In this document: piece by piece, positions 1 to 39,127 of the stretch
Position numbering within the stretch: the stretch's first letter is position 1
Layout: every line of letters starts with the position of its first letter
Source of the DNA: Fidelibacterota bacterium
GTDB lineage: Bacteria > Fidelibacterota > Marinisomatia > Marinisomatales > TCS55
Reading direction: 5' to 3'
Assembly: GCA_046861385.1 (NCBI GenBank)
Contig: JBHHTW010000020.1
Location: 1 to 39,127, forward strand
DNA: 39,127 nucleotides
Translations under genes and position numbers: made by a program
The notes under the pieces: generated by a model
Databases searched by the model: none
What the model saw: only the letters and a program-made list of their open reading frames with translations
Told to the model about the DNA's origin: nothing

Positions 1-30
1 TCAAATTTTTTGTGATTTTCAATGAACAGA

Positions 31-732
31 TTACATAGACAAATGCTCTTTTTTTACAAATGACCGCCATTCATTCCATGCGTGAAAATTCAATATTATT
101 CCATCACGAAACCGGGGATTAAATGACTCAAAATAGCCGTGTTCTTTTAGAATTTTGAAATGAGGTTTACCATTTACTGTTGTTTTGGGCAACAGAGCGT
201 CATTACCTCTTTTTATTTGAGAAATTCTATAGCCTCTTCGAATGCATAATGCTGAATCTAATGTTGCATCTTGTTTTACCCAAATATGATCTAATAATAT
301 AACCGATAGTCCATGATAAGGTAATGCACCATCAGAAATTATTGTTTTATAACGAGTTTCCAATAAGGGATAGTCAATAACATCCTGATAATATAATGCT
401 GAAGGGATACCGGCAGCGCGATATAAGGCAGATTGCAAAATAGATTTTTGATGACAAAATCCCCGTCCCTCATCTAAAATGACCGATGCTTTCCAATTTT
501 CAGGACCGGAAATTTTCGGAGCAAAATCATATACTATTTCATCTCTGATGAATTGAAATATTGCTGCTGCTTTATCCCACGAATCCCATAATCCATCGGT
601 TAATTCCTGAACTTTAGACTGGATATCCGGATGATGGAAATCCATAAATTCATCTGGCAAAAGACACCGCTCCCGATTCAGTTCATCTGAATCTGAAAGA
701 CCGGAAATATTTAATTCGCTAAAAGAAGCCAT
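31..732 (-). CDS. Transglutaminase-like (Cys-His-Asp) domain protein
   Basis: 233-aa ORF with 'AIFQFIRDEIVY', 'ASVILDEGRGFCHQKSIL..ALYRAAGIPS', 'PYHG' and 'WVKQDAT', matching the transglutaminase core and a Cys/His/Asp triad. No signal peptide. Confidence 0.85.
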   Translation of the reverse strand: MASFSELNISGLSDSDELNRERCLLPDEFMDFHHPDIQSKVQELTDGLWDSWDKAAAIFQFIRDEIVYDFAPKISGPENWKASVILDEGRGFCHQKSILQSALYRAAGIPSALYYQDVIDYPLLETRYKTIISDGALPYHGLSVILLDHIWVKQDATLDSALCIRRGYRISQIKRGNDALLPKTTVNGKPHFKILKEHGYFESFNPRFRDGIILNFHAWNEWRSFVKKEHLSM

Positions 733-751
733 TCAATAAAACCTTTCTATT

Positions 752-1162
752 TTAACCCTTTAACAGTGTGACGAATACTTTCCGTATTTGTTTAGGTCCA
801 TCAAATTCACATAACATAACACTTTGCCACATCCCCAACATGAGCCGCCCATTTTCAAAAGGGATGGATTCACTTGGCCCAACTAAAGCAGCCTTAATGT
901 GGGCATCGCCATTTCCATCAATCCGATCATGGAGAAAAGACCCTCTGGGCGCCAGTTTTCGTAAAACACCCAACACATCAAGAATAATATTCGGATCATC
1001 ATTCTCATTTACTAATACACCAGCTGTTGCGTGTGGGATATAAATATTGCACACTCCTTCATCCAAACCAGAGTCAGAAATAACCGTATTTATTTCTCCG
1101 GTCATATCAAGGAGATCCTCTCTGCGATCTGTTGAAAAGATGAGTTTTTTTCTGAAGAGCAT
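752..1162 (-). CDS. yjbQ: YjbQ/UPF0047 family protein (secondary thiamine-phosphate synthase family), copy 2
   Basis: Motifs 'HATAGVLVNEN.DP', 'HDRIDGNGDAHIKA' and 'LGMWQSVMLCEFDGP' are typical of UPF0047. Confidence 0.9.
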   Translation of the reverse strand: MLFRKKLIFSTDRREDLLDMTGEINTVISDSGLDEGVCNIYIPHATAGVLVNENDDPNIILDVLGVLRKLAPRGSFLHDRIDGNGDAHIKAALVGPSESIPFENGRLMLGMWQSVMLCEFDGPKQIRKVFVTLLKG

Positions 1163-1163
1163 T

Positions 1164-1586
1164 CTATTCTCCGATTATTTTCACCAATACACGCTTGTTT
1201 CGTCTGCCGTCGAATTCTCCATAAAATATTTGCTCCCAGGTACCAAAATGCAATTGCCCATCCGTTATAGCTACGACGACTTCTCTTCCCATTATTTGAC
1301 GTTTATGATGGGCATCTCCATTATCTTCCCCTGTTCGGTTATGGTGATATCGATCAGGACTGGCATCGAAGGGCGCCAGGTCTTCCAGCCAGCGTTTATA
1401 ATCTTCGTGCAGACCCGCTTCATCATCATTTATAAAAACAGATGCAGTAATATGCATTGCGTTGACCAAACATAATCCATTCTGAATTTCACTTTCTTTC
1501 ACGGCATCATCTACATCAGATGTAATATTGACAAACCCCATTCGTTCAGGGATATGAAACCAGAGTTCTTTGTGAAATGTCTTCAT
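1164..1586 (-). CDS. yjbQ: YjbQ/UPF0047 family protein, copy 1
   Basis: Motifs '[13 protein letters not shown]', '[16 protein letters not shown]' and '[14 protein letters not shown]'. The ATG at 1586 ([10 protein letters not shown]) is preferred over the TTG at 1607 in the ORF track. Confidence 0.9.
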
Positions 1587-1610
1587 ACTTAATCTATTGG
1601 TTCGCAAATA

Positions 1611-2294
1611 TTAGACCAATGACACGGTCAATGGCTGCAACCCCTCAATCCTGGCAGATATTGTATCTCCCTTTTGTAATTTTCCTACGCCTTCAGGTGT
1701 ACCAGTAAAAATAATATCACCTGGAAACAATGTGGTATAACCCGATAAAATACTTATGATTTCTTCGGGAGAACGAATCATATTAATAATATCACTGATC
1801 TGTCTGGTCTGGTTATTGACGGTTAATTGTATTGAACCTGTACGGATATTCCCACACACTTTTGCTGTAGTAATCGTAGAAATTGGAGCTGAAAACGGAA
1901 TGCTTTTTGCCAATGTCCAAGGCCTCCCGTACTGTTTGGCTTCGTTTTGAATATCTCTGCATGTTAAATCAATTCCGACGGAATAACCCAATATATGTTT
2001 TCCGGCATCTTTCATAGAAATATTCCTTCCTTTTTTTCCAATTACCACCACCAGTTCAACTTCATGTTGAAAATTATTCGTAAATGACGGAATTGGTATT
2101 TCAGCTCCATTCAGAGCAACGGCATCCGGTGATTTTAAGAAATAAATAAAAGGAATATCCTTATCCTTATAACCCATTTCCTGAATGTGTTTTTTATAAT
2201 TCCTTCCAACACAGAAAATTCTGTAAACAAGAAATGAATCATTCGATTCTGATATGGGAACGGAAAATTTTGGGGGAGAATTAATAAAGTTCAT
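1611..2294 (-). CDS. Fumarylacetoacetate (FAH) hydrolase family protein, FAHD1/YcgM-like
   Basis: Motifs 'RIFCVGRNYKKH', 'HEVELVVVIGK', 'DLTCRDIQ', 'PWTLAKS' and 'PGDIIFTGTPEGVG'. ATG at 2294 (the ORF track uses TTG at 2297). Confidence 0.92.
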   Translation of the reverse strand: MNFINSPPKFSVPISESNDSFLVYRIFCVGRNYKKHIQEMGYKDKDIPFIYFLKSPDAVALNGAEIPIPSFTNNFQHEVELVVVIGKKGRNISMKDAGKHILGYSVGIDLTCRDIQNEAKQYGRPWTLAKSIPFSAPISTITTAKVCGNIRTGSIQLTVNNQTRQISDIINMIRSPEEIISILSGYTTLFPGDIIFTGTPEGVGKLQKGDTISARIEGLQPLTVSLV

Positions 2295-2300
2295 CAAGCG

Positions 2301-3449
2301 CTAATATTTTTTGACTGCTTTGATAATTTCCTCTGCAGCAAAGTGAATGTCATCTTCTGTTGTAAATCGTCCCAATCCGATGCGAATGGATGCTTTTGCT
2401 AAGGCATCATTATGACCCATGGCCCTCAAAACATAGCTGGAATCCAGGGTCGCACTGGAGCAGGCTGATCCTGAAGATACAGATAGTCGATTCAAATTCA
2501 TTAATAAACGATCACCATCCGTATTTGGAAAAGAAAAATTTATATTATTTGGTAATCGGTGATCCAAGCTCCCATTTATCAACGTATTCGGTAGCGATTC
2601 AATTATTTTGTTCATTAAGATATCTCGTAGTTTGATTTGTTTAAGATTATCAGTGTTGCGGTTCATACTGCACAATTCAACGGCCTTTCCAAAACCGACT
2701 ATTTGGGGAACAGGCAGCGTCCCTGATCGTAATCCTCCTTCTTGTCCTCCGCCATGAATTTGCGGAAATAAATCATTCCGGTTCTTATGATTTATGTATA
2801 AAAAACCGACTCCTTTGGGACCGTATATTTTATGAGCCGTTCCCGTTAAAAAACTTATGTTTAATTCATTCACATCGATTGGGATTTTTCCAAATGTCTG
2901 AGCCGCGTCAACCAGAAATGGAATATTATTTTCCCGGCAAATATTCCCAATCTCTCCAATGTGATGGATAACACCAATCTCGTTATTGGCATGCATAATT
3001 GCTATCAGAATCGTATCATCACGAATTGCATCAAACACCTTTTCCGGATCAACCCTGCCATCTTTCTCAACCTCAACATACGTGATGTTAAACCCACTCT
3101 TTTCCATTGCTGCACATGTATCTAAAACAGCTTTATGTTCCGTCACTTGTGTGACGATATGCTTTCCTTGGCTTTTTTGAGATTGACAGATTCCTTTAAT
3201 GACCAAATTGATTGATTCGGTCGCCCCGCTTGTAAATATTATTTCTCTGGTTTTTGCTTTTAATTCAGCGCCGATTATCTTTCTGGATTTTTCTACAGCT
3301 TCTTTCGCTTCCCAGCCATGGGGATGCCTGCTGGAAGCATTCCCAAATTTTTCAATAAAATACGGCTCCATGGCCGAAAATACTTGTGGATCCAGGGGTG
3401 TCGTTGCGTTATTGTCTAAATAAACTTGTTTAGTCAATTTATTTACCAC
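2301..3449 (-). CDS. iscS: Cysteine desulfurase, IscS/NifS type (class V PLP enzyme)
   Basis: Motifs 'YLDNNATT', 'FTSGATES', 'DAAQ', PLP lysine in 'AHKIYGPKG' and catalytic Cys in 'SSGSACSS'. The true start may be TTG at 3437, which has AGGTGGT about 7 nt upstream. Confidence 0.93.
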   Translation of the reverse strand: MVNKLTKQVYLDNNATTPLDPQVFSAMEPYFIEKFGNASSRHPHGWEAKEAVEKSRKIIGAELKAKTREIIFTSGATESINLVIKGICQSQKSQGKHIVTQVTEHKAVLDTCAAMEKSGFNITYVEVEKDGRVDPEKVFDAIRDDTILIAIMHANNEIGVIHHIGEIGNICRENNIPFLVDAAQTFGKIPIDVNELNISFLTGTAHKIYGPKGVGFLYINHKNRNDLFPQIHGGGQEGGLRSGTLPVPQIVGFGKAVELCSMNRNTDNLKQIKLRDILMNKIIESLPNTLINGSLDHRLPNNINFSFPNTDGDRLLMNLNRLSVSSGSACSSATLDSSYVLRAMGHNDALAKASIRIGLGRFTTEDDIHFAAEEIIKAVKKY

Positions 3450-3930
3450 CTGTTCTTGCTTCCCGTTTTTCCTTCAAATGTTTTAGCAGGCTTTTTACCT
3501 CTTTATCATTTTTATACCACACTGGTGGTTCGTCGTAATCCGGTATTCCATCATCAATCAGAGTTTTTGAATCTAAATATTTAGGATAACCTTTCACTGG
3601 AACTCCTCCAACACAAATTGCAATTAGATTGCTTTCATCACTGGCTTTTAATGCACGCTTACCTTTAGGATCAATTTTTATAATATCACCTTTTTGTATT
3701 TTAATTTCTTTACCATCAATATGGATAGCCCCTTCACCATCGAAAATAAAATATATTTCTTCCTGTTCCTTGTGTTGATGGAGAAATTTATATCCTTTAC
3801 CGGCTTTTAAATGGATTAACCCGACACCGACAGCTTTCAGGTTCAAATCATCTTTTAAAAAGGTAATCCATTCAGGTAAATTATCAAAATCGATTGAAGT
3901 TTTCGAATAATTCATTTTTTTCTTATCCAA
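3439..3930 (-). CDS. Cupin-domain protein
   Basis: 'HQHKEQEEIYFIFDGEGAIHIDG...GDIIKIDP' is a cupin_2 motif. Alternative ATG at 3915. Confidence 0.85.
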   Translation of the reverse strand: MDKKKMNYSKTSIDFDNLPEWITFLKDDLNLKAVGVGLIHLKAGKGYKFLHQHKEQEEIYFIFDGEGAIHIDGKEIKIQKGDIIKIDPKGKRALKASDESNLIAICVGGVPVKGYPKYLDSKTLIDDGIPDYDEPPVWYKNDKEVKSLLKHLKEKREARTGGK

Positions 3931-4015
3931 TTAAAAAAATGTTTACCATCTATTAATGTACTGGATTCAGTTATGGAGGAAAGAGACTCATTAACTGTGT
4001 TGTAATTGAGAGATT

Positions 4016-5425
4016 TTACGAGTTATCGGCTTCAAATGACTCCAAAATAATTCCGATACAGGCAGTCAGCTTTTTTGCATATGGTATGTGAAGAAACTCA
4101 TTGGGACCATGAGCATTTGATCGGGGACCGAGCACACCGGTTATGACAAATTGTGCATCAGGGAATCGCTTCCCCAGCATGGACATAAATGGAATTGACC
4201 CTCCTTCACCCATGTTTAATGCTGGCTTTCCAAAAATATTTTCTGATGCAGATTGAATTCCTTTCTCAAGCCAGGCAGATTTTTTTGGGGCATCCCAGCC
4301 AGAGGCAGGTTCATCAAATTTGAGTGTTATTTTTGCTCGGTAAGGGGGGTCATTTAATAAAATCTTTTCTAGATTATCTCGTACAATATTGGCGTTAAGA
4401 GTCGGTGGTAATCGTAAGGACAGTTTTACGGCAGTATAGGGTCTGAGTACATTACCACCATCCTTTGCCGCAGGGATGCCATCTGCACCTACAATAGATA
4501 ACATCGGGCGCCACGTGCGATTTAAAACCATCTCAACCTTATCATCGGTCATGGGCTCAGCGCCTTCAACCCATGGAAACGCGTCGAACACTTCATCACC
4601 GAGAACGTTCACCATGGTTTTCACATCCTCAACTCTGTAATCAGGGATATTTACAAAAAAATCTTTAACTAAAATTCGTCCGTTTTTTTCATCTTCAATC
4701 CGGGATAATAGTTGTCTCATAATTCGGAAAGACGAAGGAACAATTCCACTTCCGCCTGAATGAATACCCTCTTTTAAAATATCTACCCTCAGCGTGCAGC
4801 CGATCATGCCCCGCAACGATGTAGTGGTCCAGAATTGATCATAATTCCCGGCACCGGAATCTAAACAGATTACCAAGTCAGGTGATCCGATAATATCGCT
4901 GCAATGTTCCATGTAAAAAGGAAGATCCACTGACCCGCTTTCTTCTGAACATTCTATCAAGATAACTATTCTGGGGAGGTCAATCCCCTGTTGTAATAAT
5001 GCATTTATGGCACATACTGAGGAAAATATTGCATAACCATCGTCTGCTCCTCCTCGTCCATATAATTTTTCGTCTTTCAGAACCGGCTTCCAAGGCCCCA
5101 TTCCTTCAGTCCACCCTTCCATTTCCGGCTGCTTGTCCAAGTGCCCATACATTAAAACAGTCCCATCAACTGAACCGGGAATATCCAATATTATTAGAGG
5201 CGTTCGATCATTTTCAAAGAATCGATGGAGAGTACTGGTCTTCGGTTTATGTTTATTAATCCAACCTATAACCAAATCAACTACTTTTTCCATATGTCCA
5301 CTGCTTTGCCAATCCGGATCAAACATGGGTGATTTATTGGGAATTTTTATATACTCAACTAAAGCTGGTAATATATTATCGTCCCAAAAAGAGTTGATAA
5401 ATTTTTGTAGTTTTCCTGAATCCAT
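4016..5425 (-). CDS. M20/M25/M40 family metallopeptidase (dipeptidase-like)
   Basis: Metal-ligand motifs 'YGHLDKQP', 'LYGRGGADDG', 'EESGS', 'CLDSG' and 'NAHGPNE'. Cytoplasmic (no signal peptide). Confidence 0.92.
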   Translation of the reverse strand: MDSGKLQKFINSFWDDNILPALVEYIKIPNKSPMFDPDWQSSGHMEKVVDLVIGWINKHKPKTSTLHRFFENDRTPLIILDIPGSVDGTVLMYGHLDKQPEMEGWTEGMGPWKPVLKDEKLYGRGGADDGYAIFSSVCAINALLQQGIDLPRIVILIECSEESGSVDLPFYMEHCSDIIGSPDLVICLDSGAGNYDQFWTTTSLRGMIGCTLRVDILKEGIHSGGSGIVPSSFRIMRQLLSRIEDEKNGRILVKDFFVNIPDYRVEDVKTMVNVLGDEVFDAFPWVEGAEPMTDDKVEMVLNRTWRPMLSIVGADGIPAAKDGGNVLRPYTAVKLSLRLPPTLNANIVRDNLEKILLNDPPYRAKITLKFDEPASGWDAPKKSAWLEKGIQSASENIFGKPALNMGEGGSIPFMSMLGKRFPDAQFVITGVLGPRSNAHGPNEFLHIPYAKKLTACIGIILESFEADNS

Positions 5426-5516
5426 AAGTTAAGTTGTTTAGTTTTGAATGAATAAAAATGGAGTGAAATATACGGATGAATCGTGCATTATGATACAATG
5501 CGATGTAATTTTTACT

Positions 5517-8500
5517 ATGAGAAACATACTTCTAATTTTTGGATTATCCACTATATTATGCGCCCAAACCAATAATAGTGAATTTCGTGCCACATGGATT
5601 ATTACATGGGATTGGATAAGTCCTGAAAAATCTGCAGTAGAGATTCAGGATCATATTCGAGAGATACTTGATAATCATGTGGATGCTCACATGACATCCG
5701 TTCTTTTTCAAATACGTCAAAGCGGAACTGCATACTATCATTCTTCCTTCGAACCTTGGGGATATTATGCCGGCTACAGTGATCCCGGGTTTGACCCCCT
5801 GGAGTTTGCTGTAAAGGAAGCCCACAAACGAGGTTTGGAATTACATGCCTGGTTTAACACATTCCAGGTTTCAAGTACTTATGCCGGAACTCCGGCAGAA
5901 GAACACCCCGAGTGGGTTTGCCGTGACCAGGATGGATATCCCATGGAATCTTATCGTTCAATTTCTCCTGGATTAGAGGCGGTCAGGGATTATTTACTGG
6001 GTGTAGCCATGGAAGTGGTGAATAATTACAATATTGACGGGTTGCACCTTGACTACGTCAGGTGGAACGAATATACGAATACAATGAACCAAATGAATTT
6101 TAGAGAGCAACCTGAAGAAATACACATGATGGATGGTTGGATCACTGAGGCTCAAATTCAAGAAATCAATCAAAATCAATCCGGAAGGTATCTGTATGAT
6201 ATTGATCACCCATACAGCGGCGGCATTCCTGCCGGTTTTTCATCTTGGGAAGAATGGTGGCGATCATCTGTAACCGAATTTGTGAGTGCTCTACATGATT
6301 CTATCCAGATTGTGAAACCTTACGTGCGACTATCAGTGGCAGCCTTGGGTAAATATAATTGGGGTGGTTGGCAAGGATACGGGACTGTTTATCAGGATGC
6401 AGCGCTATGGTATAATGAAGGCTTTATAGACCAATTAACGCCCATGCATTACCATTGGGAAACAGGAACGGGATTTCTGGGTATGCTTATAAACGATTGT
6501 CCCAACTGTTGGTCCGACTATATCCAGGACGGTATTGCAGATCACCGTATTTTTTCTGTAGGTCCTCCCTCCTATTCTATGCCCTGGAAAAATCATAAAA
6601 ATATTGTAAACGATTGCAGAACAGTGGACTGGGTAGACGGTTTTCAATTTTTTAGTTCCGGTTCGTGGGATTATTTTGGAAAATGGGCAGATGCTGGAAA
6701 TACATTTTTTGCAAAAAAGACAAAAATACCCGAGAGTTTTTCCACAGAAAGTATTCAACCAAATACACCATCTTTAAATATAAATAAAATAGACAGTCTT
6801 CATTACCAATTGAATGTGACGCCATCGGACACAAGTCACCTTAACTGGTTCGTCCTTTACCGATCGGAGACAGATAGTACAAATCCAGAAGAAAATGAAA
6901 TGATTGAGATCCGTTTTGCTGATTCAGCATTTTCTTTTTTAGATTCATTTGATGGCACCCAGGATTTTAATGGACAGTATCATTATTATGCGACTCAAGC
7001 CAACCGGTTTTGGAAAGAATCACTCCCCTCGAATATTTTCGTATCGGACTCAATCCCTTCTTTTGCTCCCGTCATCGTAAGCATTTACCCCGAAGACTTG
7101 GACTCTGTTGACGTAACCACGTCTCCTGTGATCAATTTTTCAAAAACAATGACGATACAGGATTCATACAATTTCATTACAATAACACCTGATCCGGGGC
7201 ATAACCTTGTGTGGACTAATTCAAACAAATCAGTAACGATTAATGTCTGGTACAATCTTGAATATGATACAACATATAGTATCGTCGTTTCTTCTGATTT
7301 AGCAGATGTAAATAATGTCGCTTTAGATGGTAATGGTGATGGAATTGCAGGAGATGATTATTCTTTTCAATTTCGTACTTTTGCTCAGGATGTTTTAGGA
7401 CCCATGATTACCGAAACTTCCTTCAGCGTCGATAATCCGGTTGATATTGGACAGTTACTCACCGTTACATTTAACGAAGAAATAAACTCGACATCCCTGA
7501 ATACTAACTCAGTACTATTAACTGCGAACAATAACACTATTTCTTACAACAATGCATATTCAGTATTTAACGAGGAATTTTCATCATACACCATCAGACC
7601 AATCGAAGGACATTTCAGTGCAAATACAGAATACCAAATACAGTTTACAGATGGAATAACAGATTTGGATGGTAATCCGATGCAGCCCATAACATTCACA
7701 TTCAATTCCGAACCTCAGGTTTATGACGAGGTTGCATTTATTGATGAGTTCGATAATACTGCCAATTGGTGGACTCCCAGTGGAAGCGGCTCAACGGTGG
7801 GAATTCTTTCCGGAACGTCATTTGAGATAGATAATACCATATCGATACCCGGTACATATCCAAGAAAGTCGGCAAAATTAAGCTATGTCTGGGACACATC
7901 TGTATCTGACCATTTAATTCGAACCTATCTATCTGGTGGTGATCCAAGAGCCGTTGAGTTCGATACCAGTTATACTCTCGAATGTTATGTTTATGGCGAT
8001 GGGAGTCATAATTATTTTAGATTTGCTTTAGATGATCATTTACCAACAACAGCAGGCAATTACCATGAAGTGAGTCGATGGTTTGAAATCGACTGGATAG
8101 GTTGGAAATTGATCACATGGGACCTTGGGGTAGATTCAGTAGGTTCTTGGATTGGTAATGGAAAATTGGAAGGTACGCTGCGTACTGATTCATTCCAGAT
8201 GACTTATAATGATGCATTTGGCATCAGCGAAGGGGCCATTTATTTTGATGATTATAAAATTACAAAAAAATCATTTAGCTTGAATACCAGGAATGAGCAT
8301 GCGATTATACCAGAAAAAATGACTCTTTTTCAAAATTATCCAAATCCATTCAACCCGATTACAGAAATACAATACTCCATACCCCAATATGGATATGTTT
8401 CAATAATGGTATACAATTTGCTTGGACAACAGGTCAAAACGCTTGTTAATGAAATTCAAAATGCCGGATCCCATACAATCATTTGGGACGGAAACGATTC

Positions 8501-8591
8501 TTATGGACAAACGGTTGCATCCGGAATTTATTTCTGTCAGCTAAAATCAGTGAATGAAGTAAAAACGATTAGGATGGTATTTACAAAATAA
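5517..8591 (+). CDS. Secreted GHL10 (DUF187; YddW/DigH-like) glycoside hydrolase with FN3-like domain, two SbsA/Big_5 Ig domains, a CBM-like module and a T9SS-type CTD
   Basis: Signal peptide from ATG 5517 (MRNILLIFGLSTILCAQ). GHL10 motifs 'EFRATWI', 'FQIRQSGTAYY', 'FDPLEFAVKEAHKRGLELHAWFN' and 'IDGLHLDYVR'. C-terminus 'LFQNYPNPFNPIT...VASGIYFCQL...IRMVFTK'. Confidence 0.85.
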   Translation: MRNILLIFGLSTILCAQTNNSEFRATWIITWDWISPEKSAVEIQDHIREILDNHVDAHMTSVLFQIRQSGTAYYHSSFEPWGYYAGYSDPGFDPLEFAVKEAHKRGLELHAWFNTFQVSSTYAGTPAEEHPEWVCRDQDGYPMESYRSISPGLEAVRDYLLGVAMEVVNNYNIDGLHLDYVRWNEYTNTMNQMNFREQPEEIHMMDGWITEAQIQEINQNQSGRYLYDIDHPYSGGIPAGFSSWEEWWRSSVTEFVSALHDSIQIVKPYVRLSVAALGKYNWGGWQGYGTVYQDAALWYNEGFIDQLTPMHYHWETGTGFLGMLINDCPNCWSDYIQDGIADHRIFSVGPPSYSMPWKNHKNIVNDCRTVDWVDGFQFFSSGSWDYFGKWADAGNTFFAKKTKIPESFSTESIQPNTPSLNINKIDSLHYQLNVTPSDTSHLNWFVLYRSETDSTNPEENEMIEIRFADSAFSFLDSFDGTQDFNGQYHYYATQANRFWKESLPSNIFVSDSIPSFAPVIVSIYPEDLDSVDVTTSPVINFSKTMTIQDSYNFITITPDPGHNLVWTNSNKSVTINVWYNLEYDTTYSIVVSSDLADVNNVALDGNGDGIAGDDYSFQFRTFAQDVLGPMITETSFSVDNPVDIGQLLTVTFNEEINSTSLNTNSVLLTANNNTISYNNAYSVFNEEFSSYTIRPIEGHFSANTEYQIQFTDGITDLDGNPMQPITFTFNSEPQVYDEVAFIDEFDNTANWWTPSGSGSTVGILSGTSFEIDNTISIPGTYPRKSAKLSYVWDTSVSDHLIRTYLSGGDPRAVEFDTSYTLECYVYGDGSHNYFRFALDDHLPTTAGNYHEVSRWFEIDWIGWKLITWDLGVDSVGSWIGNGKLEGTLRTDSFQMTYNDAFGISEGAIYFDDYKITKKSFSLNTRNEHAIIPEKMTLFQNYPNPFNPITEIQYSIPQYGYVSIMVYNLLGQQVKTLVNEIQNAGSHTIIWDGNDSYGQTVASGIYFCQLKSVNEVKTIRMVFTK

Positions 8592-8596
8592 GAACC

Positions 8597-8691
8597 TGTC
8601 ATTACCCCCAAGTCGACGAATTGATCTCCTAAATTAAACTAAAGTAAGGAGATTACTTCTCCCGATACACTGTATCGGGCTCGCAAAGACA
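8597..8691. repeat. Palindromic intergenic element (RPE/REP-like) between convergent genes, possibly a bidirectional terminator
   Basis: Ends TGTCATT...CTCGCAAAGACA, internal inverted repeat ATCTCCT (8624-8630) / AGGAGAT (8647-8653), and a perfect palindrome CCCGATACA-C-TGTATCGGG (8661-8679). Confidence 0.55.
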
Positions 8692-8800
8692 ATAATTATT
8701 ACCTATGTAATATAGGTTTTCCCAATTTGGATTGTCTCCACTGTGTTGCTGATAAATTGTCCTTACCGATGGCAGGGAAGACCAAATACATAACAGAGAT

Positions 8801-11302
8801 TTATTTTAATAAAACCATCCGATTTGTTAGTTGCCTTGTATTGGTTTTTAATGTGTAAAAATATACTCCGCTGGGTACCGATATTCCATTCTGATCTTTC
8901 CCATTCCATTTTAAGGAGTAGGTTCCTCGTGTTAATCGCTTTTGTACCAGTGTGCGAATATGTTTTCCCATTAATGAAAAAATCTTAACCTCAGCATTTT
9001 GCGTCGACGGAAGTGAAAATTCGATTATTGTTTCCGGATTGAATGGATTTGGATAATTTTGCTTAAGAACAAATTCATCGGGGATGTTTTCTTGATCAAC
9101 TACATTTAATTTTACTTCTTTAACCAGTCGCAAATCATCGATAATAATGGATCCTTGAGAAATATTACCATTAACGTAAGAAAGTTGAAAACTGTCGAAC
9201 CTCAGATTTCCATTCAACGACCCATCTCCAATCCAACTTCCGGTTCCATCCTCTATCATATTCCATGAAATTAGTTTCCAGCCATACCAATCGACCGTAT
9301 ACCACGGGCTGACTTCATGGTTAGACGCACCGGATTGTGGAACATTATCATCGACACAAAATCGAAACAGAGTTCCGTTTCCATCACCAAAAATATATGC
9401 CTGCATGGTGAACTCATCATTGAAAATAATATTGCGCGGCGCGCCTCCTCCTAAATATTCTCTAATCAGCCAGTTGGATGCATTCACGTCCCATCTGTAG
9501 TTTATAGCCATGGCGACCTGGCTGGCTGTAATATGATTTATTATACTAGAGTCTGAACCCATTCCTGTTTCTTCCGCAACCGTTCCAGTCGTGCTGCCAC
9601 TCATGCTTGGCGCCCACCAGTTGCTCATCAAATTATTTTCGAAATTGTCCAATTCATTTATTGCCCAGTCTGTATTTCCAGTTTGAAAACTGATATTATA
9701 AGCACCTGATACTGTATTACCAAAAAGGTCTCTAATACCCGGGATAATTCTAGTAATAAATACTTCATTTGGAAATAGGGGGTTCTCTGGAAAAAGACTA
9801 ACGACACTGTGTTCATTAACGCTGTAATGTTCAATAAGTATCGGAATATCTTCACCGGTCTGAAATCGTTCCAGTCTTATGAGATGGAGTAGTGTATCCG
9901 TGTGGCCAATAATTTCGTTGAATGTGAGATTGACCAGCGGATGTTGCTCGATATTGGATGATGTCATGGGGGGATATAAATTAACAAGAATCGGTGCTTC
10001 TATATCACTGGCACTGCTCTGATAATGCAGAGTAAATGTCCCGCCGGGATTTCCATCAATATCTCCGTCAAAAACATGTCCGTAAATGTCCCGGGCCCTT
10101 TCTGTTATTGTTATCGTAAAGTCAGTCTCATATAAGGAACTGTCAGGGTAAATCAATACCGTTTTTGAATCATTTATCCATTGATAAGATAATGGAACAG
10201 ATGGCAGAAACTCTATTGCTTGTTCTGTGCTATCCCGATTCATAGCCCGGGAGAAAGTGATTTTGACAGGATCCCAAGCCGGATAACCTTGTTCCCCTTC
10301 TACAGGATTTGTCAATATTACAGTTGGTGGTGTCGAAGATAACAATTCAATATCCCGGAAAGTAATAAATGAATTATTTATTTCAACAAACATTGTATCG
10401 GGATAATAGCCATCAGCAGCCACAACAAGCGGTATGGTTGAATCGGGAAGATTTTCGAAAAAGAAAAACCCATTATGCAAAGCATTTGGATCATTGGTAT
10501 AATGATTAAACAATGAAGTATAAGTGTCTGTTGTATATGTTTGCTCATTTAAAGATACTGTGGCACCATTAATCGGAACTGCGTTTTCCAGATCCCGTAT
10601 TATTCCTGCGCAGATTCCCACAAACGGTCTGACAATATTATGATACTCAAGAATGGACCAATAAAATGTATAAGCCAATAATCGTTTATATTCTTCATTC
10701 ATCGTTAATTGATTTTGAACAGGATGAGTGTGATGTCCCTCTTCGCTCAGTTCCGAAGGCATATTTGTATTCCGATTCACATAGAGATAGGGTCCCTGCC
10801 AACTATTGGAACAAGCGCCTGTATAACTGTAAAAGCTGCAGTCTCCTCTGGAGCCTATGGTAGAAATCCTCATTCCCCGGGTTAGCAAATCGATCATATA
10901 ACCACTCATTTCCTCACCACCGGAAGGAGGATCAGGCTGGCCATTATACAACTCTCCCCATAGCAGTAATGTGTTATTATGATCCGATGCCCCGGCATTG
11001 CTGTGTATTGAGTGATACCAGGACGCTCCAAGAGAATTTGCATGATGCGTTCTTTGATAGAGTGTTACCTGTTCTTGGTTATTTTTCCTTGAAATATAGG
11101 CCGTATCAATATCTGTTTGATTTAATAATATATCTTGTAAATGAAGCCCAACTTTTAATGCTTCTTCAGCTTCAGAATAACCGTTAACTCCCATGTTTTC
11201 TCTTTGGCTGTGTCCCGGATCAATAAAGATATCCCAGCCCGATAACCCAGATACCTGGCTGTACAAACTGGATATTGTTAATAACACAATGATACTCTTC
11301 AT
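8801..11302 (-). CDS. Secreted N-acetylmuramoyl-L-alanine amidase (Amidase_3) with carboxypeptidase-regulatory-like domain, two Big_5 Ig domains, a CBM-like module and a T9SS-type CTD
   Basis: Signal peptide, then Zn ligands and catalytic residue in 'IFIDPGHS', 'SEAEE', 'SIHSNA' and 'ELSEEG'. C-terminus 'LKQNYPNPFNPET...VPSGVYFYTL...NRMVLLK'. Confidence 0.88.
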   Translation of the reverse strand: MKSIIVLLTISSLYSQVSGLSGWDIFIDPGHSQRENMGVNGYSEAEEALKVGLHLQDILLNQTDIDTAYISRKNNQEQVTLYQRTHHANSLGASWYHSIHSNAGASDHNNTLLLWGELYNGQPDPPSGGEEMSGYMIDLLTRGMRISTIGSRGDCSFYSYTGACSNSWQGPYLYVNRNTNMPSELSEEGHHTHPVQNQLTMNEEYKRLLAYTFYWSILEYHNIVRPFVGICAGIIRDLENAVPINGATVSLNEQTYTTDTYTSLFNHYTNDPNALHNGFFFFENLPDSTIPLVVAADGYYPDTMFVEINNSFITFRDIELLSSTPPTVILTNPVEGEQGYPAWDPVKITFSRAMNRDSTEQAIEFLPSVPLSYQWINDSKTVLIYPDSSLYETDFTITITERARDIYGHVFDGDIDGNPGGTFTLHYQSSASDIEAPILVNLYPPMTSSNIEQHPLVNLTFNEIIGHTDTLLHLIRLERFQTGEDIPILIEHYSVNEHSVVSLFPENPLFPNEVFITRIIPGIRDLFGNTVSGAYNISFQTGNTDWAINELDNFENNLMSNWWAPSMSGSTTGTVAEETGMGSDSSIINHITASQVAMAINYRWDVNASNWLIREYLGGGAPRNIIFNDEFTMQAYIFGDGNGTLFRFCVDDNVPQSGASNHEVSPWYTVDWYGWKLISWNMIEDGTGSWIGDGSLNGNLRFDSFQLSYVNGNISQGSIIIDDLRLVKEVKLNVVDQENIPDEFVLKQNYPNPFNPETIIEFSLPSTQNAEVKIFSLMGKHIRTLVQKRLTRGTYSLKWNGKDQNGISVPSGVYFYTLKTNTRQLTNRMVLLK

Positions 11303-12213
11303 CGTTGTACCTCTGCCATATACAGCTCATTATTAATATCAGTATCATAAATAATATGAGTGTTGTCAACCCAAGTTGGTCTCATGGCGATTAGATCGGT
11401 CCCATGAGTAACATTGATCAGATCCGTCCCGTCGGATTTAACAACATAAATATCTGATTGTGTAATATTGTAGCCGTCATCATCAGTACGCATAAAGACT
11501 ATTTTGCTTCCGTCAGGAGACCATTCTGCTTCGTGCCCAATACCCAGGTTTATTGTGGATTGATCTTCAATATTGATCATAATCAAATTGCCGCCATACT
11601 CTTCATATAATATTTTTTCTCCATTTGGTGAAACCGCCATATCGTGGATTTCTTTAATATTCTTAAGAAACGGTCTTCTCTTTTTATTGTCTTTTGAAAC
11701 TAAGTAGATAGTGTTTTTCTCAAAATTATAATATTCTGATCGTGTCGAACTTTTAAAGGTTAAATAATAATTTCCCTTTATTTTGGTGTTTCCAGCTAAA
11801 TAGATATTATTTCTGTCAATCCATATAATTTTCCCTGGCAGACTCATTTTATCTGAAATGATAACATTTTTCAGGCCACTCTCAAGTTCATAAACAACTA
11901 AAGAATTATATCGTCTTTTTTCAAGGAAGAAAGCAGGTTTATATGCAATGGCATCTCCTGAGGTCGACCAGCTATATCCAAATCCGGCAGCGGTTTCATT
12001 TGTAATCTCAAGTACTGATTTATCACTCATGTTTAGCAGATATAGTCCAATATAATTCGGTAATGTAAATGAAAGATATTTTCCGTCAGATGAAATTTGC
12101 GGGTTAATGACACCCGATTCAGATTGATAGATCATTTGGTGATCGAATGGTTTCTGCGCAAACAATATTGCTATGGAAAAAACGAGATGGGTTCGGAAGA
12201 AAATTTTAATCAT
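11299..12213 (-). CDS. TolB-like PD40/WD40 beta-propeller protein, exported
   Basis: Repeats 'PQISSDGKYLSF', 'VSPNGEKILY', 'WSPDGSKIVF' and 'DIYVVKSDGTDLINVT'. N-terminal signal-like segment and ATGA overlap with the amidase. Confidence 0.8.
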   Translation of the reverse strand: MIKIFFRTHLVFSIAILFAQKPFDHQMIYQSESGVINPQISSDGKYLSFTLPNYIGLYLLNMSDKSVLEITNETAAGFGYSWSTSGDAIAYKPAFFLEKRRYNSLVVYELESGLKNVIISDKMSLPGKIIWIDRNNIYLAGNTKIKGNYYLTFKSSTRSEYYNFEKNTIYLVSKDNKKRRPFLKNIKEIHDMAVSPNGEKILYEEYGGNLIMINIEDQSTINLGIGHEAEWSPDGSKIVFMRTDDDGYNITQSDIYVVKSDGTDLINVTHGTDLIAMRPTWVDNTHIIYDTDINNELYMAEVQR

Positions 12214-12261
12214 GATTTTTAGCCTTTAATAAGGGGAAAAAGTTACAGGGTATTGTTATAT

Positions 12262-12296
12262 AAAAAAAGAGAGCCTCGAAAAATTCGAGGCTCTCT
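12262..12296 (-). terminator. Rho-independent terminator downstream of uptake cluster 1
   Basis: Perfect 13-bp stem AGAGAGCCTCGAA (12268-12280) / TTCGAGGCTCTCT (12284-12296). The A-run at 12262-12267 gives a U-tract on the minus strand, about 24 nt after the stop codon at 12320. Confidence 0.9.
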
Positions 12297-12319
12297 ATCA
12301 TAGTGCAATATGATTTGGA

Positions 12320-14674
12320 TTATTTAACCAACAGCATTCTTTTACTCATCATCTGCTGACCATCCGTGATTGTATATAGATACATTCCGGTGGCAAGGTG
12401 ACTCGCATCGAAGGATACGGTATGGTGACCCATCATCATGTAATCATTTACAAGAACAGCAACTTCGCGCCCTGTAACATCATAAACAGTCAATTTCACA
12501 CGACTATCGTTGAACAATTCAAACTCAATATTCGTGGATGGATTGAATGGGTTAGGATAGTTCTGATGTAAACTGAAAGCACGAGGCAATCTCACAACAT
12601 CATCATCTATACCGACATCACCGCTAACAAACTTAGAGACTCTTCCGCCATCGAAGTCAGCCACATAAGCTACCGTGTAGTCACTGTTGAAAGAAATACC
12701 GCGCGGTGCACGAATAGTGTCTCCACCTGCGACTGCATTGGCATCAAAAGATACACCATAGGGTTGACCTGTTCCAATTGAACCAACAATCTGATGGTTT
12801 GCTCCTGGATCTAATTCATACCAACCGGTGAAATCTCCTTCATTCACATTCCAGTAAGTTCCTACCCATAATGTGCTGTCTTTACCCCAATCCAGGCATT
12901 GACCCCACATGACTTCATTATACAGAATGTCTTGTAGAACAAAAGTACCTTCCGGTCCATCTGCACTGTAATAGTGGAATACACCATTGTTATGGGTTCC
13001 ACCATAAATACGAGCATGGTATAAATTGTTACCCGTCGCATCTACCAGAACATTACGTGATATAGCTGTGTTTGTACCGTCTTCAATGGAATTCACTAAA
13101 TCAGGAGAATCTACTGCGTCTCCTGTATAATCATCCGGTAATCCCAAAGAAGCATCAAATACCCATATGGGATTTCCACCTGGTACAACTTGTGTAACAA
13201 ACAGGTAACCGTCTCCGGTCATTGATGTTTCTGTAATCGATCCAGGAAAATTATAATACGCACCTAAACCTTCTCCGGTTTGAGCATTAATCTGCCATAC
13301 GTCATTGTAGGCTGAATAAAGAATATTACCGTTCATGTCTAAAGACACACCACGACAACCATTCCACATGGTATCTACGCGTCCATCAGACCAACTAATT
13401 GTCCGAATCGGTGAAAATGAGGCTTGGGTTCCGTCTGCTTCATAAACATAAATTGGCTTAATCGGTATCGTATCTGTGGGCAATCCCAATGTGTCTGAAT
13501 ATGCATAATATCCAACCCACACGCGGCCATTACCATCCACAACTGCCGAATGCGCCTGCTTCCCTACTGCAAAATCACTGTCGTAAGTCCAATCATCGAA
13601 TGAAGGAGCTTCTTGCAGCGCAGGTGCCGTAAACCCTGTACCATCATCTATAAACTTAGAGACTCTTCCGCCATCGAAGTCAGCCACATAAGCTACCGTG
13701 TAGTCACTGTTGAAAGAAATACCGCGCGGTGCACGAATAGTGTCTCCACCTGCGACTGCATTGGCATCAAAAGATACACCATAGGGTTGACCTGTTCCAA
13801 TTGAACCAACAATCTGATGGTTTGCTCCTGGATCTAATTCATACCAACCGGTGAAATCTCCTTCATTCACATTCCAGTAAGTTCCTACCCATAATGTGCT
13901 GTCTTTACCCCAATCCAGGCATTGACCCCACATGACTTCATTATACAGAATGTCTTGTAGAACAAAAGTACCTTCCGGTCCATCTGCACTGTAATAGTGG
14001 AATACACCATTGTTATGGGTTCCACCATAAATACGAGCATGGTATAAATTGTTACCCGTCGCATCTACCAGAACATTACGTGATATAGCTGTGTTTGTAC
14101 CGTCTTCAATGGAATTCACTAAATCAGGAGAATCTACTGCGTCTCCTGTATAATCATCCGGTAATCCCAAAGAAGCATCAAATACCCATATGGGATTTCC
14201 ACCTGGTACAACTTGTGTAACAAACAGGTAACCGTCTCCGGTCATTGATGTTTCTGTAATCGATCCAGGAAAATTATAATACGCACCTAAACCTTCTCCG
14301 GTTTGAGCATTAATCTGCCATACGTCATTGTAGGCTGAATAAAGAATATTACCGTTCATGTCTAAAGACACACCACGACAACCATTCCACATGGTATCTA
14401 CGCGTCCATCAGACCAACTAATTGTCCGAATCGGTGAAAATGAGGCTTGGGTTCCGTCTGCTTCATAAACATAAATTGGCTTAATCGGTATCGTATCTGT
14501 GGGCAATCCCAATGTGTCTGAATATGCATAATATCCAACCCACACGCGGCCATTACCATCCACAACTGCCGAATGCGCCTGCTTCCCTACTGCAAAATCA
14601 CTGTCGTAGACCCACTCAGAATGGAGAAATGTGCCTGCGATGATGATCAATGCAACTATTAACATTCTCTTCAT
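12320..14674 (-). CDS. Secreted tandem NHL-like beta-propeller protein (two identical ~319-aa units) with a T9SS-type CTD
   Basis: ATG at 14674 with SD AGAGGAG (14680-14686) and a signal peptide (MKRMLIVALIIIAG). Blade motifs 'SAVVDGNGRVWVG' and 'APRGISFNSDYTVAYVADF'. CTD 'LHQNYPNPFNPST...LATGMYLYTI...KRMLLVK'. Confidence 0.85.
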   Translation of the reverse strand: MKRMLIVALIIIAGTFLHSEWVYDSDFAVGKQAHSAVVDGNGRVWVGYYAYSDTLGLPTDTIPIKPIYVYEADGTQASFSPIRTISWSDGRVDTMWNGCRGVSLDMNGNILYSAYNDVWQINAQTGEGLGAYYNFPGSITETSMTGDGYLFVTQVVPGGNPIWVFDASLGLPDDYTGDAVDSPDLVNSIEDGTNTAISRNVLVDATGNNLYHARIYGGTHNNGVFHYYSADGPEGTFVLQDILYNEVMWGQCLDWGKDSTLWVGTYWNVNEGDFTGWYELDPGANHQIVGSIGTGQPYGVSFDANAVAGGDTIRAPRGISFNSDYTVAYVADFDGGRVSKFIDDGTGFTAPALQEAPSFDDWTYDSDFAVGKQAHSAVVDGNGRVWVGYYAYSDTLGLPTDTIPIKPIYVYEADGTQASFSPIRTISWSDGRVDTMWNGCRGVSLDMNGNILYSAYNDVWQINAQTGEGLGAYYNFPGSITETSMTGDGYLFVTQVVPGGNPIWVFDASLGLPDDYTGDAVDSPDLVNSIEDGTNTAISRNVLVDATGNNLYHARIYGGTHNNGVFHYYSADGPEGTFVLQDILYNEVMWGQCLDWGKDSTLWVGTYWNVNEGDFTGWYELDPGANHQIVGSIGTGQPYGVSFDANAVAGGDTIRAPRGISFNSDYTVAYVADFDGGRVSKFVSGDVGIDDDVVRLPRAFSLHQNYPNPFNPSTNIEFELFNDSRVKLTVYDVTGREVAVLVNDYMMMGHHTVSFDASHLATGMYLYTITDGQQMMSKRMLLVK
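12629..14608. repeat. Direct repeat, 2 x 957 bp (12629-13585 and 13652-14608), period 1023 bp, with a 66-bp unique spacer
   Basis: Line-by-line comparison by eye found no mismatch between the two copies. The repeat is in frame within the propeller gene. Confidence 0.97.
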
Positions 14675-14679
14675 TTGTA

Positions 14680-14686
14680 CTCCTCT
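14680..14686 (-). promoter_or_regulatory. Shine-Dalgarno site (AGAGGAG) of the tandem propeller gene
   Basis: CTCCTCT on the + strand, 5 nt from the ATG at 14674. Confidence 0.75.
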
Positions 14687-14771
14687 TATTTTTGGTTTGA
14701 TTATTTTCATTAGAAAATACGTTCTGATAATAGGTGTTTCTTCCTAATGATCCAAAACATAATTCTCATTT

Positions 14772-16901
14772 TTATCGTATTACGATAAACTTTTTAAAGA
14801 CTGATTCGCCTTTCTGAAAAATGAGTGCTTGAGTATCCTGGTCGGTAATATCTTCTGTTACCTCGAAATAGGCAATATATAATCCAGACACAACAACTTG
14901 TCTGTACTGTGTTAATGAATTCCATTCCTGGTCTCCGCTGCCATCGTTATGATCAATGACTTCAATTAAATCTCCCCGTTCCGTAAATATTTTTATTTTG
15001 CATTTCCCCGGAATATTATAAAACATGACTTTATCCGACTGCCCCGGAAACTGCAACGCATTGTTCGAAATATGGTAAGGATTTGGCACGACCCGAATTT
15101 GATCCAATGTTGTTCCTTGTTTCCGTTTTAAAAAAGCCGGTTTACTTGTTTTCGTGTAAAAATGTGAACTTCTCAGCGAACCAGTTGGGTTAGTAATTCC
15201 TTCTGAATTCAAAGAACCATTACTCTTGGAAACAATATAATAATAGTAAGAAAATCCTCTGATCGCCGTTACATCATCAAATTGGTAAGTACCGGCAGGA
15301 CCGGAATATATTGGGTCCGGGCCAAAAACAGTATCCGGTTTAGCGACAGCGCGATAAATCTCATATCCGTCGAAGTTCGGATCCGATTCTGATTCGCTGG
15401 CTAACCAACTTAGAAAAATCCTGTCTCCGCCAGATTCAACATTAAAGACAGGTGGAGGCATTGGAGGTTCGGGTATCGATAAACCTGATTCATAATTTCT
15501 TTTTGCCCTGCTAAATGTCTGTAGAATAGAATCTTTTCCAGTGTAAACCCATGCATTCTTAAATTCATCCTTATCTGATGTCGTCCCGCTGCCGGGTAAA
15601 TCGTACGGTGCTATTCCATTTAAATATTCTTGTCCTACCCATTCACATAATTGTCTGGAAATTCCGTTAATTCCTTCTGCTTCAACGATGGTAATACTTT
15701 CCCCGGGCGCAAGAGTATAAGGGCCATAGGCGATCATTACATTTGTTCCACCCGGATCATTATGTACCGTCGATGGATCCTCTCCCGGATAGGAATCATA
15801 CGCACCATATTCCTCATCCATGCGGTTATTGCCTCCTTTATCTGAACCACCGTATGGATTTCCGCTCAACATTGTGTATAACCGGGTCATTTTCACAGCA
15901 TCATCGTCTGGCTGGTACCGTCCAATAGACGGATAAGTGTCACCGGCATGCCAACCCAGGAATACGGGTTGATTCGCATCATCACTTGTATCACTAGGAC
16001 TGGTATCCACATGAATTACGACTGAACCCACGTGGTGCGGTGATGTTAAACGTCCACTGCCGGTTTGTTTTGGTGCGCCCACATTATCAAATGAATTTGA
16101 AGCATTTTGCCCTAGCCAGCTAAAACCACAGCGCAGCCAATCAACAATTCCGGATGCTTCTGTGATAACATCATTCTGATGAAGCGGATAATCTTCACCA
16201 CGCTTTGTGACCCACATATGCTTCCCCCAGGATGCAGGTCCTCCAGCATTCCATGATGCTTCTCGGCTGCCGCTGTAACGAGTTCCCCATCCAATTCTAA
16301 CACCATGCAAGGTATCGTTGAGTTCTATCTCTTCATCCCAATCGGTATTTCCTGTATTTGTAAACGTAAATACCTTAATAAAATAATTATCATGATATTG
16401 CTGAGAGAATGCATAAATGGTTCGATTCATGGTTAGTCCCATGGATGTATTCACTATATTAATAATTTTTCTGTCGGAAGGAATGGTGCTGTCATACTCA
16501 TCAATGTCGCTCAGATATATCCCGGTGGTATTGATCCCATCAACATAGACAGACGGCGGTTCAAATTGCGCTATCTGTTTCAACTCCATAGGGAAAATAC
16601 TGGTTTCTACATAGCTCAAAGAAAAATAAATACCGTAATGCTCCCATGACTGGTTTTTATCATCCGTAAAATTTTCACATGCTAGCCAGGTTCGTTTAAT
16701 GACTGCATTATCCTGAAATTGGTAATCTGCTGGCCACCGTAATCCTTCATAATACGAATTATTCCAAGCCCGTTCAGATCCCCACGCTGAAAAATGACTT
16801 TGTAATGATCCGATTCGTATATACCGTTTTTCTGTTTCACCTACCTGCGAATAAATCACCGTAAATAATATGACAAATAATATTGTGAGTTTTTTAACCA
16901 C
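14772..16901 (-). CDS. Uncharacterised TBDR-partner protein 2 with FN3-like domain and variant CTD ('IRVVPNPY')
   Basis: GTG start overlapping the TBDR stop (TAGTG) and a signal peptide. 'GDRIFLSW...FDGYEIYRA...FDDVTAIRGFSYYYYIVS' is FN3-like. C-terminus 'IRVVPNPY...CKIKIFTERGDLI...VVSGLYIAYFEV...KFIVIR'. Confidence 0.8.
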   Translation of the reverse strand: MVKKLTILFVILFTVIYSQVGETEKRYIRIGSLQSHFSAWGSERAWNNSYYEGLRWPADYQFQDNAVIKRTWLACENFTDDKNQSWEHYGIYFSLSYVETSIFPMELKQIAQFEPPSVYVDGINTTGIYLSDIDEYDSTIPSDRKIINIVNTSMGLTMNRTIYAFSQQYHDNYFIKVFTFTNTGNTDWDEEIELNDTLHGVRIGWGTRYSGSREASWNAGGPASWGKHMWVTKRGEDYPLHQNDVITEASGIVDWLRCGFSWLGQNASNSFDNVGAPKQTGSGRLTSPHHVGSVVIHVDTSPSDTSDDANQPVFLGWHAGDTYPSIGRYQPDDDAVKMTRLYTMLSGNPYGGSDKGGNNRMDEEYGAYDSYPGEDPSTVHNDPGGTNVMIAYGPYTLAPGESITIVEAEGINGISRQLCEWVGQEYLNGIAPYDLPGSGTTSDKDEFKNAWVYTGKDSILQTFSRAKRNYESGLSIPEPPMPPPVFNVESGGDRIFLSWLASESESDPNFDGYEIYRAVAKPDTVFGPDPIYSGPAGTYQFDDVTAIRGFSYYYYIVSKSNGSLNSEGITNPTGSLRSSHFYTKTSKPAFLKRKQGTTLDQIRVVPNPYHISNNALQFPGQSDKVMFYNIPGKCKIKIFTERGDLIEVIDHNDGSGDQEWNSLTQYRQVVVSGLYIAYFEVTEDITDQDTQALIFQKGESVFKKFIVIR

Positions 16902-19900
16902 TAAAATTCCATAGTTATTCCAAACACAATATCTCTTGGATCTAAAAACGAAACAGATTTCAGGTTTGGCATATTTATATAGGCTTTCGTATCCAAAATC
17001 TTTTGTTCCTCAGAAGTGAGATGATCCGGATCAACAGGATTAAATGGCTGATATTTAACACCACTCTCACGGTAATCCCCTACGCGATCGTGTCCTTTTT
17101 CCGAACCTTCTTCCCAAGAGAAATGCAAGGATTCCATATAATCAATATAGTCATGTTTATCTGAAAAAACGGATGATTCTGCTGAACCTCGAGGTGTTCC
17201 TGCGGAGTTTAAGTATTTATTATTGGTTAGATTAGAAATATCCACAAACATCCGCATTTGAATATTGTTTAAACGAAATGATTTCGCTATTCTCAAATCC
17301 AAAAACCATTGATCCTTCCACTGAACATTATCAATGATACCAGGTTTATTGCTGGGGTTATATGTGGCGTACTCTCCCGATTCATAATTAAACAACACAC
17401 TCAGTACCCACTGGCTCAAGGGACGAATACCAATAATACTGGGTCCGAACCTTGATGGTGTAGTAAAATTAATGACTGAGTTTACATAAGGTTGTGCGTG
17501 AGGTTTGAATTGCTGAGGATTAACAATATCGGATTCTCTTTGCAAATTTGGATCTTCATAATATTTAGTTAATCCGAAATATCCGGAGGATTTGATCAAA
17601 TAAGTATAGTTGATGAATCCGGTAATATACTCACCCCTTACTTTTTCAACAACGAATTCAAAACCGCGTATATCCTCGTAATTATTGTTAGCAGCCTGTT
17701 TGTATTGGACAGATCGATTTAAGCTCTGATAAGAAATAGTTCCAATCTGGTTTGTTACATCTTTATAGTATGCAGTCAAGTTCATTAAATATGAGTCAAA
17801 AAATAATTGTGAATACCCCAATTCATAAGCAATGGTTTTTTCATAGAGCAAATTTGGATTGCCTAAGTTTGTGACCAATCCGTTTGATTCTCTTTGAATT
17901 CCGAATCGATATTGCGATCCCGGTTCAGAATAAAAATGACCATAATTAAAATACAATTTTGAAGATTCAGTAATGGGAAAGGAAACACCGAGTCTCGGAT
18001 GTAAAGAATACTGTGGTTTTGAACCTCTCGTTGCAACGGAATCTTCTATTTCATCTCCCAAGCCCTGACTCAAATTCTCGTCGTATGAATTTAAATTATA
18101 TACAATAGTATTTGAATTGGAATATTCACTCCTCAAACCAATATTAGCTATAAATCCTTCAAATTCCAGTTTATCCTGGGCATAAAACGACAACCGAAAA
18201 GGATTAACATTATACACAAGGTCCCTATTCCATGTAGACATTCCCGGATTGCTGGCAAAGGAATAAATATCCATCTTATTTGAAACCAATTCAAATCCGG
18301 TTTTAATTTGATTGTTTGGATTTATCTGGGAAGAATAATCAAATTTCCCTATGAAGGTTGAGATACTTGACCTGTCACGACCAATGTTCATCCAACCTCC
18401 AATATTCATACCATCAATACCTGTCACACCGTATCCCCAATATCCATATGGTGCTTCATCTACAAAATAATCCTCAAATATTTCATTTGTTTTGGTTGTA
18501 TCTCTTAACATGGTTTGATATGTTTTATAAAACTGGTTCGAGTATTGTATCAATATTTCATAAAAACGTTTGGGATCGAGCATATGATTTACTTTAACCC
18601 CAAATCCGGATCGATAAATGGTGGTGGGAGAGTAATATCCAGGCATATATAGGACGCTGTTTCCACTGGAACTATTTAATAGATTAGCTACGGATTGGTC
18701 GGATTTTAGAACATATCCTGTTGGAGTGGTTGTCCAGTTATAAGGGGAAACAGACTGTGTTTCACCATATTTTGTTACGACAGTGATATCGGTTTTATCT
18801 CCAATATCAACATTAATTTTCAACCGGGTATTCGTTCCAGTGTATCGATCCCTTGACAGTGGGAAAATAAACATTGATTCTTCACTATAGTGGGTCAGGT
18901 AAAATCGAGGATTCCCATATTTGAATACACCTGATATTGGTCCGCCAATCGCAACATCGATCGTTCTGTCCGGGTTCGTAATATCACCATTACGGCGATG
19001 TTCCCAAGAGAATAGGCGCCGGGCTTGTTCCGGCGATATATCATTATTAGGATTCATATCGGTTAAGGTCGCTGCGGATACGGCATTCCAACCCTCAAAA
19101 GACGGATATTGCCCTTCAGTATAATCATCCCATGCTCCGTTATTTGTTCCCGTCCAACAAACAGTTGTATCCATGTAAGGCCGCAAGAAATATGAGTTCG
19201 GATCAAACGTTGATAAACCAAAATGCTTTGGTGCCGGGGGTCGATAATAAACTGCCACTGATCCATGAAATCGGTCTGATTGCCCTTCTTTGTTCACAAT
19301 ATTTACAATTCCGGATCTTATGTTTCCGTACTCAGCGTTAAAACCGCCGGATTGAACCTGTATATTGGAAACACCCAATAAAGACGTGGTAGTAACTGGA
19401 GAAAAACTTCGAGCATCATTTTGAAGAAAACCGTCGATATAGACACCGGTTTGTGTTGACGAGCTGCCTCGAATGGATAAACCGCTAACACCCGCTTGTA
19501 AACCAATGACATCATCAATGTTTGACAGGGGCATCTTTTCAATCACCTCGTCTGTTATATTTATTTTGCTGGAAGTCACATCGGACTCTACCCATTCCCT
19601 TTCAGCTGTGACGGTAATTTCATCAAAATCCAAGGTTTCCAATTGCATTCTGCTATTTATATGAGTTGTCTGATCGATTCGAACAGTCACATGTTGGATG
19701 GACAGACGTGCATAGCCAATAATTTGAATGTTAAGTGTGTAATCGCCCGGAGGAACATTTAATATGACATAGTGACCATTCTGGTCCGTTACAGCACCCA
19801 ATTGCAATTCAGGTAAAAATATATTTACACCCGGTAGCGGGTCTCCTGTCTCAAATTCAGAAATGACTCCGCCAATTTTTCCCGATATTCCTGCGAAACA

Positions 19901-19954
19901 AAAAGAGAAAATTGAAACCAATACAAATATTAGTTTGGTTTCGTATCTTTTCAC
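16901..19954 (-). CDS. TonB-dependent receptor 2 with N-terminal carboxypeptidase-regulatory-like domain
   Basis: 'GKIGGVISEFETGDPLPGVNI', plug motifs 'SIRGS' and 'SGGFNAEYGNIRSGIVNIVNKEG', barrel motifs 'YAQDKLEF' and 'PRLGVSFPI...LYFNYGHF', and a terminal Phe. Confidence 0.92.
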   Translation of the reverse strand: MKRYETKLIFVLVSIFSFCFAGISGKIGGVISEFETGDPLPGVNIFLPELQLGAVTDQNGHYVILNVPPGDYTLNIQIIGYARLSIQHVTVRIDQTTHINSRMQLETLDFDEITVTAEREWVESDVTSSKINITDEVIEKMPLSNIDDVIGLQAGVSGLSIRGSSSTQTGVYIDGFLQNDARSFSPVTTTSLLGVSNIQVQSGGFNAEYGNIRSGIVNIVNKEGQSDRFHGSVAVYYRPPAPKHFGLSTFDPNSYFLRPYMDTTVCWTGTNNGAWDDYTEGQYPSFEGWNAVSAATLTDMNPNNDISPEQARRLFSWEHRRNGDITNPDRTIDVAIGGPISGVFKYGNPRFYLTHYSEESMFIFPLSRDRYTGTNTRLKINVDIGDKTDITVVTKYGETQSVSPYNWTTTPTGYVLKSDQSVANLLNSSSGNSVLYMPGYYSPTTIYRSGFGVKVNHMLDPKRFYEILIQYSNQFYKTYQTMLRDTTKTNEIFEDYFVDEAPYGYWGYGVTGIDGMNIGGWMNIGRDRSSISTFIGKFDYSSQINPNNQIKTGFELVSNKMDIYSFASNPGMSTWNRDLVYNVNPFRLSFYAQDKLEFEGFIANIGLRSEYSNSNTIVYNLNSYDENLSQGLGDEIEDSVATRGSKPQYSLHPRLGVSFPITESSKLYFNYGHFYSEPGSQYRFGIQRESNGLVTNLGNPNLLYEKTIAYELGYSQLFFDSYLMNLTAYYKDVTNQIGTISYQSLNRSVQYKQAANNNYEDIRGFEFVVEKVRGEYITGFINYTYLIKSSGYFGLTKYYEDPNLQRESDIVNPQQFKPHAQPYVNSVINFTTPSRFGPSIIGIRPLSQWVLSVLFNYESGEYATYNPSNKPGIIDNVQWKDQWFLDLRIAKSFRLNNIQMRMFVDISNLTNNKYLNSAGTPRGSAESSVFSDKHDYIDYMESLHFSWEEGSEKGHDRVGDYRESGVKYQPFNPVDPDHLTSEEQKILDTKAYINMPNLKSVSFLDPRDIVFGITMEF

Positions 19955-19963
19955 ACGGTAACT

Positions 19964-21274
19964 CTACAGGGATCTTCCATAGTAAGGGGCTCCCAATCGT
20001 GCCATGTCAATGCGGTAAAGTCCCAACTCATCAATTGGCTTATAATCCCACGATACTCCGTCAGGTGGTGAGGCAGTATTGCGATTATTTACATATAAAT
20101 ACTTGTCATTCCCCCATACTAATTTCGTTCCGGGCGCCTTAAAAACATCTTCGTAGACGGGTACCGGAACGACACCGGAATAGGGTGGGGAAACTTCATA
20201 TAACCCAGCGCCTAATGTTTCATAACTGGAAGGGTCGTCATAATCAACACCAACAATCATTCCACCATCTGCTGCAAAAGTGAAGTCTAATGGCTTGGTT
20301 GCCTTTTCCCCAAGTGCATCATCCCAGTCCAGGACGAGTTCTGACGGACCGAGCGAATCTGCGCTTATGATCGCTGCTCTGTATATTCCGTTTACAGCGT
20401 CTACCACTGTATCAGAACCAATATATTCCCCTAATATATAAACATAATTTTCATACACACGAATTGTATTCATGTGTACATCTTCCGGCAAGGTTGTTTC
20501 CTCGGAAAATTCCGTTTCACCTGCTCCAAGGTTGATTCTATATAATATATTGCTGCGCCCACCCGCATACATATTTCCATCTGAATCATAATCCAAGGTA
20601 TAAGCTCTCGTATTGCTGGGCAGCCTTGCTAATTCGGTCGCATCGTCGTGACTACCAGTAGAATAAATTTTCTTATCAACCATTGCCATAACAATAGTAT
20701 CAGTTGTACTAAATCTCATTCCAATCGCCTTTATTTTTTTGGAATGTTCAGCAAATACAACTGAATCTGCTGTGCCATTGGCAAATACACGTAAAATTTC
20801 TCTATCACCCGATTCGGACACATAGAGGTTTTCATTTGGATCCATCGCAATTGCCCATAAACTTGTTCCTATAGGATCGAATCCGCCCCAGGGCACAACG
20901 GATGAATAGAGACCGTAATTATCCCATTCAGCAAATTCATACGCACCAATAACTGCAACTTGAATTTTCACACTATCTGATACAATTTTTGCTGCTTTAA
21001 CAACTATCTCCGTGGGTGAGGCAGATTGAACCGTTCCGGCATTTCCATTAAAATAAACCAGATTTTTGCCAATTTCGCTGGAAAAATTCGTTCCTGTTAT
21101 GGTGATAATTCCTATACCTGAAAAAGCTGAATCAGGAGGAGAAATTGAAGTAATAGTTGGGTTTGGCAGTACTTCTGGGTTTTCTTCATAAATATTGTCA
21201 GGGTAATTCGGTTCCTCACAAGAAAAGAAACATCCCACCAGAATTAATAATAAAATAGTACTAAAACGATTCAT
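19964..21274 (-). CDS. Lipoprotein with IPT/TIG domain and beta-propeller
   Basis: Lipobox-like 'FFSC' followed by acidic residues. IPT motif 'PTITSISP...ITITGTNFS....NLVYFNG..GTVQSASPTEIVV'. Blade motifs 'AIAMDPNENLYVS' and 'YDSDGNMYAGG'. Confidence 0.8.
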   Translation of the reverse strand: MNRFSTILLLILVGCFFSCEEPNYPDNIYEENPEVLPNPTITSISPPDSAFSGIGIITITGTNFSSEIGKNLVYFNGNAGTVQSASPTEIVVKAAKIVSDSVKIQVAVIGAYEFAEWDNYGLYSSVVPWGGFDPIGTSLWAIAMDPNENLYVSESGDREILRVFANGTADSVVFAEHSKKIKAIGMRFSTTDTIVMAMVDKKIYSTGSHDDATELARLPSNTRAYTLDYDSDGNMYAGGRSNILYRINLGAGETEFSEETTLPEDVHMNTIRVYENYVYILGEYIGSDTVVDAVNGIYRAAIISADSLGPSELVLDWDDALGEKATKPLDFTFAADGGMIVGVDYDDPSSYETLGAGLYEVSPPYSGVVPVPVYEDVFKAPGTKLVWGNDKYLYVNNRNTASPPDGVSWDYKPIDELGLYRIDMARLGAPYYGRSL

Positions 21275-21284
21275 AAGATGACCT

Positions 21285-22307
21285 CTATAATGTGATTTGG
21301 AACGATAGTTGGTTTACACTGTCAAAAATACCAAATGGTGTATAAGCATAGTCGATACTTATTCCTTTATTTTTTAAAGCAAATAGAAATCCGATCCCAA
21401 ATGTAATTCCCCGTTCATCATAATTCCCATAATACCCAGTACGCAAATATAGAATTTTCAGTGGATTATACTCAATTCCGATATTGGTTCTTTCTGAGTA
21501 AGATCGTGGGTGTAGAGCATCTATCGACAACATAAATTTTCCGTCTGGGTTGAGCGGAGATTTTAAGAATCCCAAAAAACCGAATTGAGCCAGATCGATG
21601 GATCCTCCAATCGTAAATGTAAGCGGGAGTTGAAATCCTTCAGTTTGATATTTTATCTCTTTTGAAAAATTCCGAACCATCATTCCAAAAGAAAAATCTT
21701 TCCAACCTGTTTCATAAAGGGTTCCAAAATCGTATGCGAGTGTTGACACCCAATTTTTCACGGTGGTATTTGTTGTATCTGAATCAGGTATGATACTTCT
21801 ACCCAAGTATTGATAGGTTGATTTTACATGTCCCCCAACAGAAAATTTATCAGAAAGTGACTTTGCATATCCGGCGCCCATTGCAAGAGCTGTTGGTTTG
21901 ATAATTTCGGTATCTACATACCCGGATTCATTTTCCCATACCATGGTTCCCTGGACATCACCATATTCGACGGACTGAATACTGAAAGCAAAAACGCCAT
22001 AATATCCATTCATTGGAGCAAATCCGACACTTGCTGTTAAATGATTAATATCAGCAATCCATTGATTTCGACTAAAATTTGCGGATATGAGTTGAGTGGA
22101 TCTCGCCATTCCCGCTGGATTAAAGAAAACAGCATTGGATTGACCTTGCATGGTGGTCATGGCTTCTCCCATGGCTGTCGCTCTTGCATCAGACGCAACA
22201 CTTAAAAATTGAAAACCGGTCTGGGCGAGCTTAATGTCTTCACAATATCCAAGGGTAACGATGCCGATGATTAAAACTACTTTTCGTAAAATGGTATGAT
22301 TGATCAT
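21285..22307 (-). CDS. PorV/PorQ-family (FadL-like) outer-membrane beta-barrel, copy 1
   Basis: 'TGFQFLSVASDARATAMGEA...AVFFNPAGMA', 'LSDKFSVGG' and C-terminal 'IDYAYTPFGIFDSVNQLSF'. Confidence 0.85.
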   Translation of the reverse strand: MINHTILRKVVLIIGIVTLGYCEDIKLAQTGFQFLSVASDARATAMGEAMTTMQGQSNAVFFNPAGMARSTQLISANFSRNQWIADINHLTASVGFAPMNGYYGVFAFSIQSVEYGDVQGTMVWENESGYVDTEIIKPTALAMGAGYAKSLSDKFSVGGHVKSTYQYLGRSIIPDSDTTNTTVKNWVSTLAYDFGTLYETGWKDFSFGMMVRNFSKEIKYQTEGFQLPLTFTIGGSIDLAQFGFLGFLKSPLNPDGKFMLSIDALHPRSYSERTNIGIEYNPLKILYLRTGYYGNYDERGITFGIGFLFALKNKGISIDYAYTPFGIFDSVNQLSFQITL

Positions 22308-22310
22308 GGC

Positions 22311-22850
22311 TTATTCCTTATTGCGTATAACCAAATTAAATCCGGACGCTTCCTCCATCAAAAATTGTACTAAATATGATCCGGATGTAAAAGAGTATTC
22401 ATTTCGAAGAGCAATTTCATCATTACATTCGGCAACTGTTTCCAAATCAATGGATAGATTTGTCACATCAGAAAGATTATCACTAGTATCCCATAAACTC
22501 ATTTTTACAAATTTATTAGTATATATAACATAATCACCTGATGTGGTTATTTGCAGTACAGAATAGGTGGTATCTTCGCTTTTCGATATTTTTTGCAGTG
22601 TGTCCGGATTAAAAAATATTTCTGAATCCCATGCAATAAGTGAATCTATTTGCTCATCCACAGAATCTAATGAATCATCCAGCGTGTAGGACGTTACTGT
22701 TTTAAAGACAGTATCTGCACTAAACACTTGGCACGCTTTACCATCAATATCAGATATGGTATAAGATTCATCAGAATAGTTATCACAAGAAATAACTATC
22801 ATTAACACACCTAAGAGGTATAATATTTGTTTCATCTTTTTTCCCTTCAT
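22311..22850 (-). CDS. Small acidic lipoprotein, unknown function
   Basis: Lipobox-like 'IVISC' followed by DNYSDES. ATGA overlap with the upstream gene; alternative start at 22835. Confidence 0.7.
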   Translation of the reverse strand: MKGKKMKQILYLLGVLMIVISCDNYSDESYTISDIDGKACQVFSADTVFKTVTSYTLDDSLDSVDEQIDSLIAWDSEIFFNPDTLQKISKSEDTTYSVLQITTSGDYVIYTNKFVKMSLWDTSDNLSDVTNLSIDLETVAECNDEIALRNEYSFTSGSYLVQFLMEEASGFNLVIRNKE

Positions 22851-24889
22851 CGGATCACTATGAATTTTTCAATCCCGGCACTTCCTTTTTTAACGAATTC
22901 ACCGGTTTTCCAATCTGTATAATCATCCAGGACTTCAAAATGCGCAATATATATTCCGGATACAATCACCTGCCTGGAAGATGTAATGGAATTCCATGAT
23001 TCATCACCGCTGCCGTCCAAATGATCAATGGAATATATGAGGTCTCCCCGTTCAGTAAAGATTTTAATCCTGCATGTTGGAGGAATATCTAAGAACATGA
23101 TTCTATCAGGTCCGCCAACACCATATTGCATATCTCGTGCCTTAATATTATAAGGGTTTGGAACAACTCGAATGCGATCCAACGTCCCCGGTTGGCGCTT
23201 TAAGGATGCGGGTTGATTGGTGCGAGTATAAAATAAACTGCTTTCCATGGGGACTCCAGGAGCAATATCATTATTGGAGCCATCGCTCACTGTCGTTAAA
23301 TAATAATAATAATCAAAACCTCTTACAGCGGTTCTGTCTTCATATTTTGTCTCACCGGGACCCAATTCAGCGATAACCTCATAAGTGGTATCCGGAACAT
23401 GAATGGCCCGGTAAATTTTATAACCGGAGAAATTTGACCAGCTTTCTACTGAATTGCTCCATTCCAAAATAATACGATCGCCGCCTGAAGTGACTTGAAA
23501 TAAATCCGGCGGAGGAGGTTCATGATTCACGACCAGTCCATTATCCCAAACAGATTGAGCACGGGTAAATGTTTGAAATAAAGAATCTTTGCCTGACATC
23601 ACGAGAGTATTTTTTTCCGAATTACTAATGGCGCCACTCAGCCAGTCTGCTCCGATAGAATAATGCTTATCTCTGGATAAACCAGCGACTGCTTCAACTG
23701 TCACAATAACAATACTGTCACCATTTGCGATATCATAGGGGCCATATCCGCGGCCAAGTGAGTATCCACCACCAGTAGATCCAAACTCGTCAGCATTTTT
23801 AGTTCCCACTTCTTCTGCGTGACTTTTATTTGGATGACCAGAGCTCATGAGTAAATATTCTGTGGTCATCTTAGCCGTATTAAAATGATTATTACCGGAA
23901 TTGTAGGGTCCATCTGAATCGGGGTATGGTGTGGAGGAAGGCTGATTGGGATCATTGGATGGGTCCGACGTAGAAATATCAGCGTGTATTGTCATTACAC
24001 CGGCAAATTGAGATGAACCTAATCGTCCATCTCCACGATAGTTTGGGGCGCCGATATTATCCCCGGAGCCGCCCCATCCTCCATGCAGCCCTTGCCAGGC
24101 ATAAGATACACGAAAAGGATTGTCCGGATCGCTGGACAAGTAATTCCCATTTTCACCCAAGACCTCATTCATGGTGTTTCGGCCCCAGGTTGCATTTTGT
24201 GGCATCCAATTATACCCATAGGAACAGGACTCTTTTGTCATGGCATAACGTTCCTGCCAAAAGAAATAAACATCATCTAAATTTAGGTTATGTGTATTCC
24301 CTGCTGCATTGTATATACCAGTATTTTTAAATACATATTCAACAATAAAATAATTATCGTGGTAAGGCTGGCTAAATGCATGCACCCTTCTCGTCATTGT
24401 GATACCCAGACTGGTATTCAAGGTATTGATAATCATTCTATCGCCTGGAATCGTATTATCAACATCGTCTACCAGATCTGTAAAATCTAATTCGGACGCT
24501 GGCAGTCCATCGACATAAACTTGGGGACGGGCATACCGAGCTAATAAACGAAAATCCACAGGAATAAATTCTGCTAATTCATCCATGACACGTGGTCCCA
24601 CGTGTACGACTTTATAGGGGTAAGTTTGACCCGTACTTGGATCATCGTAGTTTACAGCCCCAATCCAAAGCCCTTTGGCTGCTTTAACATCCTGATAACG
24701 GTATTGCGCAGGCCATATGAGGCCGTCCTGTTGGTCAGGAATTAAATGACGACGTCCCACTTCAACTTCACACCCGCCACTACTGAACCAATCATGAAGC
24801 TGACCAACAGAAATCCAACGAGTTTCATCGGCAATTAAGGAGGAAATGATTCCAAATATTAGTAGACAGTTTCGAACTATGTTTTTCAT
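22847..24889 (-). CDS. Uncharacterised TBDR-partner protein 1 (paralog of 14772-16901) with FN3-like domain and variant CTD
   Basis: Signal peptide; colinear with partner 2 (for example 'DGLIWPAQYRYQD' vs 'EGLRWPADYQFQD', and 'AFSQPYHDNYFI' vs 'AFSQQYHDNYFI'). CTD 'IRVVPNPY...CRIKIFTERGDLI...KFIVIR'. Confidence 0.8.
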   Translation of the reverse strand: MKNIVRNCLLIFGIISSLIADETRWISVGQLHDWFSSGGCEVEVGRRHLIPDQQDGLIWPAQYRYQDVKAAKGLWIGAVNYDDPSTGQTYPYKVVHVGPRVMDELAEFIPVDFRLLARYARPQVYVDGLPASELDFTDLVDDVDNTIPGDRMIINTLNTSLGITMTRRVHAFSQPYHDNYFIVEYVFKNTGIYNAAGNTHNLNLDDVYFFWQERYAMTKESCSYGYNWMPQNATWGRNTMNEVLGENGNYLSSDPDNPFRVSYAWQGLHGGWGGSGDNIGAPNYRGDGRLGSSQFAGVMTIHADISTSDPSNDPNQPSSTPYPDSDGPYNSGNNHFNTAKMTTEYLLMSSGHPNKSHAEEVGTKNADEFGSTGGGYSLGRGYGPYDIANGDSIVIVTVEAVAGLSRDKHYSIGADWLSGAISNSEKNTLVMSGKDSLFQTFTRAQSVWDNGLVVNHEPPPPDLFQVTSGGDRIILEWSNSVESWSNFSGYKIYRAIHVPDTTYEVIAELGPGETKYEDRTAVRGFDYYYYLTTVSDGSNNDIAPGVPMESSLFYTRTNQPASLKRQPGTLDRIRVVPNPYNIKARDMQYGVGGPDRIMFLDIPPTCRIKIFTERGDLIYSIDHLDGSGDESWNSITSSRQVIVSGIYIAHFEVLDDYTDWKTGEFVKKGSAGIEKFIVIR

Positions 24890-25005
24890 CTATTGTATCT
24901 CATAATATGATTAAAAAAGGACGATGAAATTATCTTTACCTAAACCTGCCTGAATCAGAAAATTTTTACTTCTTTTTTCTTCGCACATCGGTTTTTCAAA
25001 GCCCT

Positions 25006-28000
25006 TTAAAAGTTGTATGAAATGTTCAAGCCAATAAAAATATCCCGGGGGTTGAGGAATGTGTAATAGGTCTGGTTTGGCATATCAATGTAAGCTTTAT
25101 CCTTCAGGACTTGTTTCACAAATGAACGATCTGCTTCTACCCAAACTCCATCCTGATATTGGAAATATTCTTCCTGGGATTGATCCCAATACAAAGCACG
25201 GTCGTTTCCGGTTACATTATCTAATCTTGGGTATGATTCAATGGGTACAAAAGCTACGTCATCCGGTCGCACTTCACCGGGTCTATCATCCCCGGGGATA
25301 TTGCCATATCGAAGTTTGTCTCCAATTGAGGCAGGAAGGTGAAGTGATTTCATGTAGTATTCATAATCATCCTTATTCTCGAAAGAATTAGCAGAAAAAT
25401 CCTTCAGATTAAGGACATTATTGACATCGGCGAACACTTTAATACTAATATTATTAAATATGAGGGTACGTGATATTTTCAAATCTAAACCATACGTATC
25501 TTTCCATTGTACATTATTATCAATACCTGTAATAATACCCGGATTCCACTTAAACCATTCTCCGCTTGTATACCTTCCAATGAAATTCATATTCCATGCT
25601 GCCAGAGGCCTGAAGGAAACGATTTTTGGCCCAAAATCAAGAGGTGTAAATAAATTTAAATACCCTTTTGCCCGAGGTCTTGGCAATGGTTTTTTCTGGT
25701 AACGATTTTTCTTTTCATAATCCGATTGATCACTTGGATTTTCATATCTTTTGTTTAAGTCAAAGTAACCCTTTGTGGATACCCGATACTCATAGTTGAT
25801 CATGCCCGTATACCATTCTCCAAAATTCTTACTTAACTCAATTTCAATTCCCCTGATATCTTCATATAGATTGTTTGTCATAATATAAGAAGTGATTTTA
25901 TCATCCGATGTAAATATCTGCGTCCAGTCCTGCTCGTTTGTTACATCTTTGTAATAAGCGGCAATATGCAATAGGTACATATCCAGCATTGATCGGTCGA
26001 ACCCCAATTCATAGGATATTGTCATCGCCGGTTCCAGACTTGGGTCACCTAAATACTTAATAGCTCCGGTGCTTCTTCTCTGGATTCTATACAATGCTTC
26101 CGATGTGGCAGATTGATTATAATGACCGTAATTGAAATATAGCTTTGAATTATCCGTAAGAGGATGAGAGATTGCAAGCCTTGGATTCAATGTGATAACT
26201 GGCTTCGCATCTTTGGCGTATTCAGAATCCCATATTTCTTCTTCACTGGTATAATAAAAATCTGAATCAAATTGATCAAACTTGAACCAGTTTCCATTTG
26301 GATCGTAATATTCACCGTTAAGACCCAGGATAGCAACCAGACCACGAAATTCAATTTTGTCCTGAAAGTATGCATTTAGTCGAAATGGGGATGTATTAAA
26401 CTCAGTCCACCGGTTTCCTTCTTCAAGTACCTTGTTGATAGACCCATATTTCATTTCCAATTTATATGATGTCAAATTGAATCCGGTTCTTATTTGGTTA
26501 TTTTGATTAAATTGATTTGTATAGTCGCCGGCAATTGAAATTGAAGAAACTTCAGTTGAGTCCCTTGATGTGGAAATCGGTCCACCCAGTGTAATTCCAC
26601 CTTCAATACTTGATAAAAACTCCTGTTCAAAACCAAATGGTTGTTCATCAATAAAATAATTCGGAAATATTTCAGTTAATTCAGTCGTATTCCGGCGCCT
26701 TCCGGGTCCAGTTTTATAGGTATTTTTAGATTGTTGTAGACGTAATTCATAATATGATTTTGATGACAATATGTGCGATAACGTGATACCATAAGTTGCA
26801 TTAAATCGTTCTGTTTCTGAAAAATAATCGTTGGTGAATATTCTCCATGGAATCGTAAATCCTGTCCGATCGACGATATTTGAAACTCCTACAACTGAGG
26901 AATAATAGGATGTACCTCCCACTCTTGATGCGCTGGTTCCAGTTATTTCATTCCAAAGAGCTGAAACAGATAATTTCATATTGTTCGATAAGTCTGATGT
27001 CAATTTTAGCACATTACCTACTGAGTGAGTACCCTCGGTTGCGAGGGAAAACAAATACATATTATTTTCCTCTACGCGAGAGTAGAAAAACCTCAAACCA
27101 CCCAGCAAGGGACTTATGATTGGAACAGGTCCACCAAAACCAAAGTCAACAACATAATCCGGCTTATGTATATTGCCATCTTTGCGATATTGCCATTCAA
27201 ATATTCTTTTAGCAGCAGAGGGTGTTAAATCATTTGTTGGATCATCGTCCGATAACGTGGCTTGTGATATAGCAACCCAACCATCAAACGAAGCATATTG
27301 CCGCTCATCATATTCATCCCATGGTGCAACTGCAGGGTCGGTACCGTACCACGCGGTTGAATCATTTAAATAGGGATATAACCAAAAAGAATTTTCACTA
27401 TAAACCGTTTCACCAAAGTGTTTGGAAGCCGGAGGGCTATATTTTGTGGAAATGGTAGCGGAATATTTTTTCGGGTCTCCTTCTTTAGACACAACATTAA
27501 TAATTCCTCCGCGAACATTATTATACTCAGCATTAAACCCCCCTGTTTGGATAGATACTTCCTGAATTGAACTGAGGGGTATTCCCGTAACAGGAGCATC
27601 GTTCCTTGCGTCACGAAGCGCGACCCCATCCAATAATAACATCGTCTGGTCGGAACCACTTCCCCGGATACCAAATGAAGATGTTATTCCCGCCTTTAAC
27701 CCGACAACATCACCCAAGGTGGAAACAGGAAGTTGATCAATTTCATCTCCAGTCATACTTAATTGACTGGCGGCAACATCAACTTTTAAAATTCTATTTC
27801 CTGCAATAACTTCAACGCTTTCACCTTCCAATATGTCTGCTTCCAATTTAAGATCGATCGTTGTTGTTAAATCTATTTCAACTCTTACATCACGAACAGT
27901 CGTCTGCTTATAGCCTATCATTGATATATTGATATCGTATAAACCGGGAGGAATATTTAGAATCGTGTAATAGCCATCCAGATCAGTAGCTGCTCCATAA

Positions 28001-28152
28001 TATGTATTGGAAACGACAATATTTACACCGGCCAATCCTTCATTTGTTTTCTGATCGGTTACTCTGCCGGCAATTTTGCCAGAAGTACCTGCAAAAATAA
28101 ACGAACTGACGATGAAAATAATAAAAAATCGTTGATTAATTTTATTGGTCAT
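25006..28152 (-). CDS. TonB-dependent receptor 1 with N-terminal carboxypeptidase-regulatory-like domain
   Basis: 'GTSGKIAGRVTD', 'GIRGSG', 'TGGFNAEYNNVRGGIINVVSKEG', 'YFQDKIEF', 'PRLAISHPL...LYFNYGHY' and a terminal Phe. Confidence 0.92.
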   Translation of the reverse strand: MTNKINQRFFIIFIVSSFIFAGTSGKIAGRVTDQKTNEGLAGVNIVVSNTYYGAATDLDGYYTILNIPPGLYDINISMIGYKQTTVRDVRVEIDLTTTIDLKLEADILEGESVEVIAGNRILKVDVAASQLSMTGDEIDQLPVSTLGDVVGLKAGITSSFGIRGSGSDQTMLLLDGVALRDARNDAPVTGIPLSSIQEVSIQTGGFNAEYNNVRGGIINVVSKEGDPKKYSATISTKYSPPASKHFGETVYSENSFWLYPYLNDSTAWYGTDPAVAPWDEYDERQYASFDGWVAISQATLSDDDPTNDLTPSAAKRIFEWQYRKDGNIHKPDYVVDFGFGGPVPIISPLLGGLRFFYSRVEENNMYLFSLATEGTHSVGNVLKLTSDLSNNMKLSVSALWNEITGTSASRVGGTSYYSSVVGVSNIVDRTGFTIPWRIFTNDYFSETERFNATYGITLSHILSSKSYYELRLQQSKNTYKTGPGRRRNTTELTEIFPNYFIDEQPFGFEQEFLSSIEGGITLGGPISTSRDSTEVSSISIAGDYTNQFNQNNQIRTGFNLTSYKLEMKYGSINKVLEEGNRWTEFNTSPFRLNAYFQDKIEFRGLVAILGLNGEYYDPNGNWFKFDQFDSDFYYTSEEEIWDSEYAKDAKPVITLNPRLAISHPLTDNSKLYFNYGHYNQSATSEALYRIQRRSTGAIKYLGDPSLEPAMTISYELGFDRSMLDMYLLHIAAYYKDVTNEQDWTQIFTSDDKITSYIMTNNLYEDIRGIEIELSKNFGEWYTGMINYEYRVSTKGYFDLNKRYENPSDQSDYEKKNRYQKKPLPRPRAKGYLNLFTPLDFGPKIVSFRPLAAWNMNFIGRYTSGEWFKWNPGIITGIDNNVQWKDTYGLDLKISRTLIFNNISIKVFADVNNVLNLKDFSANSFENKDDYEYYMKSLHLPASIGDKLRYGNIPGDDRPGEVRPDDVAFVPIESYPRLDNVTGNDRALYWDQSQEEYFQYQDGVWVEADRSFVKQVLKDKAYIDMPNQTYYTFLNPRDIFIGLNISYNF

Positions 28153-28520
28153 TTGATAATTTCATTTGGTTTTTTTGAATTTGGAAAAGTCTATTCTCGA
28201 TAATGACAGTGAAATATTTCAACAAAGATAATTATTTGAGTTTAACATTACAAGTGGACTTTAAACGAAAAATTAAAAAGTTAATTCCTCGATCGATAAC
28301 ATGCTGTTTTTCCTCATCAATAGTTTCTTTTACGTATTTCTTATTCTAAGATACGGCATTGGAAAGAATTGACATGAACGCGGATCTTTTATTAGGAACT
28401 CTGTTTTCAGATATTCGTTTTAGAATGGTGTGAAGTAATCCTGTGGTCCAGATTTTCTAATTTTTTGATTGCTGCATATTGGTGTAATTTATTCTTGATA
28501 ATTTATTCAAAAGACAGAAA
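28153..28520. promoter_or_regulatory. AT-rich divergent promoter region (uptake cluster 1 versus MORN2-lysA)
   Basis: 368-bp non-coding AT-rich gap between divergently oriented genes. Individual promoter boxes are not resolved. Confidence 0.5.
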
Positions 28521-28931
28521 ATGATGAACATCGGTAAAATTCAAATATGTTTCCTCTTACTCCTTATAGGATGCAGTACATCAGACTCTGGTAAAAAGGT
28601 TATTGTAGCAACCTATCCTGATGGTACACCCAAATTAATTCGAGTGTATTATGAGAAAACGGATGAAATTTTGGAATCCAATTATTATTTCAATAGCGTT
28701 CAAGAGCGAGAGCGAACTCTAAAGAATGGTTATCCAAACGGCGCTTGGCTGGAATGGCATAAAAATGGGCAACTTAAGTTTGAAAAGAATTACAGCAACG
28801 GAGAAATGGATGGCTTACAAAAAGGATGGTACATGGACGGAAGACTGTTTTTTGAATCAAATTACGAAAAGGGGAATCTGGTCAGTCGCACGATTTACAA
28901 TCACGATGGCACCATTAAATCTACTTTATAA
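28521..28931 (+). CDS. MORN2-repeat (YwqK-like) lipoprotein
   Basis: Lipobox 'LIGC'. Repeats 'NGAWLEWHKNGQLKFEKNYSNGEMDGLQKGWYMDGRLFFESNYEKG'. Confidence 0.8.
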   Translation: MMNIGKIQICFLLLLIGCSTSDSGKKVIVATYPDGTPKLIRVYYEKTDEILESNYYFNSVQERERTLKNGYPNGAWLEWHKNGQLKFEKNYSNGEMDGLQKGWYMDGRLFFESNYEKGNLVSRTIYNHDGTIKSTL

Positions 28932-28988
28932 GTAATGGAATAAATACTATCAAGTAAATTCAAATATTAAAATAAACTACTGAAATAA

Positions 28989-30239
28989 ATGCACCCATTA
29001 ATTAACACAGTAAATAATAAACAGCCATTGTTGAGCGTGATAGAACAATACGGTAGTCCTGTCTATATTTATTCCGGAGAACAAATAAAGAAAAACCTGG
29101 ATAAATTGGACTCTGCATTAAATCAACATTTCCAAAAATATCATATTTGTTACGCCGTAAAAGCCAATAGTAATCCACATCTTCTTCAATTAATGAAATC
29201 ACATTTACCCAGATTAGGAGCTGATTGCTCAAGTCCCGGAGAAATTCATGCTTCAAAACTCGGCGGTATGCTACCAAATGAATGTATTTATACAGGGAAT
29301 TATGAATCTCCTGACGATTTGAAAGCTGCCTTGAATGCAGGTGTTCATTTGAACCTTGATGATATTAATTCCTTTTATCGATTAATGAAAATAGGTGTCC
29401 CAGAAGAGATTTCGTTTAGATTAAATCCCGGATTTGGAAAAGGCTCCTTTTCTCAAATTATTACGGGAGGAAAAAAAGCAAAATTCGGCGTTCCCCATTA
29501 CGATATTATTAATGCGTACAGAATTGCAAAAGAAAATGGCATTACAAAATTCGGTATCCAATGCATGACCGGATCCGGTATATTGGACCCAGCTTATTTT
29601 AGTGAATTGATCACAGCCATTCTAAAGACTGTTAAAGCTATACATAAGGAATTGGACATCCAAATGAGTTTTATCAGTATGGGTGGAGGTTTAGGCATTC
29701 CCTATAATGATGAAGAATCACCCCTTGATTTTAACCGGATTTTTTCGGGGGTTTCACAAATATATAATAATCATTTTGAAAAAGAGAATATTGTCTCTCC
29801 GGAATTATGGATTGAGCCTGGAAAATCCATTATCGGCGATACATGTTTTTTGTTAACAACAGTCACGGGCGTAAAGAATAGTTATCAAACATTTATCGGA
29901 TTGGACGCCGGTATGGAAAAATTCATGCGACCCGTATTATACGGAGCATATCATCGTATTTATAAAGTGGGTGAGCCGGATGCCCCCATTAAACTAACGG
30001 CTGATTTTACCGGTCAAATTTGTGAGAATACTGATAGATTGGCTGTCGATCGAAAATTCCCATCAGTTCAGGAAGGTGATTTAATTGCGATTATGGATGC
30101 AGGGGCATACGGATTTTCAATGTCTCATAATTTTAATACAAGACCTCGAGCAGCTGAAGTTTTGCTGGAAGGCAATCAATCCCGGCTAATCAGAAAAAGG
30201 GAGACTATAGAAGATATCTTTCGGACTTGTGAAATATAA
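28989..30239 (+). CDS. lysA: Diaminopimelate decarboxylase
   Basis: 'YGSPVYIY', PLP lysine in 'YAVKANSN', 'AKFGV', 'MGGGLGIPY', 'IEPGKSI', 'RPVLYGAYH', 'GQICENTD' and 'AGAYGFSMSHNFNTRPRAAEV'. Confidence 0.93.
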   Translation: MHPLINTVNNKQPLLSVIEQYGSPVYIYSGEQIKKNLDKLDSALNQHFQKYHICYAVKANSNPHLLQLMKSHLPRLGADCSSPGEIHASKLGGMLPNECIYTGNYESPDDLKAALNAGVHLNLDDINSFYRLMKIGVPEEISFRLNPGFGKGSFSQIITGGKKAKFGVPHYDIINAYRIAKENGITKFGIQCMTGSGILDPAYFSELITAILKTVKAIHKELDIQMSFISMGGGLGIPYNDEESPLDFNRIFSGVSQIYNNHFEKENIVSPELWIEPGKSIIGDTCFLLTTVTGVKNSYQTFIGLDAGMEKFMRPVLYGAYHRIYKVGEPDAPIKLTADFTGQICENTDRLAVDRKFPSVQEGDLIAIMDAGAYGFSMSHNFNTRPRAAEVLLEGNQSRLIRKRETIEDIFRTCEI

Positions 30240-30275
30240 TATACTATTGTTGATATTGTAATTACCCTGTAATTG

Positions 30276-31292
30276 CTAAAACCCAAATGATAAAGATAAC
30301 TGATTTACATTTTTGAGATGGCCAAAATCCGTTAGAGAGTAATCGATATTTAGTTTATTTGTTCCTACGGGAATTTTAATTCCACCGCCAAATGCAGCTG
30401 TACCAACAGCTTTTACTTGACCAATATGTCGACTTCCTGCGCGAATTGAAATCATATTCAAGATAGTCAATTCCATTCCCACATTGAAAAATTCAACATT
30501 ATCATTCGGATGGACTATATCAATAGCCAACAAAGATTTTATTTTTTCATTTGTGTAAATATCTAAAGCAAAACTGGTGGTTAAACTCATGGGTATATCC
30601 CATTCCTCCAGTTCTAATTCGGCTCGGATGAACTCATTGTTTCCTTTAACAACTGGATCTGGATCAGTCGTAACCAGATTAGCTCGTCCTGAGAACTTCA
30701 TGGAAGTTCCATAATTGCTGAGAATAAAACCAATTCGAAAATTTCGCCATTCAGAATGATAAATTGAGCCCACATTAATCGCCAAAGATGAAGCAGACAT
30801 TGACCAAATTCGTTCATGAATATATTTTCCAACAACACCAAATGCGAATCTATCGGTAACACTTTTTCCAAAAGCCAAACCCACAGAAAAATCACCTCCA
30901 TCAAAGAATTCTCCGGTTCCTTCAGGTTGGGTTACTGTTGTTACTTCATCTTTCGGAATCGTCACTGATGTTGCATATAAACCCACAGCTCCAACACCGG
31001 GTAAAGGAATTGAAAATGTGAAGTTGCTGCAATTGATCCCTGCAATCCAATTAATATGGCTTGCTGATATTTCGCCCTGAGAAATAAATGCCAAACCAGC
31101 AGGATTCCAATAAACTGATGATGCATCATCAACAATTGCGGTGGCTGCATCTCCCATACCTGTTCCACGTGCACCCATACCGATTTTTAAAAATTGAGCA
31201 GTTGTAGTACCAGATTTGGTAATTGTTTGTGAATTTCCAAAGGATAATCCAATGAGTAAAACAAAAATAACATTGTAAATAATATTCTTCAT
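30276..31292 (-). CDS. PorV/PorQ-family outer-membrane beta-barrel, copy 2
   Basis: 'GTTTAQFLKIGMGARGTGMGDA...DASSVYWNPAGLA', 'TDRFAFG' and 'IDYSLTDFGHLKNVNQLSLSFGF'. ATGA overlap with the upstream partner gene. Confidence 0.88.
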   Translation of the reverse strand: MKNIIYNVIFVLLIGLSFGNSQTITKSGTTTAQFLKIGMGARGTGMGDAATAIVDDASSVYWNPAGLAFISQGEISASHINWIAGINCSNFTFSIPLPGVGAVGLYATSVTIPKDEVTTVTQPEGTGEFFDGGDFSVGLAFGKSVTDRFAFGVVGKYIHERIWSMSASSLAINVGSIYHSEWRNFRIGFILSNYGTSMKFSGRANLVTTDPDPVVKGNNEFIRAELELEEWDIPMSLTTSFALDIYTNEKIKSLLAIDIVHPNDNVEFFNVGMELTILNMISIRAGSRHIGQVKAVGTAAFGGGIKIPVGTNKLNIDYSLTDFGHLKNVNQLSLSFGF

Positions 31293-34200
31293 TTTATCAC
31301 CGCCAATCTTCCAATATGTTCAGCTCCACCATCAGATTTAACATGATACACATAATATCCTGCGGCGATGTCCTGATCTTCGCTATTTAAGAGATTCCAG
31401 GACTCAGTACCATCAAACAATGTTCCTGAATGATTAATAGTTTTCACATGGTCTCCGGCAATTGTATAGATATTTATTTCACATTTTTGAGGAAGATGGA
31501 TAAAATCAACTCTTCTCTCACCTCTTCCCATCGAAAATACTGCAGGTGGCGCTACTTCAAAACTGGATGAAGCAACATATGGATTTGGCACTACTTTGAT
31601 TCTATCCATTTCATCACCCACATTATCCACATTAACCACAGGGTTTAAAAACGTAATTTTATAACTATCCGTTGACTCCAAAGTACAGAATGGTTTTGAA
31701 GTATAAAATTTTAATCTGGCACCATCTGGTGGTGTTACAAATGGAGAATCTATCGTAACGGCCCAACTGGGAGTTGGTGTTCCATTAAATGAAAACACTG
31801 GAGTGATTTTATCACCAATACTTACTTCACCGTCGCTATCATTATCCTCAAACAAGACATCCAATTGCAGATCATCATCAATATTTATTGCTTTGAAGCG
31901 AACAGGTTGTGGATTGATAAAAACGGATGTGTCCAAAATAACATCTGAAAATTCGATTATCATATCTCTTGGATAAAGCATTCCTCCAAAAGTGCTCAAT
32001 GCATATGAAAAATCAAAATATTTAGTTGCATTAACTTGTCCATTCGAATCTATCCATTTAATTGAATCTAGCGAAGGTACATCTAGATCAAGGATATAAA
32101 CCTCGTATGGACCTAGGGGAAGAATTTTATTCCACCCTTTGTACAGCTCATTTAATGAGAGCGCATCCCATACAACTGTTGTATCATTGCTTGTATCATT
32201 CAGCGAAATCATTTCCGCATGAATATAATTATCATTACCCAGAGGATATATAGAGACATTATATGTTATATCTGAATCAAGGTTGATATAATCCAACATT
32301 GACACTTCAAATTTTGCATCTGAAAATCCTTCAAAATGGTCAATGTTATATTCAGCTTTCTGATATCCCGCTACCGGTCCGTTTGGAACAACCTCAACCA
32401 CATTTGTCTCCCCAATGGTTCTGGAACACTCTAGTGGTGCAAGATTTCCATCAATACTTCCCCTATCATAAGCAGTAACTGCATAATAATATGTCAAACC
32501 ATTTACAACAGGCGTATCAACAAGTGCCCGATATAGTCCTGTATTTTTCCCCATATCAAAATGATAACCCTCTGCAGAAGGAACGGGGTGAGGTCCTTCA
32601 TATTCATTATCATAATCATATTGTGCAATGGGAATATATCCCACCACAATACCTTGATTATTTGTAATCTCGTCGCCCCATTCGCCCTTAACTAAACTAC
32701 GATATACCTTATATCCCTCGAAGTCAACACCATTGACTGCATCCACTGATCGTTCGGATAAATCATCCCAGATTAATGTAACTTTATTATTACCGGGTAT
32801 GGCAACGACGTTTGGCTTATCGGGTGGTTTTGTAAAATTAAAGTTCAGTTTATATATCCAATCAGCTACCTGAGCATTTCCAATCAAATCGTCTTTCCCT
32901 TGTCCCATAATTAACGCTATCGAAAACCGTTTGATTTCCTCAGGATCTAAAGAGAAATATCCAGACCCAAAAATAAAAATGTTATCGGCTTCTTGGGCAA
33001 TATCGTCGCCTGTTGCGAATGTACCGGGTTTCATTCGTAACCACATTCTAGCGTCTTGTTGAGCTTCTTCCTGACCATAGATGGGAGCCCAGAAACTGGT
33101 AATACCAAGCATATCCGACTCATCTCCATCTGTTAATTCATAATCCGGTTCTCCGTCATCAGGAATTCCATTGCCATTCAGATCGTCACTTTTTCCATCT
33201 AAATCACCCCAATCATCAATACGCCCATCACCATCATCATCGATTCCATTCCACATTTTTGAATCCCAGTAATCTTTCGCTTCCGCTACATCTGCTAATG
33301 CTTCCTCATCAGTGGCATCCCAATCTCCGTCATCATCAAAATCATTATACTGACTCTCATCAATAAAACCATCAAGATCATTATCGATATCATCGTTATC
33401 TATACCAGGACTTTCAAGGAATTTAAAACCCAACCATCCTAATTCTTCCCAAGGAATATTATAGTCATTTCCGGATCCTTCCTTATCCCACGCATAAACC
33501 ATACCACTCACGTCCACAGTCTCACCGGTGTAACTGTCTAAACCGGTGTTATCAACAAACCCGGCATAATCATCTGCAAAATCTCCACCACCGCCGATAT
33601 GAGGGTCACCTATCATTCCGACGACGACTTTTTCCAACCGCTTTTCAGATATATTTTTTACTTCATATTGAAAAAAGATAATATCCTCAGCGACTGTGGC
33701 GGCGTACTGATAACCCCGTACGGTTACTTCTACACCTAATCCCCGAATTGAAGAATCTGACGGTACCGGATAATATTCGAATTCATCGTTATACCGATCA
33801 TCCATTTTATAATAGCTTTCCATATCAGCAACGATTACATCATTTCCAAATTGACCGGGCCATTGTAAAAAGCCATCTTCATCAGAAGGAAATAGGTCTC
33901 CCCATGTTTCAGACTTATTGGATACTGCAATGTCTTCATCACCGGCATAAGCATAACCGGGTAATGGTTCCCATCCGACTACTTGTGCTCCAGGGCTCGC
34001 TTCACCCCCGTCAAGCATCCCGTCTGAAAATATTACAATTGTGTCTCCATCAATATCAACAACCTCTGCTCCGACTACTGCACCAAATTCATATGCATAA
34101 CCATGACCAGAATATGAGGGCCATTCAAGTGAAGGCTCAGTATTAGGCCTGCCGATAGAGCCATAATTGTAGAAAAGAGTTCGGATGCTATTCCCTTCAT

Positions 34201-34408
34201 GCATGCCAAATTTGCGATCATCATGAGCCATCGTTTTTGTCATCCTTTGATTCTTTTTTGCAGCCATATATGTATCAAAATCCTGTTTTGACCAAGTTTT
34301 CATTGAACCATCGGGTCTTTTAAGTGGTTGCGAGAATAGAAAAGAGATCGCAATTATAGAAAAAATAATATTTCGAGAACTGCCTGTATTACTATTAATT
34401 ATTTGCAT
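31289..34408 (-). CDS. Large uncharacterised TBDR-partner protein 3 with Asp-rich Ca-binding repeats, FN3-like domain and variant CTD ('IKVVPNPY')
   Basis: ATG at 34408 with AGGGA 7 nt upstream (the ORF track starts at 34441). Signal-like segment; DxDxDG repeats; 'KVTLIWDD...FEGYKVYRS...NGLTYYYAVTAYD'; CTD 'IKVVPNPY...FIHLPQKCEINIYTIAGDHV...IAAGYYVYHV...GRLAVIK'. Confidence 0.82.
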   Translation of the reverse strand: MQIINSNTGSSRNIIFSIIAISFLFSQPLKRPDGSMKTWSKQDFDTYMAAKKNQRMTKTMAHDDRKFGMHEGNSIRTLFYNYGSIGRPNTEPSLEWPSYSGHGYAYEFGAVVGAEVVDIDGDTIVIFSDGMLDGGEASPGAQVVGWEPLPGYAYAGDEDIAVSNKSETWGDLFPSDEDGFLQWPGQFGNDVIVADMESYYKMDDRYNDEFEYYPVPSDSSIRGLGVEVTVRGYQYAATVAEDIIFFQYEVKNISEKRLEKVVVGMIGDPHIGGGGDFADDYAGFVDNTGLDSYTGETVDVSGMVYAWDKEGSGNDYNIPWEELGWLGFKFLESPGIDNDDIDNDLDGFIDESQYNDFDDDGDWDATDEEALADVAEAKDYWDSKMWNGIDDDGDGRIDDWGDLDGKSDDLNGNGIPDDGEPDYELTDGDESDMLGITSFWAPIYGQEEAQQDARMWLRMKPGTFATGDDIAQEADNIFIFGSGYFSLDPEEIKRFSIALIMGQGKDDLIGNAQVADWIYKLNFNFTKPPDKPNVVAIPGNNKVTLIWDDLSERSVDAVNGVDFEGYKVYRSLVKGEWGDEITNNQGIVVGYIPIAQYDYDNEYEGPHPVPSAEGYHFDMGKNTGLYRALVDTPVVNGLTYYYAVTAYDRGSIDGNLAPLECSRTIGETNVVEVVPNGPVAGYQKAEYNIDHFEGFSDAKFEVSMLDYINLDSDITYNVSIYPLGNDNYIHAEMISLNDTSNDTTVVWDALSLNELYKGWNKILPLGPYEVYILDLDVPSLDSIKWIDSNGQVNATKYFDFSYALSTFGGMLYPRDMIIEFSDVILDTSVFINPQPVRFKAINIDDDLQLDVLFEDNDSDGEVSIGDKITPVFSFNGTPTPSWAVTIDSPFVTPPDGARLKFYTSKPFCTLESTDSYKITFLNPVVNVDNVGDEMDRIKVVPNPYVASSSFEVAPPAVFSMGRGERRVDFIHLPQKCEINIYTIAGDHVKTINHSGTLFDGTESWNLLNSEDQDIAAGYYVYHVKSDGGAEHIGRLAVIK

Positions 34409-34418
34409 TATCAAATCC

Positions 34419-37163
34419 CTAAAATTCATATTTAATGCCAAGATAAACTCTTCTTGGGGTTGAGTACCAGTTGGGTCTATTTATCCATTGTGGAGTGGAT
34501 TCATCACCAAAACGTCCCAATGAATAATCAGCGCTTCCGGAGCTATCCCAGACATAATTTTGATTTTGATAATCAAAGACATTATAAATTTTTATAAATA
34601 GCTGGAAATGATAGTCATTAAACTTTAAAGACTTGTAGGCAGTGATATCTAAATTTTGACGTGTCGGTTTTCTACCGGAATTTTCCTCTGCAACCTGAAC
34701 CGTCGCGTTTACATCCGATGGAGTATAAGGATAACCACTTTCAATTTTACCGATAGAACTGATTTTCCAATTTCCAGGTTTTCCAATATTCAAAACAAAT
34801 CTAAACGCATGCGTCTGGTCCCAACTTAATGGAACAACTTTCCGAAGCGGTTCGGTAGATAATCGATAATCTGTTCTAGTAGAAGTTGGATCCGATTCAT
34901 TTCCTACAGCCACCATATATGTATAATCAATAGATCCTGATATAAAATGGGTAAATCGCTGATCAAATGATACAGTTACACCTTTTGTATTTCCCCAGTC
35001 CCTATTAATAAATAAAGCATAGGAATCAGAGCCACCCGGGAGAACATAAATTTTTTGACCTAATAGGTTTCTCATATCCCGATAAAACAATTTCAAATAA
35101 ATTGCAGAATTCAAAGTCAAAGCTTGTTCAACTCCCACTTCGTAGCTAATCGTTTTCTGTGGCTTTAAATCAGCATTACCAACATCTGTTTTAATGACAC
35201 CTTTCAAAATATTGAATTCTGCATTTTCAAATAAATACTTATAAGATGGCATTTGAAAGAAATGACCGTAGGAAAAGAATAATTTGCCTTCAGTTGTAAT
35301 GGGAAATGCCAGAGAAAATCGTGGACTTATTTGTGTTTTTGGAGTGGCATCTTTTACTTCGTCTTTTTGTGGATTATTCCAATCAAGAGCAACTTTACCA
35401 TCCGGATTATAATAGTCGTAACGAAGACCCACATTTAGAACCATGTCTGGTAATTCAATTTTATCCTGAATAAATGCAGATATTTCAACCGGTTTATTGT
35501 GGAATGAATTGGCATATAGATTGTCATCTTCGAATGCTGCATTTCCTGGTATCTCATCACCATTTGTATTTGTAGCATTATTCCAAACTCCATTGCCGTT
35601 AATATCATTAAATGGTTCACCTTCATCATAATTGCCATTTCTATTAATATCATCCCATGGTTCATCACGTAAGTCGACTGTTAAAGAATTTTTCTCTAAT
35701 TGAAAATCATGTTGCCTAACCTCGATTCCTGTTTTGAATTCATGGCTGTCACCGATCTGTGTTGTTAAATGCCCTTGAATCAAATTCGTTGTTGTTAATC
35801 GATCATATCTTGTATTATTGGTCCCGCCAGTATAGAATTCATAATTATCATCCTGTCTATAATAATCGGACGAAACATACCTTAAATCATCTATTTTTTT
35901 ATATGCATAATATTGATATCTATTTATTGCGTGTGAAAATCCAATAGAATAAAATGTTTTTATTCCTAATTGATGATTGAATATGAAAATGTGATTACTT
36001 GCAACCTTATTATTTTGAAGGTGCCCATCTTTAATAAATCGCCTTGAATGGCTGTAACTCTTCCAATAGTTATTCTCGTGTAATAACGTGTATTGGAACT
36101 TGATTGTTTTATTCAGATAATATGTCAGCTTACTTTGAAAGTTCAATTTATCATTTGGATTTAATGAAAAAACTCTCTGTTGGTCCTTAGTTTGTACCAG
36201 ACTCAATGTGTCTCCAAGTTCCATTGCGTTACGTCTTTGTTCAATTGAGTTATATTTAGTAACTCCAAAAAGAGTCCCACCCCGGTTAAAACCTCTTAAA
36301 GAAGTAAAAAATTTAATATTATTAAATATGGGGATTGGACCTGATAAAGATGCCTCCACTTCACGAATATTCTCTGGATCATAAGGAGCAATTTCTTTTT
36401 TAATCGTCTTATTTTCTTCTATTGAATAATTAGTGTACATGTCACCACCCATGATGGAAAGTGATCCTCTATACATATTACTGGGATCTTTTGTGACAAT
36501 ATTTACTACTCCAGACATCGCTTGTCCATACTCTGCGCTAAATGAGCCAGTTATTACAGATAGTTCCTGGATAGCATTTGTACTGATATCCACTCCTAAT
36601 CCCTGGTGAAAAGGATTTACATTGGGTATACCATCAATGAGATATGAAACTTCGCTGGAACGTCCACCTCTAAAATGTAATTCCCCTCCAGCATCAACAG
36701 TTACACCTGCTTTGGTCTGCACGATTGCCTGGAAAGATTCGATAGGAGAATTCTCTATCACATCAGCGCCAATGATCGCTGCGCTTGCTGTTGCATCTTT
36801 TTGTATCATGGAACGCGATGCTATTACAGTTACTTCTTCTTCAGATTCCAATACTTTTATAGATAATCGTGCATTGATTTCTGTTGAAAGGTCAGATTGA
36901 ATTATGACCTGCTCAATTATCATCGTGCTGTAACCAATCATCATGACTCTCACTGTATAGTCACCTGGAGGAACATTCAAAATATAATAGTTTCCATCAC
37001 CATCAGTTGCGGCACCTAACACGGTGTTTTCAATGATAATATTTGCACCTGGCAAGGGGGTTCCTTCTTCGTCGGTTACACGACCTTTAATTTTACCTGT
37101 TGTGCCAGCTATAATATATGTAACAATTAATGTTGTTGTTATTATGAGTTTTAATAACTTCAT
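34419..37163 (-). CDS. TonB-dependent receptor 3 with N-terminal carboxypeptidase-regulatory-like domain
   Basis: 'GTTGKIKGRVTD', 'HFRGGRSSEVSYLIDG', 'TGSFSAEYGQAMSGVVNIVTK', 'FIQDKIEL', 'SPRFSLAFPI' and C-terminal 'PRRVYLGIKYEF'. Confidence 0.93.
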   Translation of the reverse strand: MKLLKLIITTTLIVTYIIAGTTGKIKGRVTDEEGTPLPGANIIIENTVLGAATDGDGNYYILNVPPGDYTVRVMMIGYSTMIIEQVIIQSDLSTEINARLSIKVLESEEEVTVIASRSMIQKDATASAAIIGADVIENSPIESFQAIVQTKAGVTVDAGGELHFRGGRSSEVSYLIDGIPNVNPFHQGLGVDISTNAIQELSVITGSFSAEYGQAMSGVVNIVTKDPSNMYRGSLSIMGGDMYTNYSIEENKTIKKEIAPYDPENIREVEASLSGPIPIFNNIKFFTSLRGFNRGGTLFGVTKYNSIEQRRNAMELGDTLSLVQTKDQQRVFSLNPNDKLNFQSKLTYYLNKTIKFQYTLLHENNYWKSYSHSRRFIKDGHLQNNKVASNHIFIFNHQLGIKTFYSIGFSHAINRYQYYAYKKIDDLRYVSSDYYRQDDNYEFYTGGTNNTRYDRLTTTNLIQGHLTTQIGDSHEFKTGIEVRQHDFQLEKNSLTVDLRDEPWDDINRNGNYDEGEPFNDINGNGVWNNATNTNGDEIPGNAAFEDDNLYANSFHNKPVEISAFIQDKIELPDMVLNVGLRYDYYNPDGKVALDWNNPQKDEVKDATPKTQISPRFSLAFPITTEGKLFFSYGHFFQMPSYKYLFENAEFNILKGVIKTDVGNADLKPQKTISYEVGVEQALTLNSAIYLKLFYRDMRNLLGQKIYVLPGGSDSYALFINRDWGNTKGVTVSFDQRFTHFISGSIDYTYMVAVGNESDPTSTRTDYRLSTEPLRKVVPLSWDQTHAFRFVLNIGKPGNWKISSIGKIESGYPYTPSDVNATVQVAEENSGRKPTRQNLDITAYKSLKFNDYHFQLFIKIYNVFDYQNQNYVWDSSGSADYSLGRFGDESTPQWINRPNWYSTPRRVYLGIKYEF

Positions 37164-37207
37164 AGATTTATCTCACTGAATGAAAATTGAAGTTTTCGAA
37201 AGGAAAT

Positions 37208-37240
37208 AATACGCCCCTGCTTTTCTGGCAGGGGCGTATT
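37208..37240 (-). terminator. Strong intra-operon stem-loop (leaky terminator or mRNA stabiliser)
   Basis: Perfect 13-bp stem AATACGCCCCTGC / GCAGGGGCGTATT with a 7-nt loop, 11 nt after the stop of the FG-GAP gene. Only an interrupted U-tract (ATTTCCTTT) follows on the minus strand. Confidence 0.75.
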
Positions 37241-37251
37241 CATCATAAGAA

Positions 37252-38925
37252 CTATTTAAGGAATGTCATTTGTTTGGACAGAGTGATACCGTTTGCTTTC
37301 ATAGTGTAGAAATATACACCACTAGCAACAGTATTACCATGAGAGTCTAATCCATTCCATTTAACTGTATGACTACCAATTTCCATATAACCTGAGGCAA
37401 TCGTATTCACCATTCTACCATTTAAATCATAGATTGTGATATCAACTTCGCCGGCTCGACTCATTTCAAAATCAATATTCGTCGTTGGGTTGAATGGGTT
37501 CGGGTAATTCTGGGATAACTTATATTTATCAAGAATCTGTGCTCCAAAACCAGTAATTGCTAATACAGCATCATTGGATAGAATCGTTACATAATCTGAA
37601 GCAGTAGAATCACCATCTTCAAAAGCAATGCACAAGTCAGGATGACCATCACCATTCAAATCAGCTGTTGAACCACCATTATTTGCGGCCCCACCAAAGG
37701 ATACATAATAAGTACGACTTGCACCAGTTGTATCTTGCTGATAGACGTCAGATTTTACCCAGCTTGCGGAATCAGTTAAAGCATTGACACCATCCCATTC
37801 CCAACGATGTACACTGGAGAGATAATTATCACCACTAAAGACATCAACTAATCCATCATCATCAAAATCACCTGCGGCAAGACCACGAAAACTCGTTCCG
37901 GGTCCATCAATTTGATAAACATAACTGCTATCAAAAGTCATCGCATCCGTCACACCATCAATGATAACAAATTTCTTCTGACCATTACCAATGAATACTT
38001 CATCAGAACCATCGCCATCAGCATCCCAAGCAGATACTGAATGCAATCCACCTAACCAGTAGGGGGAACCTACAACAGTGTTCATATTATATGAATCAGC
38101 AGTGCCATCTCCTTCGAAGATGTAAGCTTTATCTCTACTGAACGATGAAAAGAATGCTTCATCTAATCCATCACCATCAAGATCTGATGTTGCTACTGTG
38201 TAAATGCTATTAACATTTGTTGTCGTATCAATTAATTCTTCAGTCCATTGTGTAAAACCACCGGCAAAGGCACCATTTAATGAGAAAATCATCATGGCAT
38301 CATTTGCTCCGGCATCACTGAACGCTCTGAAGGCAACAGCGACTTCGGTTTCTGAATCACCATCAAAATCACCTACAGACATACCAGATGGTCTTGTATT
38401 TGATCCTACGGATACACCAAAATTCCAAGTTGCTGTTGGAGTAGAAGGAAGAGTTGGCCCTTCAAAAACCATGAAACGAGCAGGGTTTGATCCATCCGGT
38501 GGATTACCGCTTCCATAAGGTATACCTACTATAATTTCAAGATTGCCATCTCCATCTAAATCAGCGACTGTATGCGTTGGAAAACTTGCGCCACCAGTAT
38601 ATAGTGTTGTATCCCAAAATGACCATGCTAAATCATAGCCACCTGAAGCATTTGCTTCATATAACCAAAGGGACATACCTGTTGGATATTCAGGTCCGCC
38701 TCCATTTGGGTTAGAGTGATCTGTTAAAACGAGGAATTCCAGATTTCCATCCTGATCAATATCCCAACCAGATGAAATTTCATCAGACACAACCACGTCA
38801 TAGGGTGACCCTTCATGAGTAGTAACAGTGAAACTGGATGACCAGCCCTCACCATATGAATCTTGTGCAAGCACAAATCCACTGATTAATATGAGAAACA
38901 TGAATATTGTAACAATTTTCTTCAT
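37252..38925 (-). CDS. Secreted FG-GAP/VCBS-repeat beta-propeller protein with a T9SS-type (FlgD-Ig-like) CTD
   Basis: Signal peptide; seven Ca-binding blade motifs (DIDQDGNLE, DLDGDGNLE, DFDGDSETE, DLDGDGLDE, DADGDGSDE, DFDDDGLVD, DLNGDGHPD); CTD 'LSQNYPNPFNPTT...VASGVYFYTM...KQMTFLK'. Confidence 0.9.
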   Translation of the reverse strand: MKKIVTIFMFLILISGFVLAQDSYGEGWSSSFTVTTHEGSPYDVVVSDEISSGWDIDQDGNLEFLVLTDHSNPNGGGPEYPTGMSLWLYEANASGGYDLAWSFWDTTLYTGGASFPTHTVADLDGDGNLEIIVGIPYGSGNPPDGSNPARFMVFEGPTLPSTPTATWNFGVSVGSNTRPSGMSVGDFDGDSETEVAVAFRAFSDAGANDAMMIFSLNGAFAGGFTQWTEELIDTTTNVNSIYTVATSDLDGDGLDEAFFSSFSRDKAYIFEGDGTADSYNMNTVVGSPYWLGGLHSVSAWDADGDGSDEVFIGNGQKKFVIIDGVTDAMTFDSSYVYQIDGPGTSFRGLAAGDFDDDGLVDVFSGDNYLSSVHRWEWDGVNALTDSASWVKSDVYQQDTTGASRTYYVSFGGAANNGGSTADLNGDGHPDLCIAFEDGDSTASDYVTILSNDAVLAITGFGAQILDKYKLSQNYPNPFNPTTNIDFEMSRAGEVDITIYDLNGRMVNTIASGYMEIGSHTVKWNGLDSHGNTVASGVYFYTMKANGITLSKQMTFLK

Positions 38926-38930
38926 AAAGT

Positions 38931-38936
38931 CTCCTT
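38931..38936 (-). promoter_or_regulatory. Shine-Dalgarno site (AAGGAG) of the FG-GAP gene, within an AT-rich promoter region extending to the window end
   Basis: CTCCTT on the + strand, 5 nt from the ATG at 38925. Confidence 0.75.
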
Positions 38937-39127
38937 TTATTGTTTTTATTGATTATAGATTGATTGATAAAATGATTATTATTTGTACTAATCATTCCAT
39001 TGTTAAGATTAAGATATTTCGCTCTTAATACATACATAATTATTTTAAAAAGAAATTATTACAAGTAAAACCCTTAATTTTACCAAATTAATTAGGTCAA
39101 TAATTCAGTCAATTTTCATTTTGAAAC

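Follow-up and report, generated by a model that had tools for sequence, protein, structure and literature searches.

A probable extracellular peptidoglycan-harvesting system with a TolB-like partner of its amidase in a Fidelibacterota bacterium

We analyzed a window of 39,127 nt from a Fidelibacterota (Marinimicrobia) bacterium (GCA_046861385.1, contig JBHHTW010000020.1, positions 1-39,127, forward strand). With somewhat more confidence than doubt, we propose that it encodes a system for harvesting peptidoglycan outside the cell, including a periplasmic protein that inhibits its amidase. All evidence was obtained in silico. The analysis established which domains and catalytic residues are present, how the proteins fold, and how the genes are linked and distributed; we infer what the substrate is, which reaction comes first, that a TolB-like propeller inhibits the amidase, and that secretion and uptake take place.

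The gene of a GHL10 glycosidase (5517..8591, plus strand, 1,024 aa; Pfam/NCBIfam matches, orthologue alignment) and that of a secreted Amidase_3 protein (8801..11302, minus strand, 833 aa; Pfam/NCBIfam matches, residue alignment, structure model) are convergent and 209 bp apart. An earlier note had described a tail-to-tail GHL10/Amidase_3 pair at 5517..11302, and we found both open reading frames intact at exactly these positions. It had also assigned signal peptides, Big_5 stalks and a type A-like C-terminal domain (CTD) to both proteins, and domain matches agreed with direct reading of the sequence in this respect. The signal peptides read in this way were MRNILLIFGLSTILCAQ for the GHL10 protein and MKSIIVLLTISSLYSQ for the amidase. 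Upstream of the amidase gene lies the gene of a TolB-like PD40 beta-propeller (11299..12213, minus strand, 304 aa, with a signal peptide and without a CTD; domain matches, gene linkage, complex prediction), whose stop overlaps the amidase start by 4 bp (ATGA). A terminator-like hairpin of 13 pairs, 7 of them G-C, followed by a T run (12268..12296, minus strand), separates the TolB-like gene from the next gene upstream. Because of this hairpin, which was identified by consensus scan only, we suggest that the TolB-like and amidase genes may form a bicistron of their own. The next gene encodes a CTD-tagged, internally duplicated beta-propeller protein of 796 aa (12320..14710, minus strand; domain matches, neighbour survey) and is a conserved upstream neighbour in Marinimicrobia loci. 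It is preceded by the genes of a 709-aa secreted protein with no Pfam family and a CTD-like C-terminus (14772..16901, minus strand; neighbour survey) and of a TonB-dependent receptor (CarboxypepD_reg and Plug; 16901..19954, minus strand; domain matches, neighbour survey) that heads a conserved array. A cytoplasmic M20 peptidase gene (4016..5425, minus strand; domain match, neighbour survey) is divergent from the GHL10 gene. Its membership in the locus is doubtful, because only two of the 80 loci, those of a same-genus and a same-family relative, have it beside GHL10.

The amidase consists of a signal peptide, the Amidase_3 domain, a CarboxypepD_reg-like domain, two Big_5 domains, a CBM11-like domain and a T9SS CTD. 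The Pfam Amidase_3 match covers aa 25-217 (10652..11230, minus strand; E 3.3e-15; score 57 bits, cut-off 27). The H/E/H/E residues that the earlier note had called intact were located by alignment with PDB 4rn7. The Zn ligands are H31 (11210-11212), E44 (11171-11173) and H100 (11003-11005) and the catalytic residue is E187 (10742-10744), all on the minus strand; the four were unchanged in 9/9 close and 80/80 wider homologues. The structure model had a pLDDT of 94.4, and its top approximately 25 Foldseek matches were all peptidoglycan amidases. AmiC2, CwlV and 4rn7 were the best (TMt 0.85-0.88), while AmiA, AmiB and AmiC were lower (TMt 0.39-0.74). The structurally closest amidases presumably do not carry the AmiA/B/C regulatory insertion.

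The GHL10 reading frame has possible starts at 5448 and 5517; the Met at 5517 is common to orthologues, and residues are numbered from it. The protein comprises a signal peptide (aa 1-17), a GHL10 TIM barrel, two Big_5 domains, a CBM11-like domain and a T9SS CTD. The Pfam GHL10 match covers aa 23-314 (E 1e-36; score 127 bits, cut-off 27.9), conservation of the barrel among orthologues reaches approximately aa 400, and the region from there to approximately aa 515 had no domain match. Among solved structures, the GHL10 domain was most closely related to Clostridioides difficile Cwp19 (PDB 5oq2, E 4.4e-28), which is a peptidoglycan lytic transglycosylase according to PMC6016235. Identity with E. 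coli DigH (YddW) was 26% (E 1e-29). The earlier note had proposed a phylogenetic placement against DigH, and in a quick tree the domain formed a separate GHL10 clade. It was as distant from DigH as from the housekeeping GHL10 of the same genome, which was itself no further from DigH. Arg132 and Gln295 of Cwp19 correspond to Gln117 and Met310, and the 'FDDY' of Cwp19/DigH is 'LDY' here ('DD' to 'DY'); these positions are discussed as catalytic for Cwp19 in PMC5765458. The term 'DigH-like', by which the earlier note had meant specificity for denuded glycan, could not be upheld given a clade of its own and two Cwp19-discussed residues without equivalents.

GHL10 is not exclusively a peptidoglycan family, as activity on starch, cellobiose and melibiose is reported for DogH of Deinococcus (PMC9967864). 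The pair could accordingly act on another polymer, such as a different N-acetylhexosamine glycan or a glycopeptide, with both folds re-purposed. The distinct clade with its two missing signature residues, the activity of DogH, the modest Amidase_3 score of 57 bits and a CBM-like fold that gives no ligand information are in line with this. We nevertheless consider it decidedly unlikely, as the four amidase catalytic residues are all invariant, each top structural match of the amidase is a MurNAc-L-Ala amidase, and genes of peptidoglycan recycling (AnmK, LdcA, S13 DD-carboxypeptidase, Amidase_2, MurQ) are neighbours in some loci.

The last approximately 497 aa of the two proteins are homologous (34% identity, E 5e-79). 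In the GHL10 protein this shared cassette begins with the two Big_5 Ig-like domains (7065..7721, plus strand). A part of approximately 200 aa matched no Pfam family at gathering score (7719..8336, plus strand, in the GHL10 protein; 9068..9700, minus strand, in the amidase). The model of the amidase copy (pLDDT 91.5) folds as a CBM11-like beta-sandwich. Its best structural matches were FlaA1 (Z 14.8) and carbohydrate-binding modules with Z of 12-14; over all matches to CBM11, CBM27, CBM22 and CBM4 modules Z was 10-14, and Pfam CBM_11 was weakly matched by 14/99 domain members (best E 1.1e-4). The two copies are 42% identical, and across the 2.43-Mb genome the domain is present only in these two proteins. 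The cassette ends with T9SS type-A sorting domains, at 8337..8588 on the plus strand in the GHL10 protein (TIGR04183, 32.2 bits against a cut-off of 23) and at 8804..9055 on the minus strand in the amidase (TIGR04183, 37.4 bits; Por_Secre_tail, 30.9 bits, cut-off 27). These scores are above cut-off, and a profile search of the genome found PorU (585 bits) and SprA (719 bits), which supports the T9SS route named in the earlier note.

That note had further expected the pair to be linked in relatives, and this was so in the nearest genomes: among same-order genomes, the long GHL10 was adjacent in 7/7 with a close amidase orthologue, in one of them as a tandem with a 4-bp overlap. All genomes used in these comparisons are related and thus do not count as independent. 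In the wider set it was present in 25 of 80 amidase loci (12 convergent, 7 divergent and 6 tandem), with four different relative orientations. This adjacency, the varied orientations and the common cassette support a functional coupling of the two enzymes, as judged from sequence. The pairing is not obligate. In 52/80 amidase loci, 23 of them with at least 6 kb on both sides, the DNA retrieved showed neither a GHL10 orthologue nor a weaker match to the family, and therefore the amidase would also work without a GHL10 of this type. GHL10 orthologues of 4/4 amidase-less genomes have only the catalytic domain and CTD, without the cassette, and nest inside the long-form clade in a quick tree.

The secreted pair is additional to housekeeping copies on other contigs, namely a canonical 497-aa Amidase_3 next to murI and a canonical 378-aa GHL10 next to rpoA. 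This bears on whether the enzymes remodel the producer's own envelope, in division or surface-layer turnover, with the CTD leaving them at the wall. The Tol system has links to septal hydrolases, and a TolB relative is present in the locus. Besides, an amidase combined with a glycan-cleaving enzyme is the classic means of splitting the septum (PMC12288456). Against this stand the separate canonical copies, the CTD scores together with a T9SS that we take as complete from PorU and SprA, the carbohydrate-binding module and stalk typical of surface enzymes on both proteins, and the distribution of the secreted amidase: of 41 same-order genomes only 8 have it, and a search of the other 33 did not find the module. 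Such a role is thus extremely improbable. E. coli AmiA/B/C and DigH belong to the same two families and share the logical order of reactions, in which stem peptides are removed and then bare glycan is cut. However, they are periplasmic, divisome-bound and auto-inhibited or LytM-activated, whereas the window pair carries T9SS CTDs, Big_5 stalks and a CBM-like module and has housekeeping counterparts. C. difficile also displays an amidase and a GHL10 enzyme outside the membrane: Cwp19, and Cwp6 (Amidase_3, PDB 5j72), which was among the top fold matches of our amidase. Cwp19 is described as carrying the CWB2 anchoring module, and we take Cwp6 to be anchored by it as well, so that one module would be common to both. 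Unlike the window pair, these are autolysins of a Gram-positive that attack the wall of the cell making them, with another anchoring module, no propeller partner and no uptake operon.

The constant partner of the amidase is the TolB-like propeller and not GHL10. It was encoded directly upstream of the amidase in 79/80 loci, and the remaining locus had no upstream DNA. Full-length matches to the propeller family in the 41 relatives were found in only 9 places, each beside one of 9 amidase homologues, and tandemly duplicated, diverged modules each retained their own propeller. No orphan propeller genes were detected in the 33 amidase-less relatives. All 73/73 full-length members read had a signal peptide and no CTD. 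The best-known solved relative is TolB (53 bits). The protein is not TolB itself, as its TIGR02800 score is 39 bits (cut-off 343) and it lacks the N-terminal domain of TolB.

Prediction of the amidase/propeller complex gave ipSAE of 0.90, 0.91 and 0.91 (best of three controls 0.00), with at least 95% of contacts in common between runs and a partner pLDDT of at least 86; the ipSAE mark is reached by 116/157 solved complexes and 2/215 mismatched pairs, counts that are only rough here, with our own alignments. The predicted interface involves H31, H100 and residues 166-185 beside E187 of the amidase, and loops of every propeller blade, including the invariant D245 and G247. The propeller is thus predicted to cap the catalytic face of the amidase, and by this model it probably keeps the enzyme harmless while it crosses the producer's own wall space. 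TolB-Pal is comparable: TolB is a six-bladed PD40 propeller in the periplasm, and one propeller face binds a peptidoglycan-recognising protein, as predicted in our case. Binding of TolB blocks the peptidoglycan-binding site of Pal. The partner here is an Amidase_3 enzyme and not the OmpA-like Pal. The complex model cannot separate an inhibitor from an activator. The propeller might instead be required to activate the amidase, present the substrate to it or escort it during export, and it may even leave the cell in complex with the enzyme. Strict co-occurrence and predicted binding would suit any obligate partner, and the Amidase_3 protein partners among the structural matches, EnvC (with AmiB), GerS (with CwlD) and ActH (with LytH), are activators. 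We find such roles improbable, given an interface over the Zn-ligand face, the regulatory insertion presumably absent from the closest amidases, and a signal peptide without a CTD in every full-length member.

The preferred reading, with an inhibitory propeller, includes uptake. The conserved array consists of the TonB-dependent receptor, the 709-aa protein, the CTD propeller, the TolB-like propeller and the amidase. The 709-aa protein always follows the receptor, and one or the other was present in 32/80 loci; both are multi-copy families, with three such sets in the window. We presume that the receptor imports digestion products and that the 709-aa protein is its surface binding partner. Bacteroidota polysaccharide utilisation loci similarly have a TonB-dependent receptor gene followed by surface proteins and CBM-bearing secreted hydrolases. 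In contrast to SusC/SusD loci, we observed no SusD-family match, the 709-aa protein of no Pfam family being there instead, and the enzymes are T9SS cargo, not lipoproteins, with peptidoglycan as presumed substrate. Peptidoglycan-recycling genes flank a minority of the relatives' loci (LdcA in 7, S13 DD-carboxypeptidase in 5, AnmK in 3, Amidase_2 in 3, MurQ in 1 and GH20 in 1 of 80), and the same genes also serve own-wall recycling. The window's own genome (97.85% complete) has MurQ (351 bits) and an LdcA/S13 pair, and AnmK was not found in it.

The same enzymes and guard might also serve to lyse living bacteria nearby, as an antibacterial or predatory weapon, instead of scavenging necromass. 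A lytic enzyme gene beside that of a cognate periplasmic binding protein is an effector-immunity layout, as in the T6SS amidase effectors (Tae/Tai, Ssp/Rap). As in those systems, duplicated modules each keep their own partner (binding being predicted here). The distribution of the secreted amidase (8/41 relatives) is patchy. However, the peptidoglycan of living Gram-negatives is shielded from outside by the outer membrane, the locus showed no partner that could breach a membrane, and the module lies within an operon for TonB-dependent uptake, so that a weapon seems unlikely. Unlike the T6SS systems, the window uses T9SS through the producer's own periplasm, the folds differ on both sides, and no orphan partner genes were detected in amidase-less relatives. 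Because of this lack of orphans, we favour self-protection during export over defence against neighbours' enzymes.

For the harvesting system we propose the following course. Sec would export the amidase, the glycosidase and the 304-aa propeller, whose face is predicted to cover the catalytic face of the amidase in the periplasm and to spare the producer's sacculus. T9SS would then move both CTD-tagged enzymes over the outer membrane, and the CTD-less propeller would stay behind. Outside, each enzyme would be held on its two-Big_5 stalk, with the CBM11-like module binding foreign peptidoglycan glycan; the Zn amidase would take off stem peptides and the GHL10 enzyme would cut the backbone. Fragments may be taken up by the receptor with its 709-aa partner and catabolised by the housekeeping LdcA, S13 carboxypeptidase and MurQ. 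The two-step extracellular pair of the earlier note thus gains from linkage, cassette, T9SS, the additional gene copies and the uptake context, and loses obligate pairing and DigH specificity. In summary, these results suggest that two outward-secreted enzymes of this bacterium probably strip and cut the cell-wall remains of other bacteria for food.

The locus holds two intact convergent genes at the place given in the earlier note; the distance between them is 209 bp. The sequencing runs listed as containing this stretch were DNA runs, with no RNA run among them, and two were marked as a possible source. One encodes a GHL10 glycosidase of 1,024 aa (5517-8591, + strand) with a GHL10 domain, two Big_5 domains and a type-A sorting domain. 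The other encodes a secreted Amidase_3 protein of 833 aa (8801-11302, - strand), composed of the Amidase_3 domain, a CarboxypepD_reg-like domain, two Big_5 domains and a type-A sorting domain.

The Amidase_3 profile (PF01520) matched aa 25-217 of the secreted amidase with 57 bits against a cut-off of 27, and with 60 bits in the genome search. Residues H31, E44, H100 and E187 aligned to the zinc ligands (His/Glu/His) and the catalytic Glu of PDB 4rn7 and were invariant in amidase homologues (9/9 and 80/80), so the H/E/H/E set that the earlier note had called intact was found in place. The model of the amidase (pLDDT 94.4) had only peptidoglycan amidases as its top fold matches, among them 5emi (TMt 0.86), 1jwq (TMt 0.88) and 4rn7 (TMt 0.85), all with probability 1.00. 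It was nearer to CwlV, Nostoc AmiC2 and 4rn7 (TMt 0.85-0.88) than to AmiA, AmiB and AmiC (0.39-0.74). Pfam detected no N-terminal targeting domain of the kind present in AmiA/B/C-type division amidases. By profile, zinc-site residues and fold the secreted protein is therefore a member of the Amidase_3 family, and MurNAc-L-Ala cleavage is predicted for it. The genome encodes a second Amidase_3 protein (186 bits, 497 aa) next to the glutamate racemase gene. Where the auto-inhibitory insertion of AmiA/B/C-type amidases is concerned, the gap between H100 and E187, as counted along the sequences, is 87 residues in the secreted amidase vs more than 100 in this housekeeping copy. A second GHL10 protein of 378 aa adjoins rpoA. 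The secreted amidase and the long GHL10 protein are not the housekeeping enzymes of this genome.

The glycosidase matched the GHL10 profile (PF02638) with 127 bits against a cut-off of 27.9. The closest solved relative of its GHL10 domain was Cwp19 of C. difficile (E 4.4e-28), described in an excerpt of PMC6016235 as a demonstrated peptidoglycan lytic transglycosylase. We compared the domain with the proposed active-site residues of Cwp19 as listed in an extract of PMC5765458. Equivalents of Trp36, Gln77, Trp127, Tyr297 and one Asp of Asp195/196 were kept, and so was Phe367-Ser368, by motif; the changes were Arg132 to Gln117, Gln295 to Met310 and 'DD' to 'DY' ('FDDY' reads 'LDY'). The earlier note had called the enzyme DigH-like, after E. 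coli DigH, which is described as a hydrolase specific for denuded glycan (excerpt of PMC12288456). As a statement of orthology this did not stand. The enzyme was 26% identical to DigH, the housekeeping GHL10 was also 26% identical to DigH, and the two GHL10 proteins of the genome shared 24% identity. The quick maximum-likelihood tree (SH-aLRT support, three outgroups, Cwp19 and DogH left out) placed the 27 sequences of its clade on a very long branch of their own, apart from all three outgroups. Another GHL10 member, DogH, is reported in part of PMC9967864 to act on starch, cellobiose and melibiose. Given the distance to DigH, the changed Cwp19 residues, the separate clade and the activity of DogH, the domain is a GHL10 member for which a DigH-type specificity for denuded glycan is putative. 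The reports on DogH also bear on the alternative that the pair acts on another substrate, which we find distinctly unlikely; the fold matches of the amidase were to peptidoglycan amidases. Between aa 315 and 520 of the GHL10 protein Pfam gave nothing useful at E up to 10.

The two enzymes were homologous over their last approximately 497 residues (34% identity, E 5e-79). This common stretch, which we call the cassette, consists of two Big_5 domains, a part of approximately 200 aa without a Pfam family, and the sorting domain (CTD). For the two copies of the 200-aa domain in the window no Pfam family was found even at E up to 10. Modelled from an alignment of 99 copies, the domain is predicted to fold as a beta-sandwich (pLDDT 91.5), and we searched this model against 48,161 PDB representatives with VIA-align. 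First among the structural matches came FlaA1, a sheath protein of spirochaetes (Z 14.8). CBM11 (1v0a) matched with Z 13.9 and an rmsd of 3.1 over 163 aligned residues, and further carbohydrate-binding modules, CBM27, CBM22 and CBM4, matched with Z 10-13. When the 99 homologous domains were scanned singly, CBM_11 (PF03425) matched 14 of them weakly at E up to 1 (best E 1.1e-4) and FlaA matched five. In tblastn searches of the 2.43-Mb genome (97.85% complete) the domain was confined to these two enzymes, in contrast to about 40 CTD-bearing ORFs.

The signal peptides, Big_5 domains and type-A CTDs that the earlier note had assigned to both enzymes were recovered. Pfam found two Big_5 domains in each. 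The type-A sorting domain (TIGR04183, cut-off 23) scored 32.2 bits in the GHL10 protein and 37.4 bits in the amidase, and both N-termini, read from the sequence, have a short hydrophobic segment like that of a signal peptide. The genome also encodes PorU (584.7 bits, cut-off 420) and SprA (719 bits summed, cut-off 200), and two PorV-like barrel genes lie inside the window (21285-22307 and 30276-31292, - strand), after two of its three receptor gene sets. By sorting domain, signal peptide and host machinery both enzymes fit type-A cargo of the T9SS, and their export is predicted. We consider it very improbable that the enzymes remodel the envelope of the producer itself.

Further, we analyzed how the two genes are distributed. 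Among 41 genomes of the same order the secreted amidase was present in eight. A GHL10 match of some kind was present in 38 of the 41, mostly of the class of about 380-420 aa. In all seven same-order genomes with a close amidase orthologue (7/7) a long GHL10 orthologue shared the contig with the amidase, no more than a few kb away, and in one genome (G027) the two genes were on one strand with a 4-bp overlap. For wider loci, GTDB species genomes were scanned with a pattern, which gave 183 amidase relatives, and the best 80 loci were kept. In 25 of these best 80 of 183 a GHL10 orthologue was found at 300 bits or more, placed convergently downstream in 12, divergently upstream in seven and in tandem in six (four downstream, two upstream). 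Three more of the best 80 of 183 had partial or weak GHL10 matches; two of these loci are truncated at a contig end. The remaining 52 of the best 80 of 183, mostly labelled Ignavibacteria, had no GHL10 match, and 23 of the 52 had at least 6 kb on both sides. Since adjacency was kept through four kinds of rearrangement, these loci argue for a functional tie between amidase and GHL10, but not an obligate one.

In four relatives without the amidase the GHL10 orthologues (52-55% identical) consisted of the catalytic domain and the CTD only, without the Big_5/CBM-like cassette. These short forms nested inside the long-form clade of the quick tree (SH-aLRT 95-96), which suggests secondary loss of the cassette in the amidase-less relatives. 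Four locus copies of Marinimicrobia or KSB1 type (L049, L053, L054 and L060) belonged to MAGs whose titles read Lentisphaeria, Chloroflexota, Methanobacteriota archaeon and Cytophagia; the GHL10 of L054 was nearly identical to that of locus L051. These four contigs are probably mis-binned or mislabelled.

Upstream of the amidase lies a gene for a TolB-like PD40 propeller of 304 aa (11299-12213, - strand), with a signal peptide and without a CTD, whose stop overlaps the amidase start as ATGA. The protein is not TolB itself. The TolB model (TIGR02800) gave 39.2 bits against a cut-off of 343, with a match in the propeller part only, and at 304 aa the protein is too short for the N-terminal alpha/beta domain of TolB, which is absent. 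A consensus scan showed a strong terminator-like hairpin just upstream of the propeller gene; promoter-like sites were not above shuffled sequence (29 vs 26.5 +/- 5.4).

In 79 of the best 80 of 183 loci the gene immediately preceding the amidase encodes a homologue of this propeller, and the remaining locus begins inside the amidase gene. A profile of 73 members found full-length matches in the 41 relatives in only nine places, beside the nine amidase homologues. In the other 33 relatives this profile found no full-length propeller, only partial repeat matches of at most 57 bits. Tandem duplication of the module came with a second amidase and a second propeller in each of two loci (L093 and L109); in L111 the second amidase was the only duplicate observed. 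The propeller gene is a constant adjacent gene for a predicted periplasmic protein, as in immunity-type pairs of enzyme and inhibitor, and members of the propeller family have signal peptides but lack a CTD. The second amidases were 27-29% identical to that of the window, and the tandem copies lie at 4257-7660 in L093, 6876-10299 in L109 and 4756-5694 in L111. A TolB-like gene precedes the second amidase in L093 and L109, and a further 303-aa ORF follows in L109 (10309-11220).

We predicted the complex of amidase aa 17-320 with propeller aa 20-304 from custom alignments of 80 and 73 rows. The ipSAE values were 0.90, 0.91 and 0.91, and the best of three controls reached 0.00. At least 95% of the contacts were common to the runs, and the pLDDT of the partner was at least 86. 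Of 157 solved complexes 116 attained the scoring mark, as did two of 215 mismatched pairs; for custom alignments these counts are only rough. On the amidase side the predicted interface is the catalytic face, with G30-H31, H100, residues 166-182 and residue 185 next to E187. On the propeller side it would be formed by one face, with loops that recur along the whole chain and include D245 and G247 of the invariant Asp245-Asp246-Gly247 loop. As a model, the prediction lends support to binding of the propeller over the amidase active site. No amidase complex was among the solved structures matched by the propeller profile. The known protein partners of Amidase_3-family amidases are activators, and this speaks for the alternative that the propeller activates or escorts the amidase; with the predicted interface on the catalytic face, we regard that alternative as unlikely.

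The propeller and amidase genes belong to an array conserved in Marinimicrobia: a TonB-dependent receptor, a 709-aa protein without a family, a CTD-tagged propeller, the TolB-like gene and the amidase. The receptor or the 709-aa partner was present in 32 of the best 80 of 183 loci; in Ignavibacteria-labelled loci it was divergent, about 2 kb upstream. The window has three sets of a TonB-dependent receptor and a large Pfam-less protein, all on the - strand, at 16901-19954 and 14772-16901, at 25006-28152 and 22847-24889, and at 34419-37163 and 31289-34441. No SusD-family partner was found next to the TonB-dependent receptor, and the 709-aa neighbour had no Pfam family at E up to 10; in this the locus differs from SusC/SusD-type polysaccharide utilisation loci. 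The receptor sets (14772-37163) seem to represent, for this phylum, a form of uptake locus without SusD.

Several observations concern individual genes of the window. The 709-aa protein (14772-16901, - strand) has a signal peptide and a C-terminal segment of 'VVPNPY...' type, which resembles a T9SS sorting domain and was undetected by Pfam; its paralogue at 22850-24889 is 38% identical. The gene of the CTD-tagged propeller (12320-14710, - strand) contains a perfect direct repeat (100% identity over 300 nt reported, 1,023 nt start-to-start), and the protein has two apparently identical halves of about 341 aa. Its orthologues had 776-784 aa in three relatives and were shorter (310-482 aa) in three others. 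The repeat either arose recently, by duplication or conversion, or was produced by the assembly. Two adjacent tandem UPF0047 (YjbQ-like) genes lie at 752-1162 and 1164-1607 (- strand).

Five relatives' loci without GHL10 were scanned with Pfam. Peptidoglycan genes lay beside the module in three of them and unrelated neighbours in two. Of the three, L056 had AnmK, LdcA and an S13 DD-carboxypeptidase, L055 had AnmK and an Amidase_2 protein with a CTD, and L064 had GH20. Over the best 80 of 183 loci the counts were LdcA 7, S13 5, AnmK 3, Amidase_2 3, MurQ 1 and GH20 1. The genome of the window has an LdcA and S13 pair and MurQ (MurNAc-6-phosphate etherase, 351 bits), which is coupled to a sodium:alanine symporter. 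We think it improbable that the enzymes are a weapon instead of a scavenging tool.

AnmK was not found in the genome of the window (97.85% complete), and we dropped anhydro-muropeptide catabolism as a pointer to lytic-transglycosylase chemistry in this organism. An M20 peptidase adjoined GHL10 in two of the best 80 of 183 loci and was dropped as a firm member for stem-peptide cleavage. In the genome of the window (L123, 8431-10715, contig C3) MurQ overlaps the end of the symporter gene by 4 bp. Such a pairing is unusual and might connect the catabolism of MurNAc to the uptake of alanine from cell walls. In L056 a 775-aa Pfam-less protein (13660-15984) follows AnmK beside the module. It recurs in locus L059, was matched in part where L035 and L055 end, and has a 62% identical copy in the genome of the window (C89:76739-79042); it may also belong to the wall-harvesting set.

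Starting from the families, residues, folds and linkage observed here, we lean towards reading the locus as an extracellular peptidoglycan-harvesting system. The T9SS would export both CTD-tagged enzymes, and their common CBM-like module would hold them on the peptidoglycan glycan. The amidase would strip the peptides and GHL10 would cut the glycan, the two-step extracellular digestion that the earlier note had proposed, and the TonB-dependent receptor would import the fragments. The propeller would cap the amidase during its stay in the periplasm and thereby protect the wall of the producer. A guard on the amidase alone fits the two-step idea, as it would be expected if the glycosidase were unable to cut peptide-bearing wall; this is a consistency argument.

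Only tentatively do we join all of this into one reading. The 304-aa propeller would be a dedicated periplasmic inhibitor ('transit immunity') of the T9SS-exported amidase, capping its catalytic face in a way comparable to the capping of Pal by TolB, and stripped off by the translocon. GHL10 would need no guard, since it could cut only amidase-stripped glycan. Together with the receptor operon this would form a peptidoglycan utilisation locus across Marinimicrobia, Calditrichota, KSB1 and Ignavibacteria.

Neither of the enzyme families is new, nor are T9SS cargo and hydrolase loci linked to receptors. Searches of the open-access literature did not find the phrase 'peptidoglycan utilization locus' or a PUL with SusC and an amidase for peptidoglycan degradation, gave, among the papers listed and judged by title or opening of the abstract, nothing relevant on a MurNAc-L-Ala amidase with a T9SS C-terminal domain, and for a beta-propeller immunity protein of a periplasmic peptidoglycan amidase returned T6SS work only. 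Nor did they yield two such enzymes with a cassette unique to them in the genome, or a strictly co-inherited propeller predicted over the amidase active site.

In the sea, the remains of bacterial walls form a large reservoir of organic carbon and nitrogen, and Marinimicrobia abound in deep and oxygen-poor water. Previous genome surveys, as far as an excerpt of PMC5596340 states, only guessed peptidoglycan use by Marinimicrobia, from counts of GH23, GH103 and CBM50. If our reading is true, it would point to concrete, testable genes for this use, namely those of an amidase and a glycosidase that are conserved, secreted outward and linked to a TonB-dependent importer, and the CBM-like module would become a candidate for a new domain that binds peptidoglycan. 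In the propeller the TolB fold would serve a new purpose. The amidase would be a first case of a T9SS cargo that needs a guard while passing the producer's own wall, and the propeller would add to T9SS biology a new rule on the export of a wall-degrading enzyme across the compartment that holds the cell's own wall.

Follow-up and report, generated by a model that had tools for sequence, protein, structure and literature searches.

In the Bacteroidota, TonB-dependent receptors (TBDRs) of the SusC type are paired with SusD lipoprotein lids, and textbooks attribute the success of this phylum on polymers to SusC/SusD-type uptake. Fidelibacterota (SAR406/Marinimicrobia), Calditrichota, KSB1, Ignavibacteria and their relatives are abundant in oceans, sediments and the subsurface. 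In the T9SS, PorV shuttles cargo with a type A C-terminal domain (CTD), and type B CTD cargo needs co-encoded PorP/SprF barrels. The tails of PorZ and PorU are retained, with PorQ and PorV serving as anchors, and an earlier suggestion, made in review, is that cognate PorV-like barrels shield tails from cleavage (both in the available text of PMC10202324 and PMC12365241). Lids other than SusD have been proposed by Price et al.; according to the available part of that preprint (bioRxiv 10.1101/2023.03.17.533168), these are surface lipoproteins, mostly Bacteroidota-specific and for small substrates. The question of why lids are confined to Bacteroidota is raised there explicitly, with the suggestion that other diderms are unable to put lipoproteins on the surface.

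A stretch of 39,127 nucleotides from a Fidelibacterota bacterium (the window; contig JBHHTW010000020.1) was analyzed. Our preferred reading, to which we give a probability of about 0.6, is that a conserved uptake module of the outer membrane occurs three times in the window, and that in it a surface-held partner protein would do the job of SusD.

Gene organization of the window

All TBDR, partner and barrel genes lie on the minus strand, and the window ORF list agrees with the coordinates of the initial annotation for each. The features are as follows.

34419..37163, minus: TBDR 3 (914 aa) with CarboxypepD_reg (67.8 bits), plug (Plug, 47.1 bits) and a 22-strand-type barrel (Pfam TonB_dep_Rec_b-barrel, 82 bits)
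31289..34408, minus: partner 3 (1039 aa from the ATG at 34408; the longest ORF, from a TTG start at 34441, has 1050 aa); no Pfam or NCBIfam family; AF2 model, pLDDT 75.4; predicted layout of signal peptide, supersandwich N-domain interrupted by an acidic, Asp-rich insert, then FN3-like and other beta domains, and variant tail
31292..31636, minus: variant C-terminal sorting domain of partner 3
30276..31292, minus: PorV/PorQ-family barrel B (338 aa; NF033709 180.1 bits, cut-off 90)
25006..28152, minus: TBDR 2 (1048 aa; CarboxypepD_reg 64.8 bits, Plug 30.9 bits)
22847..24889, minus: partner 2 (680 aa); no Pfam or NCBIfam family; AF2 model, pLDDT 84.8; predicted layout of signal peptide, supersandwich domain (~19–450), helical linker, FN3-like domain and variant tail
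22850..23194, minus: variant C-terminal sorting domain of partner 2
22311..22850, minus: small lipoprotein (179 aa; signal peptide ends ...VISC); no Pfam or NCBIfam family
21285..22307, minus: PorV/PorQ-family barrel A (340 aa; NF033709 180.8 bits, cut-off 90)
19964..21274, minus: lipoprotein with a TIG domain and a beta-propeller-like part (436 aa; TIG 49.4 bits; lipobox-type N-terminus)
16901..19954, minus: TBDR 1 (1017 aa; CarbopepD_reg_2 64.7 bits, Plug 33.1 bits)
14772..16901, minus: partner 1 (709 aa), paralogue of partner 2, with a GTG start and no barrel gene of its own
14775..15119, minus: variant C-terminal sorting domain of partner 1
12320..14710, minus: propeller-like protein with an ordinary type A T9SS tail (Por_Secre_tail 44 bits, TIGR04183 43.6 bits), downstream of the module and within one gene run
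8801..11302, minus: Amidase_3 (MurNAc-L-Ala amidase) with Big_5 and a type A T9SS tail (Pfam)
5448..8591, plus: GHL10 glycosyl-hydrolase-like protein (127 bits) with Big_5 and a type A-like tail

The initial annotation had described three TBDR genes, each directly followed by a large, exported, uncharacterized partner, and the ORFs together with Pfam and NCBIfam searches bear this out. Two start/stop overlaps that it had noted could be read directly in the sequence, namely ATGA at 31289–31292 (partner 3 stop, barrel B start) and TAGTG at 16901, where the TBDR 1 stop shares one base with the partner 1 GTG; the lipoprotein gene 22311..22850 overlaps partner 2 by 4 nt. Its count of one PorV-family barrel per cluster was right in that both barrels are present and, at the NF033709 scores listed, belong to that family, but in the first cluster the lipoprotein gene separates partner 2 from barrel A, which is common to modules 1 and 2.

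All three TBDRs bear a CarboxypepD_reg-like N-terminal extension before the plug (Pfam, 64–68 bits). Against the SusC/RagA model TIGR04056, TBDRs 1, 2 and 3 scored 63.6, 51.5 and 74.7 bits, all below the cut-off of 368 (368.25), with matches spanning the N-terminal extension and plug only. For TBDR 2, PDB sequence matches were limited to the plugs of PqqU and YncD (E = 3e-4).

Sequence and predicted fold of the partners

For partners 1–3, Pfam gave nothing at E ≤ 0.01 and NCBIfam nothing meaningful, and 8 of the 11 variant-tail partners in the genome were without a Pfam match at E ≤ 0.001–0.01. Partners 1 and 2 align from end to end with 38% identity (E = 7e-142); the part that partner 3 has in common with them is confined to the last ~120 residues (34% identity, E = 1e-12). 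The partner 2 family has at least 1435 members, with no Pfam domain in any of the 120 members listed, and the partner 3 family at least 1005.

SusD/RagB models matched none of the 21 window ORFs (Pfam, E ≤ 0.01; NCBIfam), consistent with the earlier statement that no SusD/RagB-like lipoprotein is recognizable. The HMM searches that had been proposed as a check found the partners to be neither SusD-like nor known enzymes, as did the fold matches described below, and both identities were rejected since no family model matches. The predicted folds of partners 2 and 3 (AF2) are beta-rich, unlike the helical, TPR-based fold of SusD. Signal peptides of the three window partners lack a lipobox, and among the 11 genome copies a borderline Cys motif was seen, by eye, in two only. 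The gene position of the partner, directly downstream of the TBDR, is that of SusD in the window, in the genome and in other loci.

The AF2 model of partner 2 was compared with known structures using VIA-align, and gave Z scores of 18.8–17.6 to the N-domains of GH15, GH65, GH94 and GH116 enzymes (238–286 aligned); residues 33–498 of the partner 3 model matched glucodextranase/glucoamylase N-domains (Z 17.4, 240 aligned). For both families, the N-domain is predicted to be a galactose-mutarotase-like supersandwich (AF2 models, Z 17–19), with no catalytic domain. Foldseek against the PDB returned only low-TM matches of the partner 2 model to FN3 and GH94 N-domains, and VIA-align was the more informative. 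When the alignment of the partner 1/2 family was run against that of the partner 3 family, hhalign reported the tail only, so the common N-domain of the two families is deduced solely from the fold matches. The galactose-mutarotase-like supersandwich belongs to the carbohydrate-binding kinds of fold. The partner N-domains resemble YidC P1 domains as well (Z about 11–12.6), and the fold by itself is therefore no proof of sugar binding.

It seems improbable that the supersandwich is instead catalytic, a mutarotase-like or lyase-like enzyme acting at the surface before import and not a binding lid. Stand-alone galactose-mutarotase-like enzymes and polysaccharide lyases are indeed among the fold matches (3mwx, 5no8, 3a0o; Z about 12–14), and a long form joins the partner N-domain to a beta-helix (DUF1565/Beta_helix) and an ordinary type A tail. 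The best matches, however, are non-catalytic N-domains of GH15, GH65, GH94 and GH116 enzymes, no enzyme family model matches any partner, and one and the same architecture occurs at loci for chemically different substrates (starch, peptidoglycan, peptides). A non-systematic look for fusions of a partner to a barrel or TBDR found none; of the 1450–1470-aa frames, the one examined has the partner N-domain, beta-helix and type A tail, with no TBDR adjoining.

The variant tail, the barrels and the T9SS

By profile comparison, the tail of the partners is a divergent T9SS-type sorting domain, homologous to type A. Alignment of the variant tails (n = 144) with the 37 type A tails of this genome by hhalign gave a probability of 98.4% (E = 8.8e-15, 87 columns), and the tail common to all three window partners is as the initial annotation had it. 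Motifs of the aligned variant tails are VVPNPY, G-Y and a terminal VIK/VIR at the C-terminus, to be compared with PNP(F/Y), GxY and a terminal K/R in type A. When all PDB sequences were searched at E ≤ 1 with a profile built from 10 variant tails, the only hits were the tails of PorZ (E = 3e-4) and, marginally, PorU (E = 0.017). In its AF2 model, the tail of partner 3 could be superposed on PorZ (5m11_A) with Z 10.6 and an rmsd of 2.5 Å over 92 residues (23% identity).

The curated type A models TIGR04183 and PF18962 gave no match on partners 1–3 at E ≤ 0.01, and export of the window partners by the T9SS is therefore putative. A PorU-tail model gave weak matches on two paralogues only (26.9 and 19.2 bits). 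The type B model CHU_C did not match the window partners, and its scores on two paralogues (24.6 and 26.2 bits) are below the threshold of 27; TIGR04131 and PorP_SprF matched nothing in the genome, with the controls likewise silent. A type B identity of the variant tail was rejected, the curated models being against it.

A translocon elsewhere in the genome, which the initial annotation had wished to see confirmed, was found as SprA (SprA_N 123.7 bits in a 2082-aa frame), together with the sortase PorU (584.7 bits, cut-off 420) and about 37 proteins with ordinary type A tails. The GldK score was 32.6 bits against a cut-off of 350, and the GldL and GldM motor models (TIGR03513, TIGR03517, PF12081) gave no match in the genome, the controls also falling below cut-off.

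For the barrels, the family model NF033709 (PorV_fam) has a cut-off of 90 bits, and the equivalog models NF033710 (PorV) and NF033711 (PorQ) have cut-offs of 250 and 220 bits. The seven other module barrels of the genome scored 110–210 bits with NF033709. Module barrels reached 36–83 bits with the PorV model and 56–118 bits with the PorQ model, below the equivalog cut-offs, and barrel B fell below the cut-offs of all three of the PorV, PorQ and PorV2 equivalogs. Two of the 11 PorV_fam barrels lie outside modules, a PorV candidate (NF033710 195 bits) and one beside SprA. Although a quick tree grouped the non-module barrels, a careful maximum-likelihood tree did not; it was a polytomy with long branches in which module barrels were not separated from the PorV candidate or SprA-locus barrels, and we therefore make no claim of a separate clade. 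Orthologues of barrel A from Fidelibacterota, Calditrichota, Ignavibacteriota and KSB1 loci group together (support 85/85).

Conservation of the module

Using HMMs and thresholds built from this genome's own copies, and longest-ORF calls in place of curated genes, seven strict TBDR–partner–barrel triads were found in the 2.4-Mb genome, plus one with a lipoprotein gene inserted. A variant-tail protein directly follows 9 of the 19 TBDR-like ORFs, and 9 of the 11 PorV_fam barrels belong to such modules. Both figures far exceed what chance would give. Divergence of TBDR, tail and barrel is correlated across eight modules (Mantel rho 0.59–0.70, p = 0.007–0.009), as is expected from duplication of whole modules and is no demonstration of binding.

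The neighborhood survey that had been proposed showed the triad to be conserved across FCB phyla, its order being kept in 100 loci of other genomes (80 of the partner-1/2 family, 20 of the partner-3 family). Carriers belong to Fidelibacterota, Calditrichota, KSB1, Ignavibacteria and related groups; Caldithrix abyssi, for one, has a relative of partner 3 in Calab_3298. Within the phylum, the partner family was present in 147 of 151 genomes; SusD_RagB was found in 8 of 41, in one place each. In the 80 partner-1/2-family loci, a TBDR lies directly upstream on the same strand for 118 of 125 variant-tail proteins, and the gene after the TBDR encodes a variant-tail protein for 112 of 121 TBDRs. Among 99 testable cases in these loci, a PorV_fam barrel was the next gene downstream of the partner in 28 and the second gene in 43. 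The 20 partner-3-family loci, from 20 genomes, have the barrel as next or second gene in 20/20 and the TBDR upstream in 19/19. In most of the 80 loci an ORF of ~180–340 aa stands between partner and barrel, as does lipoprotein 22311..22850 in the window, and a gene like the TIG/propeller-like lipoprotein 19964..21274 is kept in other phyla.

These counts also bear on whether the barrel anchors the partner or only escorts it from SprA, as PorP/SprF carriers do for type B cargo, the partner then being released or otherwise attached and acting as an SGBP-like binder of glycans or peptides, free or only loosely bound at the surface, with no capping of the TBDR. We consider a dedicated shuttle of this kind unlikely. 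Many of the 80 loci hold two partners per barrel (a conserved double module), as in the window, where partner 1 lacks its own barrel, and because partners share one barrel, a shuttle fits as well as a fixed anchor. In 28 of the 99 cases the next two genes downstream include no PorV_fam barrel, and the carrier concept for cognate barrels has already been published (available text of PMC12365241 and PMC10202324). What speaks against the shuttle is the near-obligate adjacency of TBDR and partner (118/125, 112/121 and 19/19), the start/stop codon overlaps, a pattern of stoichiometric SusC/SusD-type pairs and not of accessory binding proteins, and the likeness of the variant tail to the retained tails of PorZ and PorU above all others.

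Gene content of module loci

Judged by their gene content, the paralogous modules sit in PUL-like loci for starch, peptidoglycan and peptide degradation. On C56 the module is flanked by an alpha-amylase on one side and by a type A-tailed CBM48/CBM20/X25 protein on the other. The module at 127955 of C89 is found among an LD-carboxypeptidase, a D-Ala-D-Ala dipeptidase, a GH18 protein with a tail and NamZ, with an amino-acid permease and an M14 peptidase with a tail also in the neighborhood, and that on C67 adjoins M16 and M1-like peptidases. In other phyla, the double module is accompanied by GHL10 with a tail, propellers with a tail and a Reg_prop/Y_Y_Y histidine kinase; GHL10 with a type A tail is downstream of the double module in four loci (L011, L018, L025, L033), and genes for SGL/NHL propellers with type A tails are likewise downstream.

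That the TBDR-like protein, partner and barrel take up nothing, forming an adhesin or S-layer-like structure or a unit for partner export and assembly beside which the enzymes are coincidental, we regard as very improbable. Such a reading draws on the fact that substrate and transport roles are here predicted from gene content, and that the TBDRs are far in sequence from every characterized transporter. Against this, the plug and barrel domains are intact, the operon-like runs with modules hold inner-membrane permeases (SSF, amino-acid permease), degradative enzymes and sensor kinases, and at least eight diverged copies per small genome are typical of substrate-specific uptake loci.

Proposed mechanism and significance

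In the preferred reading of an uptake module without SusD, each copy would comprise a SusC-sized TBDR, a translationally coupled partner (supersandwich, FN3-like domain and divergent T9SS tail) and a private PorV/PorQ-family barrel. The signal peptide suggests that the partner would cross the inner membrane via Sec, and its passage across the outer membrane would presumably be through the SprA translocon. Homology and gene adjacency point to a tail that would be left uncut and remain on the cognate barrel, in the way that PorQ and PorV hold on to the tails of PorZ and PorU. From gene position, coupling and locus content, the non-lipoprotein, substrate-binding partner would be placed beside or atop the TBDR, in SusD's role. 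PUL-like loci for various polymers would then be built around such modules, with accessory enzymes and binding proteins that use T9SS tails and not lipid anchors.

A stronger form, which we hold only tentatively and at somewhat less than even odds, is that the TBDR, variant-tail partner and private barrel make one stable, three-protein, T9SS-dependent "utilisome", with the barrel in place of the lipid anchor and the supersandwich in place of the SusD lid. This would be a general solution for uptake of large substrates in FCB phyla outside the Bacteroidia-type lineages, possibly an older one. If true, the near-restriction of SusD-type and other lipoprotein lids to Bacteroidota would be explained, and the anchoring principle of PorZ/PorQ and PorU/PorV would have been co-opted repeatedly for nutrition.

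Literature searches turned up no account of the TBDR–partner–barrel triad in main texts (supplementary locus tables may hold one), and none of its function, of which the initial annotation was likewise not aware; the available parts of the Caldithrix genome paper and the Fidelibacter description do not mention the triad, and an atlas search returned "hypothetical protein" clusters only. The module is apparently an undescribed alternative to the Bacteroides SusC/SusD system. Fidelibacterota, Calditrichota, KSB1, Ignavibacteria and their relatives appear to display a TBDR partner by means of a secretion tail and private barrel and not by a lipid anchor, and the module thus offers a concrete, testable answer to the question of lid confinement. 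It also proposes a function for two very large families of "hypothetical proteins" (at least 1435 and at least 1005 members), would account for many unexplained PorV/PorQ paralogues (11 in a 2.4-Mb genome), and should make polymer-degradation loci easier to predict in uncultured FCB bacteria.

Comparison with known systems

Type B cargo with PorP/SprF-like barrels (SprB–SprF, Flavobacterium) is alike in having a special tail class with a co-encoded private barrel; it differs in that the variant tail resembles type A, PorZ and PorU more than type B, and in that the barrel is of the PorV/PorQ family and not PorP/SprF. In the PorZ–PorQ and PorU–PorV pairs of the Porphyromonas gingivalis T9SS attachment complex, whose tails are exactly the two in the PDB that the variant tails match, the retained Ig-like C-terminal domain of a surface protein is bound by a FadL-like barrel of the PorV/PorQ family, and the module barrels are members of NF033709 too. 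Those pairs are single-copy parts of a secretion machine, whereas here the pairs, whose pairing is predicted, are multiplied and linked to TBDRs, and no module barrel reaches the PorV or PorQ equivalog cut-offs.

The non-SusD lipoprotein lids of Bacteroides (BtuG, XusB, DUF4625, DUF4876, DUF4374 and BT4056 families; available part of bioRxiv 10.1101/2023.03.17.533168) are similarly encoded beside TBDTs and proposed to be caps. In contrast to those lids, the module partner has a Sec signal, a T9SS-type tail and a private barrel, and occurs in Fidelibacterota, Calditrichota, KSB1, Ignavibacteria and relatives.

With SusC/SusD (RagA/RagB), the module has in common a SusC-sized TBDR with an N-terminal CarboxypepD_reg domain, a partner gene directly downstream and translationally coupled, numerous diverged copies per genome and, as in SusC/SusD utilization loci, a setting among degradative enzymes, binding proteins, permeases and sensors. 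It differs in that the window TBDRs fail the SusC/RagA model (51–75 bits against a cut-off of 368) and the accessory proteins bear type A tails and not lipid anchors. The partner itself is not SusD-like, having a predicted beta supersandwich where SusD has a helical TPR fold, and is mostly not a lipoprotein, carrying instead a T9SS-type tail accompanied by a PorV/PorQ-family barrel.

Gene organization of the receptor clusters

The window holds 21 ORFs of at least 150 amino acids, and nearly all of those between 38925 and 8801 are encoded on the minus strand, with a decarboxylase gene located between the two clusters as the sole plus-strand exception.

Features of the two clusters, in minus-strand order
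34419-37163, minus strand, TonB-dependent receptor (TBDR) 3, N-terminal CarboxypepD_reg domain and plug
31289-34408, minus strand, partner 3, directly after TBDR 3; signal peptide, no Pfam or NCBIfam family
30276-31292, minus strand, barrel B, NF033709 PorV/PorQ family, 180 bits (cut-off 90)
28989-30239, plus strand, Orn/DAP decarboxylase
25006-28152, minus strand, TBDR 2, N-terminal CarboxypepD_reg domain and plug
22847-24889, minus strand, partner 2, directly after TBDR 2; signal peptide, no Pfam or NCBIfam family
between partner 2 and barrel A, lipoprotein gene, 179 amino acids, no family
21285-22307, minus strand, barrel A, NF033709 PorV/PorQ family, 181 bits (cut-off 90)
between barrel A and TBDR 1, TIG/propeller lipoprotein gene
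16901-19954, minus strand, TBDR 1, N-terminal CarboxypepD_reg domain and plug
14772-16901, minus strand, partner 1, directly after TBDR 1; signal peptide, no Pfam or NCBIfam family

The initial annotation had described three TBDRs, each directly followed by a large exported-type partner, and the ORFs, domains and signal peptides bear this out, as the sequence does for the ATGA overlap of partner 3 with barrel B and the one-base TAGTG overlap of TBDR 1 with partner 1. Its assignment of one PorV-family barrel to each cluster also stands, except that the lipoprotein gene between partner 2 and barrel A had been missed; both barrels fall under the equivalog cut-offs of PorV, PorQ and PorV2. Partners 1 and 2 are paralogues over their full length (38% identity), and the part that partner 3 has in common with them is the last ~120 residues alone (34% identity, E 1e-12), which is the common C-terminal domain that had been claimed for all three. 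Elsewhere in the window, positions 31-5425 encode metabolic genes unrelated to the clusters (transglutaminase-like protein, FAA hydrolase, class V aminotransferase, cupin and M20 peptidase).

The variant tail

The C-terminal domains of the window partners (14775-15119, 22850-23194 and 31292-31636 for partners 1, 2 and 3, respectively) were not matched by the curated models of type A or type B T9SS tails. Profile comparison of 144 such variant tails with 37 type A tails of the genome gave a probability of 98.4% (E 8.8e-15, 87 columns) and shows the variant tail to be homologous to type A tails. The tails of the two partner families (that of partners 1 and 2 and that of partner 3) align with each other at a probability of 99.4%. 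Relative to type A, the variant tail has ~12-20 residues inserted behind the VVPNPY strand. It also has a His that is invariant and a Cys that is nearly so, the latter within the motif P-x-x-C-x-I-x-I; neither residue occurs in the genome's ordinary type A tails, and a disulfide, metal binding or a barrel contact are candidate roles. In the partner-1/2 family there is a second insertion ahead of the last strand. When a ten-tail profile was searched against all PDB sequences (E<=1), the only matches were the PorZ C-terminal domain (5m11, E 3e-4) and, marginally, PorU (6za2, E 0.017). The tail in the model of partner 3 superimposes on PorZ with a Z score of 10.6 (rmsd 2.5 Å, 92 residues, 23% identity).

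Predicted structure of the partners

In the AF2 model of partner 2 (pLDDT 84.8), residues ~19-450 match the supersandwich domains that stand, without a catalytic role, at the N-terminus of glucoamylase, glucodextranase and enzymes of families GH65, GH94 and GH116 (Z 17.6-18.8, 238-286 residues aligned). Behind them come a helical linker, then an FN3-like domain and finally the tail. The model of partner 3 (pLDDT 75.4) has the same N-terminal domain (Z 17.4, 240 residues aligned), together with an Asp-rich insert predicted at low confidence, more beta-sandwich domains and, again, the tail, so that the models predict one architecture common to both families. Neither a SusD fold nor a recognizable catalytic domain was seen in the models of partners 2 and 3, and the curated SusD models did not match, in agreement with the earlier view that the partners are not SusD-like. 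The predicted fold is typical of carbohydrate-binding or -processing domains, a fold being by itself no proof of function.

A longer form was observed in another genome, in which a protein of 1447 amino acids (L098:3157-7500, minus strand, G064:C1) has a partner-type N-terminal domain and FN3 fused to a right-handed beta-helix (DUF1565/Beta_helix) and an ordinary type A tail; it does not adjoin a TBDR, and similar frames of 1450-1470 amino acids occur in two other genomes.

Conservation of the module in other genomes

At least 1435 proteins of the collection belong to the partner-1/2 family, and no precomputed Pfam domain is recorded for the 120 best. Those listed come from Fidelibacterota/Neomarinimicrobiota, Calditrichota, KSB1, WOR-3, Melioribacteraceae and Delongbacteria, and the named ones among them are labelled 'fibronectin' or 'hypothetical'. 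Within the phylum, the partner-1/2 profile matches 147 of 151 genomes, many of them via the tail and FN3 part only. A scan of one genome per species yielded 477 relatives, from which 80 loci were kept and scored with HMMs built from the TBDRs, barrels and tails of the window's own genome, using thresholds of our choice and longest-ORF gene calls. On this basis a TBDR lies directly upstream of 118 of the 125 variant-tail proteins, and 112 of 121 TBDRs of at least 800 amino acids are followed by a variant-tail protein. A barrel of the PorV/PorQ family is the next gene downstream of the partner in 28, and the second gene in 43, of 99 testable cases. Barrels are present in 63 of the 80 loci. The cases with no barrel close to the partner come mostly from a conserved unit of seven genes, in the order TBDR, partner, lipoprotein, barrel, TIG lipoprotein, TBDR, partner, where they are its second pair; the window has the same order. 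The lipoprotein between partner and barrel is ~337 amino acids long in some Fidelibacterota loci (e.g. L062:12073-13083, plus strand), with a sub-threshold HmuY match (23.4 bits, <27).

The partner-3 family, to which Calab_3298 of the cultured Caldithrix abyssi belongs, numbers at least 1005 proteins; within the phylum, 27 of 31 high-quality genomes contain a match at E<=1e-50. All 20 loci taken from 20 genomes have the barrel as the next (13) or second (7) gene, and a TBDR lies upstream in 19 of 19. The order of the triad is kept among the partner homologues whose neighbourhoods the initial annotation had proposed to survey. SusD_RagB matches were found in 8 of 41 genomes of the phylum, at one place each; the lone SusD_RagB-like ORF of the genome under study lies outside the window (L091:5013-6263, minus strand, G000:C60; 416 amino acids) and scores 39.5 bits over a partial stretch.

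Modules and secretion machinery of the genome

A search with the C-terminal 125 residues of the window partners against the six-frame ORFs of the whole genome (2.43 Mb, 97.9% complete) gave 11 variant-tail proteins at E<1e-5; the few weaker matches are ordinary type A tails. Seven strict one-strand TBDR-partner-barrel triads are present (one each on contigs C52, C56 and C67, three on C89, and module 3 of the window), the eighth being module 2 of the window with its inserted lipoprotein gene. One rearranged module locus lies on C13, and two partners (partner 1 and C89_102353) have no barrel of their own. A variant-tail partner directly follows 9 of the 19 TBDR-like ORFs, and 9 of the 11 PorV/PorQ-family barrels above cut-off lie within modules, the other two being the best PorV candidate (C2) and a barrel beside SprA (C30). 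The TBDR-partner-barrel pattern is not a chance arrangement. Among eight modules the TBDR, tail and barrel co-diverge (Mantel rho 0.59-0.70, p 0.007-0.009), as is expected from duplication of whole modules; this is at most consistent with co-adaptation. The module barrels were not resolved from the machine barrels in a careful tree.

The initial annotation had proposed to confirm sprA and porKLMN elsewhere in the genome. The genome encodes SprA (123.7 bits), PorU (584.7 bits, cut-off 420) and ~37 proteins with an ordinary type A tail, and the PorV candidate reaches 195 bits with the PorV equivalog model, under its cut-off of 250. The models used for the motor and ring components, including GldL and GldM (TIGRFAM and Pfam), recovered none of them, the controls being silent for most of these models, and neither PorP/SprF nor type B tails turned up in the whole genome, again with silent controls. 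Directly downstream of SprA (L083, G000:C30:18000-30000) are an ORF of 552 amino acids with a FlgD_ig-type tail (7375-9033) and two barrels like those of the PorV/PorQ family (9170-10174 and 10158-11021; 91.6 and 51.2 bits), which may be the PorZ/PorQ-type attachment pair of this phylum.

Genomic context and candidate substrates

The surroundings of the modules are PUL-like, and three paralogous modules of the genome (on C56, C89 and C67) stand in recognizable degradation loci. The C56 module is flanked on one side by an alpha-amylase and on the other by a starch-binding protein (CBM48/CBM20/X25) that carries a type A tail; by gene content this is a putative Sus-like starch locus, in which the equivalents of SusD and SusE/F would use secretion tails. 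The C89 module at 127955 (L092, G000:C89:119500-137500) is accompanied by an LD-carboxypeptidase, a D-Ala-D-Ala dipeptidase, a GH18 protein with a tail, the exo-MurNAc-ase NamZ, an amino-acid permease and an M14 peptidase with a tail, and resembles a peptidoglycan-salvage locus. It is of note in that one cultured species of the phylum depends on muropeptides from outside (PMC11652737); TonB and T9SS go unmentioned in that paper. The C67 module adjoins M16 and M1-like peptidases, and an SSF symporter and a ceramidase-like gene belong to another of the C89 modules. Around the double module of the window (two TBDR-partner pairs with one barrel) are a propeller with a type A tail, a PD40 protein, an Amidase_3 with a tail and a GHL10 with a tail, the amidase hinting at cell-wall material as a candidate substrate. 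In other phyla the double module occurs with TIG lipoproteins, SGL/NHL propellers with a tail, GHL10 with a tail and a Reg_prop/Y_Y_Y histidine kinase.

Comparison with known systems

The arrangement noted in the initial annotation is confirmed, and its interpretation, a barrel-held partner acting as a SusD-like lid, is partly supported. In this proposal the partner would be exported, would retain its tail, and would bind its barrel through that tail as well as its TBDR. Two partners with one barrel would fit a shuttle equally as well as an anchor. The module would work like the SusC/SusD pair of a PUL. Its parts are matched by the curated models of neither SusD nor SusC/RagA; its tail likewise belongs to neither type A nor type B by those models, and its barrel is a member of the PorV/PorQ family yet neither PorV nor PorQ proper.

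Full-text searches of the literature, supplements aside, found no description of a TBDR with a secretion-tailed partner and a private PorV/PorQ-type barrel as a repeated uptake module. Alternative lids, according to Price et al. (bioRxiv 10.1101/2023.03.17.533168), are lipoproteins almost confined to Bacteroidota. Anchoring by a cognate barrel has precedents (PMC12365241; PMC10202324), but is not known beyond components of the secretion machine and type B adhesins; the C-terminal domains of PorZ and PorU are kept for binding PorQ and PorV, and protection of such domains from cleavage by cognate PorV-like barrels has been proposed. Because the module barrels share that family and the tails match, PorZ-PorQ and PorU-PorV are the closest mechanistic precedents for a partner with its private barrel.
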